64,000 bases of DNA, from assembly GCA_902500715.1 (NCBI GenBank), contig CABVRO010000005.1, positions 975 to 64,974 on the forward strand. The letters are read 5' to 3'. This DNA is from an uncultured Nitrospira sp. GTDB lineage: Bacteria; Nitrospirota; Nitrospiria; Nitrospirales; Nitrospiraceae. The position numbers were made by a program, and so were the translations under genes. The notes under the pieces are model-generated. The model was given only the letters and a program-made list of their open reading frames with translations, made no database searches and was not told the DNA's origin. Positions within the stretch are counted from its first letter, which is position 1. Each line of letters begins with the position of its first letter. Below, one piece after another: positions 1 through 64,000 of the stretch.

Positions 1-2951
1 ACGCCGAACGCTTCTTCCACCAGTCCACTCACGACATACGCACGGTTGGGCGCGAGGAGCTGATAGCAGCGTCGATAGACGTTCGGAAAGAGTGTGGCGT
101 CGTAGAGAGCCGTCGTGTCTTCGAGTGTGATGAATTCCATGGCCTGACCGCGTTTCGTCTCCACCGGCTTTTCCGTGACGAGCCATCCCACCATCGTGAT
201 TCGGCAGCCGATGTAGCGAGGCATATGCGATGCCGGAACCGGCTTGAGCCGCTCGATTCGATCGCGATAGAGGGTCAATGGGTGGCGGCTTGCGAGAAAG
301 CCGAGCGACTCGATCTCATGAGCCAGCTTGCAGGACTCCGCGTAGTCCTCCGGCACAGGAAGCGGACCGGCGCGGGCCTGCTCTTTCGCATACAACCGCC
401 AGAGCAGCGCAGGTCTCGTCAACTCGCCGGCGAGGGAATCGCAGCAGCCGGCGCGGATCAACGTCCTGGCTTGCGCAGGATCGGGATCGATGCGTGTCTG
501 AAAGTCTTGGAACGAGCGGTAAGGACCGGCTTGCGTCCGTTCCTTCACGATACGCTCGCCGAGGTCTTTCTGAAGCGTCTTCACCTGCATCAAGCCGATT
601 CGCACGCGATCCCCTTCGCCGCGATAGGCCCAATCGCTGGCGTTCACATCCGGCGGCAGGATCGCGAGTCCCATGCGGCGCGCTTCCGAGACATAGGCGA
701 AAGCGGAATAAAATCCGCCCTGATTGCTGATGACGGAGGCGATGAACTCCGCCGGATAATGGGCGCGCAGGTAGGCGGACTTGAAAGAGACCTGGGCATA
801 GCTGGCCGAATGGGGTTTGCAAAAACTGTAGCCGGCGAAGCTCATGATCATCGTCCAGATCTTGGCGATCGTCTCCGGCGCGGCGCCGTTCTTTGCGGCG
901 CCGCGGCAGAATTGGTGATGGTAGTCGCGCAGCTGACGCGCCTTGTGTTTCTTGCTGATGACTTTCCGAAGTTGATCGGCATCTTCCACGGAAAAATCGG
1001 CGAGAGCCATCGCCACCTTCGTCACATCTTCCTGATACACCATGATGCCATGGGTTTCTTCTAAGATAGGCCCCATCGATGGATGGAGGGGCTCATATGG
1101 CTGACCATGGGCCCGCTGTACAAAATCATGCATGCACGTAAGGGCCGCCGGCCGCACCAGCGAAGAGACAATCACGAGATATTCAAACACGTCGGCGACC
1201 GCACGACGACGGGGTGGCATGCGGAGCCAGAGTTTCCGGAGCAGCAGCCTGGTGGCGGGCGATTCGACGTAGAAGCAGCCGATCGTGTCGCCTCTGCGGA
1301 TCAGCTCCATAGTGGCCTCGTCTTGAAGCGGGTCCCAACCGGCATAATCGATCATACGTCCGGTATGGCGGGCGATGGCCTCGAGGGCATCGCGAATGAC
1401 CGCAAGCGAGCGGTTGCCCAAGAGGTCAATCTTGACTAGGCCCGCCTCTTCCGTTTGATCCTTTTCCCATTGGATGACCGGCAGTCCCTTGGCCGTGAAT
1501 TCGACCGGCGCATAGCGCCGGATTTCATCCGGCACGATCACGACGCCGCCGCAGTGTATGGAAAGATGTCGAAAATGGTTCTGCGCCCGTAGCGCCTGTC
1601 CGAGGATCTCAGGCCAAGGCGCTTTGAGCCGCAAGGTCTGTGTGAGCCGGATGAGCCATTGTTGTTCGGTCGGCGGAGAGGGAGCAGTCAGGATGGCCTG
1701 CTGGCGGCAGACCCGTGCGGACATTGCGCCGATTTCGTCTGCCGGCATACCGTAGACCTTTGCCGTTTCGCGTATGGCCGCGCGGAACCCCAAGCTGTTC
1801 TGATTCGCCACCATGGCCGCTTGATGCTCGCCGTATTTCTGGAACACCCAATCCAGGATGCCGTCACGTGTGTCCCAGGGAAAATCGATGTCGATATCGG
1901 GCGGATCTTTTCGCCCAGGATTCAGAAATCGCTCGAAGAACAAATGGTGCTTGAGCGGATCCACGTGCGTGATCTTGAGGCAATACGAGACGATCGAGGC
2001 AGCCACCGACCCCCGACCGCACGTTAATGTCTCCTGTTCGATGATTTCCCTTACGATCAGGAAATAATGCGCGAAGCGTTTCTCTCTGATGACGGCAAGT
2101 TCCTTCTCGATCCGCGCGCGCACGTCCGGTGAAATCGTCCCATATCGTTCCTGCGCGCCGTTATAGGTCTTCTCCTTGAGCGCCGCAAAGGCCTCGTCTT
2201 CGCTGAATCGGCGAAAGGCCGGGAAGATCGTGTCGCCGAACTGCCAGTCGCTGTGACAGCTTTGGGCGATGCGAACGCTGTTCTCCAGCGCCTCAGGAAC
2301 ATGCGGCAGCTCCGCCGCCATGCGGCCTGGCGAGATGAGCCATTGGCGAGGGCTGCAGCAGGCTTCCTCCGGCAGCCGCGAGAAGGTGGTATTGTGCGCA
2401 ATGGCGCGCAACAGGCGATGCGTCGGAAAGTCATCCGGTCGGACAAAATACACGCGGTTGGTGGCGACGGGCGGCAGACCCAGGCGGCGGCTGAGCTGCA
2501 GCGTCTGTTGCATGGCAGGTCCCGGCGTCAATTCGACGTAAAGTTGCTGTCGGTCCTCCGTGGCCCAGTTTGCCAGAGCAACGGCATCGTCGGTCGCGAC
2601 GATCAATCCGCTGCGATGGCGCGCCACGGCCTCGATGAACCTGAACGACGGATCGCAATGCCGCTCGGACAGCAGGCGGCACAGGTTGGCATAGCCGTCT
2701 GGAGTTTCGACCAACAGTAGGGCGCGGTGGTCGCCGGTCGTCAATTCGGCGCCGAGGATCGGACGGATGCCCTCCTGCTTCGCCTGTTCGAGGAATCTGA
2801 CGGCGCCGTAGAGCCCGTTCGTATCGGTCACGGCCATGGTTTGGAGTCCTTGCCGCCGGGTTGCCGCACACAGCTCTTCCAGTGACGACACGCCGCGCAT
2901 GGCCGAATAGTCCGAATGCACGTGCAGGTGCACGAAGGGCGTGGTGGTCAT
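1..2951 (-). CDS. dnaE2: Error-prone DNA polymerase III alpha subunit DnaE2 (runs off the left edge)
   Basis: Manual minus-strand translation gives a PHP N-terminus (MTTTPFVHLHVHSDYSAMRG) and Pol III alpha motifs RHLSIHCGGVVI and GLVKIDLLGNRSL. The ATG overlaps the imuB stop (ATGA). It is missing from the ORF track because no stop lies in the window. Confidence 0.93.
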   Translation of the reverse strand, partial: MTTTPFVHLHVHSDYSAMRGVSSLEELCAATRRQGLQTMAVTDTNGLYGAVRFLEQAKQEGIRPILGAELTTGDHRALLLVETPDGYANLCRLLSERHCDPSFRFIEAVARHRSGLIVATDDAVALANWATEDRQQLYVELTPGPAMQQTLQLSRRLGLPPVATNRVYFVRPDDFPTHRLLRAIAHNTTFSRLPEEACCSPRQWLISPGRMAAELPHVPEALENSVRIAQSCHSDWQFGDTIFPAFRRFSEDEAFAALKEKTYNGAQERYGTISPDVRARIEKELAVIREKRFAHYFLIVREIIEQETLTCGRGSVAASIVSYCLKITHVDPLKHHLFFERFLNPGRKDPPDIDIDFPWDTRDGILDWVFQKYGEHQAAMVANQNSLGFRAAIRETAKVYGMPADEIGAMSARVCRQQAILTAPSPPTEQQWLIRLTQTLRLKAPWPEILGQALRAQNHFRHLSIHCGGVVIVPDEIRRYAPVEFTAKGLPVIQWEKDQTEEAGLVKIDLLGNRSLAVIRDALEAIARHTGRMIDYAGWDPLQDEATMELIRRGDTIGCFYVESPATRLLLRKLWLRMPPRRRAVADVFEYLVIVSSLVRPAALTCMHDFVQRAHGQPYEPLHPSMGPILEETHGIMVYQEDVTKVAMALADFSVEDADQLRKVISKKHKARQLRDYHHQFCRGAAKNGAAPETIAKIWTMIMSFAGYSFCKPHSASYAQVSFKSAYLRAHYPAEFIASVISNQGGFYSAFAYVSEARRMGLAILPPDVNASDWAYRGEGDRVRIGLMQVKTLQKDLGERIVKERTQAGPYRSFQDFQTRIDPDPAQARTLIRAGCCDSLAGELTRPALLWRLYAKEQARAGPLPVPEDYAESCKLAHEIESLGFLASRHPLTLYRDRIERLKPVPASHMPRYIGCRITMVGWLVTEKPVETKRGQAMEFITLEDTTALYDATLFPNVYRRCYQLLAPNRAYVVSGLVEEAFG

Positions 2952-4129
2952 GGCAAGGTCTTTCCCCAAGCGATCGCCCGTTCGCCGAATTTTGCGCGAA
3001 TCGCATCAAGGACAAGAGAGAGTCGATGGGATGCCGGCTGGACCGTCATGGCCGGCTCGTCGAAAAGCCGCAGTTGCTCGGCAAGCGGTTCCAGGCAATC
3101 GGCCCGCATTACGATTCGCTGGACCCTGACTCGGCGTCGGAAACATCGGACAAAGAGCTGGACGAGCACGGGCTGGAGATCCGCCTCCCAATAGGTGCCG
3201 CGCGGCATGGTTTGCTGCGTCGCCTGCTCCGTCTGGTCGCTGTGGCGGAGCGCCAGCGACAGACGCCTGCAAACGCGCCGTTGTTGCCGGAGCATAGCGC
3301 AAATCCGTTCGAGCAGATGGGACAGCCGTCCCAGGATGAGTCGATCGTCGATGTCGTCCGGATTGAGGGTGAGAGATTGTTCGATCAGCGGCTGTTCGAT
3401 TGATGGGCGGACGGGCGAGTGGTCAATACCCATGGCCCAGTCATGCAGCACGACGGCAGCGGTCCCGAGCACCGCTTCCAGCTGGGCCAATGACACGTCG
3501 GCGATGGATCCCAAGGTTCTCAGATTCAGATCGTCCAACCGGCGGAGAATATGCGAGGCCTGCATCCGGTTGAGTCCCGGCAGCAGTGTGGCAGGCAAGG
3601 GAGCGAGAAAGGCTCGCTCGGAGCCGGAATAGATCGAACGCATCTGCGGTGGCTTCTCCAGCGTCGTCGCCGCCAGGTGCGACACGAGTTTGTTCATGGC
3701 CATCCCTATTTGACTGGGCCATCCCCATTTGACCGTCAGTTCTCGTTCCAGGCGGGCGGCCGTATCGATGGGGCGTCCGAAGAGTCGTTGTGTGCCGGTG
3801 AGGTCCAGAAATAGCGAACCGGGTTGGATTGATTCCCACACAGGTGCAAAGGGTAGGATCGCCTGTTGCAATTCGCAATGCGCCGACCGCACCAGCGCCG
3901 GGTCCGGCGGTACCACGCGGATGCCCGAGCATAATCGGCGCGCCAGTTCCACGGTCATGCCGGAATGGATGCCTTCCTGCGCGGCTTCCCACGATACTTC
4001 CTGCACCAGTGCGCGACGCGTATGGACCGGTGCCAGGACGATCGGTCTTTTGCGCAACGAAGCCTCGCGGGTCTGCGCGAGCGCGATTCCGAAGGATGGA
4101 ATCTGGAGACAGAGGATATGGCGTTCCAT
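2948..4129 (-). CDS. imuB: ImuB-type (catalytically degenerate) Y-family polymerase accessory protein
   Basis: Y-family-like layout (GWPSQIGMAMNKLVSHLA, LPGL, C-terminal QLRLF clamp-binding-like motif). The catalytic DxD and SxDE motifs are replaced (CLQIPSF, SIQPGS). Translationally coupled to dnaE2. Start placed at ATG 4129; ATG 4138 is the alternative. Confidence 0.85.
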   Translation of the reverse strand: MERHILCLQIPSFGIALAQTREASLRKRPIVLAPVHTRRALVQEVSWEAAQEGIHSGMTVELARRLCSGIRVVPPDPALVRSAHCELQQAILPFAPVWESIQPGSLFLDLTGTQRLFGRPIDTAARLERELTVKWGWPSQIGMAMNKLVSHLAATTLEKPPQMRSIYSGSERAFLAPLPATLLPGLNRMQASHILRRLDDLNLRTLGSIADVSLAQLEAVLGTAAVVLHDWAMGIDHSPVRPSIEQPLIEQSLTLNPDDIDDRLILGRLSHLLERICAMLRQQRRVCRRLSLALRHSDQTEQATQQTMPRGTYWEADLQPVLVQLFVRCFRRRVRVQRIVMRADCLEPLAEQLRLFDEPAMTVQPASHRLSLVLDAIRAKFGERAIAWGKTLP

Positions 4130-4136
4130 GGGAGCC

Positions 4137-4166
4137 ATTGTAAATGTAACCGATGGTTACATTCAA
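4137..4166 (-). promoter_or_regulatory. Sigma70-like promoter (TTGAAT-N18-TACAAT) containing a perfect palindrome AATGTAACC-N3-GGTTACATT (4143-4163); candidate repressor operator
   Basis: Read directly from the sequence. The palindrome fills the -35/-10 spacer directly upstream of imuB-dnaE2. Confidence 0.7.
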
Positions 4167-4212
4167 AGGGTGAGGATTGTTCGGCGGCATGGCCTAGAAG
4201 CTCATGAAATGT

Positions 4213-4659
4213 TTACGGTTTCCTGCTCTCTCCCGAGGGGTCGCCGGATGCCGGTGAGCAATTCATTCCGGCGAAGGGATTCAGCGGGTTGACGCGCGGT
4301 GAGCAACGTTGCGATTCGGAGGCGGCCTTCTCGGGGGCGTCCTTCAAACCGGACGGCGATAACGCGGGATCGCCGGGACCGGGTTGGCGGGGAACCATCG
4401 GTGCGGTCGAGATGGACGGCGGAGTTGCATTCGACGGCAGCTCCATCTGTGGCGGTGCGGTCGGCTCGACCGGAGGGGTGAATCCTCCTGGGAGCGGGGG
4501 CGTGGCGGTGTCGATGGCGACGCAGCCCGGCTTGCCCTTCGGCTGGTCCGTCAGGACCGTGCTGCCATTGGCGCCTTGGCAACGATAGACCTTCGCGATT
4601 GCCTTGCTCGGCAGGAGTAGTGCGAGCAGGGTGAGAAGGAGGACATGAACCCAGCGCAT
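4213..4659 (-). CDS. DUF4124-like exported protein with Pro-rich linker
   Basis: Signal peptide, then KVYRCQGANGSTVLTDQP, typical of DUF4124. GGAG RBS before ATG 4659. Confidence 0.75.
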   Translation of the reverse strand: MRWVHVLLLTLLALLLPSKAIAKVYRCQGANGSTVLTDQPKGKPGCVAIDTATPPLPGGFTPPVEPTAPPQMELPSNATPPSISTAPMVPRQPGPGDPALSPSGLKDAPEKAASESQRCSPRVNPLNPFAGMNCSPASGDPSGESRKP

Positions 4660-4686
4660 CGTCAATTCTCCGATGCCAGATCCTGT

Positions 4687-4867
4687 CTAGCCCGGACTAT
4701 TCATAAATACCTGCTCCGGCGTCCGATCCTCTCGCCCGGCGAGGCTGTTCTCGTTCGGCCTCCTCGACGGACTGCGAGTACGCCTGCGTCGGCCTCACAT
4801 GCGAGCAGCCTCGCCGGGCTTCCGCCTCGAACGCCTCGCGACGGTATTTACGAATAATCCTGGCTAG
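4687..4867. mobile_element. MITE-like element, family A
   Basis: 25-bp terminal inverted repeats with 3 mismatches (CTAGCCCGGACTATTCATAAATACC vs GGTATTTACGAATAATCCTGGCTAG), CTAG at both ends, non-coding interior. Confidence 0.7.
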
Positions 4868-4975
4868 TGAAGGCTCAGATTCGAACGATCAGGTTGTGGA
4901 CCTGGAATGGACTATAGGCGCGAGGTCGAGGAGAGTCAATCTCGCCGAGGGGTGGCGGTGGGCTTGTGGCGTCCC

Positions 4976-5329
4976 TCAGCCCGGTGAGCGGCCGAGCCAC
5001 TTCTTCAGCAGGCCCAGGAGTCCGACCTGCGGGGCTGCCTGCCGGTCCGGATACTCTACCCACAGCTCCTGTGAGCCGAGGTAGAGGCCGTCGCGATAAC
5101 TCTGCTGACTGCGCAGCTGAGTGTATCCCTGTTGCTGGAGGGTGGTAATCAATTGCTGCAGGGCCTCGCCTGCGCTCGGGGCTTCCGAGGTGACGAGGTG
5201 CGTCGTTTCATACCGCAATGTCGCCTGGTACCCCGAAGCTGTCCGCACGAAATCCACGGGACGATTGAATCCTCGTTCCCTGGCATCGAAACCGGCGAGT
5301 TGGTGTTTCTCTCCAGCCGGGGTGGACAT
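4976..5329 (-). CDS. Hypothetical protein (117 aa)
   Basis: ORF with natural amino-acid composition, co-oriented with its neighbours; no family recognised. Confidence 0.65.
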   Translation of the reverse strand: MSTPAGEKHQLAGFDARERGFNRPVDFVRTASGYQATLRYETTHLVTSEAPSAGEALQQLITTLQQQGYTQLRSQQSYRDGLYLGSQELWVEYPDRQAAPQVGLLGLLKKWLGRSPG

Positions 5330-5336
5330 CGAACGA

Positions 5337-5705
5337 TTACAGCGCGCGATACACGGCTAACAGATCGCTCAAGGCGATGGTTTTGTTCTTGAGAATAACC
5401 CGCTCGGCTCCCAGCACATCCAGCGCGGCCACCTTTTCGGTTCCGCCCATCAGACATTTGCTGCCCAGCGCGAGGACCCGTTCACATTCTTTCTCCACCT
5501 TGCCCTTGACGACGGGATTCACCTTCAGGATCTCCATCATCTTGGCACGGGTTTCGCCGAGGTGCTTTTGGAGTTCTGCCTCCGGGTACTCCTTGCGCGC
5601 CGCTTCATCTTCGCAGCGGTCGATGTACTGTGTCAGAAAGACGTAGAGCCGCACGAAGGTTTCGGCGATCTCAATGTGTTTCGGGGTCAGCGTATTGTCT
5701 GCCAT
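5337..5705 (-). CDS. Hypothetical alpha-helical protein
   Basis: GGAGG RBS before ATG 5705 (MADNTLTPKH); natural composition. Confidence 0.7.
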   Translation of the reverse strand: MADNTLTPKHIEIAETFVRLYVFLTQYIDRCEDEAARKEYPEAELQKHLGETRAKMMEILKVNPVVKGKVEKECERVLALGSKCLMGGTEKVAALDVLGAERVILKNKTIALSDLLAVYRAL

Positions 5706-5783
5706 CGGAGCCTCCATTCACTGTGGTGCCGGGAACATTCATTGACTGCCGCGACCTGGTGACCGGCGAGAGCCGGTCTTGCG

Positions 5784-6089
5784 TCACAGCCGGACTTTAA
5801 TGTCGGTGCCTTCAACCGTGACTTCGTACGCGGTCACTTTGGCCGAAGGGTTATTGATGCAGGCGCCCGTCTTCACGTTGAACTCCCAGTTGTGCCATGG
5901 ACAGGCGACCACATCACCCACCACATCGCCTTCACCCAGCGGGCCGCCGCGATGCACACAGGTATTGTCGATGGCATAAAACGCGCCATCCACGTTGAAC
6001 ACCGCGATGGCTTTTCCGTTGACTTCCGCCACCATGCCGGTTCCCGGCCTCACGTCGGCGGTTCCTGCGATTCGAATCAGCTCGCCCAT
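5784..6089 (-). CDS. Rieske [2Fe-2S] ferredoxin (NirD/dioxygenase-ferredoxin-like)
   Basis: CxH (CVH) and CxxH (CPWH) Rieske ligands; GGAGG RBS before ATG 6089. Confidence 0.92.
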   Translation of the reverse strand: MGELIRIAGTADVRPGTGMVAEVNGKAIAVFNVDGAFYAIDNTCVHRGGPLGEGDVVGDVVACPWHNWEFNVKTGACINNPSAKVTAYEVTVEGTDIKVRL

Positions 6090-6132
6090 AGATCCTCCCT
6101 GAGTACGCCCATCTTCCGTGATCCGGTTCCGG

Positions 6133-7020
6133 TTAATTCCCCGTCGCCGGTCGTTTGATTTTATCCAGCAGACTGGCGATCCGGCTCTTTGCCGCCCCTG
6201 CCTCGCCCGTTTGTAATGCGGCCGCCAGCTTCGCGGCGATTTCCCGAAACGCCTTGGCTTGCGGTGAATCAGGCTTGGCGGCCACGATCGGGTTCCCGGT
6301 GTCGCCGCCGGCGCGAATGGCCGGATCGATGGGCACCCGTCCGAGGAAGGGAATGCCCAGTTTCTCCGCAGCCCGTTCTCCACCGCCGTGGGAGAAAATC
6401 TCGGTGCGTTCGCCGCAATGGCCGCAGAGGAAAAAGCTCATGTTCTCGACGATGCCGAGCAGGGGCACGTTGACCTTCTGGAACATCATCATGCCTTTGC
6501 GCACATCGTGCAGCGCCACTTCCTGCGGGGTCGTGACCGTGACGGCGCCCGACAGGGATACCAGCTGGGTTAGTGTCAGTTGGGCGTCGCCGGTTCCCGG
6601 CGGCAGGTCGATCAAGAGATAGTCCAGGTCGCCCCAGAGGACATCCCGGAAGAGCTGTTGAATGGCGGTGTGCACCATCGGACCGCGCCACACGACGGCG
6701 GTATCTTCCGGCACAAAAAATCCCATGGAGATCAGTTTGACGCCGTGGCTTTCCGCCGGGGCGATCTTGCCGTCTTTTTGTTCGGGTGTTTTCTCGACAC
6801 CCATCATCATCGGGATATTGGGGCCGTAGATATCGGCATCCAGTAATCCGACCTTGGCTCCGGTGAGGGCGAGGGCGACGGCCAGGTTGACCGACACAGT
6901 GGATTTGCCGACGCCGCCCTTGCCGCTGCTGACGGCGACGACGTGTTTCACGCCGGGAATGATATTGGGCTTGGCGGCCGCTTCGTCTTGATGCGGTGCG
7001 CCACTTTGCTGCTCTGCCAT
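6133..7020 (-). CDS. mrp: Mrp/NBP35 (ApbC) Fe-S cluster carrier ATPase
   Basis: [10 protein letters not shown]-loop, [24 protein letters not shown] and CxxC motifs. Confidence 0.93.
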
Positions 7021-7227
7021 AGTGATGCCTCCTCCACCTCGCGGGTCCGGCTGGATTTGCGGGTTTCATTGCATATTAAGCTATCGTTCCGGGGAAAAGA
7101 AATGGGCCAGTAGACGCAGAGCGCAGCTGGGTAGAACAGCACGGGATGAAAAAGAGGCCGGGAATGTTCAGTTACGACGCGAGGGACGTGTCACCGTTCA
7201 CGTCTCACATGTGACGTTGCACGCGCG

Positions 7228-8061
7228 CTAGGTGCGTTCCCTGTGGAGATTATAGGTCAACCCTAGCAGCGAGAGTGAGTAAATCAACCATTTGGATGGG
7301 TCGAAGTTGTACCATTTCGATCCATTCCGGTAGTCGTGTGAGTACGTATGGTGATAGTTGTGGTAGCCCTCGCCGAAACTGATGAAGGAGATGAGCCAGC
7401 TGTCGCGGCTGCTGTCCTGCGTGCCGTGCGGCTGCGTGCCGACCATGTGACAGAGCGAGTTGATGGTGAAGGTGGAATTGAGTACAAGTACCGTGCGCAG
7501 CACTCCGGCGAGGAGGAAACAACCAAGGCCGCCGGTGAAGCCGCCGTTCAGGTATCCGGCGATAAAAGGCAAGAGGAGCCCGGAGGCGACGATCGGCCAG
7601 TAGTATCGGTGTTGCCACATCACCATCGGGTCGGTACGCAGCTTCGCGGCGAACCGTTCCTCCCGATAGGGCGTGTCCTTAAACAACCAGCCGACATGGC
7701 TGTGCCAGAATCCCTTGCGTGCGTTGTACGGATCTGCGTCCTCGTCGGTATGCGCGTGGTGGCGAATGTGATCCGCGCACCAGAGCAGCGCGGAATTCTG
7801 GACCGCCCACCCGCCCATCACCAGCAGGCAAGCCTTGACCCAGGGATGACTCTCGAAGCTGCGATGGGTGATCATACGGTGGTACCCCACCGTGATCCCC
7901 ATGCCGGTCACCACATAGAGGACGGCGAGCAGCGTCCAATCCAGAACGGTATAGTCATAAAAATAGGCGAAGAGCGGAACCCCGACAAAGGCGAGAATCG
8001 TGAGCCCGGCGAAGAGGGCCACGGTGCCCCAGCAGACGGATTGTGTGGATGAGTCGGCCAT
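7228..8061 (-). CDS. Membrane fatty acyl desaturase (delta-9 type)
   Basis: His boxes HRMITH, HIRHH and HNYHH; GEGYHNYHH and DPSKW motifs; transmembrane segments. Confidence 0.92.
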   Translation of the reverse strand: MADSSTQSVCWGTVALFAGLTILAFVGVPLFAYFYDYTVLDWTLLAVLYVVTGMGITVGYHRMITHRSFESHPWVKACLLVMGGWAVQNSALLWCADHIRHHAHTDEDADPYNARKGFWHSHVGWLFKDTPYREERFAAKLRTDPMVMWQHRYYWPIVASGLLLPFIAGYLNGGFTGGLGCFLLAGVLRTVLVLNSTFTINSLCHMVGTQPHGTQDSSRDSWLISFISFGEGYHNYHHTYSHDYRNGSKWYNFDPSKWLIYSLSLLGLTYNLHRERT

Positions 8062-8191
8062 CGTACTCCTTCGCGACCTGTGCGCAACTCATCGTCACAG
8101 TGCACCGTCGTGGTAAAGGTATTGGTCAAGGCAAACGGCGCACTGTAACGGAGTCGACGTCAGATTTTCAAGAGGCGAAGGGGTATGGCCG

Positions 8192-8731
8192 CTACCATCT
8201 CAGAAAGGGTGTCGGGTTGAGGGGATGTTTCAGCAACCATGCGCCGCCGGTCTTGAGGAGGAATCGGTGAAAGCCGTGGTTGGGAAACTGCTGCTGCACG
8301 CGGGTGATGTACGACCGGGGAATGTCACAGCTGAAGACGCCGAGTGACACGTCCACCAAGTCGCCTTTTCGAAAGACCTCGACAAGTGGGTAGCGGCGAT
8401 CTGGATAGGCGCGTACTTTGTGGTGCAAGCCGATCATGAGGGCGATTTCTTCAGCCCATTCCTGTCGCCCTGAATCGAATAGGTAGTGGGCGGCATGGGA
8501 AATTGAAGGCGGAATGTAGTCGAGCGTGTGGTCGGACCACAAACCGATATCGTGAAAGCAGGCCGCGATGGCCACTTTCGTCTTCTCTTCTTCAGTGCAT
8601 CGACGCAGGGCCAAGCAGAAATTGAACAGGCGATACACATGTCCCCTGTATGCCCGGTAGTCCTCCCCGATCAGCGCTGTCCATTTCGCAAGAATGTGCT
8701 CGATGAGGTCGTGGCTTGTCTCGATAGGCAT
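8192..8731 (-). CDS. HD-domain-like metal-dependent phosphohydrolase
   Basis: HVYR...FHDIGLW...HH...DLVD pattern. The start (ATG 8731) is uncertain. Confidence 0.65.
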   Translation of the reverse strand: MPIETSHDLIEHILAKWTALIGEDYRAYRGHVYRLFNFCLALRRCTEEEKTKVAIAACFHDIGLWSDHTLDYIPPSISHAAHYLFDSGRQEWAEEIALMIGLHHKVRAYPDRRYPLVEVFRKGDLVDVSLGVFSCDIPRSYITRVQQQFPNHGFHRFLLKTGGAWLLKHPLNPTPFLRW

Positions 8732-8984
8732 CGGGTTAGGACCTAAGCGAAGGAGCAGAAAACGGGAGTGTTTCTCGGCCGGCTGTCGCATGCCCTCCTG
8801 CGGCTATGTCTGCAGACGGGCATGCGACAGCCGGTCGATTCTAACAAATCATAGGAAATCTACAAGGGACCAGCGTGCGACGTCTGTTGTCTGCGACGTG
8901 CAGGCAAGCGCCAGCAAATATTCAAGGGCGGCGGGGCGGTGTATACTGCAGGTAGGACCCCCTCACGCCGCTCGGGAGGATCAG

Positions 8985-11966
8985 ATGACCCTCGACCCCG
9001 CTCTGCTTGAACCCCGTATCATTGCGATCGGTGAAGACCTGGCCCGCCGTTCCAGCGGCCTGGCTCCAGGTCTGTTCGATTCCCGTTGGTGGTCGCAGGC
9101 GGCCATCAACCTGGCGATGAAGGACCCGGCGTTCAAGGCGCAACTGTTTCGATTCATCGATGTGTTGCCGTCATTGCATGACGATGCGCAGGTGGTGCGT
9201 CTGGCCGAGGAATATTTCGGCGAGATGAGTGCACACCTCTTCGGCGCCCAATGGGGACTCAAGGCGCTTGCCTCCACGAAGCTGGGCGCGACCCTCAGCG
9301 GCAAGGCCATCCGGCATCAGGTGGAGCAGATGGCCACCGGCTTCATTGCCGGTGCGTCCATTGAGCAGGCCGTTCCGGCGCTCCGTAAGTTATGGGAGGC
9401 CGGGCGCGCTTTTTCGGTGGACCTGCTGGGCGAAGCGAGCGTCAGCGAGCGGGAGGCGGACGAATATCGAGGCCGCTGCTTGGCAGCTGTGCAGACACTT
9501 GGTGAGGCCTGTCCCGGTTGGTCCTCTGTGCCGTTACTCGAACGGGATCATCGTGGTCCTCTGCCCCGCGTGCAATGGTCGATCAAGATTTCGGCCCTCT
9601 ACTCACAGCTCGATCCCATCGATCCCGAATCCAGTTACCGGGCGGTTGCTGCCCGCCTTCGGCCGCTCTTGAACCTTGCAGGTACCCTTCCCGCCTCGGT
9701 CATTTTCGACATGGAACAGGCGGAGACGAAGGAACTCATTCTCTCCATCTTCATGCGCTTCTTCATGGAGGAACCCTACAGGAGCTTTCCCCATGCGGGG
9801 ATCGCGCTGCAGGCTTATCGCACCGATACGTACGACGATGTGCAACGGCTCTTGGCTTGGAGTCGCGAGCGGCTGGTGCCGATCACGATCAGGCTGGTGA
9901 AGGGCGCCTATTGGGATTCCGACGCGATTCGTTATCGACAACGTGGTTGGTCGATGCCGCTGTTCGAGCAGAAGGCACAGACGGATGTGAACTATGAAAG
10001 GCTCGTTCGATTGCTGCTGGAGCAAAGCGAGGTGATCCGGCCGGCGTTCGGCACGCACAACCTTCGAAGTCTGGCGGTGGTCGAAGCGGTGGCAGAGGCG
10101 CTGAAGCTGCCGTCGAATGCCTGGGAATATCAGATGATCTACGGGATGGCGGAGCCGTTTCAGCATGCGATGAGTGACCGCGGCCGGCGTCTCCGACTCT
10201 ATGTCCCGGTCGGAGAACTCCTTCCCGGCATGGCTTATCTGGTGCGGCGGTTGTTGGAGAACACATCGAACGAATCGTTCCTGCGGAAGGAATACGTGGA
10301 GTCTCAGCCTCTGTCCCTCTTGTTGTCTTCGCCCGAGGCGGCCCTCCTCTCGCCTCCTTCTTCGATGGCGACCGAACCAGGCGCTTCCTCCACCCTCAGG
10401 GCCGCTCCGTTTGTAAACGAGCCAGTGGCAGATTTTTCACGCGACCACGTTCGAGTCGCCATGGCCGAAGCCATCGGTCACGCGCGCAAACAATTGGGAC
10501 AGCGGCTTGAGGTCTCGAAGTTGAATAGGCATCTTCCGACGGGACCGGATCTACGCTCATTCAATCCCAGTCAGCCGGATCAACTGGTCGGTATCGTGCA
10601 GAGTTATCGGCCTGCCGACGTGGCCGGTCTCATGAAGGTTGCCGAGTCTCATGCGGAGGAATGGAAACATCGGACGGTTGCGGAACGGGTCGTCGTGATG
10701 CGGAAGGCCGCTGCGTTGATGCGTGAGCAGCGTTGGGAGTTGGCGGCCTGGGAAGTATTCGAGGAAGGAAAGCCCTGGCGCGAGGCCGATGCCGATGTGG
10801 CCGAGGCGATCGATTTTCTGGAGTACTACGCCGGAGAAATGGAGCAGCTTGCGCCGCTGCCTCGCTTGGGTCGGTATCCCGGCGAGTTGAACGAGTTGTT
10901 CTGGAGTCCGCGCGGGATCACCGTTGTGATTGCGCCCTGGAATTTTCCGCTTGCCATTCCCAGTGGTATGGTCGCGGCGGCGTTGGTCTCAGGTAACCCG
11001 GTCTTGTTCAAACCGTCCGAGCGCGCGTCGATCATGGGCTACCGGCTTGCCACGATTCTGAGGCAGGCCGGGGTGCCGGCGGGCGTCCTGCTGTACGTGC
11101 CCGGCGGGCCGGACGTGGGGCGGGAGCTGGTGACCCAGGCGTCCGTTGCGACGATTGCCTTTACCGGATCGAAGGACGTGGGATTGGGCATGGTGCAGGC
11201 CGCTGCGGTGCAACAACCGGGACAGCGGTTCGTCAAGCGCGTGATCGCGGAGATGGGCGGCAAAAATGCCATCATCGTCGATGACACGGCGGATCTCGAT
11301 GAGGCCGTGACCGGTGTAGTGCAATCGTTTACCGGTTATGCGGGACAGAAATGTTCCGCATGTTCACGTGTGATCCTTCTGGATTCGATTCACGATGCGT
11401 TCCTCCAGCGGCTGGCCGATGCAGTCATGAGTCTGCGCATCGGCGCGGCTGAGGATCCAGCCACCCAGCTCGGTCCGGTGATCGACGGGCGCGCTCAGAA
11501 ACGGATTCGGGACTATCTGGAGATCGGGCGACGAGAAGGCCGGATGGTGGTCGATCGGTCGATGGAAGGACCCGGTTATACCGTGGGACCGGTGGTCATC
11601 GCGGGGATCGAGTCGACTCACCGGCTGGCGCAGGAAGAAATTTTCGGCCCCGTGCTGGCCGTGATGCGGGCGCCATCGTTCGAACAGGCGTTGCAGATTG
11701 CCAACGGCACCGCCTACGCCTTGACCGGAGGACTGTACTCCCGTAGTCCCCGGCATATCGAGCTGGCTCGTCAGGCATTCGATGTCGGCAACCTCTACAT
11801 CAACCGTACGATTACCGGGGCCCTGGTGGGTCGGCAACCGTTCGGTGGCCATCGTCTATCGGGTATCGGGGCGAAGGCCGGGGGCGAAGAGTACCTGAAA
11901 CAATTCATGGTGGCGCGTGTCGTCAGCGAGCAGACGCTCCGGCGCGGCTTCGCGCCGACCCTGTAG
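8985..11966 (+). CDS. putA: Bifunctional proline dehydrogenase / glutamate-5-semialdehyde (P5C) dehydrogenase
   Basis: RLVKGAYWD, GTHN and YLVRRLLEN (PRODH); PWNFP, FTGS, EMGGKN, QKCSA and EEIFGP (ALDH). GGAGG RBS before ATG 8985. Confidence 0.95.
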   Translation: MTLDPALLEPRIIAIGEDLARRSSGLAPGLFDSRWWSQAAINLAMKDPAFKAQLFRFIDVLPSLHDDAQVVRLAEEYFGEMSAHLFGAQWGLKALASTKLGATLSGKAIRHQVEQMATGFIAGASIEQAVPALRKLWEAGRAFSVDLLGEASVSEREADEYRGRCLAAVQTLGEACPGWSSVPLLERDHRGPLPRVQWSIKISALYSQLDPIDPESSYRAVAARLRPLLNLAGTLPASVIFDMEQAETKELILSIFMRFFMEEPYRSFPHAGIALQAYRTDTYDDVQRLLAWSRERLVPITIRLVKGAYWDSDAIRYRQRGWSMPLFEQKAQTDVNYERLVRLLLEQSEVIRPAFGTHNLRSLAVVEAVAEALKLPSNAWEYQMIYGMAEPFQHAMSDRGRRLRLYVPVGELLPGMAYLVRRLLENTSNESFLRKEYVESQPLSLLLSSPEAALLSPPSSMATEPGASSTLRAAPFVNEPVADFSRDHVRVAMAEAIGHARKQLGQRLEVSKLNRHLPTGPDLRSFNPSQPDQLVGIVQSYRPADVAGLMKVAESHAEEWKHRTVAERVVVMRKAAALMREQRWELAAWEVFEEGKPWREADADVAEAIDFLEYYAGEMEQLAPLPRLGRYPGELNELFWSPRGITVVIAPWNFPLAIPSGMVAAALVSGNPVLFKPSERASIMGYRLATILRQAGVPAGVLLYVPGGPDVGRELVTQASVATIAFTGSKDVGLGMVQAAAVQQPGQRFVKRVIAEMGGKNAIIVDDTADLDEAVTGVVQSFTGYAGQKCSACSRVILLDSIHDAFLQRLADAVMSLRIGAAEDPATQLGPVIDGRAQKRIRDYLEIGRREGRMVVDRSMEGPGYTVGPVVIAGIESTHRLAQEEIFGPVLAVMRAPSFEQALQIANGTAYALTGGLYSRSPRHIELARQAFDVGNLYINRTITGALVGRQPFGGHRLSGIGAKAGGEEYLKQFMVARVVSEQTLRRGFAPTL

Positions 11967-12761
11967 GGCCGGCGCGGATTTTACGCTGACCTCTTCCAGT
12001 TCTTCCGTGATATCGGTGATGTTACCCCGATCTTCCTTGAGCGCAGCCAATTCCTGCCGTTCGATATATTTGACCAGCCCCACGCCTTTGGCGAACCAGG
12101 CCGTCATCACATCGGTGCCGACCGCCGTCCGATCGACAGAGGAGAGACGAATCTTGAGGGTCATCCGCGCTTCCACGCGCACGGCGTCAGGGTATGTGCC
12201 GGCGGGCACCGTGATCGCTTCCTGACCGATTACCGTCGAGACTCCTTCGACATCCACATGTTCGTTGGTGCCGTCCCCATCGATGTCGCTGCCGAAATCG
12301 ATGTCGGTGCGATTGAACTGTTGGAAAGATTGGGCCACTTTCATCGGGAACCGGATGATCTGGTACGGCACGAGCTGCTTTTCCAACGGCGTGCCCGGCT
12401 CGGAGCCGTAGTACACCACGCCGGCTGCATCGCGGCGGTAAAAGCTGTCGGATGCGCCATGGTTGCCCGGGTTGGTGTCATGAAACACGTTGACGACGAC
12501 GCCGCCCTTGAGCGTGCGGGTTCCGGTCACCGACGACACGTTGAAGAAGTATTTGTTCTCGATCGTCTGGAGAGGGCCTTCCGAGATCTGTCCGCGGTAC
12601 TGCCAGCGTGTGCCGACGGTGTCGGGGAAATAGTCGGCAGACTGGGCGATGGTCTGCCCTGCCTCGGTTGCGTGGGCCTCTCCATGACCCAACGGGATGC
12701 CCAGGAACCCGCACATGCCCACTGCGATCACGGTCGAGCGCACCAAGGTCTGAACGATCAC
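11856..12761 (-). CDS. Exported protein of unknown function (TapB/DUF3108-like beta-rich)
   Basis: Signal peptide; YFP..GTRWQY, ITVPAGTY and WFAKGVGLVK motifs; GGAGG RBS before the GTG. The 3' end overlaps putA. Confidence 0.7.
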   Translation of the reverse strand: MIVQTLVRSTVIAVGMCGFLGIPLGHGEAHATEAGQTIAQSADYFPDTVGTRWQYRGQISEGPLQTIENKYFFNVSSVTGTRTLKGGVVVNVFHDTNPGNHGASDSFYRRDAAGVVYYGSEPGTPLEKQLVPYQIIRFPMKVAQSFQQFNRTDIDFGSDIDGDGTNEHVDVEGVSTVIGQEAITVPAGTYPDAVRVEARMTLKIRLSSVDRTAVGTDVMTAWFAKGVGLVKYIERQELAALKEDRGNITDITEELEEVSVKSAPALQGRREAAPERLLADDTRHHELFQVLFAPGLRPDTR

Positions 12762-12867
12762 GGCTGTCCTCCAGTCAAAAAAATCACGGTACCATACCCG
12801 ATTCGCGGCAGCAAGCCGGCAGATCCCGCCTTGCCTTCTCCTGTGCCGCCTCTCATAATCGCACGCC

Positions 12868-13626
12868 GTGATGCCTGCATTATCTCCCGCAGCTCAGGAT
12901 GTTCGTGAACGCCGAACGGTACTGGTGACCGGTGGGTCCGGCGGAATCGGTCGTGCGCTCTGTCTGGCCTTCGCCCATGCCGGGTATTGGGTGGGAGTGC
13001 ATTACTTCCGCCAACGGCCGGCAGCCGAACAAACCCTCGCGCTGCTCTCGCAGGCCGGTGGTCAGGGTGCCCTCTACCAGGCGGATGTACGGTCGAGCCA
13101 TGAGGTCCAGGCGATGCTGGATGCGATCCGGGCGCAGCGCGGCCGGCTCGACACCCTGCTCTGTAATGCCGGCATCGCGTCGAAGCATCTGGTGGTGAAT
13201 TGCCCGGAAGAAGCATGGCAACAGATCATCGACACGAATCTGACGGGCACCTATCGCTGCATGACCGCTGCGGTGAACGACATGATGACGCAAGGCGGTG
13301 GATCTGTCGTGGTGGTCGGATCCTTCGCCGGGTTGCAGGGAACGAACGGCCAAGCTGCCTACGCAGCGTCGAAGGCAGGGCTGATCGGACTGGTGAAGAC
13401 CGCGGCGCGGGAATGGGGGCCGCAAAATATTCGGGTGAATCTGGTCTGTCCCGGCTGGCAGCAAACGCGTATGGTCGGTGACTCGTTTCCAAGCGGTGAA
13501 CGGCTTGACAATTATGTGTTGGGACGTGTCTCGAACTTGGCTGATGTGAGCAGGACGATTTGCCGACTCGCGCAACTCTCCGACATGTCGGGGCAGGTTT
13601 GGAACCTGGACAGTCGCATTCTCTAG
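12868..13626 (+). CDS. fabG: SDR family 3-oxoacyl-ACP reductase (FabG-like)
   Basis: TGGSGGIG, NAG, YAASK and NLVCPG motifs. Confidence 0.85.
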   Translation: MMPALSPAAQDVRERRTVLVTGGSGGIGRALCLAFAHAGYWVGVHYFRQRPAAEQTLALLSQAGGQGALYQADVRSSHEVQAMLDAIRAQRGRLDTLLCNAGIASKHLVVNCPEEAWQQIIDTNLTGTYRCMTAAVNDMMTQGGGSVVVVGSFAGLQGTNGQAAYAASKAGLIGLVKTAAREWGPQNIRVNLVCPGWQQTRMVGDSFPSGERLDNYVLGRVSNLADVSRTICRLAQLSDMSGQVWNLDSRIL

Positions 13627-13754
13627 CAGGATGCTGAAAACGGCCTCCAGCTTCGTTCTCGGTCGTACGTCTCCTTGCGACGTACCGTAAAGGTACGCCT
13701 CAGTCGTCGTACTCCCTGCGGCTTTGCTGGACGCCGTTTTGAGCATCCTGTTGG
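13623..13754. mobile_element. MITE-like element, family B
   Basis: About 29-bp TIR (CTAGCAGGATGCTGAAAACGGCCTCCAGC vs GCTGGACGCCGTTTTGAGCATCCTGTTGG). Central CGTAC-N7-GTACG. The left CTAG contains the fabG stop codon. Confidence 0.7.
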
Positions 13755-13823
13755 GAAATTGAGTCGTCGATTTCACAGCACGAAACAGTGTGTTTCACGG
13801 GTGGTAAATGGGAAGAACAGAGA

Positions 13824-14588
13824 ATGGGTAACGGGGTGGTTGTCACCGGCACGGATACCGGCGTGGGAAAGACCCTCGTGTCTTCTGCGTTGGTCCGGAA
13901 GCTGGTGCAGACTGGCTGCTCTGTCGGGGTGATGAAACCGGTCGAGACCGGTGTGCTTCCCGGGCAACTGAATGAGAGCGACGCGGGCCGACTCCTGGCT
14001 GCGGCGGGAGTATCCGATGGGATCGAAGAAGTGTCTCCCTACCGGTTCCTCACGCCCCTCGCTCCCCTCGCCGCTGCATCCGCCCAAGGGCGTGTGATCG
14101 AGATGCAGGAAATCATGGGACGCTACGAACGGCTTGCGTCCCGATACTCTTGTGTCGTGATTGAAGGCGCCGGTGGTCTGCTCGTGCCGATAGGAACAGA
14201 TTGGGATATGCGCGACTTGATCGGCCGGATCGGTCTACCCGTCGTACTTGTGGGGCGGGCCGGGCTGGGCGGCGTCAATCATGCGCTGCTGACGCTGGAG
14301 GGTCTTCGGCACCGTCACTGCGCGATCGTGGCTGTCGTCTTGAACGAGACGGCGTTGTCCACCGCCCCTGTGCAGCAGGAGCAATGTGCGTCAACGGTCG
14401 CGCTGCTGCGCGAGCGAGCCGGTGTTCCAGTGTTGGGACCGCTGCCGTACCAGCCGCACTTTGGCTCCGATTGGTCCGGCGCCGTCGAGGCGCTGGCGCA
14501 GAGTGGTCCGATCAGGGAGCTTGCCGATCTGGTCTGGAAAGGCCCTGTTGGAAGGTCCGGATCGCCGCGCCGAGGTCCGGAGCCTTGA
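13824..14588 (+). CDS. bioD: Dethiobiotin synthetase
   Basis: TGTDTGVGKT, MKPVETG, IEGAGG and LGGVNH motifs. Confidence 0.93.
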   Translation: MGNGVVVTGTDTGVGKTLVSSALVRKLVQTGCSVGVMKPVETGVLPGQLNESDAGRLLAAAGVSDGIEEVSPYRFLTPLAPLAAASAQGRVIEMQEIMGRYERLASRYSCVVIEGAGGLLVPIGTDWDMRDLIGRIGLPVVLVGRAGLGGVNHALLTLEGLRHRHCAIVAVVLNETALSTAPVQQEQCASTVALLRERAGVPVLGPLPYQPHFGSDWSGAVEALAQSGPIRELADLVWKGPVGRSGSPRRGPEP

Positions 14589-15150
14589 GGATCGCAGAGA
14601 TCACCGCTACGCCATCGGCCCCTGCCGCCATAATTTCGCCGACCGACTCAGCCGTAATGCCACCGATCGCAAACATCGGCAGCGTAGTCAACGCGCGTGC
14701 CGCGCGTAATCCTTCCAGACCGATCACCGGGTCGTGATCGGCTTTTGTGGAGGTGCCAAAAATCGGGCCGAATCCCAGATAGGCGGGCTGTGCGGCGACG
14801 GCCTCGCGCACTTGAACGGCATTGTGCGTCGAAAGTCCGATGATTGTTCCCGGCCTCATGAGCCGCCGGGCGTAGGAGATGGGAAGGTCGTCTTGGCCCA
14901 GGTGCACTCCGTCTGCGTGCACGGCCATCGCCAGATCGCAACGATCGTTGACGATCAACAGGGCGCCGACGTCGGTTGCGGCCTGACGCAAGGCGAGCGC
15001 CTTCGCGTAGGCATCTTTCATCGTGGCCTGCTTATCCCGGTATTGAAAGAGACGGACACCGTGCGCGGCTGCTTCGCGCAGGAGATCGGGCAGCGGGCGA
15101 TCCGGCCTGACCGTAGGGTCGAGCACGAGATACAGCCCATTCAGGGACAA
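14512..15150 (-). CDS. thiE: Thiamine-phosphate synthase
   Basis: QYRDK, INDRCD, GVHLGQDD, GLSTH, FAIGGI and GVAVISA motifs; TTG start. Confidence 0.93.
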   Translation of the reverse strand: MSLNGLYLVLDPTVRPDRPLPDLLREAAAHGVRLFQYRDKQATMKDAYAKALALRQAATDVGALLIVNDRCDLAMAVHADGVHLGQDDLPISYARRLMRPGTIIGLSTHNAVQVREAVAAQPAYLGFGPIFGTSTKADHDPVIGLEGLRAARALTTLPMFAIGGITAESVGEIMAAGADGVAVISAILKAPDLGAAIRTFQQGLSRPDRQAP

Positions 15151-15186
15151 TTGTCGAGTGGCCTGAGACGTGGCGGGCTCCCTGGT

Positions 15187-15316
15187 TTAGCGGGCCGTTG
15201 AAAAAGTCCGCCAGCGGCATTCTCGCATCGCTCCCTAGCTCACCGTACGACAGGGGTACGATGAGCCACGCCGCTTGCTGCGGCCTTGCTGGACGGCATT
15301 GTGAACGGCCTGCTGG
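15187..15316. mobile_element. MITE-like element, family B (second copy)
   Basis: Imperfect TIR (TTAGCGGGCCGTTGAAAAAGTCCGCCAGC vs GCTGGACGGCATTGTGAACGGCCTGCTGG). Central CGTAC-N7-GTACG. Length close to the 13623 copy. Confidence 0.6.
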
Positions 15317-15387
15317 TGATTCCCTTGGATACATGACCTCAGCCGGTTCGCACAATACTGGGCTGAGATCTTTTTGTCAGCAACCTG

Positions 15388-16737
15388 TTACGAGGACTGG
15401 CCGGCAAGAAAGCGATCGAGGAATGTCGTGGAGACATGTCCCTTCTGAAAATCGGGATCGTTGAAAATTCTCCGATGGAGCGGAATCGTCGTCTTGATGC
15501 CTTCGATGACAAATTCATCGAGTGCGCGGCGCATGCGGGCCATGGCTTCCTGGCGATCACGTCCGTGCGTGATCAATTTGGCGATCAGGCTGTCGTAGTA
15601 CGGGACGACCACGGCGTTCGGTTCCATCGCGGAATCGACACGCACGCCGAAGCCGCCGGGGGCGGAATATTTGGTGATCTGGCCTGGACAGGGCGTGAAC
15701 TTTTCCGGGTCTTCGGCATTGATCCGGCACTCGAAGCTGTGACCGTTGAGTTTGATGTCCGGCTGTTTGAACGAGAGGGGCATGCCCGAGGCAATCCGGA
15801 TCTGTTCTTTCACGAGGTCGATCCCGGTCACCATTTCGGTGATGGGGTGTTCGACCTGGATGCGGGTGTTCACTTCCATAAAAAAGAAGTTGCGATCCTT
15901 GTCCAGGAGAAACTCGACCGTACCGACGTTGCAATAACGAATGGCTTTCACTGCCTCCACGGCCACCCGGCCGATTTCACGGCGCAGCCGGTCATCGATG
16001 GCCGGCGAAGGGGTTTCTTCCACCAGCTTTTGGTGCCGTCGTTGAATAGAGCAATCACGCTCGCCGAGATGGACCACATGGCCTCGATTGTCGGCCACGA
16101 TTTGTACTTCGATGTGCCGCGGTTCGAGGAAATAGCGCTCGAGGTAGACGCCGTCATGGCCGAAGGTGGACTTGGCTTCGGCTTGCGCGGCTTGAAACGC
16201 TCGTGCGAGCTCCTCCGGTTTGTTCACGACGCGCATGCCCCGCCCTCCGCCGCCGGCTGAAGCTTTGATGATCACGGGGAAGCCGATGGTCTTCGCGGCC
16301 TCTTGCGCATCCTGTTCGCTTCGGAGTTCGCCGGGGCTGCCGGGAGTGACCGGGAGGCCCTTCCTGGCGACCACTTCCCGTGCCTTGGATTTGTCGCCCA
16401 TCAGGGCGATGTTTTCAGAGGTCGGGCCGATGAATTTGATGCCGATCGATTCGCAGACTTCTGCGAAGTGCGCGTTCTCTGAAAGAAATCCATAGCCGGG
16501 GTGAATGGCATCGGCCCCGGTGACTTCAGCTGCGCTCAGCACGTTAGGGATATTGCGATAACTAAGGGCGGCTTCCGGGGGGCCGACGCAGACGTGTTCA
16601 TCCGCAGCCCGGACATGCAAGCTCGCGGCATCGGCTTCGGAGTGGATCGCAACGGTTTTCACACCGAGCTCCTTGCAGGCGCGGATCACCCGAAGGGCGA
16701 TTTCTCCACGATTGGCAACCAACACTTTCTTAAACAC
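15388..16737 (-). CDS. accC: Acetyl-CoA carboxylase biotin carboxylase subunit
   Basis: [33 protein letters not shown] and [10 protein letters not shown] motifs. Confidence 0.96.
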
Positions 16738-16917
16738 AGGATACTCCGGCGCGGGTCACTGTCTGTGTCCGCCTGGTTCTCACGGTTTGCTCTGCCACAG
16801 GTAAGACCTGATCCGGTTCGGTTGCATGATCCGACACGTGCCGTCTGCCGTCGGACCCACATGCATGAGGAACGTATTCCCGGATCGTCTCGCCATGAAA
16901 CCGCATGATCTCGTCGG

Positions 16918-17493
16918 CTAGGGCGTGGCGTTGGGGTCTATCAAGAAGAGAGGTTGTCCATACTCGACAGGCTTCGTGCTCTCCGCCAGTATTTTCGTGA
17001 TCCGTCCGTCGGCTTCGGACTCGATTTCGTTCATGAGCTTCATGGCTTCGACGATACAGAGCACTTGACCCTTCTTCACGTAATCCCCCTCTTCCACATA
17101 GGGGTCTGCATCGGGTGAGGGCGAGCGATAGAAGGTGCCGACGATGGGAGACGTGATCGTGACCTGGCCATCCGTTTCTGCGGGTGGATGGGTTTGCGCC
17201 GCCGGTGTTGTCCCGGTTGAGGTCGACAGATTTGTGACGGTCTCCACCGTCTGGGCCGTTGTCGTTCTTACAACCGGCTCGTGTCGGATGCGGATACGGA
17301 CTCCGCTCCGTTCAATTTCCAGTTCGGTCAGATGGTTGCGCTTGAGTAGGTCGGCTAACTGTTGAATTTGCGCGGCCTGGTCCGGAGAGAGCAGTGTTTC
17401 AGCGGCTGTTGATCGAGGCGCAAAGGCGCTCGGTAGGACGATCGGTTTCCCGGCCCCACGGTCTTTTCCTGTCTTTTTACCCGATGAGCTCAA
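16918..17493 (-). CDS. accB: Biotin carboxyl carrier protein
   Basis: EAMKLMNE biotinylation motif and SPIVGTFY. The TTG start overlaps the efp stop. Confidence 0.93.
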
Positions 17494-18050
17494 CGCACGC
17501 GCTCCACAAATTCACGAGTTCGCGTATCGATGCGGATCGTTTCCCCGATTTCCAGGTAGAGCGGCACTTTGATCGTGGCGCCGGTCTCGACGATCACCGG
17601 CTTATTGCCGCCTGAGGCCGTGTCCCCGCGTACGCCCGGTTCACCGTCGACCACTTTGAGCTCGATGAAGTTCGGCAGCAGGACCGTAATCGGCCGGTGC
17701 TCATAGATCAGGATCTTGACGATCATATTTTCTTTGAGCAGATCGGCGTTGTTTCCCAACTGGCTTTTCTCATAGGTCGACTGCTCATAGGTCTCCGTAT
17801 CCATGAACGTGTAGGAATCGTTCGTGGCATACAGGAATTGCATGTCGCATTCTTCGATCTGGGGCGTGTCGAATTTTTCTCCGGAACGAAAGGTCCGATC
17901 GAGGACGTTGCCGGAAAGATAACTCTTCAGCTTCGTCCGGACGAATGCCCCGCCCTTGCCGGGTTTGACGTGCTGAAACTCCACGATATAAAAGGGTTGG
18001 CCTTCTACCATTAACGGGCTGCCGTTCCGAAACTCTGCGGTCGAAATCAC
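17490..18050 (-). CDS. efp: Translation elongation factor P
   Basis: KPGKGGAF and PGVRGDT motifs; GTG start at 18050 with GGAG RBS. Confidence 0.95.
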
Positions 18051-18075
18051 AACGACTCTCCTTGGTACAACAGGT

Positions 18076-18573
18076 TCAACGGCGCGAAGCCGTGGGTTTA
18101 TTCTTCGAGCTTGCCCGAGGGCGTGGTGCCTTGCCGCCGGCCTCGAGGTGCACGGCCAATGCGTCCAGCGCCAGCAGATAGCCGGTGGGACCGAATCCGG
18201 AAATCTGTCCCAGAGCGACACCGGCGATGAAGGAGTGATAGCGAAACTCCTCCCGCTGATGGATGTTCGACAGATGCACCTCGACCGTCGGCAGGGCGAC
18301 TGCCGCGATCGCATCGCGAATCGCAATGCTGGTATGGGTATACGCGGCCGGATTGATGATGATGCCGTCGAAATGGCCCCTGGCGTTCTGAATCCAGGTG
18401 ACCAGTTCCCCTTCTACATTCGTCTGTTTGGTCTGCACCGCAATCCCCCGCTCGCCTGCGCGACGGACAATCGACTTGTCGATGTCGGGCAAGGACGCCT
18501 GTCCGTAGACGGATGGCTCTCGCGTTCCCAGGAGATTGAGATTGGGACCATGAAGCACTAGCAGCCGCAGCAT
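18076..18573 (-). CDS. aroQ: Type II 3-dehydroquinate dehydratase
   Basis: [21 protein letters not shown] and EVHLSNI motifs. Confidence 0.96.
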
Positions 18574-18636
18574 GTGTCTGTCGCGCGCCCCCGTTATCAG
18601 TAGGCTGCAATGGATAGAGATGCCAGCAGCGGCGGC

Positions 18637-18665
18637 ATTCTAACAGGGTGTCAGGAGTGGGTCAA
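18637..18665 (-). promoter_or_regulatory. Sigma70-like promoter for aroQ-efp-accB-accC (TTGACC-N17-TAGAAT)
   Basis: Near-consensus hexamers with 17-bp spacing, upstream of aroQ. Confidence 0.65.
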
Positions 18666-18716
18666 ACGTTGTTCCGGGGCGCAGGACGAGCGCTCGTCTC
18701 GCTGTGGGGGAGGCCG

Positions 18717-19394
18717 TCAGTGAACGCGTTGGGCTTGAATGGTTCGCAGCCAGGTTTCCAGGCGCGCGATCGTGGCCGCATGTTTCAAGGCAGGCGGTTC
18801 AGGAACCGCCTGGAGCGCGGTGTCGCAGACTGATTCAGATGCCAAGGACGATACGGATAGGAATGGTTCGGAAGCGGGCGTGACGGGAGCCGCAATTTTC
18901 GCGGTGTCGGGTTTCGGCTCGGTGCCAATGCGTGTTTTCTCGCGCTTCGCGGGTGGAGGAATATCAGGGGCGCCGGTGATGCTCCGTTTGATCGCGGCCG
19001 CCTCTTCATCGAATGGATTGGCGTTCAGGATGGCTGCGCAGGACATCAACGCTGAGTCGGTTTTTCCTTCGGTGTGATAGAGCTTAGCCAGAATGCGGTG
19101 CGCGCGAAGATTGTCCGGGCGCTGTTTGACGACGTCTTCAAGAATAGCCTTCGCTTTCACCGGTTGGCTCAATTGATCATACACCCGCCCCAATGCCGCC
19201 ATGGCGGTGACAAAGCCCGGATAGGCTTTGAGGCCGTCTTCCAGTACGCCCGCTGCTTCCTGCCACATGCCGACCTTGATGTATTCGTCTGCGAGGGGGA
19301 GGAATTCTTTCGAGCGAGGGTCTTTGGCGACGGCAGTGGCCAGGCGGTCGATTTCGGCGGCGGTCGATGGATCGATACGCGGTGATGATGCCAC
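18717..19394 (-). CDS. Tetratricopeptide repeat protein
   Basis: TPR-like helical repeats (LADEY...A...LEDGL...P; LGRVY; LAKLY) with a low-complexity C-terminus. Confidence 0.75.
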   Translation of the reverse strand: MASSPRIDPSTAAEIDRLATAVAKDPRSKEFLPLADEYIKVGMWQEAAGVLEDGLKAYPGFVTAMAALGRVYDQLSQPVKAKAILEDVVKQRPDNLRAHRILAKLYHTEGKTDSALMSCAAILNANPFDEEAAAIKRSITGAPDIPPPAKREKTRIGTEPKPDTAKIAAPVTPASEPFLSVSSLASESVCDTALQAVPEPPALKHAATIARLETWLRTIQAQRVH

Positions 19395-19397
19395 GCC

Positions 19398-20657
19398 CTA
19401 CTCCTTGCGATGTGTCCCGGTTTGCACCGCCGGCTTTGTTGACCTACGGCCGGTCGGTAAGGTCAGGACCCGGTCCAAAATGCGGTGCGCGACGTCCCGC
19501 TTGGGTAACTGGGGGAGTTCCTCTACGCTGCCGTCGCGATCCAGGATGAACACGCGATTCGTGTCCGACCCGAAGCCCGCTCCTGCTGCTGTCACGTCAT
19601 TGGCGACCAGCAGATCGATGTCCTTAGCTTGCAGCTTTTCCCGCGCATGGGCAAGCAGATCCTCAGTTTCCGCGGCAAACCCCACCAGCACCTGTGTCGT
19701 CCGCCGTTCGCCCAATTCCTTCAGAATATCCTCGGTCGGTGACAACTCCAGGCTGGTGACGAGACCCCGGCGCTTTTTGAGCTTCTGCGCAACAGGTTGT
19801 GCGGGGCGAAAGTCCGCCACGGCGGCCGCCATGATGACGGTATCGCTCCAGGAAAACCGGCTGATGACAGCCTTGCGCATCTCCTCAGCCGTTGTCACCG
19901 AACACAACTCCACGTCGGCCGGCGGGGGCAGGGCCGTGGGGCCTGAGACCAGCAGGACCTCTGCGCCGCGTGCCCGCGCGGCTTCGGCAAGCGCATATCC
20001 CATCTTTCCGGAGGACCGGTTGGAAATGAACCGCACGGGATCGATGGGTTCCTGCGTAGGCCCGGCGGAAACGAGCAGACGGCGACCGGACCAATCCCGA
20101 CGCGGGTGGAGCGCGGCCTGAAGTGCCGAAAGGATTCGTGCTTCGTCCGCCAGCCGTCCCTGCCCGGAACGGCCAGAGGCCAGCGGGCCCTCTTCCGGTT
20201 CGACGATGACTGCCCCGCGTTGCCGCAGCGTGGCCACGTGCTCGACGACGGTCGGGTGTTGCCACATGTCCCCGTCCATGGCCGGCGCGAAAATCACGGG
20301 ACATTGTGTAGTGAGGAGCATAGTCGAGAGCAGATCGTCGGCCAGGCCAAGCACGGCTTTCGCCAGGCAATTGGCTGTGGCCGGGGCGATCAGGATAGCC
20401 TGCGCCTGCTCCGGCAAGGAGAGGTGCAGCATTTCCTGGTGGGCTTCGAAGAGGTCGGATGCCACGTGAGAACCGGACAACACCTCGAAGGTCAGCGGAG
20501 TCACGAAGCGGCAGGCTCCTGCCGTCATGACGACGTTCACCGTTGCGCCTTCGCGACGGAGTATGCGCAAGAGCCCCACGGCCTTATAAGCGGCAATACT
20601 CCCCGTGACGGCGAGTACAAGACGGACACCGGTGAGTGAGGGGCCGGTGGTCTGCAC
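19398..20657 (-). CDS. coaBC: Bifunctional phosphopantothenoylcysteine decarboxylase/ligase
   Basis: TGSIAAYK, APATAN, PAMD, GPTQEPIDPVRFISNRSSGKMG, AAVADF and GFAAET motifs. Confidence 0.96.
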   Translation of the reverse strand: MQTTGPSLTGVRLVLAVTGSIAAYKAVGLLRILRREGATVNVVMTAGACRFVTPLTFEVLSGSHVASDLFEAHQEMLHLSLPEQAQAILIAPATANCLAKAVLGLADDLLSTMLLTTQCPVIFAPAMDGDMWQHPTVVEHVATLRQRGAVIVEPEEGPLASGRSGQGRLADEARILSALQAALHPRRDWSGRRLLVSAGPTQEPIDPVRFISNRSSGKMGYALAEAARARGAEVLLVSGPTALPPPADVELCSVTTAEEMRKAVISRFSWSDTVIMAAAVADFRPAQPVAQKLKKRRGLVTSLELSPTEDILKELGERRTTQVLVGFAAETEDLLAHAREKLQAKDIDLLVANDVTAAGAGFGSDTNRVFILDRDGSVEELPQLPKRDVAHRILDRVLTLPTGRRSTKPAVQTGTHRKE

Positions 20658-20666
20658 GAAGCGGGG

Positions 20667-21029
20667 CTACTCCTCGCCCTCCGGAGCCAGGGCGGGCTTG
20701 ACGGTATCGTCGACGTAGACGCTCAGCTCTTTCTTGATTTCCTTGGCGTCCTCTCCGGTCATCATGGCCAGGCGTTCCGTCTCACCTTCCTTGACCCGTT
20801 TGGATTCTTTAATGGCCTCGCGGGCTTCCTGTCCGATCAGGAACTTGACCTTGTGTCGAAGGACTTCGTCGAGGGCGATGCTCGTTTCTTTCGTGTACTT
20901 CGATGCCGCTGCCATGCGCGCGCCCTGCACGAGTTGTTTTGCTCGCTGCGCGGCGACGATTACCAACCGATGGCGTGAATCGAACTCGTCGGCGGCGTAT
21001 TCCGGTAACAAACTTAACATTTCACCCAT
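20667..21029 (-). CDS. rpoZ: RNA polymerase omega subunit with C-terminal extension
   Basis: SRHRLVIVAAQRAKQL motif; canonical gmk-rpoZ-coaBC context. Confidence 0.85.
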   Translation of the reverse strand: MGEMLSLLPEYAADEFDSRHRLVIVAAQRAKQLVQGARMAAASKYTKETSIALDEVLRHKVKFLIGQEAREAIKESKRVKEGETERLAMMTGEDAKEIKKELSVYVDDTVKPALAPEGEE

Positions 21030-21738
21030 GATGCAACGGCTCCTTTGATGCGAGGGGGGAGGAGGAATTCCCCTGCTTGCCCTCTTTGTCGAGAATGAAT
21101 TTTTCTTCCAACCACGTCATGTTCAGGCGTTTGGTTTTGATCCGTTCCGCCAGGAAAATGCTTTCGAGCTCTTTCAAGGATTGCTTCAGGTCGTCGTTCC
21201 GGACGATGTAGTAGTACTCCCGGTAGCTCCAGACCTCTTCTTTGGCTTTCTGCAGGCGGCGTTGAATTTCGTCCGGCGAGTCCCCCGCTCTATTCTGCAG
21301 TCTCGTCCGCAAGGTGTCGAACGACGGCGGGAGAATAAAGATATACACGCCGTCTTCAAACTTTTTTTTCACTGAGCGTGCGCCCTGCACATCGATTTCA
21401 AGCAACACGTCGACGCCCTGTTCCATTTTTTCCGTCAGCATCTTGCGCGGTGTGCCGTACAAATTGCCGTAGACGTGCGCCCATTCGACAAACTCATTCC
21501 GATCGATCATCTGGCGGAATGCCGGCTCATCGAGAAAATGGTAGTCCTGCCCATCCACCTCGCCCGGGCGAGGTTTGCGCGTGGTGTACGAGATCGAATG
21601 CCACAATCCGGGGACGTTGGCCGTGATCTGTTTGCACAACGTCGTCTTCCCGCTCCCCGACGGAGCCGAGATGATGAACAAAATGCCACGCCGCACTTGG
21701 GGCGGTTTCTCGTGGGATGAAACGGGCGAGGTACTCAT
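21022..21738 (-). CDS. gmk: Guanylate kinase
   Basis: SAPSGSGKT, SYTTRKPRPGE and YGNLYGT motifs. Confidence 0.96.
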   Translation of the reverse strand: MSTSPVSSHEKPPQVRRGILFIISAPSGSGKTTLCKQITANVPGLWHSISYTTRKPRPGEVDGQDYHFLDEPAFRQMIDRNEFVEWAHVYGNLYGTPRKMLTEKMEQGVDVLLEIDVQGARSVKKKFEDGVYIFILPPSFDTLRTRLQNRAGDSPDEIQRRLQKAKEEVWSYREYYYIVRNDDLKQSLKELESIFLAERIKTKRLNMTWLEEKFILDKEGKQGNSSSPLASKEPLHHG

Positions 21739-21768
21739 AAAGTGTTCGATGCCGGCACAGGGCCGACA

Positions 21769-22647
21769 CTATTCGACATTCTGAACTTGTTCGCGCAATT
21801 TTTCCAGTTCGGCTTTCATTCGGACTACCAACGCGGCGACGTCGGCGTCATTGGCTTTTGAGCCGATGGTATTCACTTCACGCCCCATTTCCTGAAGCAG
21901 AAACTCTAGGGTCTTACCGACCGATTCCTTACTGTGGAGTTGCTGGTCGAACTGTAGCATATGTGACTCAAGTCTGACCAATTCTTCTGAAATGTCAGAA
22001 CGATCGGCAAACACCGCCAATTCCTGTTGGAGCCGGGCCGGATCCGGCAATTCGGCCTGCAACAGGGACTCAATCCGGCCTTTCATGCGCTCAAATGCAT
22101 GCGTGGCCAGTACCGGGGCCTTTTCCGCAACGGTGGACTTGGCCTCCCGGATCGCATCCAGATGGAGAGCCAGGTCTTCGGCGAGCGCCTCCCCTTCCCG
22201 TCGGCGCATCTTCTCCAGGTCTGTCAACGCGCCACCCAGTACCCGCAGCACGGTTTTCGTCAGTTGCCCGGCATCGACCGGCTCATCGGAAACGGAGAGG
22301 ATGTCCCGGAATCCAGCCAGTGTAGAGACCTCCACCGCTCCCCGTAGCCCCAGCGTTTTCTGCAGCTTCTTGAGGGCCGCATGATACTGCTTGGCCAATG
22401 CCTGATCGATCTGCACGGTCTTGAGGCTGCCGCCGGCGGAATGGACCGAAATCGACACGTCGACTCGTCCGCGGAGGCAGCGTTGTTGGATGGTTTTTCG
22501 AACCTGGTCCTCCAGTTGCGCCAACGAGCGGGGCAGTCTGACTGCCACTTCGAGAAAGCGGTGATTGACCGAACGGATCTCCACGGTGACCGCGGCTTTC
22601 TGTGACGTGCCGTCCTTTTTTCCATATCCCGTCATGCTTCGAATCAT
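21769..22647 (-). CDS. yicC: YicC/YloC family endoribonuclease
   Basis: MIRSMTGYG, SVNHRFLE and QEMGREVNTIGSK...EQVQNVE motifs. Confidence 0.95.
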   Translation of the reverse strand: MIRSMTGYGKKDGTSQKAAVTVEIRSVNHRFLEVAVRLPRSLAQLEDQVRKTIQQRCLRGRVDVSISVHSAGGSLKTVQIDQALAKQYHAALKKLQKTLGLRGAVEVSTLAGFRDILSVSDEPVDAGQLTKTVLRVLGGALTDLEKMRRREGEALAEDLALHLDAIREAKSTVAEKAPVLATHAFERMKGRIESLLQAELPDPARLQQELAVFADRSDISEELVRLESHMLQFDQQLHSKESVGKTLEFLLQEMGREVNTIGSKANDADVAALVVRMKAELEKLREQVQNVE

Positions 22648-23315
22648 CGTGCGGTTTTCCCCTTCCAACGGCAATCGGCATAGATCGGACAGTGCCGACA
22701 TTTCGGTGTGCGCGCAAGGCAGGTGTATCGGCCGTGCAGAAGGAGACGTTGCGATCCTTCCGTCCACTGGTCTGCCGGCAGCAAGCGTTGCAGGTCCAAT
22801 TCAATTTTTTCGGGATCCGTATGGCGGGTCAGGTCGAGCCGCCCGGCCACTCGTTTCACATGTGTATCGACCACGATGGCAGGCTTCTCGAATGCGTTGC
22901 CGAGAAGGACATTCGCGGTTTTTCGCCCGACTCCCGGTAGCGTGGTGAGTGTTTCCATCGCATCGGGAACCTCTCCATGAAACCGTTCGGCCACGATCTT
23001 TGCACATTGGATGAGGTTCCTGGCTTTCGTTTTGAAGAAGCCGGTCGGACGAATGAGGGCTTCCAATTCTGCGGGGTCGGCCGACGCGTACTCGTGCGGC
23101 TGTTGATAGCGACGGAACAGATTCGGGGTGACCTGATTCACCCGCTGATCGGTGCATTGCGCCGACAGGATCGTGGCGATCAGCAACTCCCAGGGTGTGC
23201 GATGGTCGAGTTCGACTTTTATTGCCGGTGAGGTCGCGCGTAAGGCGGTCAACATTCGTGCGAGGCGGCGTTTGTCCGTCATACCGGCCGGTTGATCTGT
23301 TGTGGCGGCTTTCAT
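22644..23315 (-). CDS. nth: Endonuclease III
   Basis: LSAQCTD, HhH motif LPGVGRKTAN, VDTHV, and a C-terminal CxxxxxxCxxCxxxxxC Fe-S loop. Confidence 0.96.
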   Translation of the reverse strand: MKAATTDQPAGMTDKRRLARMLTALRATSPAIKVELDHRTPWELLIATILSAQCTDQRVNQVTPNLFRRYQQPHEYASADPAELEALIRPTGFFKTKARNLIQCAKIVAERFHGEVPDAMETLTTLPGVGRKTANVLLGNAFEKPAIVVDTHVKRVAGRLDLTRHTDPEKIELDLQRLLPADQWTEGSQRLLLHGRYTCLARTPKCRHCPIYADCRWKGKTAR

Positions 23316-23348
23316 AATGCGGGGTGGTGGCGGCCAATTGTGAAGAGG

Positions 23349-25043
23349 TCAGGAGTGAGATGCAAGTGCTAGGTCCTGGGGCGGCTGGTCGGGATCTTCT
23401 TCCCGTCCCCGGAGTGCCGGGACGGCGGGCAAGAGGGTTTCGAGGTGCGCGATCAGCGGGCGCAGCGTCTCACGGTTCGGCGCTGAGATTCCGATCGCGT
23501 GATAGCGCTCGCAGAGGACGTCGGCCTCGTGTGTCGAGAGGCGGTCACACTTGTTCAAGACCATCACGCGGGGAATCGTGTCGAGATTGAGCGATTGCAA
23601 GACGGTTTCGACGGCGACGATCTGCTGCTCGACGTTCGGGGCTGAGGCATCGACCACATGCAGGAGTAGGTCGGCATCCCGCAATTCGTCCAGCGTGGTG
23701 CGGAAGGCTCCCACCAGATCTTTGGGGAGATCCCGAATAAACCCTACCGTATCGGTGACAATGACCTCGCGGTCATGGGGAAAGCGAAGTCGGCGGCTCG
23801 TCGTGTCGAGGGTTTCGAAGAGACGATCCTGGGCCTGGATTTGGCTGTGGGTCAGGGTGTTGAGCAGGGTCGATTTGCCGGCGTTGGTGTAACCGACGAT
23901 GGAAAGTATCGGAAGCCCCTGTCGCACACGTCGGGATCGACGTTGATCTTGATGGCGGGCCACGTCGTCGATTTCCCGCTCCAGGTGTGCGATGCGATCG
24001 CGGATGCGGCGGCGATCGGTTTCCAGCTTGGTTTCACCGGGTCCGCGTGAACCGATTCCGCCTCCGAGGCGCGACAAGGAGGTGCCATGCCCGGACAGTC
24101 GCGGCAGAAGATACCGAAGCTGAGCCAGCTCTACTTGAACCTTGCCTTCGCGGGTATGGGCGCGCCTGGCGAAAATATCCAGAATGAGTTGCGTGCGATC
24201 GATTACTTTGAGATCCGTCACCTCGGAAATGGCGCGGGCTTGCGCCGGGGCGAGATCCTGGTCGAAGATCACGAGGTCGGCTCCCTTCTGGAGCGCGCGC
24301 ATCACAACCTCTTTCAGTTTGCCTTTTCCGAGCAAGTATCGCTCGAATCCTTCGTGGGTGCGCTGGGCGATTCGATCCAGCACGCGGACCCCGGCCGATT
24401 CGGCCAGTTCATTCAGTTCTTCCAAATGCTCTTCCTGCTCGGCGTGACTCCTGGGAGCCGCGCTGACCAGAATGGCGGATTCGCTCCCTCCGGCGACGTC
24501 GTGGGTGCTGTCCGCTCGCTGCAAATCGCTATCGAGTCCATGGAGGAAGATGTCCAGTTGAAGGTCCAGATTATGGAACGGAACCGGCTTCAGGAGTCGG
24601 CAGACTTCCCCCTGCTGATTAGGCGGGAGAAGATGCGCCAGATGCAGCAGGCTGGGCTCGCCCTTTTCGTCTACTCCCAGGACCCCGATCAGGTCCAATC
24701 TCAGGAGCGCCAGGTGGGTCAAATCGTCCTGGCTCAGCGGGTCATCGTGGAGATGCGTGCGAATCAACCGAAGACCGCGGAGGGAATGCGATCCGACTCT
24801 GAACTTCGCCAGCGATTCGAAGGTAGGCGCGCAGCCGGCTCCCACGAGTACCTGTTCGACGACCCCGCGGCGAGTGATCAGGAGACCGATAGGACGTCGA
24901 ATGTCCCGTGTCAACTGGCTGGTCGTGCGCGCGAGCTCGGCAGTGAGAACGAGTGAGGACGGCACACGCCGTCGGTAGAGTCGCTCTAATGCCGTAAGGT
25001 GACTGGCTTTGAAGCCTGTGACGTGACCGTGAATTGTAGGGAT
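23349..25043 (-). CDS. hflX: GTPase HflX (long N-terminal type); probable non-canonical ATC start
   Basis: GYTNAGKST, TLDTT, DTVGF and NKCD G motifs; QVELAQL and GPGETKLE motifs. An AAGGAG RBS lies 7 nt before ATC 25043. Confidence 0.9.
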   Translation of the reverse strand: MPTIHGHVTGFKASHLTALERLYRRRVPSSLVLTAELARTTSQLTRDIRRPIGLLITRRGVVEQVLVGAGCAPTFESLAKFRVGSHSLRGLRLIRTHLHDDPLSQDDLTHLALLRLDLIGVLGVDEKGEPSLLHLAHLLPPNQQGEVCRLLKPVPFHNLDLQLDIFLHGLDSDLQRADSTHDVAGGSESAILVSAAPRSHAEQEEHLEELNELAESAGVRVLDRIAQRTHEGFERYLLGKGKLKEVVMRALQKGADLVIFDQDLAPAQARAISEVTDLKVIDRTQLILDIFARRAHTREGKVQVELAQLRYLLPRLSGHGTSLSRLGGGIGSRGPGETKLETDRRRIRDRIAHLEREIDDVARHQDQRRSRRVRQGLPILSIVGYTNAGKSTLLNTLTHSQIQAQDRLFETLDTTSRRLRFPHDREVIVTDTVGFIRDLPKDLVGAFRTTLDELRDADLLLHVVDASAPNVEQQIVAVETVLQSLNLDTIPRVMVLNKCDRLSTHEADVLCERYHAIGISAPNRETLRPLIAHLETLLPAVPALRGREEDPDQPPQDLALASHS

Positions 25044-25068
25044 GGTGGTGCTCCTTGAGAATCGAACG

Positions 25069-26127
25069 TTACGATCTGCGATGCACCGTTCCGCCGCCCG
25101 ACGTTGCCGGCAACGCATAGTTCGGCAGCGCTTCGCACTCGAAGGAGGCCAGCCTACCCTGTTCCAGGGCCCGCTGTCCTGCCGCCGCAATCATGGCTGC
25201 ATTGTCTGTGCAGTATGAGAGGGCCGGGAGGCCCAATTCAATCCCTTCCTCGCCAGCCCGCTTCGTCAATCGTGCTCGCAGCCGGGAATTGGCTGAAACG
25301 CCCCCGACCACGGCGAGGGCTGAGACGCCTGCCTGTCGCACGGCCGCGAATGTCTGGCGGACCAACACGTCCACGATCGCTTCCTGGTATCCGGCGGCGA
25401 GGTCGGCCTGTTGTTGGACGATGGCTTGCTGATCCATGCGCTGGAGGTGATAGAGCAAGGACGTTTTGAGACCGCTGAAACTGAAATCCAGTTGCCCGGT
25501 TCTCACGCGCGATCGGGGAAATCGCACGGCCGCCGGATTGCCTTTTCTGGCTGCGGCGTCGATGAGCGGTCCACCCGGATATCCGAGCCCGAGCATTTGT
25601 GCGCCCTTGTCGAATGCCTCACCAGCAGCGTCGTCGATCGTTCGTCCCATCAGGTGGAAGCCGCCGTGTTCCTTTGCGTGGAAGAGATGCGTGTGCCCGC
25701 CTGAGGCGATCAACACGACGCAGGTTCTGGGGAATGACGGGCGGTCGATCCAGGCTGAGGCAATGTGGCCTTCGAGATGACTCACGCCGACCAGGGGAAT
25801 GCCCAGCGCGTAGGCCGAAGACTTGGCATAACTAATCCCCACCAGCAGGGCGCCGGCCAGGCCGGGACCCTGGGTCACGGCGATGGCGCCGAGATCCTGC
25901 CAAGTGAGACCTGCAGCGGCCAGAGCCTGACGTGTGACGTGATCCACATTTTGAATATGAGCACGCGAGGCCAATTCAGGCACCACCCCGCCGAACCGTT
26001 CATGGACGGTTTGCTGGGAAGAAATCACGTTGGCCAGGACATGCCCTTCACCGTCGAGCACCGCTGCGGCAGTCTCGTCGCAGGATGTTTCGATGCCGAG
26101 AATCGTCGTGGATGCAGGAGGCTTCAT
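25069..26127 (-). CDS. tsaD: tRNA N6-threonylcarbamoyltransferase catalytic subunit
   Basis: GIETSCDET, HLEGH, SGGHT, DDAAGEAFDK, SFSGLKT and DNAAMI motifs. Confidence 0.96.
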   Translation of the reverse strand: MKPPASTTILGIETSCDETAAAVLDGEGHVLANVISSQQTVHERFGGVVPELASRAHIQNVDHVTRQALAAAGLTWQDLGAIAVTQGPGLAGALLVGISYAKSSAYALGIPLVGVSHLEGHIASAWIDRPSFPRTCVVLIASGGHTHLFHAKEHGGFHLMGRTIDDAAGEAFDKGAQMLGLGYPGGPLIDAAARKGNPAAVRFPRSRVRTGQLDFSFSGLKTSLLYHLQRMDQQAIVQQQADLAAGYQEAIVDVLVRQTFAAVRQAGVSALAVVGGVSANSRLRARLTKRAGEEGIELGLPALSYCTDNAAMIAAAGQRALEQGRLASFECEALPNYALPATSGGGTVHRRS

Positions 26128-26280
26128 AGAGAAAACTGCCGACAGGGTGACGGCATGTGAACCTGGTTATGCATGCGCGCGCCATTCCAAGGGGCGAGAT
26201 CAGTCGTAGTGGGCGCACACTGTGACTGGTGCTGTTCGTAAGGAAATCCGGACAACAACTGATCCTGCCGTAAAATGCGA

Positions 26281-26315
26281 CAACCCCCGGATCCGGTTGC
26301 GGACCGCGGGGGTTG
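26281..26315 (-). terminator. Hairpin downstream of clpC, likely a terminator
   Basis: CAACCCCCG / CGGGGGTTG stem, followed at a short distance by a T-run on the minus strand. Confidence 0.45.
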
Positions 26316-26375
26316 CCGGGTGGTCTCTAGGATCTCAACGACGAGTCGATCCTCTCGTAATGGTCTTCGCTCGCG

Positions 26376-28805
26376 CTAGACGCCTGCCATCGCCTCTTGT
26401 TCGATGAAGGCCGGCGCACCGTCGCGCAGCACGACTTTGATCTTCCTGTTTTCCTTGAAGCGACCCTTGATGAGTTCTTCAGACAGGGGATCACCGATCG
26501 CCCGCTGGATGATGCGGCGCATCGGGCGCGCACCGTAGAGCGGCTCGTATCCTTCCTTGATGAGCCACTGCTTCACCTCGTCGTCCACCTCGATGCTGAC
26601 GCTCTTGTCGATCAGGCGGAGATTCAGTTCGTGCAGCAGGATATCCAGGATGTGGATCAAGTGCTCCTTCTCCAGGGAATGGAAGATCACGATTTCGTCG
26701 ATCCGGTTCAAAAACTCCGGGCTGAACGAACGCTTGAGTTCTCCCATCACGTCTTCTTTTCGGCGCAAGGCCTGTCCGCCCTTTTCATCGTTCTGGAATC
26801 CGAGCGACACGCCTTTTTGGATCATCTTCGTGCCGATGTTCGAGGTCATGATGACGACCGTGTTCTTGAAATCGACTTTTCGACCCAGGCTGTCCGTGAG
26901 GACACCGTCGTCGAGCACCTGCAGCAGGACGTTAAACACGTCCGGATGCGCTTTCTCGATTTCGTCGAACAGCACGACCGAATAGGGACGACGTCGAACC
27001 TTTTCCGTGAGCTGTCCGCCTTCCTCGTAACCGACGTATCCCGGAGGGGCTCCGAAGAGGCGTGAACTCGTGAACTTTTCCTGATACTCGGACATATCGA
27101 TCCGGATGAGCGCGTCTTCGCTGTTGAAGAGGAACTCCGCAAGCGTCCTTGCCAACTCCGTCTTTCCGACACCGGTCGGGCCGAGGAAAATAAAGGATCC
27201 GATGGGTTTCTTCGCTTCTTTGAGACCCGCTCTGGATCGACGAATGGCACGCGCCACGGCCGAAATAGCTTCGTTCTGTCCGATGACCCGCTTGTGGAGG
27301 AATTCTTCCATACGGAGCAGTTTATTGGATTCTTCTTCTTCCAACTTGAAGAGCGGGATGCCGGTCATTTTCGACACGACATACGCGACTTCTTCCTTGC
27401 CGATAGTCGGCTTGTGTTGCTCCTGGTTCTTCTTCCACTCCCGCTTGGATTCATCGAGGAGCTTTCGCAGACGCTCTTCTTCTTCGCGATGGCGGACGGC
27501 TTCCTCGAAGTTTTGCATCGAGATCGCCAGCTCTTTGTCGCGAGAAATCTTCTTGAGCTCCTGCTCCAGCGCTTTGAGCTCAGTCGGCAGCGCGTAGGTC
27601 TGCAACTTCGCCCGCGAGCCGGTTTCATCGATCAGATCGATCGCCTTGTCCGGCAGGAACCGGTCGGTGATATAGCGATCCGCCAATTTGACCGCTTCTA
27701 CGATGGCGTCTTCCGTAATTTCCACCCCATGGTGTTCCTCGTATCGGTCCCGCAAACCCTGGATGATCCGCACCGTTTCATCCGTGCTGGGCGGCTGTAC
27801 GTGAATGGGCTGGAACCGACGTTTGAGCGCGCCGTCCTTCTCGATGTGTTTACGGTATTCGTCGAGCGTCGTGGCGCCGATGCATTGAATCTCGCCGCGG
27901 GACAACGCCGGCTTGAGCATATTGGAGGCATCGATAGATCCTTCTGCCGCCCCTGCTCCAACCAACGTGTGCAACTCGTCAATGAAGATAATGATGTTCC
28001 CTGCCTGCACAATCTCCTTCATCACGACCTTGAGGCGCTCTTCAAACTGGCCGCGGTATTTTGTGCCGGCCACCAGTGAGCCCAGGTCGAGTGCGATGAC
28101 GCGACGAGACAGCAGATTGTCAGGGACTTCCGACGCGATGATACGCTGTGCGAGTCCTTCGACGATGGCTGTTTTCCCCACGCCGGATTCACCGATGAGT
28201 ACCGGATTGTTTTTCGACCGTCGGCTGAGAATCTGCAAGACGCGCTCGATTTCGTCCGCGCGCCCGATGACGGGATCCAATTGCCCTTCCTGGGCGAGTT
28301 GGGTCAGGTCGCGTCCGAATTCGTCGAGCGCCGGCGTATTGCTCTTGCGGTCCCGCTCACGCGGCGCAGACTTACGCAGGAAGGTGACGGTGAGTTGCCG
28401 GGCGGTCAGGAGGTTGGCGCCAAGACTCCGGAGAATCTTCCCGCCGATGCCTTCTTCCTCACGAAGAAGACCGAGCAACAGATGTTCGCTGCCGATGTGG
28501 TTATGACCGAGCAACCGGGCTTCTTCAACCCCGTACTCGATGACTTTCTTGACCCGCGGGCTGAAAGGAATTTCCCCGAAGGTCATCGTTGTGCCCCCGC
28601 CCGGGAGATTCCGCTCGATTTCGAGTCGAATCTGCTCGGTGGAGAGCCCCATTTTCTTGAGGATCATCAGCGCAATCCCATCCGTCTCGCGAAGGATGGC
28701 CAACACCAGGTGCTCGGTGCCCAGGTAATCGTTCTGATGGCGCTCGGCTTCTTCACGTGCCAGGATGATGATCTTGCGACCCTTGTCCGTGAACCGTTCG
28801 AACAT
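26376..28805 (-). CDS. clpC: ATP-dependent Clp protease ATP-binding subunit ClpC
   Basis: MFERFT Clp-N domain, two AAA+ modules ([16 protein letters not shown]), short UVR-like middle domain. Confidence 0.95.
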
Positions 28806-28894
28806 CCCGCCTCCTTATGGTGATGGGGTCTGTAAGAGAAGCCTTAGCTGAGTGATTTCATGCAGGTCAAAGGCTCGAAAACACTGATGGTGTG

Positions 28895-28923
28895 ATTCTA
28901 ACTAGCGCAATATGGGGTGTCAA
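28895..28923 (-). promoter_or_regulatory. Sigma70-like promoter for clpC (TTGACA-N17-TAGAAT)
   Basis: Near-perfect consensus. Confidence 0.75.
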
Positions 28924-29012
28924 GGTATTGAGAGAAACGCGGGCGTCGCGCTGCGACTGGTGAAACCGCGGCGCGCGCGAAGGAGGAAATCTCCTTCGCG
29001 CTGTATGCTCGT

Positions 29013-29042
29013 TTGACAGTAAAAGAATCATCCCGATACAAT
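29013..29042 (+). promoter_or_regulatory. Sigma70-like promoter for nadK (TTGACA-N18-TACAAT)
   Basis: Near-consensus hexamers about 50 bp upstream of the ATG; divergent from the clpC promoter. Confidence 0.65.
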
Positions 29043-29091
29043 CCCGCACCTTTCAACCGGCTTCTCATCTCCTCGCGACACGGTCTCTTGT

Positions 29092-29952
29092 ATGAAGAGT
29101 AAGAGCATCGGCATCCTGACAAAACCTAAATTTCCGGAAGTGAAAAGCACCGTGCAAGCCGTGGTCACATGGCTTCGTTCCCGGAACATCGACGTTCTCC
29201 TGGATACGACCGCAACGACTTTGCTTGGCGAGTCAGGCGGCTTTCAAAAAACCCATCTCGCCAGTAAGGCCGATGTTTTGCTCGTGTTGGGAGGCGACGG
29301 CACGATGCTCAATGCGGCGCGATTGGCCGGCGAGCGCGGCATTCCGATTCTCGGTGTGAATATGGGCGGTCTGGGATTTTTGACCGAAGTCGTCTTGGAG
29401 AATTTGTACCCGTCGCTTGAGCGGGTGTTCGCAAACGATTTCGTGCTCGATGAGCGACTGATGCTGAAGACGCATGTTCATCGGCACGGCGAAACGGTCA
29501 CCCGCGGTGTGGTCTTAAACGACGTCGTCATCAGTAAAGGCACGCTCGCACGGATGATTGAACTCAAGATCGCGATTCAGGGGCAGTTTGTGACGAACCT
29601 GCGCGGCGACGGTCTGATCATCAGCACCCCGACCGGATCGACCGCCTATTCGCTTTCAGCCGGCGGGCCTATCATCAATCCCGCGGTCCCGTCGTTGATC
29701 CTGACGCCGATCTGCCCGCATACGCTGACACATCGACCGTTGATTGTCCCTGCCAGCGCAGAAATCGAAGTGGCCCTGACCAGTAAAGACGACGGGGCGA
29801 TGGCGACGCTCGACGGCCAGGTCGGGGTGGCGTTGACTCAGGGCGACACGGTGGAAATCCGGGCCTCCGAGCACATGACCAGACTGATTCGTTTCCCGGA
29901 GAGTAGTTATTACGTGGTGCTGCGGGAGAAACTGAAATGGGGCGACGGGTAA
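29092..29952 (+). CDS. nadK: NAD kinase
   Basis: GGDGT, GVNMGGLGFL, LND and STPTGSTAYSLSAGGP motifs. Confidence 0.96.
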   Translation: MKSKSIGILTKPKFPEVKSTVQAVVTWLRSRNIDVLLDTTATTLLGESGGFQKTHLASKADVLLVLGGDGTMLNAARLAGERGIPILGVNMGGLGFLTEVVLENLYPSLERVFANDFVLDERLMLKTHVHRHGETVTRGVVLNDVVISKGTLARMIELKIAIQGQFVTNLRGDGLIISTPTGSTAYSLSAGGPIINPAVPSLILTPICPHTLTHRPLIVPASAEIEVALTSKDDGAMATLDGQVGVALTQGDTVEIRASEHMTRLIRFPESSYYVVLREKLKWGDG

Positions 29953-29973
29953 GGAACGTCGAGGTTGGCGCGG

Positions 29974-31344
29974 TTAGCCGCGCCCCCGCTCGATGTGAGC
30001 CAGCATGTCGGCGTTCGATGCAAACTTAAACTCTCCGATCGCATCGGGAGAGGCGGCATGAGCTTTCTCCACTGCATCCAGGACCTTGAGTCCATCGAGG
30101 TCTACCGGCCGGCTTTTGCGTTCTTTAAGGATGGTGTGAAGTTTCGCGAGCACTCCATCCATCGTTCTTCGTGAGCGTGTCGCTTGAGTCGTCAGGTAAC
30201 GGGTGATCACTTCCGCGCACCAGTCCCCGTCCCGCTTGGCGATTCCCACCAGACCTTCACTGGCTTTGCGTGCCCAGCCGGCGAGAAAGACGCCCTCAAC
30301 GATCTGTCCTGATTTCTCGTCATAGGCTTGGAAGAGGGCATCGTCCGGATCGTTTCCGGTCTTGTTCGGGTTGGTCACGTAGACGCCGTTCTTATACGGG
30401 AGCCCCACGGTTTCATCAACCCGGTCGCCCACGGCGAACACCACGCTGTCGACAGGGAACTCGTACAATTGTTTGAGCCCGACGGCGGCGGTGTCGTCCC
30501 CTTTCGGTTCCAGCTTATTGTCTTCCATCTCGAGCGCGCGGACGCGATTGTGGCCGTCGACCAGTACGCGCTTCGGGGAGGCCAGAAAGCGAAAGCCCAT
30601 CTTGGAGGGGCTGCCAGTCGGTTCACATTTGGTGAATTCTGCGGTCATGCTCGTCAGCACTTCGTCGGCATTCTGACCGACTGCGGCCAGCCTGTCCTTG
30701 ATGCGGGCGAACTCTGCGGCGATGCCGTCCTGATCCATGTTCGAGCAGACAGCCCGGATTTCTTTCGGATTGTATTTCCGCTCGACCGGCCCGCGTCGCG
30801 CGATAGCGGTGACACGCTCCACCTTCTTATACTTGATCAACCAGTGGGCGATGTCGACCATGACGTCGCCGACGCCGATAATGGCGACATGTTTTCCCAT
30901 GTCGAACGGACGGTCGCCGAAGCCCGGCAGGCGATTGAAGTGGTACACCACATCCTTGGCATGGAAGACGCCCTTGGCGGAATCTCCTTCGACCCCGATG
31001 GCTTTTGTCCCCTGGGCGCCGATCGAGAAGGCGACGGCGCTGGCCCCCAATCCGCGCAAATCTTCAACCGTGAGGTCCTTACCCTGCCCGACTGAGACGT
31101 TGCCGAAGTAGTGGACATTGGGCTGCTCGAGCATGTCCCAATATTGTTTCTTCAACCCACCGCGCAGTTTGAGCTTGCTGGGGAAGATCCCGTACTCCGC
31201 CAACCCGCCGAACTTGATGTCGCGATTGAGAATGACGACCTCGTGGCCCGCATCCGCCATCCTCTTGGCCAGGGCCATTCCAGCCGGGCCTGCGCCCACG
31301 ACGATGACGACATGCCCGCTTGTCTCAGAACCGGTTGCGCTCAT
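29974..31344 (-). CDS. FAD-dependent ferredoxin:NADP+ reductase (adrenodoxin reductase/FprA-like)
   Basis: GAGPAG FAD motif, GGLAEYG, YFGNVSVG, IGVGDV NADP motif, RRGP, and GWARKASEG. Confidence 0.8.
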   Translation of the reverse strand: MSATGSETSGHVVIVVGAGPAGMALAKRMADAGHEVVILNRDIKFGGLAEYGIFPSKLKLRGGLKKQYWDMLEQPNVHYFGNVSVGQGKDLTVEDLRGLGASAVAFSIGAQGTKAIGVEGDSAKGVFHAKDVVYHFNRLPGFGDRPFDMGKHVAIIGVGDVMVDIAHWLIKYKKVERVTAIARRGPVERKYNPKEIRAVCSNMDQDGIAAEFARIKDRLAAVGQNADEVLTSMTAEFTKCEPTGSPSKMGFRFLASPKRVLVDGHNRVRALEMEDNKLEPKGDDTAAVGLKQLYEFPVDSVVFAVGDRVDETVGLPYKNGVYVTNPNKTGNDPDDALFQAYDEKSGQIVEGVFLAGWARKASEGLVGIAKRDGDWCAEVITRYLTTQATRSRRTMDGVLAKLHTILKERKSRPVDLDGLKVLDAVEKAHAASPDAIGEFKFASNADMLAHIERGRG

Positions 31345-31425
31345 TATCTACCCTTCAATCTATATCGAAAGTGAGTCAGTACTGACGAAGACCGTCGAAC
31401 GGTCGAAAGTTTAAAAATTTTGCGC

Positions 31426-31455
31426 ACGTTAGCACAGGGTTCCTCGGGCTGTCAA
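31426..31455 (-). promoter_or_regulatory. Possible sigma70 promoter for the FNR-like gene (TTGACA-N18-TAACGT)
   Basis: Hexamers upstream of ATG 31344. Confidence 0.5.
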
Positions 31456-31526
31456 AATCGCCGACCGCCCCGGTGAAACCAGGTGTGGCCGGATTGCGAT
31501 GCCCGATGAGCCGGTCCGGCAGTCGT

Positions 31527-32981
31527 CTACCCGCCTGCACTGCCGACCGGTCCGCCGGCCTGCGTCATCCGCCACGGATCGAGGAGTTGCGTGAGCCGCT
31601 TTTCAGGCAACACGTTTTGTTCGCGAGCCACTTCCCGGACGGTCTTGCCGGATTTATAGGCATCCTTGGCGAGTTTTGCGGCCGCCTCGTAGCCGATCAC
31701 CGGCGCGAGCGCCGTGCACATGGCGAGACTTTCTTCGATCAAACTCTTGCAGCGTTCCTCGTTCGCCTTGATGCCTTCAATGCATTTCACCGCAAAGTTC
31801 GTCGAGGCCGTTGCCAGCAACTCGATGGACTGCAGCAGGTTGTAGGCCATCACCGGCAGCATCACGATCAACTCGAAATTAGCCGCCTGGCCGCCGACGG
31901 TGATCGTGACGTCATTGCCGATCACCTGGGCGCAGACCATGGTGACGGATTCCGCAATGACCGGATTGACTTTGCCCGGCATGATGGATGAGCCCGGCTG
32001 GGTTTCCGGAAGATTGATCTCGCCGAGTCCGCAGCGCGGACCTGACCCGAGCCAGCGGATGTCGTTGGCGATCTTCATCAGGCTGACTGCCAGGGTGCGC
32101 AATTCCCCACTGGCCTCGACCAATGAGTCCTGGGCGGACTGTCCTTCGAAGTGGTTGACGGCTTCCTTGAACGCGCAGCCCGTCTCCTTCGAAATGATGG
32201 CCATGACCTTGCCGGCGAATTTCGGATGACAGTTGAGTCCGGTACCGACGGCAGTGCCTCCCAGGGCCACTTCGCTGAGAACCGCTTGAGCCCGCTTCAT
32301 CCGAGCGATGCCCAATTCAATTTGTCTGGCGTAGCCGCCGAATTCCTGTCCCAGCCGGACCGGCGTCGCATCCTGCAAGTGGGTCCGGCCGATCTTGACG
32401 ATTTTATCGAACTCGCGGGCTTTGCCGTTGATCGCCTTATGCAGCCGAGTGAGCGCGGGAATCAATTGCCGTTGAATGGTCTCCGAGGCCGCAATGTGGA
32501 TGGCGGTCGGAACCACATCGTTGCTCGATTGGCCCAGGTTCACATGGTCGTTCGGGTGCACCAGTTTGCTGCCTCTGGCGCCGCCGAGCAGTTCCGTGGC
32601 CCGGTTGGAGATGACTTCGTTGGTGTTCATATTGGTCGAGGTGCCGGAGCCGGTTTGGAAAATATCGACCGGGAATTCGGCATCCAGGCGTCCTTCCACA
32701 ACTTCGGTGGCGGCCCGAACGATGGCGTCCGCGGGCTTCTTGTCGAGCAGTTTCAACGAATGATTCACCGAAGCGGCGGCACGTTTGATGAGTCCCATGG
32801 CCCGGATCATCGCGCGGGGAATACGAAGCGAGCTGATCGGGAAGTTCTCGATCGCCCGGGCGGTCTGGACCCCGTAATAAGCATTGGAGGGAACCGGCAG
32901 TTCACCCATTGTGTCGCGCTCCATGCGTGTGGAGGTGGTCATGGATGCGGCGGTGCCGGTTGTGCGCGAAGCGTTCTTCAT
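31527..32981 (-). CDS. fumC: Class II fumarate hydratase
   Basis: RMERDTMG, FQTGSGTSTNMN, GRTHLQDA and GSSIMPGKVNP motifs; GGAG RBS before ATG 32981. Confidence 0.95.
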   Translation of the reverse strand: MKNASRTTGTAASMTTSTRMERDTMGELPVPSNAYYGVQTARAIENFPISSLRIPRAMIRAMGLIKRAAASVNHSLKLLDKKPADAIVRAATEVVEGRLDAEFPVDIFQTGSGTSTNMNTNEVISNRATELLGGARGSKLVHPNDHVNLGQSSNDVVPTAIHIAASETIQRQLIPALTRLHKAINGKAREFDKIVKIGRTHLQDATPVRLGQEFGGYARQIELGIARMKRAQAVLSEVALGGTAVGTGLNCHPKFAGKVMAIISKETGCAFKEAVNHFEGQSAQDSLVEASGELRTLAVSLMKIANDIRWLGSGPRCGLGEINLPETQPGSSIMPGKVNPVIAESVTMVCAQVIGNDVTITVGGQAANFELIVMLPVMAYNLLQSIELLATASTNFAVKCIEGIKANEERCKSLIEESLAMCTALAPVIGYEAAAKLAKDAYKSGKTVREVAREQNVLPEKRLTQLLDPWRMTQAGGPVGSAGG

Positions 32982-33161
32982 CGTCGGGTCTCCTCGAATA
33001 GCTGGCAGTTGACGTGTTGGAGCCGCGCATCTTAAACGGTCCCCGTGCGGAAGCACAAGCATGGCTGCCCCCGGGAGCGGAAATTGCGCTCGCCCGTTCG
33101 TGAACCAAACGGCCGGAGCAGACAGTGAGATGGTGATGCGATGGCAGGGAGGGTGGAACTG

Positions 33162-33187
33162 AAAAGGCCCGCCGGGGGGCGGGCCTT
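33162..33187 (-). terminator. Intrinsic terminator of hsp20
   Basis: On the minus strand: AAGGCCCGCC-cccc-GGCGGGCCTT followed by TTC. Confidence 0.7.
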
Positions 33188-33210
33188 CCTTCCCATGGCA
33201 CCCGATGTCG

Positions 33211-33666
33211 TTAGGAGATCTTGACGTCGATCTGTTTCGGTTTCGCTTTTTCCGATTTCGGGAGATGCAGGTGCAGAACACCCTCCGTATATTCTGCTTT
33301 CACCTTGCTCTCGTCGACCGAATCGGGAAGTGTGAAGCTCCTGACAAACCGACCGTACGACCGTTCGATACGATGGTACTTCTTACCCTTTTCTTCCTTT
33401 TCCTGTTTCCGCTCACCCTGAATGGTGAGGACCGCATCTTCGACCGTGACCTTCACATCTTCTTTCTTGACCTCGGGAAGCTCAGCCTTAATGGCATACT
33501 CGCTCTCGGTTTCGCTGATGTCGACGGTCGGAGTCCAGTCGGCAACGGTCATGACTTCCTTCCCCTGTCCGGTAGCCGTGCCGGTTGAGGGTCGCGCAAT
33601 CATCCGGTTCAACCGGTCGGACATCTCCTCCAATTCCCTGAACGGATCCCATCGTACAATCGCCAT
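33211..33666 (-). CDS. Hsp20/alpha-crystallin small heat shock protein
   Basis: RWDPFREL, VDISET, ELPEV, ERSYGRFVRSFTLP and C-terminal IDVK; AAGGAGG RBS. Confidence 0.95.
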   Translation of the reverse strand: MAIVRWDPFRELEEMSDRLNRMIARPSTGTATGQGKEVMTVADWTPTVDISETESEYAIKAELPEVKKEDVKVTVEDAVLTIQGERKQEKEEKGKKYHRIERSYGRFVRSFTLPDSVDESKVKAEYTEGVLHLHLPKSEKAKPKQIDVKIS

Positions 33667-33848
33667 GGTGGAACCTCCTTGTGTGGATGTGTTGACGCTG
33701 TTCCCTTGGGACATCCTACGTACTAGAAAGGAGGTAATCTTCACGAAGCTGAAGTCAAGGCCCGCGCCGGAAGAGTTAAAGGCGGTGACGGGGTCTTGAC
33801 ATTGGGACCCACGGCATTATTTAGTAGCCCCCTTCACACAGGGAGGCG

Positions 33849-33944
33849 ATGACCATGCTGGAATACATGTCTTATGCGCTGCTCGGCGGTATCATGTTTG
33901 TGACATCGATTGTCTTGTGGTGGTTCATCGGTCGCACTGAGTAG
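33849..33944 (+). CDS. Small single-transmembrane protein, 31 aa (MTMLEYMSYALLGGIMFVTSIVLWWFIGRTE)
   Basis: GGAGG RBS, upstream TTGACA-N16-TATTTT (33796-33823), one hydrophobic helix. Below the ORF-track cutoff. Confidence 0.6.
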   Translation: MTMLEYMSYALLGGIMFVTSIVLWWFIGRTE

Positions 33945-33955
33945 CTGTTCCTCGA

Positions 33956-35089
33956 CTACCGTTTGTCGATCGGCACATAGTGCCGGTCGTGTTCGCCGGA
34001 ATAGATCTGGTCGGGTCGATAAAGCTTGTTCTCCCGCAGTTGCTCCAGCCAATGCGCCAGCCACCCGCTCACTCGCGCCATGGCGAAGAGCGGCGTAAAG
34101 AGATCCATCTCGATGCCCATCTTGTCGTAGATGATACCGGAGTAAAAGTCGACGTTCGGGTATATTCCCTTGTCCTTCAGTCGTTCACCCGCGAGTTGCT
34201 CCACCGCCACCGCCACTTCATACAGCGGGGACGTTCCGCAGACGTTGAAGAGACGCATGCAGAGGTCCTGTAGCACGGTCGCGCGCGGATCTTTCACCTT
34301 GTAGACCCGGTGCCCAAACCCCATGAGTTTGTTCTTGCCTTGGAGCCGAGCCTCGACCGCCGACTTGGCCTGGGCCGGAGTGCCGATTTCCCGCAACATC
34401 ATGACCACTTCTTCGTTGGCACCGCCGTGCAGTGGTCCTTTTAAGGCGCCGATCGACGACGCCACCACGGTGTACGGGTCAGCCAGAGTCGAGGCCGTGA
34501 CCATGCCGGCAAAGGTCGACGCGTTCATCGTATGTTCGGCGTGGAGAATCAAACAGTCGTCGAAGACTTCGCTCCACAGCGGATGCGGAACGGTTTCGGT
34601 CAGCATGTAGAGAAAGTTATCGGAAAACGGCAAATCGTCCCGCGGCGGGATGTACTCGTCCCCGCGTCTCAGGCGCGCCCAGGCCGCCACGATGGTGGGG
34701 AGTTTGGCGATCAGCCTCACCGCCGACCAGTAGTTGTTGGCCAGGTCCTTCACATTGCGGCCCGGATAGAACATGCCGAGTGCCGCGACCGCTGCCTGCA
34801 ACGCATCCATAGGATGCCCATGCTCGGGCATGACCTTCAATAGATCGACGATGCGGAATTTGATGCGTCGATGGTGCGTGACGTCATCGACCCATTGTGT
34901 GAGCTCAGGCGCAGTCGGCAATCGACCGAACAGCAGCAGATAACTCGTTTCGAGAAACGACGAGTGCTGGCAGAGTTCCTCGACGCGGATGCCGCGATAT
35001 TCGAGCACGCCTCGCGTTCCATCGACATCGCTGATCGCCGATTTTGCGGCAGGCACACCGGCAAGCCCCGGCATGAAGTCGTGCGGCAT
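33956..35089 (-). CDS. gltA: Citrate synthase (short type)
   Basis: HAEHTMNAST, GPLHGGAN, GFGHRVYK..DPRA and YPNVDFYSG motifs. Confidence 0.95.
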   Translation of the reverse strand: MPHDFMPGLAGVPAAKSAISDVDGTRGVLEYRGIRVEELCQHSSFLETSYLLLFGRLPTAPELTQWVDDVTHHRRIKFRIVDLLKVMPEHGHPMDALQAAVAALGMFYPGRNVKDLANNYWSAVRLIAKLPTIVAAWARLRRGDEYIPPRDDLPFSDNFLYMLTETVPHPLWSEVFDDCLILHAEHTMNASTFAGMVTASTLADPYTVVASSIGALKGPLHGGANEEVVMMLREIGTPAQAKSAVEARLQGKNKLMGFGHRVYKVKDPRATVLQDLCMRLFNVCGTSPLYEVAVAVEQLAGERLKDKGIYPNVDFYSGIIYDKMGIEMDLFTPLFAMARVSGWLAHWLEQLRENKLYRPDQIYSGEHDRHYVPIDKR

Positions 35090-35313
35090 AGTCTCGCTCT
35101 CCTCTCTTCAACAACACGAATGATGATCCACCACGTATGCATCCGGCGCCTGGAGATGCCTTCCCTCGTGCCGCTGTTTCGACGCCACTGCCCGCACACG
35201 TGCCTGGCTGAGCTTACCATGATCGGCGGTGCGGACTCAGCTCCCACCTTGAATTGGTGCGGCCTGCTTGGCATACTCACTCGAACGACGTGTGACTCTC
35301 TATGAGGCATTGA

Positions 35314-35550
35314 GTGACAGGTGTGACACGGATTCTTGTGCTGCTCGGGCTTCTGGTGCTGGGTGTGGCCTTGTTCATGCTCGGGCGCGACGAGCGGCCG
35401 GCAGCCGTTCCCATCGAACCACGCATCGGGCGCAGCACCTTGAGTCACGGCGGGCCCGGCGCAGGATCTATCCCGATCGCGCCCGCGGAAGCCCCGTCCG
35501 CAAATCCCCGGGTCCCTTCCAATCAGTCTCCGTACGCAACCACGAGGTGA
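35314..35550 (+). CDS. Small membrane-anchored Pro-rich hypothetical protein
   Basis: N-terminal TM segment and low-complexity tail; 3 bp from the next gene. Confidence 0.5.
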   Translation: MTGVTRILVLLGLLVLGVALFMLGRDERPAAVPIEPRIGRSTLSHGGPGAGSIPIAPAEAPSANPRVPSNQSPYATTR

Positions 35551-35553
35551 GGC

Positions 35554-35943
35554 ATGAGCTGGTTCCGCTTGCGGGCGTGGGGAATCGTGACATGGGCGAC
35601 ACTGAGTCTGTTTGCCCCTGCCTGGGCCGATGACGACACGGTTGTATTTGCCGTCGTCAGCGATGTCCCGAAAGACAGGTTGCGCGTGTCGGCCAAGGCG
35701 CTACTTGACGGTGCCGTCTCCGACATGAAACTTCTGCCGGGAGAATCGATCCTCGGGAATCCGGTCTGGCGCACCCTGGAAGTCTGTCATGCGCTCAAGC
35801 TTGAAGGAACGAAGACAGGAGACGGATTCAAGGTCACCGTGGCACGGGTTCTCGATGCCAGCATGCTGCCGATGGCGCTGCAGGGATATGCCGGGGATTG
35901 CTTGATTAAGAAGGCGGTGGAAATCGCGCCGTTGGCGGATTGA
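35554..35943 (+). CDS. Exported hypothetical protein with two Cys
   Basis: Signal peptide (AWA cleavage) and GAGG RBS; natural composition. Confidence 0.7.
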   Translation: MSWFRLRAWGIVTWATLSLFAPAWADDDTVVFAVVSDVPKDRLRVSAKALLDGAVSDMKLLPGESILGNPVWRTLEVCHALKLEGTKTGDGFKVTVARVLDASMLPMALQGYAGDCLIKKAVEIAPLAD

Positions 35944-35950
35944 ATGGAGT

Positions 35951-36012
35951 AGTGGTGAGTCATAAGTCTAGAGGTATCACTCACCACTCACGACTGAGCA
36001 CTCAGCACTTCC
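35951..36012. repeat. Hairpin (AGTGGTGAGT / ACTCACCACT) overlapping a degenerate 7-bp tandem array (CACTCAC CACTCAC GACTGAG CACTCAG CACTTCC)
   Basis: Seen directly, between convergent genes. Confidence 0.55.
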
Positions 36013-36013
36013 T

Positions 36014-36388
36014 TTAGCGGCAATCGGGACAGACGGTCGGTTCCTCGTCGGCGTCGCATTCGTCGGCCGTGAGCGGAAAAAATTGCTCGCACTGCCGGCA
36101 AGTGCGGATTTCGAAATACGCCACCCCCTGCTCGTCGATCTCGGTGGGGAGTAGGAGTTCAAAGGGATCATAGCCCAGTTTGACCTCGTCCTCGAAGCGA
36201 ATGATGGCCAGTCGATCATTGAACACTTCAAAGGTGGCTTCCTTGCCTTTCCGTTCCAGCCGGTGTCCGACGACAAACACGGGTTGCCCCTTGCGTTTGG
36301 TGCGCAGATCTTTCAAGGTGCGTTGCGACGCTGACGCACAGGAAAATTTGCCGGCCTGGTCGCTGGTGTCGGTTCCGAAAATTGGCAT
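36014..36388 (-). CDS. Hypothetical protein with C-terminal zinc ribbon
   Basis: CRQC...CPDC pair of CxxC motifs. Confidence 0.7.
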   Translation of the reverse strand: MPIFGTDTSDQAGKFSCASASQRTLKDLRTKRKGQPVFVVGHRLERKGKEATFEVFNDRLAIIRFEDEVKLGYDPFELLLPTEIDEQGVAYFEIRTCRQCEQFFPLTADECDADEEPTVCPDCR

Positions 36389-36405
36389 AGGTCAACAGTA
36401 TCTCT

Positions 36406-36601
36406 TTAGCCCGCATTAATCATGACGGTTCGTTGCGAAATCGCCGAGTCATGTCGCGAGACCGGCGCGCGGAGCCGGGAGGACCCGACGCGTACTTGTG
36501 CAGTACGTTGAGGGTCCGAGGGGCGAGCCCGCCGGCCGAAGGCCCGTCGCAGCAGTGAATCGACGATTGCAGCAGAAGTGATCATGAATAATGCGGGTTA
36601 G
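36406..36601. mobile_element. MITE-like element, family A (second copy)
   Basis: 20-bp TIR (TTAGCCCGCATTAATCATGA vs TCATGAATAATGCGGGTTAG) resembling the 4687 TIR; central CGTAC-N7-GTACG. Confidence 0.68.
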
Positions 36602-36679
36602 GGTGAAGTCTCCTGTGTCCATGTAACACAGGTCAAAAATTTGCGTCAAGGGAAGCTCCTAAGAAGAGAGGCTGAAAGC

Positions 36680-37030
36680 ATGACGGAGATCACGATTTAT
36701 CAGAAACCTACCTGTTCAACCTGCCGCGAGGCCGTCCGGATTGTGCGTGAAAGCGGGCAACCGTTTAAGGCGATCAATTATTATGAGCAACCCTTCACGA
36801 AGAGCCGACTCAAGGCCCTGCTGAAGAAAGCCGGACTGACGGCGCGTGAAGTCTTGCGCACGAAAGAAGATCTCTACAAGTCGCTGAAGCTGTCCGATCC
36901 GACGCTGAGCGAGGACCATGTGCTCGACCTGATGGTCCTGCATCCGGATTTGATCCAGCGTCCGCTCGTCGAGAAGGGCGACAAGGCCATGCTGGCGCGC
37001 CCCGCGGACACGGTCACTCAGATGCTGTGA
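36680..37030 (+). CDS. ArsC/Spx/MgsR family thioredoxin-fold protein
   Basis: IYQKPTCSTCR and HPDLIQRP motifs. Confidence 0.88.
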   Translation: MTEITIYQKPTCSTCREAVRIVRESGQPFKAINYYEQPFTKSRLKALLKKAGLTAREVLRTKEDLYKSLKLSDPTLSEDHVLDLMVLHPDLIQRPLVEKGDKAMLARPADTVTQML

Positions 37031-37101
37031 GCGTGTAAGGCAAATGGGACGCCGGCGCCTCGCAGCGGGGGCGCCGGCGGGTATGACGGAGGACCGGACC
37101 T

Positions 37102-37344
37102 ATGTTCGCATTCAGTTCCGTTGATCGCGTGTCGCTGCTCGGGCGCATGCTGCAGCGGCTCAATCTTCGCTTTCCGTCTCTCTTTGTGTTGTTCGTCGTC
37201 CTTACCCTGGCGGACATTATTGTGCCGGACGTGATTCCGCTGGCCGACGAAATCGGCCTGGCCCTGCTGACATTGTTGCTGGGGTTGTGGAAGGACCGCC
37301 GGACTCACAGCCGGGCCCAGTCCGCACGCGGCGCGACGCGGTAA
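37102..37344 (+). CDS. Small membrane protein (DUF6116-like)
   Basis: LRFP.LF...PD.IP..DEI pattern; GGAGG RBS. Confidence 0.65.
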   Translation: MFAFSSVDRVSLLGRMLQRLNLRFPSLFVLFVVLTLADIIVPDVIPLADEIGLALLTLLLGLWKDRRTHSRAQSARGATR

Positions 37345-37353
37345 ACGCGGGGC

Positions 37354-38559
37354 TCAGGGATGATCGAGATGGCCGAAGCGGAGTTTGCCGAGCTGAGGGT
37401 CGATCCATACCTTCAGATCGCCGGATAAGACGCTGAGGAGTGTTTCTCCGACCAGTTGCCGCCGCCATCCCCGCAAGACGGGAATGTCCATCTCCTCCAC
37501 CGGCGAGGGCCGTTCCACTAGGGCCTGCAAGTCACCGGTGGTCGCGATCAACGTCGGGGCAATGTTTTCCACGGAGGCACGCGACTTCAGCACCGCCTGC
37601 AGCAACTCCAGTACCCCGGTGGACTCGGGGTCGGGTTTGCGATCGCGCGGAACCTCGGGCCATTCGGATTCCGGTCGTGCCAAGGCCTGCTGCATGGTGG
37701 CGAGAAGCGCCTGCCCGTTCCGTTCGACTTCCGACGAATACATCCCCCGCATGCCGCGCAACTGATCCAACGTGCGCGGTGTTTGACGGGCCAATTGTAC
37801 CAATACCTCGTCCCGCATCACTCGTCCCCGCGGGACATTGCGGCGCCGGGCCTCCCCTTCACGCCAGGCGGCAAGGTCGCGCAGGACGCCGGCCGCGCGC
37901 GGTTTCAGGCTATCCCATCCACGGATGCGCTGATATCGCTCCTGCGGGTCCCGCGCCTGCGCGCCGAGAGAGACTTCCAGGCGGGCGAATTCCTCATCCA
38001 CCCACTTCGAGCGACCCATCACGGACAATTTCTGCCGGAGATGCCGGTGCACCGGCAGTAGAAAGGTCACGTCGTCCAGAGCATAGACCAGCTGCTCCCG
38101 GCTCAACGGCCGCTGGCTCCAATTCGTAAACGTATGCGCCTTGTCGAGTTTCACACCCTGGACGCGCTGGACCAGATTGGCATAGGCGGTCTGCGCGCCG
38201 TATCCGACCATGGCGGCGGCGATTTGCGTATCGAAGAACGGCTTCGGCAGACGTCCGGCATGGTGGGCAAACAATTCCAGGTCCTGCCGTCCCGCATGGA
38301 GCACCTTTTCGATGCGGGCATCGCAGACGATCTCCCAGAATCGGACCATCGGCGCGGTCTCTTGCACGGCGGGAAAATCGATAACCGCCGCCACCCCTTC
38401 CGCCGCGACTTGAATCAACTCCAGGCGGGGTATGAAATGCTCCTCCCCCATAAACTCGGTATCGATGGCAATGACCGAACTGTCGATGAGGCGATCACAG
38501 AGGGCATCGAGCGCATCGTCGGAGGTAATGAACGTTTGATCCGGTTCCAGTGTGGCCAT
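37354..38559 (-). CDS. rnd: Ribonuclease D
   Basis: DEDDy exonuclease motifs (IDTEF, HAGRQD, FDTQIAA, WSQRPL...YALDD) plus an HRDC domain. Confidence 0.93.
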   Translation of the reverse strand: MATLEPDQTFITSDDALDALCDRLIDSSVIAIDTEFMGEEHFIPRLELIQVAAEGVAAVIDFPAVQETAPMVRFWEIVCDARIEKVLHAGRQDLELFAHHAGRLPKPFFDTQIAAAMVGYGAQTAYANLVQRVQGVKLDKAHTFTNWSQRPLSREQLVYALDDVTFLLPVHRHLRQKLSVMGRSKWVDEEFARLEVSLGAQARDPQERYQRIRGWDSLKPRAAGVLRDLAAWREGEARRRNVPRGRVMRDEVLVQLARQTPRTLDQLRGMRGMYSSEVERNGQALLATMQQALARPESEWPEVPRDRKPDPESTGVLELLQAVLKSRASVENIAPTLIATTGDLQALVERPSPVEEMDIPVLRGWRRQLVGETLLSVLSGDLKVWIDPQLGKLRFGHLDHP

Positions 38560-38562
38560 GGG

Positions 38563-39192
38563 TTACTCGGTGGGACGATATTCCGCTCCGCGTGAAATCG
38601 GCGGTTCGGTGTTGCTCAGGCTCAAGTACTCTTTGAGGAATTGATAGGCTTCGAGGATGCGCCGGAGTTCTGGTTCTGAACTGCGGTCGCCGTTGCGGGC
38701 ATCGGGGTGGAGTTCCTTGGCGCGTTGACGGAAGGAGGTGGTCACATCGGCGAGCGGAGTGCCGAACTCGAGACCCAGAATCTGATACGCATCGTACGCA
38801 TTGGTGACTTCATTGGTCGCGCCGGTTGGACTTCCCTCCCCTCCCGCGGCTTTGAGGAAGTCGGCCAGATTGATTTTTCGGCGCCGTCGGCGCGGACGTT
38901 CCCGAATTTCGCTGTCGAGTTCGTCCCAGCGGTCTTCGACGAACTCCAATCGTGACTCCAGCCGAACGGCGCCCGAGACATCCCTCACCAGGTCCAATTC
39001 GTCTTCGATCTGATGCAGCGACCGTTCGACCTCTTCGAGCCCCGGCTCGATGCGGAAGTAACTGTCGACCCGTTCCTGCATCATGAAATCGACGGCAAAT
39101 TCCATGCTGTCGATGTTCTTGGCGCGTAACATGCCGATGCGCCGCCGCATGCCTCGCTGATATTTAAACAGGCGGTTGGTTGAAAAGGCCAC
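38563..39192 (-). CDS. J-domain (DnaJ class C) protein with N-terminal coiled coil
   Basis: C-terminal AYQILGL...AKELHPD...EAYQFL; GAGGA RBS before the GTG. Confidence 0.8.
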   Translation of the reverse strand: MAFSTNRLFKYQRGMRRRIGMLRAKNIDSMEFAVDFMMQERVDSYFRIEPGLEEVERSLHQIEDELDLVRDVSGAVRLESRLEFVEDRWDELDSEIRERPRRRRRKINLADFLKAAGGEGSPTGATNEVTNAYDAYQILGLEFGTPLADVTTSFRQRAKELHPDARNGDRSSEPELRRILEAYQFLKEYLSLSNTEPPISRGAEYRPTE

Positions 39193-39307
39193 AAGTCCTC
39201 GTGAGGCGCGACTCTCCGGGGTTCCGGCAGAGTTGCGCGCATCTTAGCACAACCGTTTGCGCTTCGATAAGAGCGGAACGTGCGGGTTTGGGGACAGGAT
39301 GGGAGAG

Positions 39308-40567
39308 CTACAGGCACCAGAAGCCGAGCGCAGCGAGGATCGTGGGCGGCAACGCCCCTAGAAACAGTCCCAACGGATTGATGGACTCATCCTCGAAATG
39401 GCCGCGAAGGATGGCCACGCCGGCCGGGTTCGGCGCATTGGCGATGATGGTGAGGCCGCCGCCCGTGACTGCGCCGGCTACCAGCGCGTATTTAAATCCA
39501 TCCGATAACCCTTCCACGAGCGACCCGAGATAGGTCAGCGCCGCATTGTCGGTGAAGGCCGTCAGGAGAGTCGCTCCGAAAAAAACGGCATCGTTGCTCA
39601 TGCTCAGCAAGACCGGTTGCAACCACCACTGCTGCTGCCCGCCCATCACCACCAGTCCCGCCAAAAAGAATCCCACCAGTAAGCCCTCGCGCAGGATTAA
39701 ACGATCCTGATGTCGTTCGTACGCCTGGGAGACACCCAGAAAGAATAGAAAGACTCCCAGGAACATCACCGGGTGATGGGCGAAGAGCACCACGATGCCG
39801 AGAAACACCAGGTGCAGCACGACCATCGTGAGGGGCACCCTACGATGCGCCGTTTCATGGCCTCCTGTAGAGATTCGACAGAGCTCCCGACGGAACAGCA
39901 GCGCCGCAGCCAGGGCATTGACGACCACCACGACCGCGGCTTTCCATCCGAAGTGTCCCATCATGAACGGGAAGTCCCAGTGCCAGGTGCCGGCCACCAT
40001 TAAGACCGGAGGCGCGGCAAACGGTGTGAGTGTCCCGCCGATCGAAACATTCACAAACAGCACTCCCAGGGTGGCATACCTCAAGGGTTTCGACAGGCCG
40101 TTCTGAAAAAACCGGTCGCGCAGCATCAGGGCGGCCAGGGTCATGGCTGCGGGTTCGGTAATGAATGACCCCAGCAACGGCACCAGCGTCAGAATGGTGA
40201 AATAGGCGCTCAGATTGTGCGGCAACGGGAGGGCCTTGCTGAGCAGCCGCACTCCGCTCGTGGCGGCATGCAGAATCGGGCGCGTGCCCGCGATGACCAT
40301 GATGGCGAAGACGAACAGCGGTTCCGTGAAGTTGCGTGAATCGAGGTAGTGTGTCGCGGCAGCCGGCCCATCGGTGACGAACATGACGGCGATGAGGACG
40401 AGCGCCCAGAAGCCGAAGACGACTTCGACTTCCCCCAGCAAATGCCACAGCCCGGCATGCGCCGGCCTTGTATGGGCCAGGTGCTCAAAAAATGCGGTGG
40501 AAAAGGTATGTAGGATCGCAACGACAAACAGGGCGGTCCCGATCATTTCGATAGTGGTTGGCGTCAC
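39308..40567 (-). CDS. Putative Na+/H+ antiporter (DUF1504-like)
   Basis: HLLGEVEVVFG, GSFITEPAAMT, TAFTDNAA and ANAPNPAG motifs; many TM helices. Confidence 0.8.
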   Translation of the reverse strand: MTPTTIEMIGTALFVVAILHTFSTAFFEHLAHTRPAHAGLWHLLGEVEVVFGFWALVLIAVMFVTDGPAAATHYLDSRNFTEPLFVFAIMVIAGTRPILHAATSGVRLLSKALPLPHNLSAYFTILTLVPLLGSFITEPAAMTLAALMLRDRFFQNGLSKPLRYATLGVLFVNVSIGGTLTPFAAPPVLMVAGTWHWDFPFMMGHFGWKAAVVVVVNALAAALLFRRELCRISTGGHETAHRRVPLTMVVLHLVFLGIVVLFAHHPVMFLGVFLFFLGVSQAYERHQDRLILREGLLVGFFLAGLVVMGGQQQWWLQPVLLSMSNDAVFFGATLLTAFTDNAALTYLGSLVEGLSDGFKYALVAGAVTGGGLTIIANAPNPAGVAILRGHFEDESINPLGLFLGALPPTILAALGFWCL

Positions 40568-40715
40568 GTGGATTCTTTAGGACGGTCGCGGCGAACCCCG
40601 ACGAGGGCTGACGCGCATTCGAACCGGTCTCATCACAATATATGCGCACTGTACATGGGGTGAGAGGATTTCGCCAAGCAAGAAAAGAAACGGCAGGGAC
40701 AAGACGGTTGCACGG

Positions 40716-42158
40716 TCAGCGGAGGTCGTCGTCGATCCGGATACGGCGGCGGGCCACGCCGGTCGCGCGCGCAGCCGCGGCCACTGCCTTCGCGACGCGC
40801 GGCACCACGTCGCGATCGAACACGCTGGGGATGATGTAGTCCTCCGACAGGGCCTCGGCCGGCACACAACCGGCAATGGCCTCGGCCGCCGCCAGCTTCA
40901 TGGCTTCGTTGATCTCGCTGGCTTGCACGTCGAGCGCCCCGCGGAAAATTCCGGGAAACGACAGGGCGTTGTTGATCTGGTTGGGAAAGTCCGACCGGCC
41001 GGTGGCAAAGATCCGTGAGGCCTCATCGCCCACCTTCGGTTCGATCTCCGGATCGGGGTTGGCCATCGCGAAGACGATCCGGTCCTGATTCATCCGTTCG
41101 AGATCCTCCCGGTTCAGCACATTGCCCACTGAGAGCCCGATGAACACGTCGGCGCCCTTCAAGGCATCGTGGAGCGTCCCGCGCGGCTGATCCCGACGGA
41201 TGCAGGCGTGAAGATCGGTGCGACAGGCTCGCAGTTCCTCCGCATCGCCCATCAGCACAATGCCTTCTTTGTCGCATCCGACCAGATGGGCCGCGCCTGC
41301 GGCAAGCAAAATGCGGCAACAGGCGGTTCCGGCCGCGCCTAGACCGTTCACGACGATCCGGACCTCCTCCATCCGTTTGCCGACCACCTTCAAGGCATTG
41401 GTGAGCGCAGCCAGGAGGACAACGGCCGTACCGTGCTGATCGTCGTGCATGACGGGAATGTCGAGGGACGTCTTGAGCGCCCGTTCAATTTCAAAGCAAC
41501 GCGGGGCGCTGATGTCTTCCAGGTTGACGCCGCCGAAACCGGGGGCGATGCCGCGAACGATGCGGATGATTTCATCGGGATCCTGTGTGGACACACAAAT
41601 CGGCCAGGCATCGATCCCTGCCAATTCCTTGAAGAGCATGACCTTACCTTCCATCACCGGCAGCGCGGCGGCGGGACCGAGATTGCCCAATCCGAGGACG
41701 GCGGATCCGTCGGTAACAACGGCCACGCTGTTGCTCTTGATCGTGAAGGCATAGGCTTTCGACGGGTCTTTTGCGATGGCCTGGCAGACGCGTCCCACGC
41801 CCGGGGTATAGATCATCGAGAGGACATTGCGTGTATTGACCGGGACTTTGCTCTGGACTCTGATTTTTCCTCCCAGATGGAGGAGGAAAATCCGGTCGGA
41901 TGCCGAGAGCACATTCACTTCCGGCAGGGCTTCGAGGCGTTCGAGGACATGTTCTCCGTGCGCCTCATTCTGGACATCGAAGGTAATGTCCCTGATCATA
42001 CGTTCGGCATTGGCCGACACGATGTCCACGGCTCCGAGGTTGGCCCCCTCTTCGGCCAGCAGCCCGGCGACTTTTGCGAAGATACCCGGTTTGTTGAGGA
42101 GTGCGAGGCGGACGGTCAAGCGGTAGTTGGAATAGGGACCGATGTCATCGGTGGTCAT
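40716..42158 (-). CDS. NAD(P)-dependent malic enzyme with N-terminal ACT domain
   Basis: YTPGV, TDGSAVLGLG, MEGK, NLEDISAP, HDDQHGTA and NQINN motifs; ACT-like NKPGIFAKV N-terminus. Confidence 0.9.
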   Translation of the reverse strand: MTTDDIGPYSNYRLTVRLALLNKPGIFAKVAGLLAEEGANLGAVDIVSANAERMIRDITFDVQNEAHGEHVLERLEALPEVNVLSASDRIFLLHLGGKIRVQSKVPVNTRNVLSMIYTPGVGRVCQAIAKDPSKAYAFTIKSNSVAVVTDGSAVLGLGNLGPAAALPVMEGKVMLFKELAGIDAWPICVSTQDPDEIIRIVRGIAPGFGGVNLEDISAPRCFEIERALKTSLDIPVMHDDQHGTAVVLLAALTNALKVVGKRMEEVRIVVNGLGAAGTACCRILLAAGAAHLVGCDKEGIVLMGDAEELRACRTDLHACIRRDQPRGTLHDALKGADVFIGLSVGNVLNREDLERMNQDRIVFAMANPDPEIEPKVGDEASRIFATGRSDFPNQINNALSFPGIFRGALDVQASEINEAMKLAAAEAIAGCVPAEALSEDYIIPSVFDRDVVPRVAKAVAAAARATGVARRRIRIDDDLR

Positions 42159-42523
42159 AGGCGGCGACCCGGAGGTAAGTTGGCCTTGTTAATGAGTGTA
42201 TCACAGTGGATGACGCGCAGATGCGGACCCTAAGGCCTGTTCGCTGCGCAGGGCTGCCGCGTCCCATCGAGTAAGAACTGTCGCAAAAACCTCTGCGGCA
42301 CGCCGTCGGGATGCGAGATGCACAGGAACAATGACACGAGAACCATTGGGCAGGTTTGAAGAGAATACAGGCGCAATGATTAGTTGATGTTCAGTTCATA
42401 TCTTATTGAAACTTAAGCTTTGATTTAATTCGAACCGGAGAACATGGTGAAGTTATTCGCCAGGGGTGTCCCAGGCCCTGCCGGCCTTTCCGCGTAAGCA
42501 AAATAAGGGGGTGAAGAGTTTCG

Positions 42524-42552
42524 TTGACTTTTTTTGACAGGTTGGCTACCCT
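42524..42552 (+). promoter_or_regulatory. Possible sigma70 promoter (TTGACT-N17-TACCCT) for the repeat-peptide gene
   Basis: 17-bp spacing, about 55 nt upstream of the AAGGAGG RBS/ATG. Confidence 0.5.
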
Positions 42553-42607
42553 CGGCCCGCCCTTGTGGTGGGCACTTATATTCTCAACCTTTCAAGGAGG
42601 GGTTTCC

Positions 42608-42832
42608 ATGAAGCGTGCTCTATTTGCATTCGTAGCGGCAGCCATTCTCGTTGCATTCACCGCCCCGTCTTTCGCCGGCGACGACAAGAAGAAGGAAGAG
42701 AAGAAGGGCGGCCACTTCTCCCAGACCCTCTTCGGCGATGACAAGAAGAAGGAAGAGAAGAAGGGTGGACACCTGTCCCAGACCGTGTTCGGCGAAGAGA
42801 AGAAGAAGGACGAAAAGAAGGGCGGACACTGA
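42608..42832 (+). CDS. Small secreted repeat peptide, 74 aa: signal peptide plus three GD/E-D/E-KKK-E/D-EKKGGH units
   Basis: AAGGAGG RBS, ATG 42608, signal peptide ending SFA, 57-bp DNA repeat units at 42677, 42734 and 42791, and its own terminator. Confidence 0.85.
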   Translation: MKRALFAFVAAAILVAFTAPSFAGDDKKKEEKKGGHFSQTLFGDDKKKEEKKGGHLSQTVFGEEKKKDEKKGGH

Positions 42833-42861
42833 TCCCCGCTTCCGACGTTCTTTCGTAGTCT

Positions 42862-42905
42862 AAATTGGCCCGCGACTCCGGATGCCGGCGCGGGCCAATT
42901 TTTTT
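42862..42905 (+). terminator. Intrinsic terminator after the repeat-peptide gene
   Basis: AAATTGGCCCGCG / CGCGGGCCAATTT stem followed by a T-run. Confidence 0.8.
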
Positions 42906-42979
42906 GCCTCGTGCGGCTCCCGCTCCCTCTCTCCTCCGCTTCATTGACCCGTTCAATCGGTGCGTGATACGGTTCGCGC

Positions 42980-45900
42980 ATGACCAGCACAACCGCCGGC
43001 CGCGAGCCGAATCGCCTCATACAGCAGACCAGTCCCTATCTCCTGCAACATGCCTATAACCCGGTGGATTGGTATCCCTGGGGGCCGGAGGCCTTGGCCC
43101 GGGCGGCGCAGCTGAATCGACCGATTCTGCTCTCCATCGGCTATTCCTCCTGCCACTGGTGTCACGTCATGGAGCGGGAATCGTTTGAGAACGGGGCGAT
43201 CGCCGGACTGATGAATCGACATTTTGTCTGCATCAAAGTCGATCGCGAGGAGCGGCCCGATCTGGATGAGATCTACATGCAGGCCACGCTGGCGCTGAAC
43301 CGGAATCAGGGCGGCTGGCCAATGACCGTGTTCCTCACCCCCGATCAGAAACCGTTTTTTGCCGGGACCTATTTCCCGCCTGAGGATCGATGGGGCCGTC
43401 CGGGCTTCCCCGCCCTGCTGAAGAAAATTGCCGAGTACTGGGAGAAGGACCAGGCCGGCGTCGTCGCGCAAGCGGCCACCCTCACGGCGCGCCTCCAGGA
43501 CGGCAGTCATGCCCCTTCCCCGACCACGGTCGGCGAAGCCGAACTCGACATGGCTGTGACCCAGTTTGCGGAGGACTTCGATGCCAAGCTCGGAGGATTC
43601 GGCGGCGCCCCGAAGTTCCCCCCGGCCACCGGGCTCTCGCTGTTGCTCCATTGTTATCACCGCACCAAGGATCCGCAGCCCCTCACGATGGTCCGTACCA
43701 CGCTGGATGCCATGGCGGCTGGCGGGATCTACGATCAGATCGGGGGCGGCTTCGCGCGGTACTCCACCGACGATCGGTGGCTGGTGCCCCATTTCGAGAA
43801 GATGCTGTACGACAACGCCCTGTTGGCTCGCGTCTATGTCGAAGCGTTTCAAGTGACCGGAGATCACAACTACCGTCGCGTGACCTGTGAGACTCTCGAC
43901 TATATTCTGAAGGAAATGACGTCACCCGAGGGCGGGTTCTATTCCGCAACCGATGCCGACTCCGAAGGGGTGGAGGGGAAATTCTTCGTCTGGACCCCGG
44001 AGGAAATTCGCGCGGTGCTTTCGAACGAAGAGGATGTGCGTCGGATCTGCGCCTATTACGATGTCACACCGGGTGGCAACTGGGAGCACAAGAATGTGCT
44101 GCATACGGCCAAGCCCGTCGCGTCGGTGGCGAAAGAGTTGGGGCTGACCGTCGAGGACCTGCAAGAGACCATCGAGCGGGTGAAGCCGTTGCTCTATGAG
44201 GCGCGCGCGAAACGGGTCCCACCCGGACTCGATGACAAGGTCATCACGGCCTGGAACGGAATGATGATCAGCGCCATGGCGGAAGCCGGGGGGGTGTTCG
44301 ACATGCCGCGGTACCGGGCCGCTGCCGAACGCGCCTGTGAGTTTCTCCTGACCACGCTCTCCAAGCCGGATGGACGACTCCTGCGGACTTATCGCGCCGG
44401 CACGGCTCACCTGGATGCCTATCTCGAAGACTATGCCTACTTTGCCGAAGGCTTAATCGACACCTATGAAGCAGGCGGCAACGAGCGGTACCTGTCTGCA
44501 GCGATGCGGCTCGCGGAGCAGATCCTGGCGGATTTTTCCGAGGGTCAACAGGGCGGGTTCTTCACGACGGCCACGGGCCACGAAGCCCTGATCATGCGCA
44601 GTCGTGAAGGTCCTGACGGAGCCACCCCGAGCGGAAATGCCGTGGCGGCCTCGGCGCTGGCCAGATTGTCCTACCACTTCGGGCGGGAAGATTTCCGGCA
44701 GGCGGCTGCGGCGGCTGTGCGCGCCTACGGTCGCCAGATCGCCCGCTACCCGCGGGCATTCGCGAAGAGTCTGATCGTCGTCGATTTGTTGACCAGCGGG
44801 CCGGTAGAAATTGCCGTCGTCGGGACATCCGGCGAACCCAACACCGTCGCGTTGCGCGCGGCAGTCAGCCGGACCTACATTCCGAATCGTGTCATCGCCT
44901 ATCGCGAGTCGCAGCAGCCCGAACCGACCCATCCGCTCTTGCAGGGGAAGGCCCTGGTCGGCGGCAAGGCGGCGTTGTATGTCTGCCGGAATTTTTCCTG
45001 CCGACAACCGATCACCGATCCCGCGGATCTCCCTGCTCTGCTCGATCCGTCGCAAAAAGCTGCATCGCCGTCGACCGTGCCCGAACAAAAGGTCTTGAGC
45101 GGAAATTTGTATCCGGGGGCCGCGACTGTTCAAGGCACGGCCGGTTACGCGGCCAGGAAGATCCACGATGCCACCGGGGCCGGCTCGTTGGCGAACGGGT
45201 TCGGGCCGTTCGGGGCGACAGGACTGACGGTCAGCCGTCTCGGATTCGGCACGTACCGGGTCGGGCAACGGGAAGCGGAGCATCGAGAGGCCTTGATCAA
45301 GGCGATTCGCTCGGGCTGCAACCTGATCGACACTTCGACGAATTACATGGACGGCGAGAGCGAGCAGGTGGTCGGTTCGGTCCTCCAGCAATTGGTCCGT
45401 GCCGGTGAAGTGACCCGCGAGGAAATCATCGTCGTGTCGAAGATCGGTTATGTGCAGGGTCAGAATCTGGCCCTGGCCAAAACCCGGGAGAAATCCGGCA
45501 AGACCTATCCGGACATGGTGAAGTATGGCGACGATGTCTGGCACTGCATTCATCCGGAGTTTCTGGCGGATCAATTGACGCTGTCCCTGGATCGACTGGG
45601 GTTGGCGACGTTGGATGTCTGTTTGCTCCACAACCCGGAGTATTTCCTGTCCCATGCGACCCGGCTCGGCACCGGTGAGCAGCGAGAGCTGTCTGCGCTG
45701 CGCGATGAATTTTATGCGCGACTGCAATTGGCATTCGAGTATTGCGAGCGGCAGGTCGAAACAGGCCGGCTGCGCGGCTATGGCGTGTCGTCCAATACGT
45801 CCACGGCGTCTCCGGATGAACCCGGCGCCACGTCGTTGTCCAGCATGATTGAAGCCGCGAAGGCGGCGGCGAAGAACGTCGGAGCGGCCGATCACCATTT

Positions 45901-46678
45901 CACGGTCTTGCAGTGCCCGATGAATGTGCACGAGTCCGGCGCGGTTCTGATCAAGAATACGGGACAGGGCAACGGCAGCACGGTGCTGGATGAAGCCGTG
46001 AGGAACGGTGTCGCGGTGCTCGTGAATCGTCCGCTGAACGCCATGCCGGCCCAGCGCGGCGGCGTGGTGCGATTGGCCGATGTGCCCGTGCCGGCGCCAG
46101 AGGCGGAATTCGAGACGCAGCGACAGAGGGTTGCTCTCTTGGAAGAAGAGTATCGAAGGGATCTCGCGCCGGCGGTGGCCCATAGCGGCCAAGGCATGCT
46201 TCCCGCGGACTTTTTCCGATGGGCCGACGAACTCAACCGCATCCGCACGCAGGTGCAGGGCTTGGAACATTGGGAGCAAATCGAAACGCAGATGATCGCA
46301 CCCCACGTCAACCAGGTGCTTCGCACGCTTTCCGAAGCGTTTACAGGTACCGTGGCGGAGCAGTGGGAAGCCTGGCGTGACCGGTACGTACCGGAACTCC
46401 TCGCGCTCCTGCGAACGCTGCATCGGGAAGCCAGCGAGCGGAGCCGTCTGCGCGCGGAAGAGCTGCATCGAAGCATCGATCCGCTGTTGCCAGAACCGAG
46501 ACGGAAGGCGAGCTTGTCGCAGAAGGCGCTGTGGATTCTCTCCAGCACTGCGGGTGTGACGTCAGTGCTCAACGGAATGCGCACGCCGACCTACGTGGAC
46601 GACGCGCTGCAGATCCTGCGGTGGGAGTCGTTGTCGGATGCGCGACGCGTATACGATCGCTGTGCCGAGAAGAAGTAA
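42980..46678 (+). CDS. Fusion of a DUF255/YyaL-type thioredoxin plus alpha/alpha-barrel protein and a C-terminal aldo/keto reductase
   Basis: NRL....[28 protein letters not shown] and [10 protein letters not shown] (YyaL). Then [20 protein letters not shown] and LLHNP (AKR tetrad D, Y, K, H). Confidence 0.88.
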
Positions 46679-46752
46679 CTTGCCCTGTTCGTTCGATTTG
46701 ATTATTCTGTGCCTCGTCCACTCCACGAACTCACCTAGCGCCGGAGGTTTTC

Positions 46753-47328
46753 ATGATACGTTTGCGCCCGTTTGTCCTGCTCGGATTGCTTGCCGTCGCC
46801 GGCCCCTTGTTTCTTGACGGCTGCGCGAGCAAATCGGGAACCAGTGGAGGAGTGACGGCGACTCCACCGAAGCCCCGCGCGGAGGAGCGTGTGGCTGCGG
46901 CTCCGGTACAGGAAATCCCCGCCCCGCCGGAACCGGCTCCGGTGCCGTTGCGATCGGTGGAGATGGCCGCGCGGAATGCGACCGGGGAGCAGAACATTCC
47001 GTTCCCCGATGTGCTGTTCGATTTCGACCAATACGTTTTGCGGGACGATGCGCTCACTGCGGTGGAGGCCAATGCCAAGCGGTTGAAAGATAACCGGATC
47101 ACCAAGGTGTTGTTGGAAGGCCGTTGCGACGAAGTCGGGACCTCCGAATACAATCTGGTGTTGGGGGAACGGCGAGCCCTCTCCGTAAAACGGTATCTCG
47201 AATCGTTGGGCATGAGTCAGTTGCAGGTGGATCTCACCAGTTACGGAAAAGACCGGCCGTTGTGCCTCCAGCACAATCCGGTCTGCTGGCAGAAGAACCG
47301 CAGCGTCCATTTCGTGGTGAAAGAATAG
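46753..47328 (+). CDS. pal: Peptidoglycan-associated lipoprotein (Pal/OmpA family)
   Basis: Lipobox LDGC; FDFD, EGRCDEVGT.EYN..LGERRA, SYGK and NRSV motifs. Confidence 0.88.
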   Translation: MIRLRPFVLLGLLAVAGPLFLDGCASKSGTSGGVTATPPKPRAEERVAAAPVQEIPAPPEPAPVPLRSVEMAARNATGEQNIPFPDVLFDFDQYVLRDDALTAVEANAKRLKDNRITKVLLEGRCDEVGTSEYNLVLGERRALSVKRYLESLGMSQLQVDLTSYGKDRPLCLQHNPVCWQKNRSVHFVVKE

Positions 47329-47352
47329 TCGTTCCCCGACAGTTTCCTCACT

Positions 47353-47388
47353 GCGCGGCACGGGGTGACTCTCGCCTGTGCCGCGCTT
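47353..47388 (+). terminator. Hairpin after the pal-like gene
   Basis: GCGCGGCACGGG / CCTGTGCCGCGC stem with a weak T tail. Confidence 0.5.
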
Positions 47389-47418
47389 GTCCTCCCGCAT
47401 TCCACTTCGAGCCCATTC

Positions 47419-47457
47419 GTAACAGAGAATTTACGGGAGCCTAACCATTCTGGAACG
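47419..47457 (+). promoter_or_regulatory. Pho-box-like 11-bp periodic repeats (GTAACA, TTTACG, CTAACC, GGAACG)
   Basis: Hexamers start at 47419, 47430, 47441 and 47452, upstream of the CBS gene. Confidence 0.45.
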
Positions 47458-47540
47458 TCACAGGAGTATCCTCCTTATTAGAACATCGGCAAGGTGAGAG
47501 ACAGCCGCCGATGACACACATTCAACAAGGAGGATACAGT

Positions 47541-47924
47541 ATGGTGACAGTCAGCGATCTCATGACGAAGAAACTGGTGACCGTACAGGCCGGCACTTCG
47601 GCGGCGGACGCAGCCAGAGTGATGAACGAGCGCCATGTCGGCAGCGTGTTTATCGAGCAGAACGACCGTGTGGTCGGCATCGTGACCGAGTCCGATATTG
47701 TGCGAAAGGTCGTGGGTGAAAACAGACCGGTGCATTTCGTTCCCGTGGAATCCATCATGAGCAGCCCTGTCATCAGTTTGGATGAGCGGCGTTCGATCAC
47801 GGAAGCGGCCGATCTCATGCAACATCACCATACGCGCCATCTGGGCGTGTTGAAGAGCGGCGCGATCGTCGGCGTGCTCTCGGTGCGCGATCTGCTCCAG
47901 CCGGTGTCGGTGGACGAGTTCTAA
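47541..47924 (+). CDS. Tandem CBS-domain protein
   Basis: VSDLMT, VGIVTESDI, IMSSPV and VGVLSVRDL motifs; AAGGAGG RBS. Confidence 0.92.
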   Translation: MVTVSDLMTKKLVTVQAGTSAADAARVMNERHVGSVFIEQNDRVVGIVTESDIVRKVVGENRPVHFVPVESIMSSPVISLDERRSITEAADLMQHHHTRHLGVLKSGAIVGVLSVRDLLQPVSVDEF

Positions 47925-48167
47925 CTCGCCACCCCATCGGGGCCTCGCCATCGGCGTCCGGCCGAGCCCCAACCGGATAGATTCTTCCCCTCGACAATCC
48001 CATCCTTCGGTTTCTCCCCTGCCTTGGCGGCATACTCCCCGCCTTTCTTTCCGTTCGGGTTCAGCATACCGGCGCCATGCACGTTCCCAGCGCAGTGAAT
48101 CGAAGGCGACCCGCGGCAGGCTCGGCGGTTCGGCGGTATGGCGAAATGGCGCGTGGAACGGCGAGAG

Positions 48168-48857
48168 TTAGGAAGATTGCAGTTTGTATCCGATGCCGCG
48201 AATCGTGACGACGAATCTTGGCTTGGAGGGATCCGCCTCGATTTTCTGACGGAGCGAGTGAATGTGGACATCCAGCGCATGTTCTTCGAGCGCGTAATCT
48301 TCTCCCCAGACCCGGTTGAGCAGATCTTGCCTCGACAGCACGACACCCGGTGAGAGAAGAAATTGATGGAGGATACGAAATTCCTTCGGTGTGAGTTCGA
48401 CGAGGGCTCCCCCAACCGTCACCTCATGGCGGGAGATATCCATCGTGAGGCCTTCGACGCGAAGAACGGATGGAGCCGCCGATGGCATGTTGTGGCGACG
48501 AAGGATCGCCCGAATATGCGCCAGTAGTTCGCGGGAGTGGGGAGAACAAAAGACGAGGTCGAAGCCGGCATCCAGCTCGGTGAGGCATTCATCCTGGCCG
48601 CAGGATTTGTCGAACGGCTGCAGCACGATGATGGGGATCGCAGGAGGAAACTGATCCCGGCGTCCTCCCTCCGTGGCAAGGATCTGCCGATCCAACAAAA
48701 TCAACATTGGAGGCCGTCGCCGGATCTCGCTCAGTGCGGCGGCCAATGTCGTCGACACCCAGGCACGATAACCGTTCAGCTCGAGCAGTTTCTCCAAAGA
48801 GCCGGTGGCAGTCCGGTCGGCGCTCACCAGAAGAATCGTCTTTTCCAAGTCGGTCAT
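48168..48857 (-). CDS. OmpR/PhoB-family regulator with degenerate receiver domain
   Basis: Canonical winged helix (LTPKEF, SRQDLLNRVWG, LDVHIHSLRQKIE, TIRGIGYK). The receiver lacks most of the acidic pocket, the switch Thr and the conserved Lys. Confidence 0.85.
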   Translation of the reverse strand: MTDLEKTILLVSADRTATGSLEKLLELNGYRAWVSTTLAAALSEIRRRPPMLILLDRQILATEGGRRDQFPPAIPIIVLQPFDKSCGQDECLTELDAGFDLVFCSPHSRELLAHIRAILRRHNMPSAAPSVLRVEGLTMDISRHEVTVGGALVELTPKEFRILHQFLLSPGVVLSRQDLLNRVWGEDYALEEHALDVHIHSLRQKIEADPSKPRFVVTIRGIGYKLQSS

Positions 48858-48970
48858 GCGGCTGAACCCTCCTCTCGAGGATGCACTATGGCGTCGGGAG
48901 ATTGTTGAGCGGTCATCGACATGTTACGTGCGTGTAAATTTTATTGCCGGTCGACGGGCCTCAGCGGCTG

Positions 48971-49009
48971 TTTACAAAGACTTAACCAGTCGGTGACAGT
49001 GCTGTCACG
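48971..49009 (+). promoter_or_regulatory. Pho-box-like repeats upstream of the porin (TTTACA, TTAACC, GTGACA, GTCACG)
   Basis: Hexamers start at 48971, 48982, 48993 and 49004, an exact 11-bp period. Confidence 0.7.
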
Positions 49010-49115
49010 AAGCGGACCGATAGTGCGCCCGTGAAATCATCCGGTTTTATCATCTGTACTGTGGGCCGCGATGATGGGCCGATCGGTACAAGCATCACAC
49101 TATGAGGAGGCTTGA

Positions 49116-50627
49116 ATGAAGTACGGGGGGATGTGTGTCTTGAAATGGTCTGCCGCGACGCTCGGCATCGCCGGCGCGCTCCTATTCTTGCCGCTGCAGG
49201 CATCGGCGGGCGCGAACGAGGCCGCGCCGATGGTAGTAGCCCAGGGGCCCTTTCAATCCAGCCAGGCGCTCTCCGCCATGGAGACGGTCCCGCAGGCGAT
49301 ACCCACTGCGAATAGTACCGACCGAGAAACATCGGGTCAGCGGCTCTCGATCGAGAGCACCTCGCTCGAAAGCCTGTTGCTCGAGAAAGGCGTGATCACG
49401 CAGGAAGACTGGATCCGTCTCAAGGCCGAGGAAGAACGTCGGGTGTTCGAACAGTCGTCGGAATTGCAGATGTCCGGTAATCCGCGCTGGTACGAACGGA
49501 TCCGCATGACCGGGTACATCCAATACAAGTACAATATGGCGGCCACGAATCGCCTGTTCGACAATCCTCTGGGCGACAGCTTCGGCGACCAGCAGGGCAA
49601 TGAATTTTACATCCGCCGGATGCGGCTGGTGTTCCAGGGGCAAGTGTCGGAACGGGTGGCCTTCTTCATGCAGTTCGCGCTCGAAGGTGGGCAACAGACG
49701 CCGGCAAACAATGAAATGATCGACGCCATGGTGGATTACTACCTCACCAAGGACAAGGTGCACCGCTTCCGCTTCGGTCTCCAACGCGTGCCCAACGCAT
49801 TCGATACCTACCGGTCGAGCACAAACCGGCAGGAAATGGACCGGCACGAATCCATTCAGAGCGGCGCGCCGGGTGAACGCGATCTGGGCGTGGCCTACTA
49901 CTGGAGTCCGAAGGTCGCCCAGGAGCGGTTTACTCAACTGGCCGCGTATCACAACGGGCCCGGCGACTATGGCGTGTTCGGGATCATGGTCTACAACGGA
50001 CAAGGCAGGAGCCGGTTGGAGTTAAACAAGGATAAACATATCGGCGCCAAACTCTCCTATCCCTTCCAATTCCGGAACGGTCGGCTGCTCGAAGCCGGTG
50101 TGCTCGGCTACCATGGCGTGTTTTCCGTACAGGGAGCCAGTCAGCCTACGGTCGCCAGTGCTGCCCGCTGTCTCAGCACCCTGACCTCGGAAAGCGGCTG
50201 CGATATCAAGGATCAGCGAATCACGGCCTATGTCTGGACCCCGCCGCAACCTTGGGGAATCTTGGCCGAGTTCACCGTGGGGCGTGGACCGAAACGGAAT
50301 GCGCAGACCAACTTCATCGAAGAGAGCAACGTCGTCGGCGGATATGTGCAAGGCTACTATACCTGGCGTTACTCGGATGTCGGCATGTTGACGCCCTATG
50401 TGCGCTACGGTGAATACTACGGCGGTTTCAAAGCGATCAACGGGGCACCGGACGGCCAATCCCGCACCTGGAATATCGGTCTGGTATGGGAGCCGGATAC
50501 GCATTTCAGAGTGGTGGCGGAGTGGATGTCCAAGGACGGTTTGAACAGCACACTGGTCGCGAACCGTGCCCAAAACGACTTCGACGCCTCGCAGATGCGA
50601 TTCATGACGCAATGGTTCTGGAACTAA
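49116..50627 (+). CDS. Outer-membrane porin, OprO/OprP (phosphate-selective)-like
   Basis: Signal peptide, IRRMRL.FQG, D..VDY, beta-barrel alternation with aromatic C-terminus (QWFWN); Pho-island context. Confidence 0.78.
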   Translation: MKYGGMCVLKWSAATLGIAGALLFLPLQASAGANEAAPMVVAQGPFQSSQALSAMETVPQAIPTANSTDRETSGQRLSIESTSLESLLLEKGVITQEDWIRLKAEEERRVFEQSSELQMSGNPRWYERIRMTGYIQYKYNMAATNRLFDNPLGDSFGDQQGNEFYIRRMRLVFQGQVSERVAFFMQFALEGGQQTPANNEMIDAMVDYYLTKDKVHRFRFGLQRVPNAFDTYRSSTNRQEMDRHESIQSGAPGERDLGVAYYWSPKVAQERFTQLAAYHNGPGDYGVFGIMVYNGQGRSRLELNKDKHIGAKLSYPFQFRNGRLLEAGVLGYHGVFSVQGASQPTVASAARCLSTLTSESGCDIKDQRITAYVWTPPQPWGILAEFTVGRGPKRNAQTNFIEESNVVGGYVQGYYTWRYSDVGMLTPYVRYGEYYGGFKAINGAPDGQSRTWNIGLVWEPDTHFRVVAEWMSKDGLNSTLVANRAQNDFDASQMRFMTQWFWN

Positions 50628-50643
50628 CGAGAGCCTAGTCTGT

Positions 50644-50679
50644 GGCGGGCGTCCGGAGTTTATGTCCAGGACGCCCGCC
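50644..50679 (+). terminator. GC-rich hairpin after the porin
   Basis: GGCGGGCGTCC / GGACGCCCGCC 11-bp stem with no clear U-tract. Confidence 0.45.
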
Positions 50680-50718
50680 TCACTACTCGTCTAGCCCGCC
50701 AGGGGCCTTCTCGACATC

Positions 50719-50796
50719 CGTGAATCGTGAAGCGTATCTCGCGAGGATCCTCACCCGTGCTGTCACGCGAAATGAACGACGCTTCACGAACGACGG
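50719..50796. repeat. Palindromic intergenic repeat, family C
   Basis: TCGTGAAGCGT / ACGCTTCACGA stem. The 21-mer TGAATCGTGAAGCGTATCTCG (50721-50741) recurs exactly at 61674-61694. Confidence 0.6.
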
Positions 50797-51026
50797 GTGA
50801 TGAGGGTAGCCGACTAGCCCACGACCATTGTCTTCACATCAATAATCTCGTCCCCGCTCTTCACGAACACATCCCTTACAGACACCGACAGGCCGTTGCG
50901 ACAAACCGGCTTGCCGGCGGACGAGCTCGCCTGGCCTAGCCTCAACAGCCGACCTGACGCAGGCCTTGGCCTCTCGGCGCTCCGCCTCCGGCTATGAGCA
51001 ACGATTCCATTCGTCACAGGATGCGG

Positions 51027-51067
51027 GCCGCCAACCGACGAGACGTGTTGGCTTCTCGGTTGGCGGC
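51027..51067. terminator. Hairpin downstream of the lipoprotein gene
   Basis: GCCGCCAACCGA / TCGGTTGGCGGC 12-bp stem. Confidence 0.45.
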
Positions 51068-51090
51068 ATGATTCTAAGATCTGAAACGAA

Positions 51091-51786
51091 TTACTGTGTT
51101 GAATGTACGGCCGAGGATTTGGGCTCGGCGGACAGCCGCCGGAGGTCGATGGCGAGAATGCGGCCTTCGTCGATATAGGGCCAGGAGGGTCGTTTATCGG
51201 CTGCGGCCAGAGCCGAAGGCTGCGCGAATTCAAGTCGAAAACTTGTGCGCGCAATCGGAACGAGCGGACTGTCGATCGGATCAAAATCCGTCACCATGTT
51301 TTGGTTCATGCCATCGGTGGGGAGCGTCCGATCGTTGGCGAGGACAACCATCAGATACCCGTCCTGGACGAACATCCCGCCGGACGTGATGGCCAGCCCG
51401 GTGTTGTTGTCGGAAAAACGACGGTAAAACGTCACCAGTTCATCGGGCTTGGCTTCAGTCAGCGCCCGGCTGAGTCTCGGGGCCAAGACCTGGATTTCAG
51501 TGGATGCAAAGGCGAGCTTGGGGCTAGCCTGTCCCGAGATCAAGGACCCGATGAATCCGGATCGCGGAAAGACACGCAGGCCGCCCAGCACCTGCGCCAT
51601 CTGTTCCGGGGAGATGTCGGCCGGGTGCTGATGGCTGGATCGCGCACGGTCATCCACGTACAGCCGGATCGCGGTGATGGGATCTTGATACGAGGTGCGT
51701 GGCGGCGGCGGCGTGGTGCAGCCGAAGTGGGCCGCGGCGGCAAGGAGCAAGGGGAGGATGACGGTTCGACGCAACATGGGATCCAT
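51091..51786 (-). CDS. Lipoprotein of unknown function
   Basis: Lipobox-like HFGC after a hydrophobic stretch; GGAG RBS before ATG 51786. Confidence 0.75.
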   Translation of the reverse strand: MDPMLRRTVILPLLLAAAAHFGCTTPPPPRTSYQDPITAIRLYVDDRARSSHQHPADISPEQMAQVLGGLRVFPRSGFIGSLISGQASPKLAFASTEIQVLAPRLSRALTEAKPDELVTFYRRFSDNNTGLAITSGGMFVQDGYLMVVLANDRTLPTDGMNQNMVTDFDPIDSPLVPIARTSFRLEFAQPSALAAADKRPSWPYIDEGRILAIDLRRLSAEPKSSAVHSTQ

Positions 51787-51867
51787 TCCTGTTCTCCAGT
51801 CTCTGGTTCGTGGGAACGCATGATCGGTGGTCACGAACATCGGGGGCCGAATCGCGCGCATCATACC

Positions 51868-51911
51868 AAAAAAAACAGAAAAGGGAGCGCCTTTTGCACC
51901 AGGCGCTCCCT
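51868..51911 (-). terminator. Intrinsic terminator of the PstS paralog
   Basis: On the minus strand: AGGGAGCGCC...GGCGCTCCCT followed by TTTCTGTTTTTTT. Confidence 0.8.
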
Positions 51912-51948
51912 GTCCGTTCCCTCGTCGCAGATGCGATGGAAAAGGGGG

Positions 51949-53109
51949 TTACCGTATTCGTTGTTCGGCGACCTGCAGGTCCTGAGGTGGGACGGTGACC
52001 ATCGCTCCTTTGTCCAGCCCCAGCTCCTGGCGATTCTTCGCCACCTGCGTCGAGGTCAGCGGATAGAAGTTCGCCCGCGCCACGGTTTCCTGTCCCTGGC
52101 GGCTGTTCACAAAGGCCAGAAACTCTTCCACGACCGGATCCAGTTTGTCCTTCGGGCCCTTCTTCACATAGAGGTACAACGAACGGCCCAACGGATAGGC
52201 ACCGGAGGTGACGGTCTCGATCGACGGCAACAGGGCCGGTCCTTCGGGCTGGGCGGCAATGGGCACCTGGCGTACGGCTGAAATGTCGAAACCGGCGCCG
52301 GCATAGCCCAGACCAAGCGGGTCTTGGGCGATCGCAATGATCTCCGAAGCCGAGCCCGGTTGTTCGACCACGTCGTCCACGAGTTCCCCGTCCTTCAGGG
52401 CGACATGTTTAAAAAACTCCCTGGTGCCGGAGCGCTTGTCTCGCCCGTACAGGTGAACCGGCTGTTTGGCCAGCGCGGAGTTGCCCATTCCGATTTGACT
52501 CCAATTGGTGATGGGGTCAAGGCCGCGTTTATGATCTTTTCCGAAAATAGCATCCACTTCCGCCAAGGTCAGGCGCTGAAGAGGGTTGTCCTTGTTCACA
52601 TAGATCGCGACTGCATCCATGGCGATAGGTACTTCCAAGGGGCGATAGCCATAATTGGATTCGAAGCCCTTGGATTCATCTTCCGTCAACTGCCGGGAAG
52701 AGGCCAGCAATTCAACCGTAGTGGATCCGGCCGTGCCCCTGCCTTGAACCTTGTCTCCCCGCCGTTGATAGGACAGGCCCAGCAAAAACTCGCGGATGGC
52801 GGCGCTCGACCCGGTTCCCTCGACCGCAATCTGCGCGGCTGGGTGGAGACTGGAGAACTGCGCCGCGAGCTTTGCAATCAGCGGTCGCATGGTGTCCGAC
52901 CCGGCGATGCTCAGTTTCCCCTGGAGGCCGTTATGGTTCACATAGGGCTCGATCGCGGGGTCTACGCTGGGGCTTCCGCCGCCGCTCAATCCCGCGCGCT
53001 CCGCGCGGACCTGAGAGCCCGTCAGGATCAGCATGGCGGCAGCTGCCGCCGCGACCCACGCTTGCGCTCTCGGTCGGTGATGGGAACCTGTCTGCTGCAC
53101 GTGTGCCAT
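51949..53109 (-). CDS. PstS-family phosphate-binding protein paralog
   Basis: GSDT, GSS, SSR, A.DA.AI.VNKDNP, YGR..RSGT and YPL.R.LYLYV motifs. Confidence 0.88.
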   Translation of the reverse strand: MAHVQQTGSHHRPRAQAWVAAAAAAMLILTGSQVRAERAGLSGGGSPSVDPAIEPYVNHNGLQGKLSIAGSDTMRPLIAKLAAQFSSLHPAAQIAVEGTGSSAAIREFLLGLSYQRRGDKVQGRGTAGSTTVELLASSRQLTEDESKGFESNYGYRPLEVPIAMDAVAIYVNKDNPLQRLTLAEVDAIFGKDHKRGLDPITNWSQIGMGNSALAKQPVHLYGRDKRSGTREFFKHVALKDGELVDDVVEQPGSASEIIAIAQDPLGLGYAGAGFDISAVRQVPIAAQPEGPALLPSIETVTSGAYPLGRSLYLYVKKGPKDKLDPVVEEFLAFVNSRQGQETVARANFYPLTSTQVAKNRQELGLDKGAMVTVPPQDLQVAEQRIR

Positions 53110-53225
53110 GTGATGCCTCCGTATGAGTTGTGGATGTCCCGAATGACTGTCGATACCTGTCGTTATCGTGATCGATCGAACCTATTTGAATGTCTCGGAG
53201 GATACGCCGGGCCAATTGCTGCGCT

Positions 53226-53258
53226 ATTAGCGGCTCGTTAACTCCGTGTTAACTCTTC
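53226..53258 (-). promoter_or_regulatory. Pho-box-like repeats (GTTAAC, GTTAAC, GCTAAT) between the divergent PstS paralog and the sORF-psiE unit
   Basis: Exact 11-bp period. The 12-mer GAAGAGTTAACA is identical to one upstream of pstS. Confidence 0.72.
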
Positions 53259-53377
53259 CCGTGCAGCCCGTTCCGAAGAAGTAACCGTCCCGTAATCGGC
53301 CTCTAAGCTGTCTGGAACAGTGGGGTTCTAGACTGTGAGGCGAGAGTGAAGGCGATGGTTCATCAAGGAGGTGCCCG

Positions 53378-53497
53378 ATGCTTTCTGATTTGTTGATGGT
53401 GCCGGTCTCCACCAACGGTACGTTTCTCTTCACGATGCTGCTCCTGGTCGGGCTGTTTGCAGGGTTGTGGTCCGCGATGATCAGGAACGGGTGGTGA
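53378..53497 (+). CDS. Small single-transmembrane protein, 39 aa (MLSDLLMVPVSTNGTFLFTMLLLVGLFAGLWSAMIRNGW)
   Basis: AAGGAGG RBS and one hydrophobic helix; directly upstream of the psiE-like gene. Below the ORF-track cutoff. Confidence 0.62.
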   Translation: MLSDLLMVPVSTNGTFLFTMLLLVGLFAGLWSAMIRNGW

Positions 53498-53546
53498 CAT
53501 TCAGGTCGAAGACCATTTCGGTCGGACAGGAAAGGAATACGAACGC

Positions 53547-54056
53547 ATGACTTACTTTGAGGTCCAGCCACGCATCGGTCGGGTCAACGGTTTCATCGAT
53601 CGGCTCCTGGACACCGATCTCACCGAACTCTGGACGAAGGGAATCAAGGCAGTCCTCAGTCTGCTTATTCTGACCATCCTCATGGCGCTCACCGGCGGGG
53701 TCGTCAAAACGTTTCTGGATATCGGACTGCTGCTGCATGCTCCGGTGGAGATCGGGCTCCGGCAGATCATCGTCGATACGTTGATCCTGCTCGCCGTGGT
53801 GGAGGTGTTCAAAACCACGCTGACCTATTTTTCGGAAGGTCGCGTCAAGGTCACCTTCATCGTCGATACCATCCTCGTGGTCATGCTGACGGAAATCATT
53901 TCTCTCTGGTTCAAGGATGCAGACCACATGAAGTTGCTCTCGCTCGGAGCCATTCTCCTCGCGCTCGGGGCGATCCGGGTGGTGGCGGTGCGTTGTTCGC
54001 CGGCGCAGGGCGACGGAACCGGGAGAGGATTCTTCTGCAGCCGCGAAGAAATGTAG
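53547..54056 (+). CDS. Phosphate-starvation-inducible PsiE family membrane protein
   Basis: Four TM helices with L.LLAVVEVFKT..YF..GRV.V pattern; Pho-island context. Confidence 0.8.
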   Translation: MTYFEVQPRIGRVNGFIDRLLDTDLTELWTKGIKAVLSLLILTILMALTGGVVKTFLDIGLLLHAPVEIGLRQIIVDTLILLAVVEVFKTTLTYFSEGRVKVTFIVDTILVVMLTEIISLWFKDADHMKLLSLGAILLALGAIRVVAVRCSPAQGDGTGRGFFCSREEM

Positions 54057-54079
54057 CGGCGAGATGATCCCACAAGCGA

Positions 54080-54107
54080 GTTAACGGAAAATTGAAGTGA
54101 GGTTAAG
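54080..54107 (+). promoter_or_regulatory. Pho-box-like repeats (GTTAAC, ATTGAA, GTTAAG)
   Basis: Hexamers start at 54080, 54091 and 54102. Confidence 0.5.
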
Positions 54108-54217
54108 TTCAGAGATACACGAGTTCCTCATACTGATTCCTGTCTCTGCTCGTTCGATCCACGGTTGCCCGGGTCTGCGAATCGGGTTAGTGAATCAATC
54201 CAACCAGGAGGCGCGCC

Positions 54218-54457
54218 ATGGTGCATCCAGACATTTCCCCCACCAGCGAAGGTCTGATTCTCGATCTCTTAGGCCTGCGAAAGTCACTAACGCTTGAACA
54301 GGTCGTGACCCTGCTGCCGGAGCTCAGTTGGAACCAGGTTTTTAAGACCGTCGACGAGCTGAGCCGGCGCGGAGAGATCATCCTGATTCGAAGGGGCTTC
54401 GAGTACGAGATCGAACGGATATCGTCGAAGGCGCGGGTCTTAGCCTGCGCCGGCTGA
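54218..54457 (+). CDS. Small hypothetical protein, possible winged helix
   Basis: AGGAGG RBS. LTLEQVVTLLPELSWNQVF..VD.LSR.G.I.L is HTH-plus-wing-like (inference). Confidence 0.7.
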   Translation: MVHPDISPTSEGLILDLLGLRKSLTLEQVVTLLPELSWNQVFKTVDELSRRGEIILIRRGFEYEIERISSKARVLACAG

Positions 54458-54566
54458 TCCTTGTGTGGCGGGTCTCAGGCGACACCCTGAGAGAGCCTGT
54501 CCCTGCCTGGTGGTCGTGGGTGAATGCCGCAGCGTTCCGAGTGAGGCGGTCGTCCGGCCGGAAGTC

Positions 54567-55271
54567 TCAGGTTGGCCTCGGATGGGCCAGGAAGCGATAA
54601 CGAGACCCCGGCAGAATCTCAATCGATCCCGTCCCGCTGTTCTCCAGCTTTCGTCGAAGAAAGCGCACACGGTGCTCCAGTTCTTCTCTGCTTGTGCTCC
54701 TGAACTCCTCGCCTGGAAGCTTCAGCAATTCATCGCCGCGCACTAATTCCCCATCCCGAGTCAGCTGATACTGAAGCAGCTTCAATTCGGTGTTCGAAAC
54801 GGTGAGTTGTCGTTTCTGCAAGGTCAGGACGAAGTAAGGCCCTTCCATTGTGATGGAGGTATCGGAAAAGAGCACAGGATCCTCACGACGTGTCTCATGG
54901 ACTCTGCGCAGCACGGCCTGAACGCGGGACACGACTTCCCTCGGGCTGAACGGCTTCACCACATAGTCGTCTGCTCCCATTTCAAGGCCGGCAATACGGT
55001 CTGCTTCAGTTCCGACGGCCGTGAGCATGATGATCGGGATATGGCGCGTAGACGGTGTGCGTCGGACTAATCGGCAAACCTCATGGCCGCTCAGACCCGG
55101 TAGCATGAGGTCGAGCAGAATCAACGAAGGCCGCAATCGCTGCGCGTCACGCCATCCGCTCTCACCATCCGCGGCAAGCGTCGTCGCGAATTGGGCCTGG
55201 CGCAACGCGCGGTCCAGGAGGTCGGCGTGGAGCGGCTCGTCTTCGATGATTTGGACGATCGAAGAACCCAT
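54567..55271 (-). CDS. OmpR/PhoB-family response regulator with intact receiver and diverged DNA-binding domain
   Basis: IIEDE, LLDLMLPGLSG, MLTA, GADDYVVKPF receiver motifs; C-terminal wHTH recognisable but atypical. Confidence 0.88.
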   Translation of the reverse strand: MGSSIVQIIEDEPLHADLLDRALRQAQFATTLAADGESGWRDAQRLRPSLILLDLMLPGLSGHEVCRLVRRTPSTRHIPIIMLTAVGTEADRIAGLEMGADDYVVKPFSPREVVSRVQAVLRRVHETRREDPVLFSDTSITMEGPYFVLTLQKRQLTVSNTELKLLQYQLTRDGELVRGDELLKLPGEEFRSTSREELEHRVRFLRRKLENSGTGSIEILPGSRYRFLAHPRPT

Positions 55272-55759
55272 AGCGACGGACCCTACAGTTGACCCGTTTC
55301 AGCTTCCTCAAGGCCGCATTGCGAAGATGTTACTTCGATAGCCACAGACCCGGCACTTCAGCCGTAGCGCGTACGGCTGCTTCGCAACTGTCCAGGAATG
55401 GTCCGATGTAACCGGATGTTAAAGAAACGGTGAGTCTCATGAAATGTCACGCTCCTATGCTGGCCTCCCAACATGGAGGAGAGCGAGTTGTTTTCATGGA
55501 GCCATAGTCGGACGCCCCTGCCCTCGGAGCAAGGCAGCGCCAACCTTACTCTTACGGTCTTGGGTCCGTTCATGACGATTCACCTCGTGAGCGCCGGATC
55601 AGGCGCGCCTTCTGACCTTGCGCAGGCCAACGAGTCCGCACGAGCCGATCCCCTGTAAGGACAGCCAGAGGACCGGCAAGACTGCAACACAGAGTCTTGG
55701 GCTCAGTCGTGGCACCATCGGCTGCTCAGCACAACCAGCAGCCGGAGCCCCATGTCGCA

Positions 55760-55782
55760 GAAGAGTTAACAGCTATTTAATA
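55760..55782 (+). promoter_or_regulatory. Pho-box-like repeats upstream of pstS (TTAACA-N5-TTAATA)
   Basis: Hexamers at 55766 and 55777; shares GAAGAGTTAACA with the 53247-53258 site. Confidence 0.72.
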
Positions 55783-55845
55783 GAGTAGCGATCTCGCTGA
55801 AATCGTCGGTTCCTACATTGTAGCTCCCGACAGGAGGGAGACCAT

Positions 55846-56865
55846 ATGCGTCCCGAGTCGAGTACCGTTCGTGAATCGGAAAGCTGGCATCCGCTGACGA
55901 CCGTCCTCGTGTTTTCGATTCTCTATGCGCTGATCGTGATGCCGGCCGCCTGCGCCGGACAAGCGAACGGCGCCGACACCACGTTACGACCCTATCAAAA
56001 GGTCAGCGGCGTGTCCGGGACGATCAACAGCATCGGTTCCGACACCTTGAACAACTTGATTACGTTGTGGGCCGAAGGATTCCGGAAACAATATCCCAAT
56101 GTGAAAATTCAAGTCGAGGGGAAGGGGTCCAGCACGGCGCCGCCTGCGCTCATTGAAAACACGGCTCAACTCGGTCCCATGTCGCGGACGATGAAGTCGA
56201 GCGAGATCGACGCATTCGAAACGAAGTTCGGGTACCCGCCGACTGCCTACCCTGTCGCGGTGGATGCCTTGGCGCTCTTCGTCAATAAGGACAATCCGAT
56301 CAAGGGACTCACGGTTACAGAGGTGGACGCGCTGTTTTCCAAATCCCGGAGGCAGGGCCATGCGGTCGAACTGATCAAGTGGGGACAACTCGGATTGACC
56401 GGAGACTGGGCCGCTGCGCCTGTCAGTCTCTATGGCCGCAATTCTGCTTCCGGCACATACGGATTTTTCAAGGAACATGCACTCAAGAATGGCGACTTCA
56501 AGGATCAGGTGAAGGAACAACCCGGCTCTGCCTCGGTGGTGCAAGGGATCAGCGAAGATCGATACGGCATCGGGTACAGCGGGATCGGCTACACCACGTC
56601 CGGGGTGAAAATGCTTCCGCTGGCGGCGAAGGCCGGCCAACCATTGATCGAACCCACCCAGGCGAATACGCGGAACGGCACCTATCCGCTCTGGCGATAC
56701 TTGTACATCTACGTGAATCAGGCTCCGGGAAAACCCCTCTCGCCCATCGTGAAAGAGTTTCTGGCCTACGTGTACAGCAGGGAGGGGCAAGCTGACGTGC
56801 TGAGGGACGGCTACTTCCCGGTCGATGCCATCTTGGCTGAGAAGCAGCTGAGCCAGATCCGGTAA
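55846..56865 (+). CDS. pstS: Phosphate ABC transporter substrate-binding protein
   Basis: GSDTL, GKGSSTAPPAL, PMSR, YGRNSASGTY, QPGSASVVQ and GYSGIGY motifs. Confidence 0.95.
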   Translation: MRPESSTVRESESWHPLTTVLVFSILYALIVMPAACAGQANGADTTLRPYQKVSGVSGTINSIGSDTLNNLITLWAEGFRKQYPNVKIQVEGKGSSTAPPALIENTAQLGPMSRTMKSSEIDAFETKFGYPPTAYPVAVDALALFVNKDNPIKGLTVTEVDALFSKSRRQGHAVELIKWGQLGLTGDWAAAPVSLYGRNSASGTYGFFKEHALKNGDFKDQVKEQPGSASVVQGISEDRYGIGYSGIGYTTSGVKMLPLAAKAGQPLIEPTQANTRNGTYPLWRYLYIYVNQAPGKPLSPIVKEFLAYVYSREGQADVLRDGYFPVDAILAEKQLSQIR

Positions 56866-59093
56866 TGCTCACGGAGCGATTCCGACCCATGCTGAGGCCT
56901 ATGCATCTCCGAACATTGTTCGATCGGCTTGCCCGGGTCATTATTACCGTCGGTGGGCTCGCGACCATCGTCAGCATTCTCGGGATCTTCTTCTTTCTGT
57001 TTCGCGAAGTCACCCCGTTGTTCACCGCGCCGAGCGCGAAGTTGACTCAACGCTTGAGTGTGCCTGCCCTCCTTGTGGACGAAGGTCCGGCTCAGGTGGC
57101 GGTCGATGAACATCGTGAGATTGCGCAGGTGTTCACCTCAGGAGCCATTCAGTTCTTCGATCTGGCATCGGGACAACCCATCCCGTTGGAGATGCCGGCA
57201 CAGGTCGTGGGCCGCCAGATCACGGCAATGGCGTCCGGAGGCGGCAATGCTCAGCGGTTGGCCGTGGGCACAGCCGATGGCGAAATCCTGCTCTTGAAAG
57301 TCGGCACCACGACGGAATTTACCGATCGAGGCGAGCGGCGCAAGCGTCCGCACATTCGCGCCGGCCAACCTATTCCACTGACGAAAAGCCCTATCGTCCG
57401 GCTGGCCTACCGGGCCAACGATCAAGGAAGTCTGCTGGCCCTCGTGTCGAAGGGCGGCCGGCTGCTCGTCGTGCGCATCGCGGCGGATGACGTGACGGGC
57501 CAACATCCCGTCGTCACGGAACTGCCGCAACCGAGAGGTGCGGTGACGGCTCTCGCCCTGGATGCGTTGCTTGAAAATCTGTATGTGGGAACGGCGGACG
57601 GACAGGTGGTGCATGTCGCTTTGTCTGAAACAGAACCGCCGGAGATGAGGGCCGCCTATACGATCGCTGCACCTTCGACGGCCGTCACGGCGTTGGGGTT
57701 CCTGAGCGGCGATCGCAGCCTGGTGGTCATGTCCGAGGACGGTGCGGTTTCGACCTGGGGACTTGTGCGACGCGCCGATGCCCCCTCCGGTTGGACCCTG
57801 ACCCAGATCCATACCCTCCGCGCTCACAATGCGCCGGTCACTGCATTTGCTCCGTCGCAACGGGTCAAGGGTTTTGTCACCGGCGATAGGAAGGGCAATC
57901 TGTTCCTGCACCATGCGACCTCTTCTCAAACGTTGTTGCGACTGGCCACCAGCGAATTTCCGATCCGCGCCGTGGCGTTCGCGCCGAAAGGCGACGGGTT
58001 GATCGCGTTGGACGGGGCCGGGCAACTGTCTCTGTACCAGGTGCAGAATGCCTATCCTGAAGTGACGCTCGAGACCTTGTTCGGCAAGGTCTGGTACGAG
58101 GGGTACGATCAGCCGGCCCATGTGTGGCAATCCTCCTCCGGGTCGGATGATGTCGAGCCGAAGCTCGGTCTGCTTCCGCTGGCATTCGGAACGCTCAAAG
58201 GGACGATGTACGCCCTGTTTCTCGCCGTGCCGATTGCCATTCTGGCGGCGATGTGCACCTCTCAGTTCATGCAACAGGACCTGCGCGCAAAAATTAAACC
58301 GATTATTGAAGTCATGGCCGCGTTGCCGACCGTGGTGCTCGGTTTCCTTGCCGGGCTCTGGCTGGCTCCCCTCCTTGAGCGAATGCTTCCCGCGGTGGCC
58401 GGCATGGCGCTGGTGTTGCCTCTGCTGGTTGTCGGGGCCTCGTTCGCCTGGTACCTTTGTCCGTTGTCCGCGAAACGACACCTCCCGCAGGGCCAAGAAG
58501 CCTTGCTGCTGATCCCACTCCTGGGACTGGGCATCGTCGGGTGCCTCTGGGCCAATTCCTTGATCGAAGGCTGGTGGTTCGACGGGAATGTGAAGGCCTG
58601 GCTCTCAAGCCGTCTCGGCATCCAATACGATCAGCGCAACGCCCTGATCGTCGGCATCGTGATGGGATTTGCCATCGTCCCGGTGATCTACAGCATTGCC
58701 GAAGAAGCGCTCTCCAATGTGCCGAAGATACAAATCGCCGGCTCGCTCGCGTTGGGAGCGACTCGTTGGCAAACCGTTCTGCATCTGGTGCTGTTGTCCG
58801 CCAGCCCGGGAATCTTTTCCGCCGTGATGATCGGGTTCGGGCGCGCGATCGGGGAAACCATGATCGTCCTGATGGCCACAGGGAATACTCCCATTCTGGA
58901 TTGGAACTGGGCGAACGGCTTTCGGACGCTGTCGGCCAATATCGCCGTGGAAATTCCGGAAGCCCCGCATGGCGGCACTCTCTATCGAGTGTTATTCCTG
59001 GCCGCCTTGCTCTTGTTCATCGTCACGTTTGTCATCAACTCGCTGGCCGAACTCGTTCGTCAGCGGCTCCGGGACAAGTACAGCCATGGGTGA
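56865..59093 (+). CDS. pstC: Phosphate ABC transporter permease with large N-terminal WD40-like extra domain
   Basis: GTLKG, EVMAALPTVVLG, GSLALGATRW, GRAIGETM and RTLSANIAVE motifs; beta-propeller-like repeats in the N-terminal half. Confidence 0.9.
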   Translation: MLTERFRPMLRPMHLRTLFDRLARVIITVGGLATIVSILGIFFFLFREVTPLFTAPSAKLTQRLSVPALLVDEGPAQVAVDEHREIAQVFTSGAIQFFDLASGQPIPLEMPAQVVGRQITAMASGGGNAQRLAVGTADGEILLLKVGTTTEFTDRGERRKRPHIRAGQPIPLTKSPIVRLAYRANDQGSLLALVSKGGRLLVVRIAADDVTGQHPVVTELPQPRGAVTALALDALLENLYVGTADGQVVHVALSETEPPEMRAAYTIAAPSTAVTALGFLSGDRSLVVMSEDGAVSTWGLVRRADAPSGWTLTQIHTLRAHNAPVTAFAPSQRVKGFVTGDRKGNLFLHHATSSQTLLRLATSEFPIRAVAFAPKGDGLIALDGAGQLSLYQVQNAYPEVTLETLFGKVWYEGYDQPAHVWQSSSGSDDVEPKLGLLPLAFGTLKGTMYALFLAVPIAILAAMCTSQFMQQDLRAKIKPIIEVMAALPTVVLGFLAGLWLAPLLERMLPAVAGMALVLPLLVVGASFAWYLCPLSAKRHLPQGQEALLLIPLLGLGIVGCLWANSLIEGWWFDGNVKAWLSSRLGIQYDQRNALIVGIVMGFAIVPVIYSIAEEALSNVPKIQIAGSLALGATRWQTVLHLVLLSASPGIFSAVMIGFGRAIGETMIVLMATGNTPILDWNWANGFRTLSANIAVEIPEAPHGGTLYRVLFLAALLLFIVTFVINSLAELVRQRLRDKYSHG

Positions 59094-60735
59094 ACGGTCG
59101 ACGCTCATGAAGGATTTCTGGCGGGGCGGAGAATTATTCGTCTGGATGACGGCCTCCGGTGTGGCGCTCAGCCTGATGATGGTGGCCGGCATGCTGGGAC
59201 TGATTATGATCAACGGCCTGGGGCAATTCTGGCCCGCTGCCTTGCAGGAGACGACGCTGAAGACGCAGGAGACAGTGATCGGTCAGGTGGTGGGAGAAGA
59301 AGTCATCCCCAATTCGATCACGCCGGACTCGCCTGCCGGACAGCGACGGTGTCGGTATCGCGTCGGCAATCGGGATCAGTTCGGGTCCGAATATCGTTGG
59401 ATCAATGCCGCGGACATTGTGTCGAGCGCGCGCCCCGAGGATCTCACGCTTGTCGAGCGGCGTGAGTGGGGGCCTGCCTTTGGTCGAATCACGGTCGGCG
59501 TGGAGGGGGCTGCGACAGGAAGCGCAAGCGGGAGTTCATGGACGACGGTGAAGACGCTGGTGGAGCGGGCCAATCAGTTACGTCGGCGCATCGAACATCT
59601 GGAGCGAGAGGAAATCGGCTCCATCAACTATCGGATTGAGAAGGCCAGGCTTGCCCGGCACGCGTTGACGCTGAACGGTCGACTCGCCCCCGCCGATGCC
59701 GAGAAAGACCAACGGCTTCTCGATCAGATGACTGCGTTGGAGCGAGACTATCTCGTCAAGACTGAGGCGCTTGAGCGGCTGCACAAGGAGGCCGGGCAGG
59801 AAGTCCTGTTTTTGACCCTCTCCACCGGCCGGTCGGTGCGGCTCTCTCTCGATCAGGTGTTGGCCGTCAGTCGGCCGAACGGGATGCACTGGGGTGAGAA
59901 ACTCCTGGCCTATGTCCGGAATCTGTGGCTGTTTGTTTCCAGCGAACCCCGTGAAGCGAACACGGAGGGCGGGATTTTTCCGGCGATCTTCGGCACAGTG
60001 TTGATGGTGTTTCTGATGACCCTGGCGGTGATGCCGTTCGGTGTCATGGCTGCCGTCTATTTGCGGGAGTATGCGAATCAAGGTCTGCTGGTCAGGCTGG
60101 TACGGATCGCGGTCAATAATCTGGCCGGTGTGCCGTCCATCGTCTTCGGGGTGTTCGGCCTCGCCTTTTTTGTCTATGCGCTGGGTGGCACGATCGACCA
60201 CTGGTTGTTTCCTGAGGCGCTCCCGAATCCCACCTTCGGCACGGGCGGCATCCTGTGGGCGTCTTTGACCCTGGCGCTGCTCACCGTCCCGGTCGTGATC
60301 GTGGCGACAGAGGAGGGACTCTCTGCGGTCCCGCGCGACTTTCGCGAAGGTTCGCTCGGACTGGGCGCGACCAAATTTGAAACACTCCGGCATGTGATCC
60401 TCCCCTGCGCGTTGCCGGGAATTTTGACGGGACTGATCCTGGCCATGGCAAGGGCCGCCGGGGAAGTGGCGCCCCTGATGTTGACCGGGGTGGTGAAATT
60501 GGCCCCTGCCCTTCCGTTGGACGAATACCTTCCCTTTCTGCATCTCGATCGAAAGTTCATGCACTTGGGATTCCATATTTACGACGTCGGGTTTCAGTCC
60601 CCGAACGTCGAGGCGGCCAAACCGATGGTCTATATGACCACGCTGATTCTGATCCTCGTGGTGGTATCGCTGAATTGGACGGCCGTGCGCCTGCGCAATC
60701 GTTTGCGGAGGCGTTTTGCCGCATCGGCCGTGTGA
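59086..60735 (+). CDS. pstA: Phosphate ABC transporter permease with coiled-coil insert
   Basis: REANTEGGIFPAIFGT, NLAGVPSIVFG, LGATK and ARAAGEVAPL motifs; the ATG overlaps the pstC end. Confidence 0.92.
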   Translation: MGERSTLMKDFWRGGELFVWMTASGVALSLMMVAGMLGLIMINGLGQFWPAALQETTLKTQETVIGQVVGEEVIPNSITPDSPAGQRRCRYRVGNRDQFGSEYRWINAADIVSSARPEDLTLVERREWGPAFGRITVGVEGAATGSASGSSWTTVKTLVERANQLRRRIEHLEREEIGSINYRIEKARLARHALTLNGRLAPADAEKDQRLLDQMTALERDYLVKTEALERLHKEAGQEVLFLTLSTGRSVRLSLDQVLAVSRPNGMHWGEKLLAYVRNLWLFVSSEPREANTEGGIFPAIFGTVLMVFLMTLAVMPFGVMAAVYLREYANQGLLVRLVRIAVNNLAGVPSIVFGVFGLAFFVYALGGTIDHWLFPEALPNPTFGTGGILWASLTLALLTVPVVIVATEEGLSAVPRDFREGSLGLGATKFETLRHVILPCALPGILTGLILAMARAAGEVAPLMLTGVVKLAPALPLDEYLPFLHLDRKFMHLGFHIYDVGFQSPNVEAAKPMVYMTTLILILVVVSLNWTAVRLRNRLRRRFAASAV

Positions 60736-60753
60736 TCACAGAAAGGACTGCGC

Positions 60754-61617
60754 ATGGATATCCAGATTCCTAGTCTGTCGCCGACGACGCCGGCATTGTC
60801 ACTGCGTCCGACCGTTCCCCAACCGCGTCTCACTCGTCCCCACGTGGCGCACGGAACTTCCGTCGATGCAAAAGTGCTGGTCCGCAATCTCGACTTCTAC
60901 TATGGCCAACGACAGGCCCTCTTTCGGGTCTCACTGACGGTCCGGACCCATTCGGTCACCTCCTTCATCGGCCCGTCGGGGTGCGGAAAATCCACGTTGC
61001 TGCGATGTCTGAACCGGATGAACGATCTGGTAGAAGGGGCGCGCGCGGTGGGGCGTGTGGAACTGGACGGTGTGGACATCTACGACCCCGCCATCGACGT
61101 CACCGATCTCAGGAAGCGTGTGGGGATGGTCTTTCAGAAATCGAACCCGTTTCCCAAATCGATCTACGACAATGTCGCGTATGGTCCGCGTCTGCACGGC
61201 ACCAAGGATAAGCGGTCTCTGGATGAACTCGTGCAGCATAGTCTGCAGGGCGCCGGACTCTGGGATGAGGTGAAGGACCGGTTGATGCAAAGCGCCCTGG
61301 GATTGTCCGGTGGACAACAACAGCGGTTGTGCATCGCGCGCGCGCTGGCGGTCCAGCCCGACGTCATCCTGATGGATGAGCCCTGTTCGGCCCTGGATCC
61401 CATCGCGACCGGCAAGATCGAAGAACTCATCTATACCTTGAAGAATACCTACACCGTGGTGATCGTGACGCACAACATGCAGCAGGCCGCGCGCGTGTCG
61501 GATCAATGCGGATTTTTTCTGATGGGTGAACTGGTAGAATTCGGCGATACGAAGACGATCTTTACGACTCCGCACGATAAACGAACGGAAGACTACATCA
61601 CCGGACGGTTCGGATAA
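60754..61617 (+). CDS. pstB: Phosphate ABC transporter ATP-binding protein
   Basis: [37 protein letters not shown] and YITGRFG motifs. Confidence 0.97.
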
Positions 61618-61619
61618 CC

Positions 61620-61810
61620 TGTCAGGATGTTGAAAACGAACGCAATGCGGCTCTCTCGTCACGTGCGGATCCATGAATCGTGAAGCGTATCTCGTCGTCG
61701 TCAGAGCGTATGGCCCGTGGCGCAGGGCTGAGAAGCGAGACGCCGACTCTCGATTTCCGGCCTACACGGTAAGTTATATGCCATGAGCTCTCACTGCGGA
61801 CGCCTGCTAG
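61620..61810. repeat. Composite/degenerate intergenic repeat between pstB and phoU
   Basis: Begins CAGGATGTTGAAAAC (family-B TIR-like), contains the family-C 21-mer at 61674, and ends CCTGCTAG (reverse complement CTAGCAGG, the family-B end). Confidence 0.5.
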
Positions 61811-61825
61811 AGAAGGAGCCCGACC

Positions 61826-62494
61826 ATGCAACGACATTTCGATCAAGACCTCGCGCACCTCAAGCAGACCTTGCTCCGTATGGGCGGGCTCGTCGAATCG
61901 CAGATTCAACAGGCCCTGCAGGCGTTGGTGGATCGGGATTCCGATCTGGCAGTCGATGTCATCAAACAGGACCACGATGTCAACGCGTTGGATGTCGAGA
62001 TCGACGAACTCTGCATCCAGTTGCTGGCGCTGCAACAGCCGACGGCCCGCGATTTGCGGTTCGTGACGACGGGGATGAAAATTTCGTCCGAACTGGAACG
62101 GATGGGCGATCTGGCCGACAACATCGCTCAGCGTGCCCTGGAGCTGAACGGCGAGCCGCAGCTGAAGCCCTACATCGACATTCCGCGCATGGCCAATTGG
62201 ACGATGCGTATGGTCAAGGACTGTCTGGATGCCTTCGTAAACTCCGATCCGGTGCTGGCGCGGAAGGTGTGTGCCGACGACGACTTTGTCGATGAGGTGA
62301 ACGAGCAGTTGTTTCGAGAACTGCTCTCCTTTATGCTGGAAGACACGCGGACCATTACCCGCGCGATCCGGCTCACCTTCGTGGCGAAGTCGCTCGAACG
62401 GATTGCCGATCATGCCACCAATATTGCGGAACTTGTCGTCTACATGGTTGAAGGCAAGAACATCCGGCACGTAGCCCCCTCTGCGAGCGTGTAG
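61826..62494 (+). CDS. phoU: Phosphate transport regulator PhoU
   Basis: QQPTARDLR, ELERMGD, D..VD and LERIADHATNIAE motifs; AAGGAG RBS. Confidence 0.96.
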   Translation: MQRHFDQDLAHLKQTLLRMGGLVESQIQQALQALVDRDSDLAVDVIKQDHDVNALDVEIDELCIQLLALQQPTARDLRFVTTGMKISSELERMGDLADNIAQRALELNGEPQLKPYIDIPRMANWTMRMVKDCLDAFVNSDPVLARKVCADDDFVDEVNEQLFRELLSFMLEDTRTITRAIRLTFVAKSLERIADHATNIAELVVYMVEGKNIRHVAPSASV

Positions 62495-64000
62495 ATGCCC
62501 AAACTGGCCGTCCTCGATATCGGCACCAATTCCATTCATATGGTCCTGGCGGAAGTGCAGCCGGACTACACCTATAAGATCCTCGACCGTTTCAAAGACA
62601 TGACCCGTCTCGGCGACGGCGTGTTCACGTCACGCCGTCTTTCCGACCAGGCGATGATGCGCGGCCTCGAGGTCATCCGGAACCTGGTCACGCTGGCCAG
62701 GAACAAGGGCTACGAACGGATCGAAGGCGTGGCGACCAGCGCGGTGCGGGAGGCGCGAAACGGCGGAGAGTTTCTGGATCATGTCGCGCAGCAAACCGGA
62801 TTGACGGTCCGGGTCATCACCGGCGCAGAAGAAGCCCGCTTGATCTTCCTCGGCGTGCAGAACAGCGTGGCTCTCCCCGAGCCGCCGACCCTCGTGATCG
62901 ATATCGGGGGCGGTTCGGTCGAGGTGATCGTCGGGAATCGGGAGACGATCTATCAGGCTCGCAGCCTCAAGCTGGGAGCGATTCGGCTCAAAGATTTGTA
63001 TCTGACGAAGACACCCCCGTCCAAGGCGATGCTGCACGAACTCGAAGAGGCTGTGACCGGCCAGCTCAAGCAGGCGCTCGGGACCTACAAGACGAAACGC
63101 GTGGAACAGATCATTGCCACCTCCGGGATGGCGGGCAACCTGGCCGAAGTCATTTACCTGCAGCGTACGGGCCGCCCGCTTCAGCAGCTGAACCTCACGA
63201 AGATCTCGGCGAAAGAAATTGCCGCCGTTGAAAAACGTCTGGCCGACGCCACGCTGAAAACCAGGCTGGCCATGCCGGGACTGGATCCCAAACGGGTGGA
63301 TACGCTGCTCCCTGCAACGATCGTGTTTCGAATTCTGCTCGACCTATTACGTAAAGATGAGCTGACTATCTGTGACAAGGCGATCCGGGAAGGAATCATC
63401 TACGATTTTATTCAGCGGCACCACGAGGGTATTCAGGCGGAGCGGGACATTCCGGATGTCCGGAAGCGGAATATCCTGTCCCTGGCTCGCCGGTGTCATG
63501 TCTCCGAGACGCATGCGCTCCATGTCGCCGGACTCGCCTTGCGGCTGTTCGATCAAACCACGTCGTTGCACGGATTCGGACAGCGCGAGCGTGAGTGGCT
63601 GGAGTTCGCGGCCATCCTGCACGACATCGGATACTTGATCAATTCACGCCAGCATCACAAACATGCCTACTATCTGATCAAGAACAGCGATCTTTCCGGA
63701 TTCACTGCCGAGGAAATCGATCTGGTGGCGAATGTCGCGCGGTATCACCGCCGCTCGGTGCCGACGCGGAAGCACAGTGAGTACACCGCGTTGCCGCAAG
63801 GGAATCAACGCATCATCAACGTGCTGTCGGCCCTGCTCCGTATTGCCGACGGATTGGATCGAAGTCAATTTTCAGTAGTGCGGAACGTCGAGGTCAAAAT
63901 CGGCAAGACCGTCGTCATCACGGTGGACGTGTCGGGGGATGCCGAGCTGGAAATCTGGGCGGCGCGCGGTCGCAGCGATCTCTTCGAGAAGGTGTTCAAG
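62495..64000 (+). CDS. ppx: Exopolyphosphatase Ppx/GppA with C-terminal HD domain (runs off the right edge)
   Basis: Manual translation: MPKLAVLDIGTNSIH, ATSAVREA, EEA, DIGGGSVE and AILHDIG. The ATG directly follows the phoU stop. Confidence 0.93.
   Translation, partial: MPKLAVLDIGTNSIHMVLAEVQPDYTYKILDRFKDMTRLGDGVFTSRRLSDQAMMRGLEVIRNLVTLARNKGYERIEGVATSAVREARNGGEFLDHVAQQTGLTVRVITGAEEARLIFLGVQNSVALPEPPTLVIDIGGGSVEVIVGNRETIYQARSLKLGAIRLKDLYLTKTPPSKAMLHELEEAVTGQLKQALGTYKTKRVEQIIATSGMAGNLAEVIYLQRTGRPLQQLNLTKISAKEIAAVEKRLADATLKTRLAMPGLDPKRVDTLLPATIVFRILLDLLRKDELTICDKAIREGIIYDFIQRHHEGIQAERDIPDVRKRNILSLARRCHVSETHALHVAGLALRLFDQTTSLHGFGQREREWLEFAAILHDIGYLINSRQHHKHAYYLIKNSDLSGFTAEEIDLVANVARYHRRSVPTRKHSEYTALPQGNQRIINVLSALLRIADGLDRSQFSVVRNVEVKIGKTVVITVDVSGDAELEIWAARGRSDLFEKVFK

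Follow-up and report, generated by a model that had tools for sequence, protein, structure and literature searches.

In Bacteroidetes, LexA is replaced by regulators that combine a PF01381-type HTH with an S24 domain (Sanchez-Osuna et al. 2021, PMC8565304). In Francisella, FddR has been described as an S24-family repressor replacing LexA (Perez-Varela et al. 2026, PMC13148647). The lexA2-imuA-imuB-dnaE2 cassette of Pseudomonas putida and the cassettes of other Proteobacteria are self-regulated, according to Abella (2004) and Erill (2006) as cited in PMC3919608. Two further self-cleaving regulators belong to the LexA superfamily, i.e., UmuDAb of Acinetobacter, for which PMC7273328 gives DdrR as a required corepressor, and HdiR of Lactococcus, which is mentioned in PMC8565304. 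For Nitrospira, the main nitrite oxidisers of soils, waters and wastewater plants, a full-text search of the literature found no description of a LexA-binding motif or of DNA-damage regulation.

Here, a palindrome in the promoter of an error-prone polymerase cassette of Nitrospira is compared with these systems. With a probability of about 0.8, this palindrome is the operator of a Nitrospiraceae LexA-like repressor that keeps its own gene and imuB-dnaE2 switched off until DNA damage occurs.

The imuB-dnaE2 cassette and its promoter

The window (the whole stretch of DNA analysed, 64,000 nucleotides) belongs to a Nitrospira lineage I MAG. It carries an imuB-like and a dnaE2-like gene, with the ATG of the latter overlapping the imuB stop codon (ATGA); the features are listed in Table 1. 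P0001, the product of the imuB-like gene, scored far below the cut-offs of all NCBIfam DinB models. Active DinB proteins possess a catalytic VDMDAF motif. At the position of this catalytic Asp motif, the N-terminus of P0001 reads LQIPSF, a replacement as expected of ImuB, and the site is presumably inactive. Conservation indicates the ATG at 4129 as the start of imuB: the N-terminus MERHILC aligned with MHRDIVC and MDRHI(L/V)C of the orthologues, which have no counterpart of the ATG at 4138. Since a separate dnaE1-like gene is present on contig C26 (29% identity to the PolIII-alpha of the window), the PolIII-alpha of the window represents a second, DnaE2-type copy. The NCBIfam error-prone model NF004225 yielded 598 bits, as compared to a cut-off of 939, on the dnaE2-like protein truncated by the end of the window. 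Neither imuA nor imuA' is present; no gene lies between the promoter and imuB, and the gene upstream encodes a secreted DUF4124 protein.

Table 1. Coordinates of the features discussed (positions within the window unless a contig is given).
Feature	Position	Strand	Basis or remark
dnaE2-like gene, second PolIII-alpha copy	3..2951	-	runs off the window's left end
imuB-like gene (P0001), Y-family polymerase homologue, IMS + IMS_C	2948..4129	-	domain match
imuB start ATG, candidate start of a leaderless mRNA	4127..4129	-	conserved; without Shine-Dalgarno
-10 hexamer TACAAT	4137..4142	-	directly 3' of the palindrome; kept in G016, G036
Putative operator, perfect 21-bp palindrome AATGTAACC-ATC-GGTTACATT (minus-strand reading)	4143..4163	.	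sequence; 9-3-9 arms
Putative operator core TGTAACC-N3-GGTTACA, 17 bp, conserved	4145-4161		identical 17-mer at the repressor promoter
-35 hexamer TTGAAT	4161..4166	-	overlaps the palindrome's left end; identical in G016, G036
DUF4124 gene, secreted product, upstream neighbour	4213..4665	-	syntenic in G002
LexA-like repressor gene, 183 aa	contig C11:20320-20871		unlinked to the cassette

The minus strand around the palindrome reads ...CCCTTTGAATGTAACCATCGGTTACATTTACAATGGCTCCCATGGAACGC... The spacer between TTGAAT (4166-4161) and TACAAT (4142-4137) comprises 18 nt and is filled by the palindrome. A further 7 nt (GGCTCCC), without a Shine-Dalgarno sequence, separate TACAAT from the ATG at 4129-4127, and the other ATG (4138-4136) overlaps TACAAT. 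An earlier note on this DNA had placed the palindrome between the two hexamers and had given the positions of both ATGs and the lack of a ribosome binding site; all of these statements about the sequence held. In a consensus scan of positions 3900-4900, TTGAAT-18-TACAAT was the sole sigma-70-like promoter, and no terminator-like site was called. The promoter region spans 83 bp and is bounded on its 5' side by the DUF4124 gene, which is not part of the regulon.

The 3.66-Mb genome contains 36 perfect 9-3-9 palindromes, one of them in the window. The core TGTAACC-N3-GGTTACA occurs in exactly two copies in this genome, each within a core promoter and both with the spacer ATC. The chance expectation for the 17-mer core, calculated from a GC content of 59%, was about 0.01.

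The second copy adjoins the gene of a LexA-like repressor

The second copy of the 17-mer (contig C11:20871-20887) adjoins the start codon of an ORF of 183 aa. The encoded protein is composed of an HTH_3 domain (PF01381, residues 8-45) and a Peptidase_S24 domain (residues 61-174), and it is the sole S24 protein of the genome. It passed the NCBIfam lexA equivalog TIGR00498 with 122.5 bits (cut-off of 110.95), the match running from model position 29 onward, and public pipelines label it 'repressor LexA [Nitrospira sp.]'. Its near relatives belong to Nitrospira, among them the orthologue of Ca. N. defluvii (FP929003.1) with 96% identity, and the assignment of the window to a lineage I Nitrospira MAG follows from these. 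The LexA_DNA_bind domain (PF01726) was not found in this genome (assembly completeness of 93.5%); among 36 genomes of the genus, 35 likewise lacked it. The motif probably looks foreign because the repressor possesses an XRE-type HTH instead of the winged helix of LexA, a cause that the earlier note had not foreseen.

The residues A67-G68, S101 and K138 of the repressor align with A84-G85, S119 and K156 of E. coli LexA, and these cleavage and catalytic residues were invariant in 41 and in 13 homologues. Among solved structures, LexA proteins were the best sequence matches. In the AlphaFold model of the repressor, which is of moderate confidence (mean pLDDT of 66.8), four helices at the N-terminus are followed by a C-terminal domain rich in beta structure. 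For the C-terminal domain, Foldseek ranked LexA C-terminal domains first (39-42% identity), followed by UmuD and lambda CI (16-20%). The domain at the N-terminus consists of helices only and forms an XRE-like HTH; its Foldseek matches are small proteins of the XRE type, among them C.BclI and Aca2.

Two small conserved ORFs are located directly downstream of the repressor gene; Pfam returned nothing significant for either of them. They are candidates for repressor-controlled genes in species without the cassette type found in the window (type A, see below).

Conservation of the motif at the repressor gene and at imuB

In 30 lineage I species, the repressor promoter conforms to TTGACA-N~17-(R)TGTAACCATYGGTTACA-N1-2-ATGAC, with the -35 hexamer and the palindrome being invariant. 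The bases between and flanking these two elements varied freely in the alignment of the 30 promoters. The same pattern was present at 45 further Nitrospiraceae loci, some of them from lineage II and from MAGs labelled as N. lenta; a minority of these 45 loci carried TGTTACC-AAT-GGATACA. Altogether, about 75 Nitrospiraceae genomes kept the operator at this promoter. It was also kept in G053 and G058, which represent two genera of other Nitrospirales families and in which the repressor gene lies directly 5' of imuB. Outside Nitrospiraceae, the exact 17-mer was found in none of the 172 Nitrospirota genomes sampled. Autoregulation is predicted from the placement of the operator in the repressor's own promoter.

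Two types of cassette, A and B, occur in the genus. Type A is the stand-alone imuB-dnaE2 of the window and was found in eight genomes (G000, i.e., this genome, G002, G005, G016, G018, G029, G036 and G032), with imuB products 72-84% identical to P0001. All seven readable type A imuB promoters carried ATGTAACCATYGGTTAC; in G032, the contig ends inside the gene. Each genome of the genus has one exact GTAACC-N3-GGTTAC site, located at the repressor gene, and those with type A have one more. In Nitrospira species without type A, the repressor's own promoter is its only exact target. An extra exact site in G029 is located upstream of an N6-adenine methyltransferase-like gene, and G014 bears one on contig C27. 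Another extra site, in G015, was rejected as an operator and is attributed to chance because it is intragenic.

The type A imuB promoters follow two layouts. In G000, G016 and G036, the order is TTGAAT-[operator]-TACAAT-N6-8-ATG; the distance from TACAAT to the conserved ATG is 7, 6 and 8 nt, respectively, with no Shine-Dalgarno sequence and no conservation of the gap sequence. In G002, G005, G018 and G029, the TACAAT hexamer is absent, and the promoter reads TTGACA-N17-TAACCA..., as at the repressor gene. The leader in these four measures about 17-19 nt and likewise lacks a Shine-Dalgarno sequence. The leaderless mRNA proposed previously thus retains its basis in the first three genomes, where the short distance between TACAAT and the ATG suggests that the imuB mRNA is probably leaderless. 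It does not extend to all orthologues, because the promoter layout of the other four differs.

Putative operator variants of paralogous repressors

Type B cassettes are operons of a paralogous XRE-S24 repressor gene, imuB and dnaE2. Their ImuB proteins share 42-47% identity with type A ImuB (P0001), and the paralogous repressors about 59% with the repressor described above. The type B promoters have the same architecture, with half-sites of TGTATCC, TGTAACG or TGTGACC. The predicted recognition helix comprises residues 27-38 of the repressor (helix 29-36 in the model). Recognition helix TTRVSVARYESG goes with half-site TGTAACC, RKRLAIARYEGG with TGTATCC, TTRQTIARYELG with TGTAACG and TTRRSIIRYEDG with TGTGACC. 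Thus, the one-base variants of the half-site in type B track changes in the recognition helix, and no change was seen in the residues for cleavage and catalysis. This co-variation of helix and half-site is indirect, and it is the strongest evidence pointing to XRE-S24 proteins as the readers of these sites.

The variants also bear on the question of whether the palindrome could be mainly a promoter element, i.e., an extended -10 of the form TGTAACCAT that owes its conservation to recognition by RNA polymerase and sigma factor. In the repressor promoters and the four imuB orthologues of the second layout, an invariant TTGACA is found 17-18 nt 5' of TAACCA/AACCAT with no other -10 visible, and the conserved 'AT' of the palindrome spacer would fall within such an extended -10. 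However, the right arm of the palindrome is equally invariant and dyad-symmetric, and in G000, G016 and G036 the palindrome lies wholly in the spacer of a promoter with a separate TACAAT. Moreover, the promoters of recA and of other genes in the genus have TATAAT and no such motif, and the half-site variants change together with the recognition helix of the repressor. This explanation is therefore considered unlikely as the main one. The roles of operator and promoter are not exclusive, and in the promoter of the repressor gene the operator probably serves as the -10 as well.

That a different transcription factor binds the site and regulates both loci is less probable still. Such a factor is conceivable insofar as the XRE-S24 protein is connected to the site by inference. 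Against it, autoregulation via a dyad at the start of the own gene is the rule among S24 repressors (PMC8565304, PMC13148647), operator and repressor travel as a unit in G053, G058 and all type B operons, and the operator changes are followed by the recognition helix. A role as an RNA hairpin (terminator or stabiliser for the DUF4124 gene) or a mere chance palindrome is scarcely credible: although the palindrome lies 50 nt 3' of the DUF4124 stop codon, could fold into an 11-bp stem as RNA and is one of 36 perfect 9-3-9 palindromes, it lacks a U-tract and was not called as terminator-like, the sequence recurs where no gene precedes it and is conserved at the DNA level over about 80 promoters in varied contexts, and its identical 17-mer at the sole S24 gene would hardly be met by chance (expectation of about 0.01).

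Extent of the regulon

This assembly, which is 93.5% complete, contains no recA; only a weak RadA/KaiC-like match was obtained. Therefore, the co-protease partner RecA is visible only in relatives. In 30 congeners, the operator dyad was absent from the recA promoters, which instead share a conserved GGGCTAGGTTTCTC...TCCGGTATAAT followed by a conserved leader of about 150 nt; Rfam gave no match for this leader. Upstream of uvrA, uvrB, ruvB, uvrD and recN in this genome, the best matches to the operator had 4-7 mismatches out of 14, and the background for random 500-bp windows is 4-7 mismatches as well. A second tier of sites, comprising 36 further matches with at most 3 mismatches, was rejected: nearly all are located in long ORFs and none at a known repair gene. 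Because the operator is absent from the promoters of recA and of uvrA, uvrB, ruvB, uvrD and recN, the regulon as read from sequence is minimal and cassette-centred, comprising the repressor operon and imuB-dnaE2, and the operator is not a broad SOS box.

According to the earlier note, the palindrome would be a DNA-damage operator that is specific to the lineage and differs from the LexA boxes known so far; the note had named the promoters of lexA, recA and uvrA as well as orthologous promoters as the places to look for the motif. Its proposal is supported in the form of an operator with a minimal regulon. Apart from the imuB promoter, the genome carries the motif once, at the start of its sole LexA-like (S24) gene, where it is invariant across Nitrospiraceae, and the orthologous imuB promoters bore the motif wherever they could be examined (7 of 7). 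The expectation was not borne out for recA in the 30 congeners or for uvrA in this genome.

Proposed mechanism

We infer physical binding of the repressor, its RecA-dependent cleavage, induction by damage and the position of the transcription start as follows. A repressor dimer would bind both TGTAACC half-sites. At the imuB promoter, it would occupy a site that fills the spacer between -35 and -10 and overlaps the -35, and at the repressor's own promoter one that overlaps the -10/+1 region. Because of this placement, bound repressor would be expected to exclude RNA polymerase. Upon DNA damage, RecA filaments would induce self-cleavage of the repressor at Ala67-Gly68. The cleaved repressor would leave the DNA, and both the imuB-dnaE2 operon for (mutagenic) translesion synthesis and the repressor gene would be transcribed. 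The imuB mRNA would probably start at or beside the ATG at 4129 and hence be leaderless. In this genome, the repressor, being unlinked to the cassette, would act in trans.

A wider reading, on which our judgement is evenly balanced, is that the only LexA-type circuit of Nitrospiraceae consists of a LexA in which an XRE-type HTH has replaced the winged helix. Through shrinkage, only a portable module of repressor plus mutasome would be left of its regulon, and duplicated modules would form orthogonal pairs in one cell, insulated from each other by one base per half-site and matching recognition-helix substitutions, two to four in number. Both recA and excision repair would lie outside LexA-type control in these nitrite oxidisers of global importance.

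These results supply a precise putative operator, TGTAACC-AWT-GGTTACA, together with a candidate regulator. LexA-type control appears to be limited to the repressor gene and the error-prone polymerase module, without recA, which bears on the mutation of slow-growing Nitrospira under UV, chloramine and oxidative stress. In addition, the paralogous variants of repressor and operator present a clean natural case of divergence in regulator specificity, and the pairs could serve as orthogonal repressor parts.

Comparison with known systems

The Nitrospira repressor has several features in common with the regulators of Bacteroidetes. Both combine a self-cleaving S24 domain with a PF01381-type all-helical HTH and lack a winged helix, and both occur where a canonical lexA is absent. 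In both cases, the gene of the regulator itself also bears a dyad with fixed spacer, and the targets comprise error-prone polymerase operons, imuB-dnaE2 among them (PMC8565304), control by the repressor being predicted in Nitrospira. However, Bacteroidetes have large regulons of the canonical kind, with recA, uvrC, uvrD, ssb and further genes, whereas the promoters of recA and of the nucleotide-excision-repair genes of Nitrospira are without the site. The motifs of Bacteroidetes differ from the Nitrospira operator (PMC8565304). Furthermore, the Bacteroidetes proteins were argued to be phage-derived (PMC8565304), whereas the C-terminal domain of the Nitrospira repressor is closest to genuine LexA.

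With FddR, which likewise stands in for LexA, the Nitrospira repressor shares its S24 family, a tiny, self-contained regulon, an unregulated recA and paralogues associated with an error-prone polymerase gene. FddR differs in its motif, GTG-N11-CAC, and in that the genes under its control are transcribed divergently (PMC13148647). Moreover, the FddR paralogues retain one motif, whereas those of Nitrospira have diverged operators that are matched by changes in the recognition helix.

As far as the lexA2 cassettes are described in PMC3919608, a dedicated repressor controls the cassette there, as proposed here, and the repressor gene with its own operator heads an imuB-dnaE2 operon, as in type B, G053 and G058. 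The same source describes a canonical winged-helix LexA and imuA, whereas the system analysed here has an XRE-type DNA-binding domain and no imuA, and it places the repressor gene in the cassette, to which it is unlinked in the genome analysed here. UmuDAb and HdiR, to the extent that PMC7273328 and PMC8565304 portray them, have in common with the Nitrospira repressor the control of error-prone polymerase or damage response in a LexA-less or LexA-independent setting. As given in these two sources, their domain make-up and operators differ from those of Nitrospira, and nothing was found there that would connect them with the Nitrospira operator. The XRE protein DdiA of Myxococcus, which regulates dnaE2, was rejected as a system of the same kind; since it is without an S24 domain, it is a different kind of regulator.

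Thus, control by HTH and S24 proteins without LexA is already known, and owing to the precedents in Bacteroidetes and Francisella the Nitrospira case extends a known theme. Its particular features are a C-terminal domain that is closest to that of genuine LexA, the minimal extent of the regulon, and paralogues in which the pairs of operator and recognition helix have diverged.

Promoter of imuB and the imuB-dnaE2 junction

Across the imuB orthologues the operator was fixed and the promoter hexamers varied; the promoter has thus been replaced piecewise on either side of an operator that did not change. The intergenic region between imuB and its upstream neighbour, the DUF4124 gene, was about 100 bp shorter in the window than in the Nitrospira genome G002. 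At the other end of imuB, its stop codon and the start codon of dnaE2 overlap as ATGA, which suggests that the two genes are translationally coupled.

Coordinates of the features (L-numbers, loci retrieved from other Nitrospira genomes)
Feature	Location	Strand	Remark
imuB stop/dnaE2 start overlap	window 2948-2951
DUF4124-imuB intergenic region	window 4167-4212
DUF4124-imuB intergenic region, G002	L034:2680-2862
Third operator copy, G029	L164:1501-1515 (G029:C10:182128)
Two small ORFs directly 3' of the LexA-like gene	G000 (genome of the window), contig C11, ~20040-20300	minus	outside window
Counterparts of the two small ORFs	L065:2037-2481; L100:2126-2648
recA promoter and 5' leader	L172-L201		e.g. 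L175:1300-1500
Type B cassettes, other Nitrospira genomes	L042-L062, e.g. L052:3240-3380	minus (L052)

Genes around the operator circuit

One species (G029) had a third exact copy of the operator. This copy lies between genes, in AT-rich sequence, and an ORF resembling N6-adenine DNA methyltransferases, with an NPPY motif, begins about 60 nt downstream of it; the copy could be a relic or a target that was recruited. Of the two small ORFs that follow the LexA-like gene, one is preceded by AAGGAGG and its product, about 82 aa long, is a coiled-coil protein; the product of the other, about 60 aa, is rich in Cys (C-x-DCG ... C-x-RC ... GCC). Between lineages I and II, the Cys-rich ORF was conserved (34% identity, E 2e-10), and the coiled-coil ORF gave a weak match (E 0.006). 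No Pfam family was found for either. Speculatively, both may be co-transcribed effectors of the repressor circuit, e.g., a division inhibitor.

In Nitrospira, the recA promoter was strongly conserved (GGGCTAGGTTTCTC...TCCGGTATAAT), as was the 5' leader over about 150 nt (GGTCAACTCA...GGCTGGTGCGTTGTCTCC). Nothing in Rfam matched the leader, which may be structured or may contain the site of another regulator. recA was found in 36 of the 38 other genomes of the genus and was not found in the whole G000 assembly (93.5% complete), where its absence is probably an assembly gap.

Paralogous repressor modules

Most genomes of the genus carried, beside the main repressor, a paralogous repressor-imuB-dnaE2 operon (type B). 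In its operators, one base per half-site was changed, yielding TGTATCC, TGTAACG or TGTGACC, and the recognition helix of the paralogous repressor was altered to match.

Follow-up and report, generated by a model that had tools for sequence, protein, structure and literature searches.

Several short intergenic repeats in a 64,000-nt stretch of DNA from an uncultured Nitrospira sp. (hereafter the window) carry the same small hairpin, CGTAC-N7-GTACG, inside elements with different ends, which raises the question of what the shared interior is and at what level it is maintained. The three exact copies and one degenerate copy described in a sequence-only reading of this DNA are borne out: the exact motif lies at 13681-13697, 15244-15260 and 36491-36507, and a degenerate form, CGGAC-TGCGA-GTACG, can be read directly in the sequence at 4768-4782. 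Three exact copies in the window compare with 0.01 expected, and none of 100 shuffles gave three. Across the whole genome a 7-nt spacer yields 54 motifs, whereas spacers of 3-6 and 8-11 nt yield 0-10, and almost every copy sits within a repeat element. The motif is therefore neither at chance frequency nor confined to the window, and the hairpin common to the elements is confirmed as real. The notion that short palindromes merely came to look alike in GC-rich intergenic DNA draws on the shortness of the 5-bp stem as its sole point in favor; given these counts, and flanks that are homologous across about 80 nt, we regard it as already refuted.

Those flanks show that the shared unit is larger than a hairpin. 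The apex caps an ~80-nt module with the arrangement GTTCTCG-stem-CCTCAACGTAC-loop-GTACGCCTC-stem-CTGCGGCC, and the part common to the elements spans ~45-80 nt (GGAYCC-TCAA-CGTAC..GTACG-CCTC-GGRTCC, with GTTCTCG and CTGCGGCC further out). The earlier description was thus right about the hairpin but not about its extent of 17 nt, nor about an invariant stem sequence, since the apical stem varies and includes compensated forms (CGTAGCC..GGCTACG, CATAC..GTATG, CGTATTC..GAATACG). It had also assigned the hairpin to two families of terminal repeats; the sharing stands, but the number rises to three repeat families (A, B and C) plus a fourth flank context in this Nitrospira genome, the element at 4687 belonging to family C, in which the core is degenerate. 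Searches of the draft genome (3.66 Mb) with nhmmer place the host element families at ~192 loci, with about 40 loci for family C and about 20 for family B. The elements are non-coding, short (130-210 bp), dispersed and multi-copy. A repeat with a related end, itself unassembled, is present at seven contig ends.

Within the window, two elements belong to family A. The first adjoins a CTAG target (13623..13626, + strand) that supplies the TAG stop of an ORF at 12868..13626 (ORFs and genes here are from a rough in-house ORF caller), and in relatives that do not have the element the ORF ends at that codon as well. Its hairpin occupies 13627..13750 with the 'top' strand on + and the apex at 13681-13697, as delimited by folding, by an orthologue and by R1, a covariance model that we built from Nitrospira copies; R1 scores it at 109.8 bits on the - strand versus 36.5 on the + strand, and its fold has z-scores of -8.4 and -9.5. 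The adjacent segment (13751..13812, +) is probably the degenerate tail of this insertion: it has no recognizable right repeat, the best match in a search for one carrying 7 mismatches, which is background level, and beyond the hairpin element-bearing genomes are ~65-90 nt longer than empty sites. The second element is a long form. It begins with a TTAG target copy (15187..15190), followed by the hairpin (15191..15316, +; R1 and fold; 113.8 bits on the - strand) with its apex at 15244-15260, a tail (15317..15370, +) that places the right repeat 54 nt away as in other long forms, the right terminal inverted repeat TTTTTGTCAGCAACCTG (15371..15387, +), which has 2 mismatches to the consensus TTTTCMNCARCCTG-YTAR, and TTAC (15388..15391), a decayed right counterpart of the left TTAG. 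The ~130-nt hairpin is thus the left part of a ~205-nt, lopsided family-A element in which a 130-nt hairpin leads into a 60-nt tail and a second, right repeat. In this genome, a right repeat with YTAR can be recognized in no more than about a third of the family-A copies, the right target copy being unrecognizable in about two thirds; the remaining copies are probably decayed long forms.

The other two families are represented once each. The family-B MITE (36410..36597, +; 188 bp; fold z -6.4) has the inverted repeat CCCGCATTAATCATGA / TCATGAATAATGCGGG and lies between direct repeats of TTAG at 36406..36409 and 36598..36601. Its core (36470..36533, +; apex 36491-36507) is inverted relative to both family-A copies, is matched by R1 at 23.2 bits (E 0.0018, model positions 36-102) and has flanks, GGACCCGAcG / TTGAGGGTCC, that agree with the family-A core. 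The family-C MITE (4691..4863, +; 173 bp; assigned by nhmmer) has the inverted repeat CCCGGACTATTCAT.. / ..CGAATAATCCTGG, folds at -95.9 kcal/mol (z -8.5) and is bounded by CTAG at 4687..4690 and 4864..4867. R1 and block comparison locate its degenerate core, GTTCTCG..CCTCGACGGAC-TGCGA-GTACGCCTG, on the - strand at 4736..4817 (17.2 bits, E 0.045, model positions 26-107) with the apex at 4768-4782.

How such elements might move is suggested by their ends. A 4-bp YTAR target is duplicated on both sides of family-B and family-C copies, including non-palindromic TTAG...TTAG; YTAR stands at both ends of the family-C copies listed, and CTAG...CTAG surrounds long-form family-A copies. Because the target is YTAR, TAG and TAA stop codons are frequent insertion sites. 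In Ca. Nitrospira defluvii, a 1316-bp insertion sequence, TTAG|CAGGCTGCGGAAAAAC...GTTTTTCCGCAGCCTG|TTAG, codes for a transposase of the IS5 family (NF033581 at 278.9 bits, cut-off 140; DUF772 and DDE_Tnp_1), and the family-A inverted repeat CAGGMTGCGGAAAAA agrees with its ends; a search for partner insertion sequences of families B and C found none. The same genome holds 119 copies; ~17 of these, 207 bp long, are nearly identical to one another, a sign of recent activity. Judged by these sequence features (matching inverted repeats in family A, YTAR duplication, multiple copies, and filled and empty sites), the elements are IS5-type MITEs, and the IS5-family insertion sequence with family-A ends could supply transposase in trans.

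The sequence-only reading had instead proposed an HUH/RAYT-type mobilizer, and a related scheme, in which a REPIN- or PATE-like single-stranded DNA element is moved by a Y1 HUH transposase (RAYT or IS200/IS605 TnpA) that recognizes the hairpin, has some appeal. This genome contains three Y1_Tnp genes, YTAR is conserved solely to the left of the ~130-nt hairpin, and the elements show the replication-strand bias described below; IS200/IS605 elements have been reported with such a bias. However, when we searched 1.5 kb around each of 11 Y1_Tnp loci from three genomes with R1, filters off, no element emerged (the best E-value was no lower than 0.4), and direct inspection of the flanks revealed two intact RAYT-like genes with private, non-repeated flanking repeats of their own. 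Complete elements are bounded at either end by an inverted repeat and YTAR, an IS5-family insertion sequence shares their ends, and the youngest copies lack an orientation bias. A Y1 mobilizer is therefore largely refuted and in our estimate very improbable. An IS200/IS605-type PATE was rejected for want of Y1 association and since the one-sided YTAR is only apparent, the hairpin not being the whole element. Integron attC sites (RYYYAAC / GTTRRRY, in tandem cassette arrays) were likewise set aside: the ends here read YTAG-CAGG... / ...CCTG-YRGG and the copies are dispersed.

The interior is the part that lasts. Among related genomes, the site orthologous to 13627 exists in four states (full, internally deleted, remnant and empty, the last in two genomes, G011 and G013). 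Compared with the orthologous copy in a further genome, G017, the hairpin in the window is 94% identical and the tail 49%; at this site the interior is as conserved as coding DNA and the adjoining tail decays. A given pair of outer arms can occur with another interior, and a given interior with other arms, consistent in spirit with the nested MITEs proposed earlier; the families share their interior through descent and arm-swapping, as mosaic elements, rather than through convergence.

Covariation is extensive. Of the 39 stem pairs, 34 show changes on both sides; 89.6% of cells are paired versus 76.2% in shuffles (34-42% in slid controls), and the covariation score of 0.384 versus 0.159 was reached in none of 500 shuffles, although in a palindrome covariation can also come from arm-to-arm template switching without selection. 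Pairing of the interior is thus shown to be maintained via compensatory changes. With at least four outer contexts here, other arms in other phyla and these compensatory substitutions, the proposal that the stem is conserved independently of the ends holds. The two strands are not equivalent. G.U oppositions number 222 as against 110 for A.C, and G.A oppositions 314 as against 62 for C.U; RNAalifold gives -27.3 versus -12.3 kcal/mol and the model 110 versus 36 bits for the two strands, and on just one of the two do the fixed mismatches become tandem G.A and G.U pairs.

These mismatches bear on whether any function need be invoked. A passenger core derived from master copies, kept paired by template switching (quasipalindrome correction) and biased in orientation through differential deletion only, would fit with selfish MITEs, with the palindrome-type internal deletions visible at the orthologous site, and with the lack of bias among young copies and of significant bias in the younger families B and C. 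In contrast, the tandem G.A, the G.U and the outer-stem G.G/C.C mismatches have survived in over 60 diverged copies, as well as across phyla, uncorrected to perfect pairs; moreover, the core is retained when the outer arms change and, at the orthologous site, when the tail decays. We therefore think it unlikely that the core is a passenger of no selected function.

Orientation provides a second line of evidence. The weaker-folding strand lies on the lagging-strand template in 70-76% of copies in three genomes (42 of 60 in this genome and 84 of 111 in N. defluvii; Fisher 5e-8), and in G011 orientation follows local flips in GC skew, 30:11. Where copies lie between two lagging-strand genes, nine of ten run against gene direction. 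Element orientation thus tracks the replication strand and not the direction of transcription. The bias is seen among older copies, at 73:18, and not among the youngest, at 8:7 (p 0.043, with 15 young copies); nor is it significant in families B and C, which are younger. On the simplest reading, copies that expose the stronger-folding strand at the fork would be preferentially deleted, in line with the internal palindrome deletions at the orthologous site.

A structured RNA (a 3'-UTR stabilizer, processing site, terminator or small RNA) riding on or domesticated from MITEs, and acting as a transcript of the G.A/G.U strand, could account for the strong covariation and the one-stranded G.U and tandem G.A pairs. 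It would also suit the roughly half of family-A copies whose start coincides with the stop codon of a gene in the same orientation, the A-tracts and T-tracts around the GC-rich stem in many copies, and the precedent of Correia elements, which are transcribed and processed. Yet the copies adjoining stop codons place the weaker-folding strand in the mRNA. Since orientation follows replication, with nine of ten copies opposing their flanking lagging-strand genes, neither strand is transcribed in cis with any consistency. The A/T tracts are part of the insertion-sequence inverted repeat and are missing from Acidobacteriota-type arms, and some elements lie within apparent operons and are therefore not strong terminators. 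Rfam, searched over the whole window at gathering thresholds, gave no match, with only noise around the elements (E up to 5). A transcript-level role thus seems improbable to us, and the RNA-binding option raised by the sequence-only reading is weakened.

Because orientation tracks the replication strand rather than gene direction, the constraint would operate at the level of single-stranded DNA and not of RNA, and this putative role of the core is our best guess. Taken together, the evidence favors, with a probability of roughly 0.6, a hairpin that forms the tip of a conserved ~80-nt fold inside an IS5-type MITE superfamily, constrained as single-stranded DNA and serving as a putative recognition or folding module. 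Such a structure-specific module might aid the spread or persistence of the elements, for example as the binding site of a conserved host protein that recognizes DNA structure, or by offering a transposon end in paired form. This reading makes testable both the tolerance of long hairpin repeats at the fork and the reading of a folded DNA strand by a host or transposon factor, and the covariance model could be used for masking these stop-codon-sited elements.

The module extends beyond Nitrospira. Covariance model searches returned full-length, multi-copy R1-type matches in Acidobacteriota, Desulfobacterota-type genomes and Methylomirabilota, and the outer arms of some of them differ; some of these matches are in MAGs, where mis-binning is possible, but 2-Mb Bryobacterales contigs and the Geobacter sp. 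OR-1 assembly are also positive. Look-alikes are thus present in at least three phyla besides that of Nitrospira, and in the cross-phylum alignment the AAGGC, GAGGCGUAC, UACG and AACG blocks are kept in at least 85% of rows.

Correia elements of Neisseria (CREE/NEMIS) offer a suggestive comparison. They are 105-155 bp long, fold into a long hairpin, have a TA-containing target and share a block order (TAG-..GGAT..AAAAA..CC.G..GGCGTT.C.TCGC..GTAC..GTAC..CTGCGGC..GCCTTG..TTTTTG..ATCC). R1 aligns end-to-end with the exact element in three Correia copies, but at only 17-20.4 bits (E 0.026-0.15), and a sequence-only HMM (nhmmer) gives only 5 bits; Correia elements have no GAGGCGTAC..GTACGTTGAG apex, and their reported duplication is TA, versus YTAR here. 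The resemblance is suggestive only, and we treat it as a lead and claim no membership. A broader reading, in which the core is an ancient strand-specific recognition module that some conserved protein reads in folded single-stranded DNA or RNA and that has passed between phyla and between MITE families with different ends, with Correia as a diverged member, is a speculative one to which we give about one part belief to four of doubt. To our knowledge, the mobilizer of Correia elements has never been found; if the broader reading were true, an IS5-family (YTAR/TA-targeting) transposase would be a candidate.

The earlier statement that no described element has this architecture is too strong, since IS5-derived MITEs and BIME/NIME mosaics are known and Correia elements share the block order. 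REPINs and REP sequences with RAYTs are likewise abundant, ancient, vertically inherited intergenic hairpin repeats; those described here differ in having inverted repeats, target duplications and an IS5 partner, and no link to Y1_Tnp genes. Mosaic repeats (E. coli BIMEs, Neisseria NIMEs, pneumococcal BOX, Tn3-derived TIMEs) also recombine modules in varied combinations, whereas here a single structured ~80-nt unit is conserved across phyla. The closest likeness is to IS5-family-derived MITEs, which are small, lack an ORF, have IS5-matching inverted repeats and a duplicated 4-bp YTAR target, and occur as many dispersed copies with filled and empty orthologous sites. Unlike these, the present elements are lopsided, their old copies are oriented relative to replication, and one interior is combined with several unrelated outer arms in several phyla. 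A MITE is ordinarily recognized by its ends, while its interior drifts. In these elements it is the interior that is best conserved; it outlives end exchange and occurs in at least four phyla. The kind of element is thus familiar, and what is unusual is how well its interior has been conserved.

The hairpin CGTAC-N7-GTACG occurs exactly at 13681-13697, 15244-15260 and 36491-36507 of the window, and as the variant CGGAC-TGCGA-GTACG at 4768-4782. The three exact occurrences compare with 0.01 expected, and three were reached in no shuffle. Throughout the Nitrospira draft genome that was searched (3.66 Mb, 59% G+C, 241 contigs, with the window at C5:975-64974), a 7-nt spacer gave 54 occurrences of the motif, and spacer lengths of 3-6 or 8-11 nt gave 0-10; these counts bear out the claim of the sequence-only reading that different TIR families have one hairpin in common. 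Using iterated nhmmer with the four host elements as queries, we recovered ~192 genome loci falling into three families, all of which fold far better than shuffled sequence. Family A, a ~130-nt hairpin, has over 100 loci and is represented in the window by the copies at 13623 and 15187; family B, ~190 bp long, has ~20 loci (window copy 36406), and family C, ~175 bp long, has ~40 loci (window copy 4687). The part held in common exceeds the 17 nt originally noticed: families A and B share GGAYCC-TCAA-CGTAC..GTACG-CCTC-GGRTCC, flanked farther out by GTTCTCG at one end and CTGCGGCC at the opposite end, and the family-C core is a degenerate form, GTTCTCG..CCTCGACGGAC..GTACGCCTG.

The ~80-nt core is also found by itself, outside the arms of the three families, in a class of six copies (C108:3795, C22:24588, C24:6728, C146:6478, C7:322 and C110:7232) where it is set in another conserved flank (aatgatctgcc.gca ... 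atccgccggca) and has the apex CGTATTC-AGC-GAATACG. The reverse case exists as well, with the outer arms of family A placed around another interior (..CCGTGAAGCGT..ACG.TTCACGAAC..) at 50710-50804 of the window and at C59:2255, C88:2060, C70:5968 and C11:23073; the inverted repeat of the window copy is of this arm-exchanged type (CTCGACATCCGTGAATCGTGAAGCGT / ACGCTTCACGAACGACGGGTGATGAG). Because the core sits in other flanks and the family-A arms enclose another interior, we regard these repeats as mosaics around a common core, and their structure shows that arms and interiors have been swapped as modules. At C44:1968-2217, the start of a family-A hairpin lies 2 nt past the CTAG that ends a family-C element; whether nested or adjacent, this insertion fits targeting of YTAR, the 4-bp sequence duplicated at element ends. 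A subfamily of family C has an additional central insert of ~45 nt (for example C15:26162-26399).

Pairing was scored at 39 canonical pairs in an alignment of 66 full-length family-A copies. Cells were paired in 89.6% of cases (76.2% in shuffled alignments), 34 of the 39 pairs had changed on both sides (22.4 when shuffled), and the observed covariation values were reached by none of 500 shuffles. When pairing partners were slid by 1-3 columns as a control, just 34-42% of cells paired. Compensated variants of the apical stem occur (CGTAGCC..GGCTACG and CATAC..GTATG), and the two pairs beneath it are found as GU/AU/GC and GU/UG. The test for covariation that the sequence-only reading had called for gave a covariation score of 0.384, compared with 0.159 for shuffled alignments, and, together with the presence of the core in different arms, these results support that part of its proposal by which the stem is conserved independently of the ends.

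The fixed "mismatches" of the stem are strand-asymmetric: they form three tandem G.A/A.G motifs and G.U pairs on one strand (...AAGGCCGCAG...GAGGCGUAC...GUACGUUGAG...CGAGAACG...), where the totals are 222 G.U versus 110 A.C and 314 G.A versus 62 C.U. RNAalifold assigned -27.3 kcal/mol to the G.A/G.U strand and -12.3 to the opposite strand, and the covariance model scored ~110 bits on the former versus 36 on the latter.

On the chromosome of Ca. N. defluvii, the strand of the 119 hits changes with the replichore, being divided 42:11 at 0.2-2.3 Mb and 16:42 beyond (Fisher 5e-8), and the GC skew changes sign where the element strand switches. By local GC skew in the window's own genome, the weaker-folding strand lies on the G-rich (leading) strand, which is the lagging-strand template, in 42 of 60 copies. 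The genome of a relative, G011, has several skew flips, and element orientation tracks them 30:11 (18:5 in the first 2.3 Mb, by manual tally of the match list). Since the bias relative to gene strand was just ~59-65%, and 9 of 10 copies located between two lagging-strand genes ran against the gene direction, we conclude that replication, not transcription, sets orientation. The youngest placeable copies in Ca. N. defluvii (n = 15) split 8:7, as against 73:18 for older copies (p = 0.043), a pattern in keeping with loss of those copies whose stronger-folding strand is exposed at the fork, rather than with insertion in a preferred orientation. No significant orientation bias was detected in families B and C, which are younger. 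Between 2.4 and 4.1 Mb of G011 (loci L254-L273), a single-contig MAG "chromosome", the sign of the GC skew flips six times or more; these flips reflect large inversions, several in number, or else errors of assembly.

Families B and C carry an identical YTAR on either side, including the non-palindromic TTAG...TTAG, whose copies flank the family-B element of the window at 36406-09 and 36598-601. The family-A hairpin taken alone apparently has YTAR on the left only, and about half of the family-A copies begin exactly on the stop codon of a gene in the same orientation, as positioned by a crude in-house ORF caller. The left-only puzzle was solved by near-identical copies in Ca. N. defluvii, in which a tail of ~60 nt and then a second right repeat, TTTTTCCGCAGCCTG, come after the 131-nt hairpin, and the 207-bp whole unit has CTAG at both ends. 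An insertion sequence of 1316 bp in that genome shares the ends of this unit and has a TTAG duplication; its ORF of 342 aa specifies an IS5-family transposase (NF033581, 278.9 bits, cut-off 140; DUF772 + DDE_Tnp_1). In the window's genome, a right repeat with YTAR lies 54-61 nt past the hairpin in ~23 of 71 family-A copies (3-5 of 71 in controls), including the long form at 15191-15387 of the window; the majority of family-A copies there have no recognisable right end. The outer stem of family A keeps a G.G mismatch (C.C on the opposite strand) in 61 of 66 copies, within the inverted repeat GCTGAAAA / TTTTGAGC (for example 13639/13742 in the window), so that both arms contain TGA on one strand; this mismatch is lacking in TTTTTCCGC, the true right repeat of the long forms and of the insertion sequence. 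By each feature that could be tested, the elements are IS5-derived MITEs.

One-sided insertion of the IS200/IS605 kind, for which the left-only YTAR and the replication bias had spoken, was set aside in view of the additional right repeat, the target duplication and the IS5-family partner. Three Y1_Tnp genes are present in the window's genome. Two of them, at C3:37884-38591 and C133:118-789 outside the window, are intact, RAYT-like and ~230 aa long, and each is flanked by an inverted repeat (e.g. AAAAGGGGTCGGGAGTCTTT) that occurs nowhere else in the genome; the third, a frameshifted copy (C182:~1437-1857), lies 55 nt from half a family-C element. The suggestion that the hairpin serves an HUH/RAYT-type transposase failed on inspection of the window's genome, N. 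defluvii and a Bryobacterales genome, where the element was absent within 1.5 kb of Y1_Tnp genes. An integron attC identity was rejected on wrong core sites and on copies that are not arrayed. Rfam returned no match at gathering thresholds or at E up to 5, and an intrinsic-terminator scan found none at the elements, using a simple scanner with stem/loop limits unsuited to such long hairpins.

DDE_Tnp_1 insertion sequences in two other genomes (G004 and G010) were considered as the partner of families B and C and set aside, as the ends of these sequences (GGAAGGTCTGATT..) do not convincingly match B and C. Seven contigs of the window's genome, all outside the window, terminate 35-50 nt inside one identical sequence, CTAG followed by CCTGAATTATTCGTGATTCTGGCAAGAAAAAAGGCCATCGAGTCTCCACAC (C33:30809, C47:23220, C83:14819, C116:49, C151:55, C174:49 and C235:1578). 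This is an unassembled high-copy repeat with a B/C-like end and a CTAG target, found neither in 30 relatives nor in the metagenome collection; it could be a partner insertion sequence or a further MITE. The insertion sequence of Ca. N. defluvii has, at L207:938-1000, a short ORF (MRGQDTQQAGLFSYLSPEK) that comes before the transposase frame and stops at a TGA immediately ahead of the 342-aa ORF, and this copy may be a pseudogene or may depend on read-through or frameshifting.

The site downstream of ORF 12868..13626 exists in relatives in four states, namely with a full element, with internal deletions, as a remnant (TAGCAG joined to CCTGCTGGGA) and empty. As the ORF ends at the same codon in the empty sites, the four states indicate that the insertion is old, landed on the stop codon and decays by palindrome-type deletions. 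Identity between the window and the relative G017 at this site is 94% in the hairpin, 91% and 77% in flanking coding DNA, and 49% in the tail.

Scanning one genome per species with the pattern CTCAACGTAC-N7-GTACGCCTC yielded at least 119 loci. Among the matches listed, Nitrospira formed the majority, accompanied by Bryobacterales and Terriglobia, Methylomirabilota, Geobacter and Pelobacter, Syntrophales and other "Deltaproteobacteria" MAGs. With R1, a covariance model built from the window's genome only, we counted full-length copies in a Syntrophales MAG (38), two "Deltaproteobacteria" MAGs (34 and 14), a Bryobacterales genome (25), Geobacter sp. OR-1 (15), a Terriglobia genome (8) and a Methylomirabilota MAG (3); some of the cross-phylum matches come from MAGs. 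The inverted repeat and YTAR flank are unchanged in the delta-type copies; the Acidobacteriota and Methylomirabilota copies have different outer arms. At least 85% of rows in the cross-phylum alignment retain the blocks AAGGC, GAGGCGUAC, UACG and AACG. This conserved, strand-specific interior, common to different ends and phyla, is the unusual feature of these MITEs.

A literature search for previously described repeat or MITE families of Nitrospira produced nothing pertinent, and the repeat tables in the supplement of the G. bemidjiensis genome paper do not contain the core motif. The Correia element of Neisseria, met at three viral-contig loci, shares its order of short blocks with the Nitrospira elements, and the stretch on which R1 aligns is precisely the element, at only 17-20 bits (E 0.03-0.15) and with 5 bits from a sequence-only HMM; we treat this likeness as a lead only. 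The Chunjie MITE of Geobacter, which is AT-rich and makes 9-bp duplications, is unlike the elements described here.

Follow-up and report, generated by a model that had tools for sequence, protein, structure and literature searches.

The window analysed here is a 64,000-nt stretch of contig CABVRO010000005.1 from an uncultured Nitrospira sp. It contains a small gene whose product consists of a signal peptide and three repeat units. The locus raises the question of whether this product works as an intact protein or as a precursor of smaller peptides, and what it does for the cell.

The gene and its predicted product

The initial annotation described a complete unit with a candidate promoter, an AAGGAGG ribosome-binding site and a strong terminator, encoding a signal peptide and three units with FSQTLF and LSQTVF spacers. 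All of these elements were located, and the reading frame was as described:

42524..42552, plus strand: candidate sigma-70-like promoter, with -35 TTGACT at 42524-42529, a 17-nt spacer and -10 TACCCT at 42547-42552 (from sequence reading and ortholog conservation)
42555..42573, plus strand: hairpin GCCCGCC-CTTGT-GGTGGGC with a 7-bp stem, at the predicted mRNA 5' end
42594..42600, plus strand: ribosome-binding site AAGGAGG, read from the sequence, with the ATG 7 nt further on
42608..42832, plus strand: coding sequence (P0001) of 74 aa plus stop, with ATG at 42608 and TGA at 42830-42832
42608..42676, plus strand: Sec (signal peptidase I) signal peptide MKRALFAFVAAAILVAFTAPSFA; n-h-c layout read directly, cleavage site predicted
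42677..42733, plus strand: unit 1, GDDKKKEEKKGGH followed by the patch FSQTLF (repeat analysis)
42734..42790, plus strand: unit 2, GDDKKKEEKKGGH followed by the patch LSQTVF (repeat analysis)
42791..42829, plus strand: unit 3, GEEKKKDEKKGGH, the C-terminal charged block without a patch (repeat analysis)
42862..42907, plus strand: intrinsic terminator, a long GC-rich hairpin (42862-42901, 13+4 bp) followed by a T run

The whole product, translated from 42608-42832 of the plus strand, reads MKRALFAFVAAAILVAFTAPSFA/GDDKKKEEKKGGH-FSQTLF-GDDKKKEEKKGGH-LSQTVF-GEEKKKDEKKGGH, with the slash at the predicted cleavage site. Tandem Repeats Finder reported a period of 57 bp, with 2.7 copies and 86% matches over 42676-42830. 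Any pair of units showed five codon differences; two to three of them were synonymous, and the others were F/L, L/V or D/E exchanges. Hence, the earlier statement that the units differ largely at synonymous or conservative positions was correct. Selection at the peptide level is supported, as is the reading as a stand-alone, Sec-exported repeat peptide.

A simple consensus scan missed the window promoter because its -10 element agrees with the consensus at only three of six positions. The arrangement TTGACW-N16-19-TANNNT was present at 14 of the 15 loci with the same gene neighbourhood (locus A, described below), including the window gene and reaching N. lenta and N. moscoviensis. The 5' hairpin was found at the equivalent place in every locus-A lineage, with a sequence that differed between lineages (GCCTG..CAGGC in N. 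lenta types, GTTTACCC..GGGTAAAC in L079). It probably forms a stabilising stem-loop at the mRNA terminus. A strong Shine-Dalgarno-like site (AAGGAGG, AGGAGG, GGAGG or GGGGGAG, by regular expression) was identified in 62 of 96 family genes. The folding energy of the terminator hairpin was -31 kcal/mol (z = -2.2). As read from the sequence, the window gene appears to be its own transcription unit, with a sigma-70-like promoter, a strong ribosome-binding site and a strong terminator.

Several other readings of the locus were rejected. A 102-aa ORF starting with TTG at 42524 is an artefact of ORF listing, the real start codon being at 42608, and long antisense ORFs over the repeats (e.g. 42592-43020, minus strand) are by-products of the purine-rich repeats. 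A chance ORF was ruled out by the 1057 homologs, the syntenic position in other species and the transcribed N. moscoviensis ortholog. The conserved signal peptide, the strong terminator and a paralog that is convergent with its neighbours speak against a Lys-rich leader peptide controlling the downstream DUF255-AKR. A sigma-54 promoter was also considered for the window copy; its GG/GC spacing is off by one, and the locus-A orthologs share TTGACW-N16-19-TANNNT.

The window signal peptide comprises MKR, a 14-residue hydrophobic core and TAPSFA, with S at -3 and A at -1. This is the n-h-c layout, with small residues at -3 and -1, that Sec export and signal peptidase I (SPase I) require. Among the 50 aligned family members, F22 and A23 were invariant, and S18, A19 and P20 were conserved in more than 90%. 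A lipobox and a twin-arginine motif were absent from the window signal peptide, and the window protein contains no Cys. Its match to LPAM_1 was far under the cut-off, and the L-x-x-C of Lpp-like lipoproteins was not present. The product is probably exported via Sec and trimmed after SFA by SPase I. After the predicted SFA/G cut, the mature chain begins with G-D-D in the window and with G-E/D-E/D in the family. The initial annotation had also seen an echo of SFA/G in the xF/G ends of the spacers. SPase I is not known to accept Phe at -1, so the spacer ends do not qualify as signal-peptidase sites.

The mature chain of the window protein has 51 aa, a mass of 5744 Da, a pI of 9.2 and a GRAVY of -2.03. 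The charged fraction is 0.53, Gly makes up 17.6%, and the charges are well mixed (kappa ~0.045-0.05). Across 132 distinct mature sequences of the family, Arg, Cys (0.0%) and Trp were absent; the main residues were K (31.7%), G (17.9%), E (16.2%) and D (10.9%). Given the alignment of 50 sequences, AlphaFold2 predicted a helix at residues 4-16 only, i.e. in the signal-peptide part, and no secondary structure past residue 16. The pLDDT was 54, with values near 50 in the mature remainder. We infer that the mature product is an intrinsically disordered strong polyampholyte with two small hydrophobic-aromatic patches.

Family range, repeat grammar and paralogs

The annotation had proposed a search for homologs and for variation in repeat number. 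A word-indexed search found 1057 homologs of 52-117 aa; all named ones among the matches listed were Nitrospira or Nitrospiraceae. An exhaustive search among 1.84 billion representatives gave 55 clusters only. A family profile built from 50 members matched in 313 of 371 genomes of the window's family (Nitrospiraceae), in 200 of its 224 high-quality genomes and in 16 of its 39 genera. The profile had no match in ~20 genomes of sister families of the same order, and beyond the window's family only three marginal matches occurred in the rest of the phylum (~250 genomes sampled). The best 80 loci in named genomes all belonged to Nitrospira, Nitrospiraceae or Nitrospirales, including the complete Ca. 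N. defluvii chromosome and comammox bins. Judged by these searches, the peptide family is confined to part of the Nitrospiraceae, with marginal matches only elsewhere in the phylum.

Pfam, NCBIfam and PDB gave no match for the window protein or the 50 aligned members. In Pfam, this applied to the window protein at E up to 10 and to the 50 members at E up to 0.01. The dehydrin (PF00257) and KGG (PF10685) models likewise did not match the window protein or the 50 members. The RcnB profile (Pfam, NCBIfam) gave no match, and the JGI label RcnB was attached to only 2 of 120 listed homologs. No Rfam match was found at the window locus or at the three paralog loci; accordingly, no riboswitch or known sRNA accounts for the high RNA level described below. 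A bacteriocin or antimicrobial peptide was rejected, as this is a core gene at syntenic sites with a near-neutral product and without immunity or export genes. Nothing relevant was found in the published literature on KKGGH or tying ATCUN sites (NH2-Xaa-Xaa-His) to Nitrospira. One family gene had already been remarked on for its expression. The family, its repeat grammar, its paralog structure, its concerted evolution and its dual sigma-factor wiring are undescribed as far as the literature searches show.

The mature part of the family consists of two to four charged blocks of the type [GD][DE][DE]KKK[DE]EKKGG with short patches between them. The last charged block never bears a hydrophobic patch in the family members compared. 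The number of units varies: close relatives have two units at the same locus, and others have three to four. The most conserved feature of the mature part is H-hydrophobic-[FY]-G. Directly before the patch stands His in 78% of cases, with K, Q, Y or N as the alternatives; F or Y closes the patch in 96%, and Gly follows it in 90%.

The patches depend on position. The first is mostly VLVY, VVVY or VVVF, and the second mostly ADTF, MDTF or VVF; in the window's genus, the order is FSQTLF, then LSQTVF. This position specificity of the two spacers favours an ordered intact protein over a series of identical cores.

KKGGH is the commonest junction in the family, and GGH is strongly enriched. At least one GGH was present in 114 of the 132 distinct mature sequences (86%); among the 18 sequences without GGH, 13 had no His at all. 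The window mature chain has three Gly-Gly-His, which are internal or C-terminal and never N-terminal. The C-terminal residue was Lys in 91 (69%) and His in 36 (27%) of the 132 sequences, and a free C-terminal GGH is therefore not a conserved product. The C-terminal tripeptide was GGH in 38 of ~160 sequences.

Genomes carry one to five copies, usually two to three, at conserved loci. The window copy lies at locus A, with the order malic enzyme, peptide, DUF255-AKR, OmpA. The second copy of the window genome (copy B) is on contig 71, between the Mug/UDG gene and NUDIX-gcvT; the order at locus B is UDG, peptide, NUDIX, gcvT, FKBP, FIST. At a third locus (C), the neighbour is a regulator-like protein. 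Loci A and B both recur in N. lenta, in N. defluvii-type genomes and in N. moscoviensis, and their placements are evidently old. No protease, maturation or transporter gene adjoined the peptide gene at the three conserved loci. The maturation protease or modifying enzymes that adjoin the precursor in RiPP/Kex2-type systems were thus not seen at loci A, B and C.

The mature peptides encoded by the two paralogs of the window genome are the same. At the DNA level, 4 of 153 nt differ in the mature part and 26 of 69 nt in the signal-peptide part; the flanks are unrelated. Unit 3 contains GED in both N. defluvii copies, and GEE in the two copies that the window genome and strain UBC2 each have. Moreover, both copies of the window's genus have the patches FSQTLF/LSQTVF, and both N. 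lenta copies have VV-type patches. Near-identical mature parts within a genome, diverged signal peptides and species-specific E/D and patch types common to both paralogs point to repeated gene conversion of the mature part between loci A and B.

The upstream survey covered 95 distinct regions, 15 from locus A and 80 from other loci. At 76 of the 80 non-A loci, a strict sigma-54 motif (GGCA-N6-TTGC[TA]) was found 66-101 nt before the ATG (median: 78). The expectation in shuffled sequence was 0.6 motifs per set, and one motif was found on the opposite strand. The motif of copy B in the window genome is GGCAAGGACTTTGCT (L003, 7128-7142). The N. moscoviensis gene NITMOv2_0235 is also among the genes with this motif. 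As the same mature product would be made from both predicted promoter types, the cell would have a constitutive and a regulated supply. The one to five copies, their near-identical mature parts, the shared species-specific E/D residues and the motif upstream of the non-A copies suggest that dosage matters.

Expression in N. moscoviensis and relation to nitrite oxidoreductase

The expression data come from N. moscoviensis, which belongs to a different genus of the family than the window organism. The profile matches coincided exactly with the coordinates of three of its genes (G422, NZ_CP011801). In the data of Mundinger et al. (PMC6606698, Table S1), the divergent third paralog NITMOv2_2496 reached an RPKM of 16048, which is 164x the median and rank 3 of 4391. 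The sigma-54 copy NITMOv2_0235 had an RPKM of 1834 (18.8x the median, rank 55), and NITMOv2_2099, the locus-A ortholog of the window gene, had an RPKM of 1698 (17x the median, rank 62). In a second study, the transcripts of the three paralogs ranked 4, 71 and 76 (Lawson et al. 2021, PMC8407350, Table S1). Relatives of the window gene are transcribed at top-rank levels.

The same study detected zero peptides from all three paralogs in whole-cell and membrane proteomes prepared with LysC, trypsin, chymotrypsin or combinations (PMC8407350). This absence is notable because the expected tryptic peptides, e.g. GGHVVAQMSDDK, are of measurable size. It is weak evidence, however, since several other tiny top-transcribed ORFs of N. 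moscoviensis were equally undetected. Possible reasons are that the product leaves the cell, is cleaved or modified, sticks to insoluble material or is translated poorly.

The transcript levels of the family lie in the range of nxrA, nxrB and nxrC in N. moscoviensis (PMC6606698, PMC8407350). NxrB, a subunit of nitrite oxidoreductase (NXR), was found in 27 of the 39 genera of the family and was >98% identical among the best matches listed. At least 11 NxrB-bearing genera had no detectable peptide copy, and this phyletic pattern rules out an obligatory NXR subunit. In at least 20 genomes belonging to two genera, the distance between one paralog and an nxrB copy is 9-14 kb; a single genome from a third genus has them 22 kb apart. 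This closeness is seen, for instance, in N. moscoviensis (231668 vs 243298), G278, G121, G049 and G194. About ten unrelated genes separate the paralog from nxr, and this proximity was treated as a conserved neighbourhood and not as an operon. For the nxrAB loci of Nitrospira, control by sigma-54-dependent regulators has been reported (PMC6606698). The sequence GGCAT-N5-TTGTA, which is only sigma-54-like, lies upstream of the main nxrA gene in N. moscoviensis.

Possible functions and comparison with known systems

The explanation we lean towards, with a confidence a little short of even, is that the product works as an intact, abundant and highly soluble polyampholyte of the periplasm. The chain trimmed after SFA, with 51 residues and 5.7 kDa, would be disordered and accumulate in the periplasm in the manner of a hydrophilin or dehydrin. 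Its two non-identical GG-His-hydrophobic-Phe-Gly patches would make transient contacts and could shield or space envelope components. The Gly-Gly-His junctions could weakly buffer Cu(II), Ni(II) or protons without further proteolysis. That the product would be intact rather than diced is suggested by patches that are conserved and distinct by position, by the conserved H-hydrophobic-[FY]-G and by the lack of processing genes at the three loci. The metal- or proton-buffer part is weakened because His is replaceable at 10-20% of sites. The periplasmic polyampholyte function is proposed purely from composition. The initial annotation had listed a charged periplasmic chaperone among its alternatives; of these, a charged periplasmic protein fits best.

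The same annotation had favoured a multi-core precursor. A periplasmic endoprotease would cut after KK and release GGH-initiated ATCUN peptides with tight Cu(II)/Ni(II) binding, which would make it a bulk ribosomal chelator. The commonness of KKGGH, the presence of GGH in most members, the very high transcription and a repeat number that varies as in multi-core precursors are consistent with this. Neither the intact protein nor the tryptic peptides expected from it were detected, as would be the case if the product were processed or lost from the cell, although other tiny N. moscoviensis ORFs commonly escaped the proteomes, too. Against it, the three conserved loci have no protease or transporter gene, the signal-peptidase product begins with G-D/E-D/E instead of X-X-H, and only 27% of members have the C-terminal GGH. 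Moreover, 13 of 132 sequences lack His, its position also takes K, Q, Y or N, and the patches are position-specific and not interchangeable. Overall, we regard this precursor as quite improbable. A further reading is that the family represents a new periplasmic material, either a GGH-initiated metallophore pool from cleavage after KK or a sticker-and-spacer disordered peptide. In the latter version, each 19-residue unit would combine aromatic-Gly as sticker with Lys/Glu as spacer, a formal parallel to FG-nucleoporin repeats. The periplasm of Nitrospira is unusually wide, and the peptide could gel or condense there and organise NXR, with co-regulation through sigma-54. Since no protein was detected in five protease-specific proteomes although the transcripts ranked 4, 71 and 76, the product could have been processed or modified or could be insoluble. 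We see only a small chance for the two versions taken together.

A role as an accessory of the envelope or of an enzyme also appears unlikely. The two patches would dock to an abundant periplasmic partner (e.g. NXR arrays, or an outer-membrane or peptidoglycan component), with the charged blocks as spacers and the C-terminal Lys of most members as a possible tether, as in Braun's lipoprotein. The nxr-like transcript levels, the conserved and position-specific patches, the C-terminal Lys in 69% of members and the paralog near nxrB in at least 20 genomes of two genera argue for it, as do the sigma-54 promoters of most non-A copies given the reported sigma-54 regulation of nxrAB (PMC6606698). However, at least 11 genera of the family have NxrB without a detectable peptide, some ten unrelated genes lie between the paralog and nxr, and the peptide was absent from the N. 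moscoviensis membrane proteome (PMC8407350). The window protein itself ends in His and not in Lys, and it has no lipobox. Another suggestion is that the peptide leaves the cell and has a role outside, in the matrix, in aggregates or in signalling; it could do so uncut or in units of 17-19 residues released by cleavage behind the aromatic residue. Nitrospira form dense microcolonies, the [FY]-G junctions are conserved, and the peptide was missing from cell-pellet proteomes though its mRNA was top-rank. But a dedicated secretion, receptor or immunity gene was not found nearby, and such transcript levels are unusual for a signal. The gene belongs to the core set of hundreds of species, where it occupies syntenic chromosomal positions, and its product is nearly neutral and strongly hydrophilic; we consider release from the cell improbable. 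Finally, the abundant RNA itself could be functional, e.g. as a purine-rich GGA-containing sponge, with the ORF being secondary. The mRNA is very abundant while the protein is undetected, and synonymous sites are almost frozen between the paralogs (4 of 153 nt); the latter can be attributed to gene conversion and AAG codon bias. Units and species alike differ by changes that are synonymous or conservative in the protein, the signal peptide and the frame were kept over 16 genera despite DNA divergence, and Rfam gave no match. An RNA role is hardly credible.

In most soils, fresh waters and wastewater plants, nitrite is oxidised by Nitrospira. The peptide family is present in ~85-90% of the genomes of the main genera and is transcribed at NXR level in N. 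moscoviensis, and it has been without a name, a family model or a proposed function. It offers a concrete target for studying periplasmic physiology, metal handling or NXR organisation in genetically difficult organisms. What this analysis adds is two to three anciently placed, concertedly evolving paralogs that appear to be wired to two sigma factors, and a predicted disordered Lys/Glu chain with conserved His-hydrophobic-aromatic patches.

Compared with ATCUN peptides (NH2-Xaa-Xaa-His, e.g. Gly-Gly-His or albumin DAHK), the window peptide shares the Gly-Gly-His tripeptide, three times. In contrast to them, its GGH are internal or C-terminal and its mature N-terminus is Gly-Asp-Asp, so that extra cleavage would be needed; there is no His at mature position 3 behind a free N-terminal amine. 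In the prion protein His96 site (GGGTH-SQW), Cu(II) uses the imidazole and the preceding backbone amides. This site resembles the internal GGH of the window peptide, but only as an analogy.

Multi-core precursors such as the cyanobactin PatE and fungal Kex2-processed proteins also have near-identical tandem units in variable number and a dibasic site near the proposed cut. By contrast, the window peptide begins with a Sec signal peptide where those precursors have a leader bearing recognition sequences; its units are position-specific, and PatA/PatG-type or other maturation genes are not nearby at the three conserved loci. Braun's lipoprotein (Lpp) is similar in being a very small envelope protein with one of the highest expression levels, and most members of the present family end in Lys as well. 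Unlike Lpp, the family lacks a lipobox, Cys and a coiled coil, and His is the last residue of the window copy; a peptidoglycan link would be pure conjecture.

SmbP of Nitrosomonas is a His-rich helical repeat protein, small and abundant in the periplasm of this nitrifier, that binds metal through His. The window peptide would share its size, location, abundance and His-based metal binding. By contrast, the Nitrospira peptide has one His per 19 residues, is predicted to be disordered and has no sequence match to SmbP in the family libraries. The annotated SmbP homolog of N. moscoviensis, NITMOv2_3596, had transcript rank 62 and was detected with 9 peptides (PMC8407350).

The closest likeness is to hydrophilins and LEA-type proteins (plant dehydrins, whose K-segments are Lys-rich, and E. 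coli YciG and B. subtilis GsiB, which have KGG repeats). Both these proteins and the window peptide are small, disordered and very hydrophilic (in the latter: predicted disorder, GRAVY -2.0, Gly 18%), with Lys/Glu-rich repeats containing a KKGG motif, His residues and very high expression. The His residues of dehydrins bind Cu, Ni and Zn. Hydrophilins are defined operationally by Gly >6% and a hydrophilicity index >1, and the mature part of the window protein, with Gly 17.6% and GRAVY -2.03, lies within these composition thresholds. The window peptide differs from them in being unrelated in sequence, Sec-exported instead of cytoplasmic and equipped with hydrophobic-aromatic patches. Moreover, the Nitrospira family is expressed in normal chemostat growth and not only under stress. 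In kind, the family is nearest to hydrophilin-type disordered proteins, yet it is exported and unrelated to them in sequence.

Copies of the peptide gene and their promoters

The window's own genome also encodes the peptide at locus B (UDG / peptide / NUDIX / gcvT). The features of this copy on contig 71 (stretch L003) are:

7199-7423, second copy of the peptide gene
about 7128-7142, sigma-54-type promoter motif of this copy, GGCAAGGACTTTGCT

The signal-peptide DNA, flanks and terminator of the contig 71 copy are all unrelated to those of the window copy, whereas the mature peptide is identical and the DNA of the mature part differs at 4 of 153 nt. Such identity despite unrelated surroundings indicates that two anciently separate loci evolve in concert.

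Promoter motifs were surveyed in the 150 nt upstream of 95 family loci (L001-L109). In 76 of 80 non-A copies, a sigma-54 motif of the strict form GGCA-N6-TTGCW was found 66-101 nt 5' of the ATG, with a GTGCC...GGCAC-type hairpin after it. At locus A, where the window copy lies, TTGACW-N16-19-TANNNT takes the place of the sigma-54 motif in 14 of 15 copies.

Neighbouring genes and overlapping frames

Two genera include at least 20 genomes with an nxrB copy (nitrite oxidoreductase) 9-14 kb from the locus-B paralog; in a third genus, one genome has it at a distance of 22 kb. N. moscoviensis 230000-249500 (L112) is one example. A search of the window's own assembly for NxrB found none. Contig 71 stops at 18074, roughly the expected position of nxr, and the missing NxrB is probably due to an assembly gap at repeated nxr operons.

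The following features adjoin or overlap the window copy:

42980-46678 (+), fusion of DUF255 (Thioredox_DsbH) and aldo-keto reductase, 1232 aa, directly downstream
42592-43020 (-), long open frame over the repeats
42620-42829 (-), long open frame over the repeats
42651-42863 (+), long open frame over the repeats in another frame

Its placement directly after the peptide gene recurs in N. lenta, N. moscoviensis and N. defluvii-type genomes. A strong terminator stands between the two genes and the fusion lacks a signal peptide, so a functional link is not evident.

The three long open frames were rejected as genes, because the purine-rich repeat yields such frames. The database "homologs" P0013, P0128, P0155 and P0055 are the same repeat read frameshifted.

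Other highly transcribed genes of N. moscoviensis

Among the highest-ranking transcripts are those of several more tiny "uncharacterized proteins" for which zero peptides were recorded: NITMOv2_0031 (rank 1), NITMOv2_0852 (rank 3) and NITMOv2_1482 (rank 7) (PMC8407350 Table S1). These may be unannotated RNAs or more undetected small proteins.

One gene is divergent from the rank-3 peptide paralog NITMOv2_2496:

L109 (N. moscoviensis stretch) about 1860-2760 (+), NITMOv2_2497

It is likewise highly transcribed (rank 43) and a possible local regulator. In its sequence, a sigma region-4-like stretch is followed by an H-x3-C-x2-C motif (WHLALCVDCLH), which resembles that of zinc anti-sigma factors.

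Follow-up and report, generated by a model that had tools for sequence, protein, structure and literature searches.

A candidate PHO-box operator array at phosphate-acquisition promoters of an uncultured Nitrospira

Genes and promoters of the phosphate locus

The 64,000-nt window, that is the whole stretch of DNA analysed here, contains several recognisable phosphate genes, coding for two PstS proteins, a Porin_O_P protein, PsiE, PhoU and Ppx, and lying among genes for regulators and for small proteins (Table 1). The PstS paralogue (PstS2) reaches 176 bits against TIGR02136, a value under the cut-off of this model, and its gene probably forms one operon (51091-53109) with that of a conserved 257-aa protein, the synteny of the pair being kept in relatives. 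The hydrophobic 39-aa sORF that precedes psiE is conserved across nine relatives with 50-97% amino-acid identity. The 79-aa protein is limited to Nitrospira: it has 140 homologues, none of which carries a Pfam domain, and the source names shown for them are all Nitrospira. Its AlphaFold2 model (pLDDT 77) has the topology H-E-H-H-E-E and matches MarR, ArsR and DprA winged helices with a Foldseek TM of ~0.7. The 79-aa and 257-aa proteins and the two proteins encoded on C173 that are discussed below matched no Pfam family, and the search for an NCBIfam family was likewise negative for the first two.

Nine promoters of the window share one layout of four hexamers, a spacer and a -10 element. Phased hexamers had originally been noted at five of them, i.e. 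ahead of the CBS, porin, PstS2, 79-aa and pstS genes, and all of these are present in the sequence at their positions; the promoters of RR1, RR2 and sORF-psiE and a distal array upstream of pstS had been overlooked. The sORF-psiE unit had been thought to share the PstS2 boxes, but it possesses a distinct array of its own, the two arrays standing back to back. The CBS site, which had been listed among the weakest, is one of the strongest, and the PstS2 array has the highest score in the genome in the scan with the locus-derived matrix. As the -10 element of RR2 ends only 8 nt from the ATG, the RR2 mRNA is predicted to be leaderless. The distal array, located 385 nt 5' of pstS, is a relic promoter; in close relatives (G019, G030 and, in part, G014) it heads DUF2934-like and LuxR-type genes that are missing here.

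Table 1. Arrays and genes of the locus, and the phoB gene outside it. Positions are those of the window unless a contig label is given; arrays are written as hexamers 1 to 4, spacer and -10 hexamer, read on the coding strand.
Feature	Position	Strand	Elements or annotation	Score
CBS promoter	47419-47472	+	GTAACA (47419), TTTACG (47430), CTAACC (47441), GGAACG (47452), 9 nt, TATCCT (47467-47472)	37.5
Stand-alone CBS-pair protein, 127 aa	47541-47924	+	Pfam CBS 9.2e-27	
RR1, OmpR/PhoB family	48168-48857	-	Pfam Trans_reg_C only	
RR1 promoter	48885-48938	-	TTTACA, GTAACA, ATGACC, ACAATC, 9 nt, CATAGT	32.4
Porin promoter	48971-49024	+	TTTACA (48971), TTAACC (48982), GTGACA (48993), GTCACG (49004), 9 nt, GATAGT	32.5
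Phosphate-selective porin O/P family protein	49116-50627	+	Pfam Porin_O_P 9.5e-20	
Conserved 257-aa protein after PstS paralogue	51091-51864	-	no family match	
PstS paralogue (PstS2)	51949-53109	-	Pfam PBP_like_2	
PstS2 promoter	53199-53252	-	TTAACA, TTAACG, CTAATA, GCAATT, 9 nt, TATCCT; contains GTTAAC (53248-53253 and 53237-53242) and GCTAAT (reverse complement of 53226-53231)	40.1
sORF-psiE promoter	53281-53334	+	GTAACC, GTAATC, CTAAGC, GGAACA, 9 nt, TAGACT	33.7
Hydrophobic sORF, 39 aa	53378-53497	+		
psiE	53547-54056	+	Pfam PsiE	
79-aa gene promoter	54081-54134	+	TTAACG, TTGAAG, TTAAGT, GATACA, 9 nt, CATACT; originally noted as GTTAAC (54080), ATTGAA (54091), GTTAAG (54102)	32.5
79-aa winged-helix protein	54218-54457	+	AlphaFold2 and Foldseek	
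RR2, response regulator	54567-55271	-	Pfam Response_reg 93 bits	
RR2 promoter	55280-55333	-	GTAACA, GCAATG, TTGAGG, GAAACG, 9 nt, TAGGGT	23.0
Distal array	55408-55461	+	GTAACC, TTAAAG, GTGAGT, GAAATG, 9 nt, TATGCT	37.4
Proximal pstS promoter	55766-55819	+	TTAACA (55766), TTAATA (55777), GCGATC, GAAATC, 9 nt, TACATT	34.9
pstS-pstC-pstA-pstB-phoU-ppx	55846-64000, past window end	+	Pfam PBP_like_2, ABC_tran, PhoU, Ppx-GppA	
PhoB	C12:22516-23187		adjoins phoR	

Geometry and statistical weight of the arrays

The full unit consists of four TTAACA-like hexamers in 11-bp phase, followed by 9 nt and a -10 hexamer of the form TAnnnT. Units 1 and 2 conform to (T/G)T(A/T)AC(A), while units 3 and 4 are weaker and read nT(G/A)A and GnAA(C/T). 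In each of the nine window promoters the repeats point towards the gene on the coding strand, spanning about -60 to -22, and the distance between the last hexamer and the -10 element is exactly 9 nt. A usable -35 element is absent from the arrays, the best match in the nine promoters comprising 1-3 of six positions. Four sequence hallmarks of a PHO box are found together: direct repeats of 11-bp periodicity in at least two units (four per window promoter), a proximal unit ~10 bp from the -10 element in gene-ward orientation and without a functional -35, sites ahead of phosphate-acquisition genes across the genome, and retention of the sites in orthologous promoters. Over 138 sites the information content amounts to 1-2 bits at hexamer positions and to ~0.1 bit in the spacers. 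The genome has 96 copies of GTTAAC, four of them located within 53237-55770, and GAAGAGTTAACA, originally described as identical ahead of both pstS genes, has indeed exactly two copies in the 3.66-Mb genome, both at this locus.

For scoring we used a matrix of 30 positions, representing the four hexamers and the -10 element, which was built from this locus only; the RR2 site was no part of the training set behind its score. In leave-one-out scans every held-out site ranked 8-13 among 7,294,008 genome positions, directly after the seven training sites. Control matrices were mirrored, column-permuted or phased at 9, 10, 12 or 13 bp, and yielded 0-3 matches of at least 18 bits and none of at least 25 bits, as compared to 14 and 9, respectively, for the real matrix. 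Matches of 18-21 bits fall in the control range, and three of the eight leave-one-out scores (79-aa gene, 18.7; porin, 20.8; RR1, 20.9) lie within the range of the control maxima, so that support for these three sites comes from conservation. The sites of the matrix were picked after the alignments had been viewed, a bias that leave-one-out and conservation reduce but do not remove. A simpler matrix of three phased hexamers proved unspecific, as the 11-bp spacing, compared with spacings of 6-16 bp, was not enriched at 12 or 15 bits and became enriched only at the top threshold of at least 18 bits; hence the composite model of four units and -10 element was used instead.

Conservation of the arrays and predicted targets outside the window

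The original prediction was to fall if the motifs were not conserved in orthologous promoters. The arrays are found at set start-codon distances in about 20-35 other Nitrospira genomes, in which the spacers drift, and footprints of 20 related loci retain the hexamers and the -10 element, with each array at a constant distance from the start codon. The CBS array is kept in all 15 genus loci and in 26 of 35 loci Nitrospira-wide, lineage II included, the porin array in 9/10 and the PstS2 array in 8/9 orthologous loci, the latter with scores of 32-40 in the relatives. Ahead of pstS the array is kept in most of 29 loci, ~25 of them with a tandem TTAACA/TTTACA/GTAACA pair, and most same-genus genomes have TTAACA-n5-TT(A/T)ACA ~100 nt 5' of the pstS ATG. 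The sORF-psiE array is also kept in relatives. Conservation is weaker for the 79-aa gene, where arrays scoring 18-32 lie 76-90 nt 5' of the ATG in ~18 relatives. The RR1 array is positioned 28-31 nt 5' of the start codon in every relative that has the gene, and the spacing of the RR2 array is identical in 16 of the 17 relatives with the site, while in the remaining one it is shorter by a single base.

The box had been regarded as lineage-specific, a view that does not hold, as it is present in other families of the order and resembles boxes of Bacillus and cyanobacteria (see below). In family f2 an array precedes pstS in 10/10 loci. In family f3 it stands directly ahead of pstS in 4/6 loci, two of these at only 12-13 bits, and the other two loci contain strong arrays elsewhere. 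Both families have a PhoB orthologue. In family f4 neither the array (0/4 loci with pstS) nor a PhoB orthologue was found. Presence and absence of the motif thus follow the PhoB orthologue across the three families.

Scanning the genome with the locus-derived matrix, as had been suggested originally, recovers conserved sites outside the locus as well, namely 5' of the genes for PiT and PhoD, of a gene for a DksA-type zinc-finger protein beside ppk1, and of two C173 genes. The six best non-training matches include those of PiT, PhoD and the ppk1-adjacent gene, and the C173 pair, encoding uncharacterised proteins, is among the top out-of-window matches. The array is present in 9/9 orthologous promoters of PiT, in 4/4 of PhoD and in 17/19 of the DksA-type gene, 15 of the latter scoring at least 12.8. 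No match of at least 13 was detected ahead of phoB-phoR on C12, where only weak, irregularly spaced xTCAC repeats occur.

Candidate regulators and relation to known Pho-box systems

In an NCBIfam profile search the best PhoB and PhoR matches of the genome adjoin each other on C12, scoring 233.7 bits for PhoB (TIGR02154, equivalog cut-off 296.2) and 315.7 bits for PhoR (equivalog cut-off 334.2). Among solved structures, RegX3, a phosphate regulator of mycobacteria, comes closest to C12 PhoB, before the receiver of B. subtilis PhoP. The recognition helix of C12 PhoB, TRTVDVHVRRL, which we take to match that of E. coli PhoB, differs at 5 of 11 aligned positions from that of RR1 (EHALDVHIHSL), and four of these five positions presumably are DNA-contacting residues, judging from the E. 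coli PhoB complex of Blanco 2002. RR1 combines an intact winged helix (94 bits, Pfam Trans_reg_C) bearing this altered recognition helix with a degenerate receiver that has lost the acidic pair and the Thr and Lys positions in the alignment, and fails as a PhoB equivalog (129 bits versus the TIGR02154 cut-off of 296). In RR2 the receiver is intact and the winged-helix output domain is degenerate, staying under the Pfam cut-off for Trans_reg_C with 23.6 bits, and with 167 bits RR2 also fails as a TIGR02154 equivalog. Since the genome holds three OmpR-family paralogues, the binder is assigned solely by phyletic pattern and helix sequence.

Motif, geometry, statistics, conservation, gene content and co-occurrence with PhoB point to the arrays being PHO-box operators in promoters of the sigma-70 type that depend on an activator, with phosphorylated C12 PhoB as the predicted binder; from the sequence evidence we assign this reading a probability of about 0.8. 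PhoB would act as an activator rather than as a repressor, and phosphate would be the signal. Upon phosphate limitation the kinase PhoR would phosphorylate C12 PhoB, two dimers of which would bind cooperatively, in tandem head to tail, on one helix face between about -60 and -22, so that the promoter-proximal dimer could substitute for the -35 element and recruit RNA polymerase. In the window this regulon would take in pstSCAB-phoU-ppx, the operon of the PstS paralogue, the O/P porin and sORF-psiE, as well as the genes for the CBS-pair protein, for the 79-aa winged-helix protein and for both degenerate PhoB paralogues, RR1 and RR2; candidates outside the window are PiT, PhoD, the ppk1-adjacent DksA-type gene and the C173 pair. 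The originally proposed local phosphate regulon, marked by Pho-box-type 11-bp repeats and taking in the CBS gene and two tiny genes, stands up to all comparative tests applied as a sequence-based prediction.

Alternatively, the arrays might be bound mainly by the local RR1 independently of phosphorylation, either as the true regulator or as a competitor or co-activator on PhoB sites, which would make the island a regulon of RR1 instead of PhoB. The RR1 gene lies within the island, divergent from the porin gene and equipped with its own array, its winged-helix domain scores well, and a receiver without acidic pair, Thr and Lys makes constitutive action possible once RR1 is made. However, RR1 was found in the genus only and is missing from families f2 and f3, which have the same array ahead of pstS, its recognition helix differs from that of PhoB at the positions given above, and it diverges quickly (45-96% identity within the genus) as opposed to the near-constant motif and PhoB (90-99%), all of which renders RR1 an unlikely main binder.

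Repeats of a class unrelated to phosphate, recognised for instance by a general stress regulator of the OmpR family or by an alternative sigma factor and merely frequent by pst, would accommodate the CBS, winged-helix, DksA-type and uncharacterised targets, which have no obvious phosphate role. Such an origin is highly improbable, as the recognisable targets are almost all textbook Pho genes (pstS twice, porin O/P, psiE, pit and phoD, with phoU-ppx downstream), the motif comes and goes with PhoB, and a -35 element of a sigma factor does not fit four phased repeats that end 9 nt from a TAnnnT -10. Lone TTAAC-like hexamers are to be expected in the A+T-rich spacers of this 59% G+C genome, and the hexamer-only scan gave no 11-bp excess at low thresholds, but the notion that the phased hexamers arose by chance in such DNA is refuted by the leave-one-out ranks, the control matrices, the fixed geometry and the conservation over dozens of genomes with drifting spacers, leaving it a negligible probability.

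Assuming PhoB to be the activator, a tentative and rather doubtful extension is that RR1, RR2 and the 79-aa winged helix form a PhoB-driven second tier of regulators in the Nitrospira Pho regulon. RR1, a paralogue with a pseudo-receiver and an altered recognition helix, may then be switched on by PhoB, as may RR2, whose mRNA is predicted to be leaderless and which possibly serves as a phosphate sink for PhoR. If true, this tier would amount to a circuit of feed-forward and feedback loops, by which the response to starvation is timed or limited and control is extended to genes that have no Pho box.

In wastewater plants, drinking-water filters and soils, nitrite is oxidised mainly by Nitrospira, which grow slowly and, to our knowledge, have no genetic system, so that little is known of their regulation; the literature that we searched contained nothing relevant on a Nitrospira Pho box, Pho regulation or a phosphate-limitation transcriptome. 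The matrix and the fixed promoter geometry provide a testable predicted set of phosphate-starvation genes for nitrite-oxidising bacteria, the geometry predicting transcription start sites to a few bases, 6-8 nt past the -10 hexamer. These predicted start sites fall at about 47479, 49031, 53341, 54141, 55468 and 55826 on the plus strand and at about 48878, 53192 and 55273 on the minus strand. The matrix and geometry also suggest a phosphate-starvation context for several uncharacterised proteins, namely the CBS-pair protein, the 79-aa winged helix, the 39-aa membrane peptide, the DksA-type zinc finger and orphans of 372 and 735 aa.

PhoP-activated promoters of B. subtilis lack a -35 element and carry four repeats with 11-bp periodicity on the coding strand, between about -60 and -20, and the hexamer consensus of the PhoP core binding region, reportedly defined by Liu and Hulett in 1998, is said to be TT(A/T/C)ACA. 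This consensus is practically the same as the TTAACA/TTTACA/GTAACA of Nitrospira, which, however, belongs to the phylum Nitrospirota, has more degenerate units 3 and 4, and possesses a regulator whose best NCBIfam model is PhoB (TIGR02154). Two papers credit the core binding region to Liu and Hulett 1998 (PMC6232261, PMC2275107).

PHO boxes in general are built from 11-nt direct-repeat units with 6-7 conserved and 4-5 variable positions (PMC4415409, PMC2275107) and sit ~10 bp 5' of a TAN3T -10 element (PMC1906773). Like the E. coli PhoB box of pstS and phoA, the Nitrospira arrays have 11-bp direct-repeat units ~10 bp 5' of a TAN3T -10 and replace the -35, strong promoters carrying two boxes. 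The core differs, being CTGTCAT in E. coli and TTAACA in Nitrospira, and phoBR is autoregulated in E. coli, whereas Nitrospira phoB has no strong array ahead. The SphR consensus of Synechocystis, CTTAACCT, consists of 8-bp direct repeats joined by a 3-bp linker, equivalent to an 11-bp period, and a box requires no fewer than three of these repeats in tandem (PMC1906773). Compared with this box, Nitrospira has four units, whose distance to the -10 is strictly fixed, and prefers A over C at position 6; sites predicted for SphR (PMC1906773), such as GTTAATCTtcaGTTAACCTaaaTTTATATT, look almost identical to the Nitrospira PstS2 array. The predicted Nitrospira switch is of the well-known textbook Pho-box type, for which regulon predictions of this sort are common.

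Architecture of the window promoters

The window genes listed in the table form a phosphate island of a lineage I Nitrospira, whose relatives include Ca. Nitrospira defluvii (FP929003.1). The original prediction placed phased, Pho-box-like hexamers at five promoters, and every hexamer that it named lies where it was said to lie. GAAGAGTTAACA, common to the DNA upstream of both pstS genes, occurs just twice in the 3.66-Mb assembly, at these two sites, and four of the 96 genomic copies of the palindrome GTTAAC fall within 2.5 kb at this locus. In orthologous-promoter alignments from about 20 same-genus genomes conservation was limited to four TTAACA-like hexamers (units 1-4) in 11-bp phase and a TAnnnT hexamer starting exactly 9 nt past unit 4, so that the full unit is bigger than first described. 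Eight window promoters share this geometry when aligned, and a ninth, that of the response regulator RR2, was found as a matrix match outside the training set. At the -35 position just 1-3 of 6 bases agree with TTGACA, and the repeats cover approximately -60 to -22 if the -10 element is taken as -12 to -7. Spacers contribute some 0.1 bit per position over 138 distinct sites; 73% of these sites have an A at -1 of unit 1, outside the scored positions.

Genes and arrays (bare coordinates, window; C-prefixed, other contigs of the same genome or, where a relative is named, contigs of that relative; distances from -10 to start codon, 20 related loci unless stated)
Feature	Gene	Strand	Array	Array strand	-10 to start (nt)	Bits
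OmpA-family gene	46753-47328	+				
Stand-alone CBS-pair protein	47541-47924	+	47419	+	60-73	
RR1, OmpR-family protein, winged helix only	48168-48857	-	48938	-	28-31	
O/P-type phosphate porin	49116-50627	+	48971	+	~93	
257-aa protein, no family match	51091-51864	-				
PstS paralogue (PstS2)	51949-53109	-	53252	-	83-91	
39-aa hydrophobic sORF (sORF-psiE array)	53378-53497	+	53281	+	45-56	
psiE	53547-54056	+			90-99	
79-aa protein, no family	54218-54457	+	54081	+	76-90	
RR2, response regulator, weak output domain	54567-55271	-	55333	-	9 (16/17 relatives), 8 (one)	23.0
Distal array			55408	+		
pstS-pstC-pstA-pstB-phoU-ppx	from 55846	+	55766	+		
DksA/TraR zinc-finger gene directly downstream of ppk1			C73:3547	-		28.6
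372-aa protein, no family			C173:1496	-		21.2
735-aa protein, no family			C173:2265	+		20.4
PhoD			C24:3994	+		18.4
538-aa PiT transporter			C59:15400	+		18.3
Second phosphate island, relative G019	C1:2579387-2586294					
Second phosphate island, relative G025	C4:91826-103164					

PHO boxes consist of 11-nt direct-repeat units with 6-7 conserved and 4-5 variable positions (PMC4415409; PMC2275107) and sit about 10 bp upstream of a TAN3T -10 element (PMC1906773). The arrays have the layout of PhoB/PhoP-activated promoters. Two phosphorylated PhoB dimers would bind head to tail, one on units 1-2 and the other on units 3-4, with the proximal dimer standing in for the -35 element through a contact with sigma-70 region 4. 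Binding probably nucleates at units 1-2, the pair richer in information. We put the probability that the arrays are PhoB-type phosphate-starvation operators at roughly 0.8, a reading in which we infer PhoB binding, activation and the phosphate signal. In the porin 5' leader (49025-49115), past the predicted start site, relatives share two further conserved blocks, GTGAAATCATCCGG and TTTTATCATCTGTACTG; these may form a second control element or reflect mere recent common ancestry.

Statistical weight and conservation

We built a matrix of 30 positions (four hexamers and the -10 element, spacers ignored) from seven sites, holding out the eighth. Every held-out site ranked 8th-13th of 7,294,008 positions, directly after the training sites. 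The real matrix gave 14 matches of at least 18 bits and 9 of at least 25 bits, as compared with 0-3 and 0, respectively, for mirrored, column-permuted or wrongly phased controls. For the 79-aa gene, porin and RR1 sites the leave-one-out scores fall inside the control range, so that the case for these three rests on conservation. In a cruder three-hexamer scan 11-bp spacing was in excess at the top threshold only. Throughout the genome TTAAC-like hexamers are also strongly enriched, mostly intergenically, at 7- and 14-bp spacing (115 and 77 triple matches at 12 bits, against 30-69 at other spacings), suggestive of an unrelated family of 7-bp tandem repeats.

The arrays recur in all 20 related loci, at a nearly constant distance from -10 to start codon, and the RR2 mRNA is predicted to be leaderless. 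Together with the hexamer positions and leave-one-out ranks this confirms the Pho-box observation and supports a local phosphate regulon, now of nine promoters. The CBS site had been counted among the weakest; it is instead one of the strongest, since its array occurs in 26 of 35 Nitrospira loci and persists in lineage II, where gene identity is just 61-64% and the spacers are unrelated. The array of the 79-aa gene, likewise counted among the weakest, is the least conserved.

This gene and the 39-aa sORF are both real genes, and the array of each is conserved. The 79-aa family comprises 140 proteins, with all named members from Nitrospira, and its model (pLDDT 77) has winged-helix topology, matching MarR/ArsR/DprA winged helices with a TM score of about 0.7. 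The sORF is 50-97% identical in the nine relatives with a psiE promoter some 215-230 nt upstream. In two relatives (G019, G030) the distal array is followed by a DUF2934-like gene and one for a LuxR-type response regulator, both missing here, and a third (G014) keeps the former and only a fragment of the regulator; what remains here looks like the result of a deletion, with a relic promoter that reads into pstS. Within 55408-55658 the distal array is directly followed by a 61-aa ORF (55473-55658), of which the stretch LTLTVLGPFMTIHLVSAG resembles PstS signal peptides of other Nitrospira (13/18 identical).

Arrays elsewhere in the genome

A matrix scan of the genome, as the original prediction had suggested, yielded as its best non-training matches the six sites scored in bits in the table, which lie before RR2, PhoD, PiT, a ppk1-adjacent gene and two proteins of no family. 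Orthologous promoters keep the PiT array in 9/9 cases, the PhoD array in 4/4 and that of the DksA-type gene in 17/19 (15 of these with at least 12.8 bits), and the two C173 arrays are kept in 11-14 loci. In complete relatives PiT, the 735-aa and 372-aa orphans, a HAD hydrolase, PhoD and DksA-type zinc-finger genes sit within a few kb of one another, the 735-aa gene lying 3-5 kb from PiT; another relative has it near PhoD and a DksA-type gene. Most of these genes carry arrays, and together they are a second phosphate island.

PhoD (C24:4269-5873) is split here into ORFs of 81 and 421 aa, either by a frameshift/pseudogene or by an assembly error; the orthologue in G006 is a 603-aa open frame. 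Small DUF2934-like proteins (motif EKAxELYxxRG...DWLEAE) adjoin Pho arrays at two places: beside PhoD (C24:5996-6406, minus strand; weak site at C24:6485, 14.2 bits) and, in relatives, after the distal pstS array (L031, 14054-14455). Between an exonuclease III gene and a PilZ-domain gene, a gap of 860 nt with no convincing gene contains three TTAAC units in perfect phase at C82:5952-5999 (TTAACG-TTAACA-TTAATC), which can be read on either strand. Their composite score is just 17.9; a small RNA or a small gene missed by annotation could be the target.

Candidate regulators and known Pho boxes

Three OmpR-family proteins are candidate binders: RR1, RR2 and PhoB on contig C12. The last (C12:22516-23187) is the genome's best PhoB match and immediately precedes the best PhoR match, both under NCBIfam cut-offs; among solved structures the nearest to it is mycobacterial RegX3, a phosphate regulator. 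RR1 keeps a good winged helix; the recognition helix in it is altered, differing from PhoB at 5 of 11 aligned positions in that stretch, and the RR1 receiver lacks the acidic pair and the Thr and Lys positions. RR2 keeps all receiver residues; its output domain is decayed, with an insertion, and falls under the Pfam cut-off. The defects of the two paralogues are thus complementary, and each gene has its own Pho array.

Phyletic patterns appear to settle most of the question. Among other families of the order, f2 has strong arrays (19-31 bits, locus-derived matrix) upstream of pstS in ten loci; f3 has one directly upstream of pstS in 4/6 loci (two of just 12-13 bits) and strong arrays elsewhere in the remaining two. 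In both families the PhoB orthologue is the sole regulator nearby. In f4 the matrix finds no array in four loci, and PhoB is absent. Identity of PhoB is 90-99% within the genus, falling to 67-72% for most of f3 (55% for its genus g8) and to 49-55% for f2, whereas RR1 (45-96%) is limited to the genus. The motif therefore travels with PhoB, and RR1 is dispensable for it. If the arrays are PhoB-type operators, PhoB on C12 is quite probably the binder.

The E. coli phoB-phoR two-component operon is autoregulated; in contrast, we found no strong array before phoB on C12, so phoB-phoR seems not to be autoregulated here. Next to the operon, within C12:18996-23208, are a DUF47/PhoU-like gene and another PiT gene, which is short (330 aa).

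No paper on Pho regulation in Nitrospira was found in the searched literature, and the arrays would bring a known type of switch to a lineage without an earlier one there. The box itself, proposed to be lineage-specific, is not. The hexamer is practically that of Bacillus PhoP, TT(A/T/C)ACA, reportedly described by Liu and Hulett in 1998 (cited in PMC6232261) with a four-repeat core region. Close similarity extends to CTTAACCT, the SphR box of cyanobacteria (PMC1906773).
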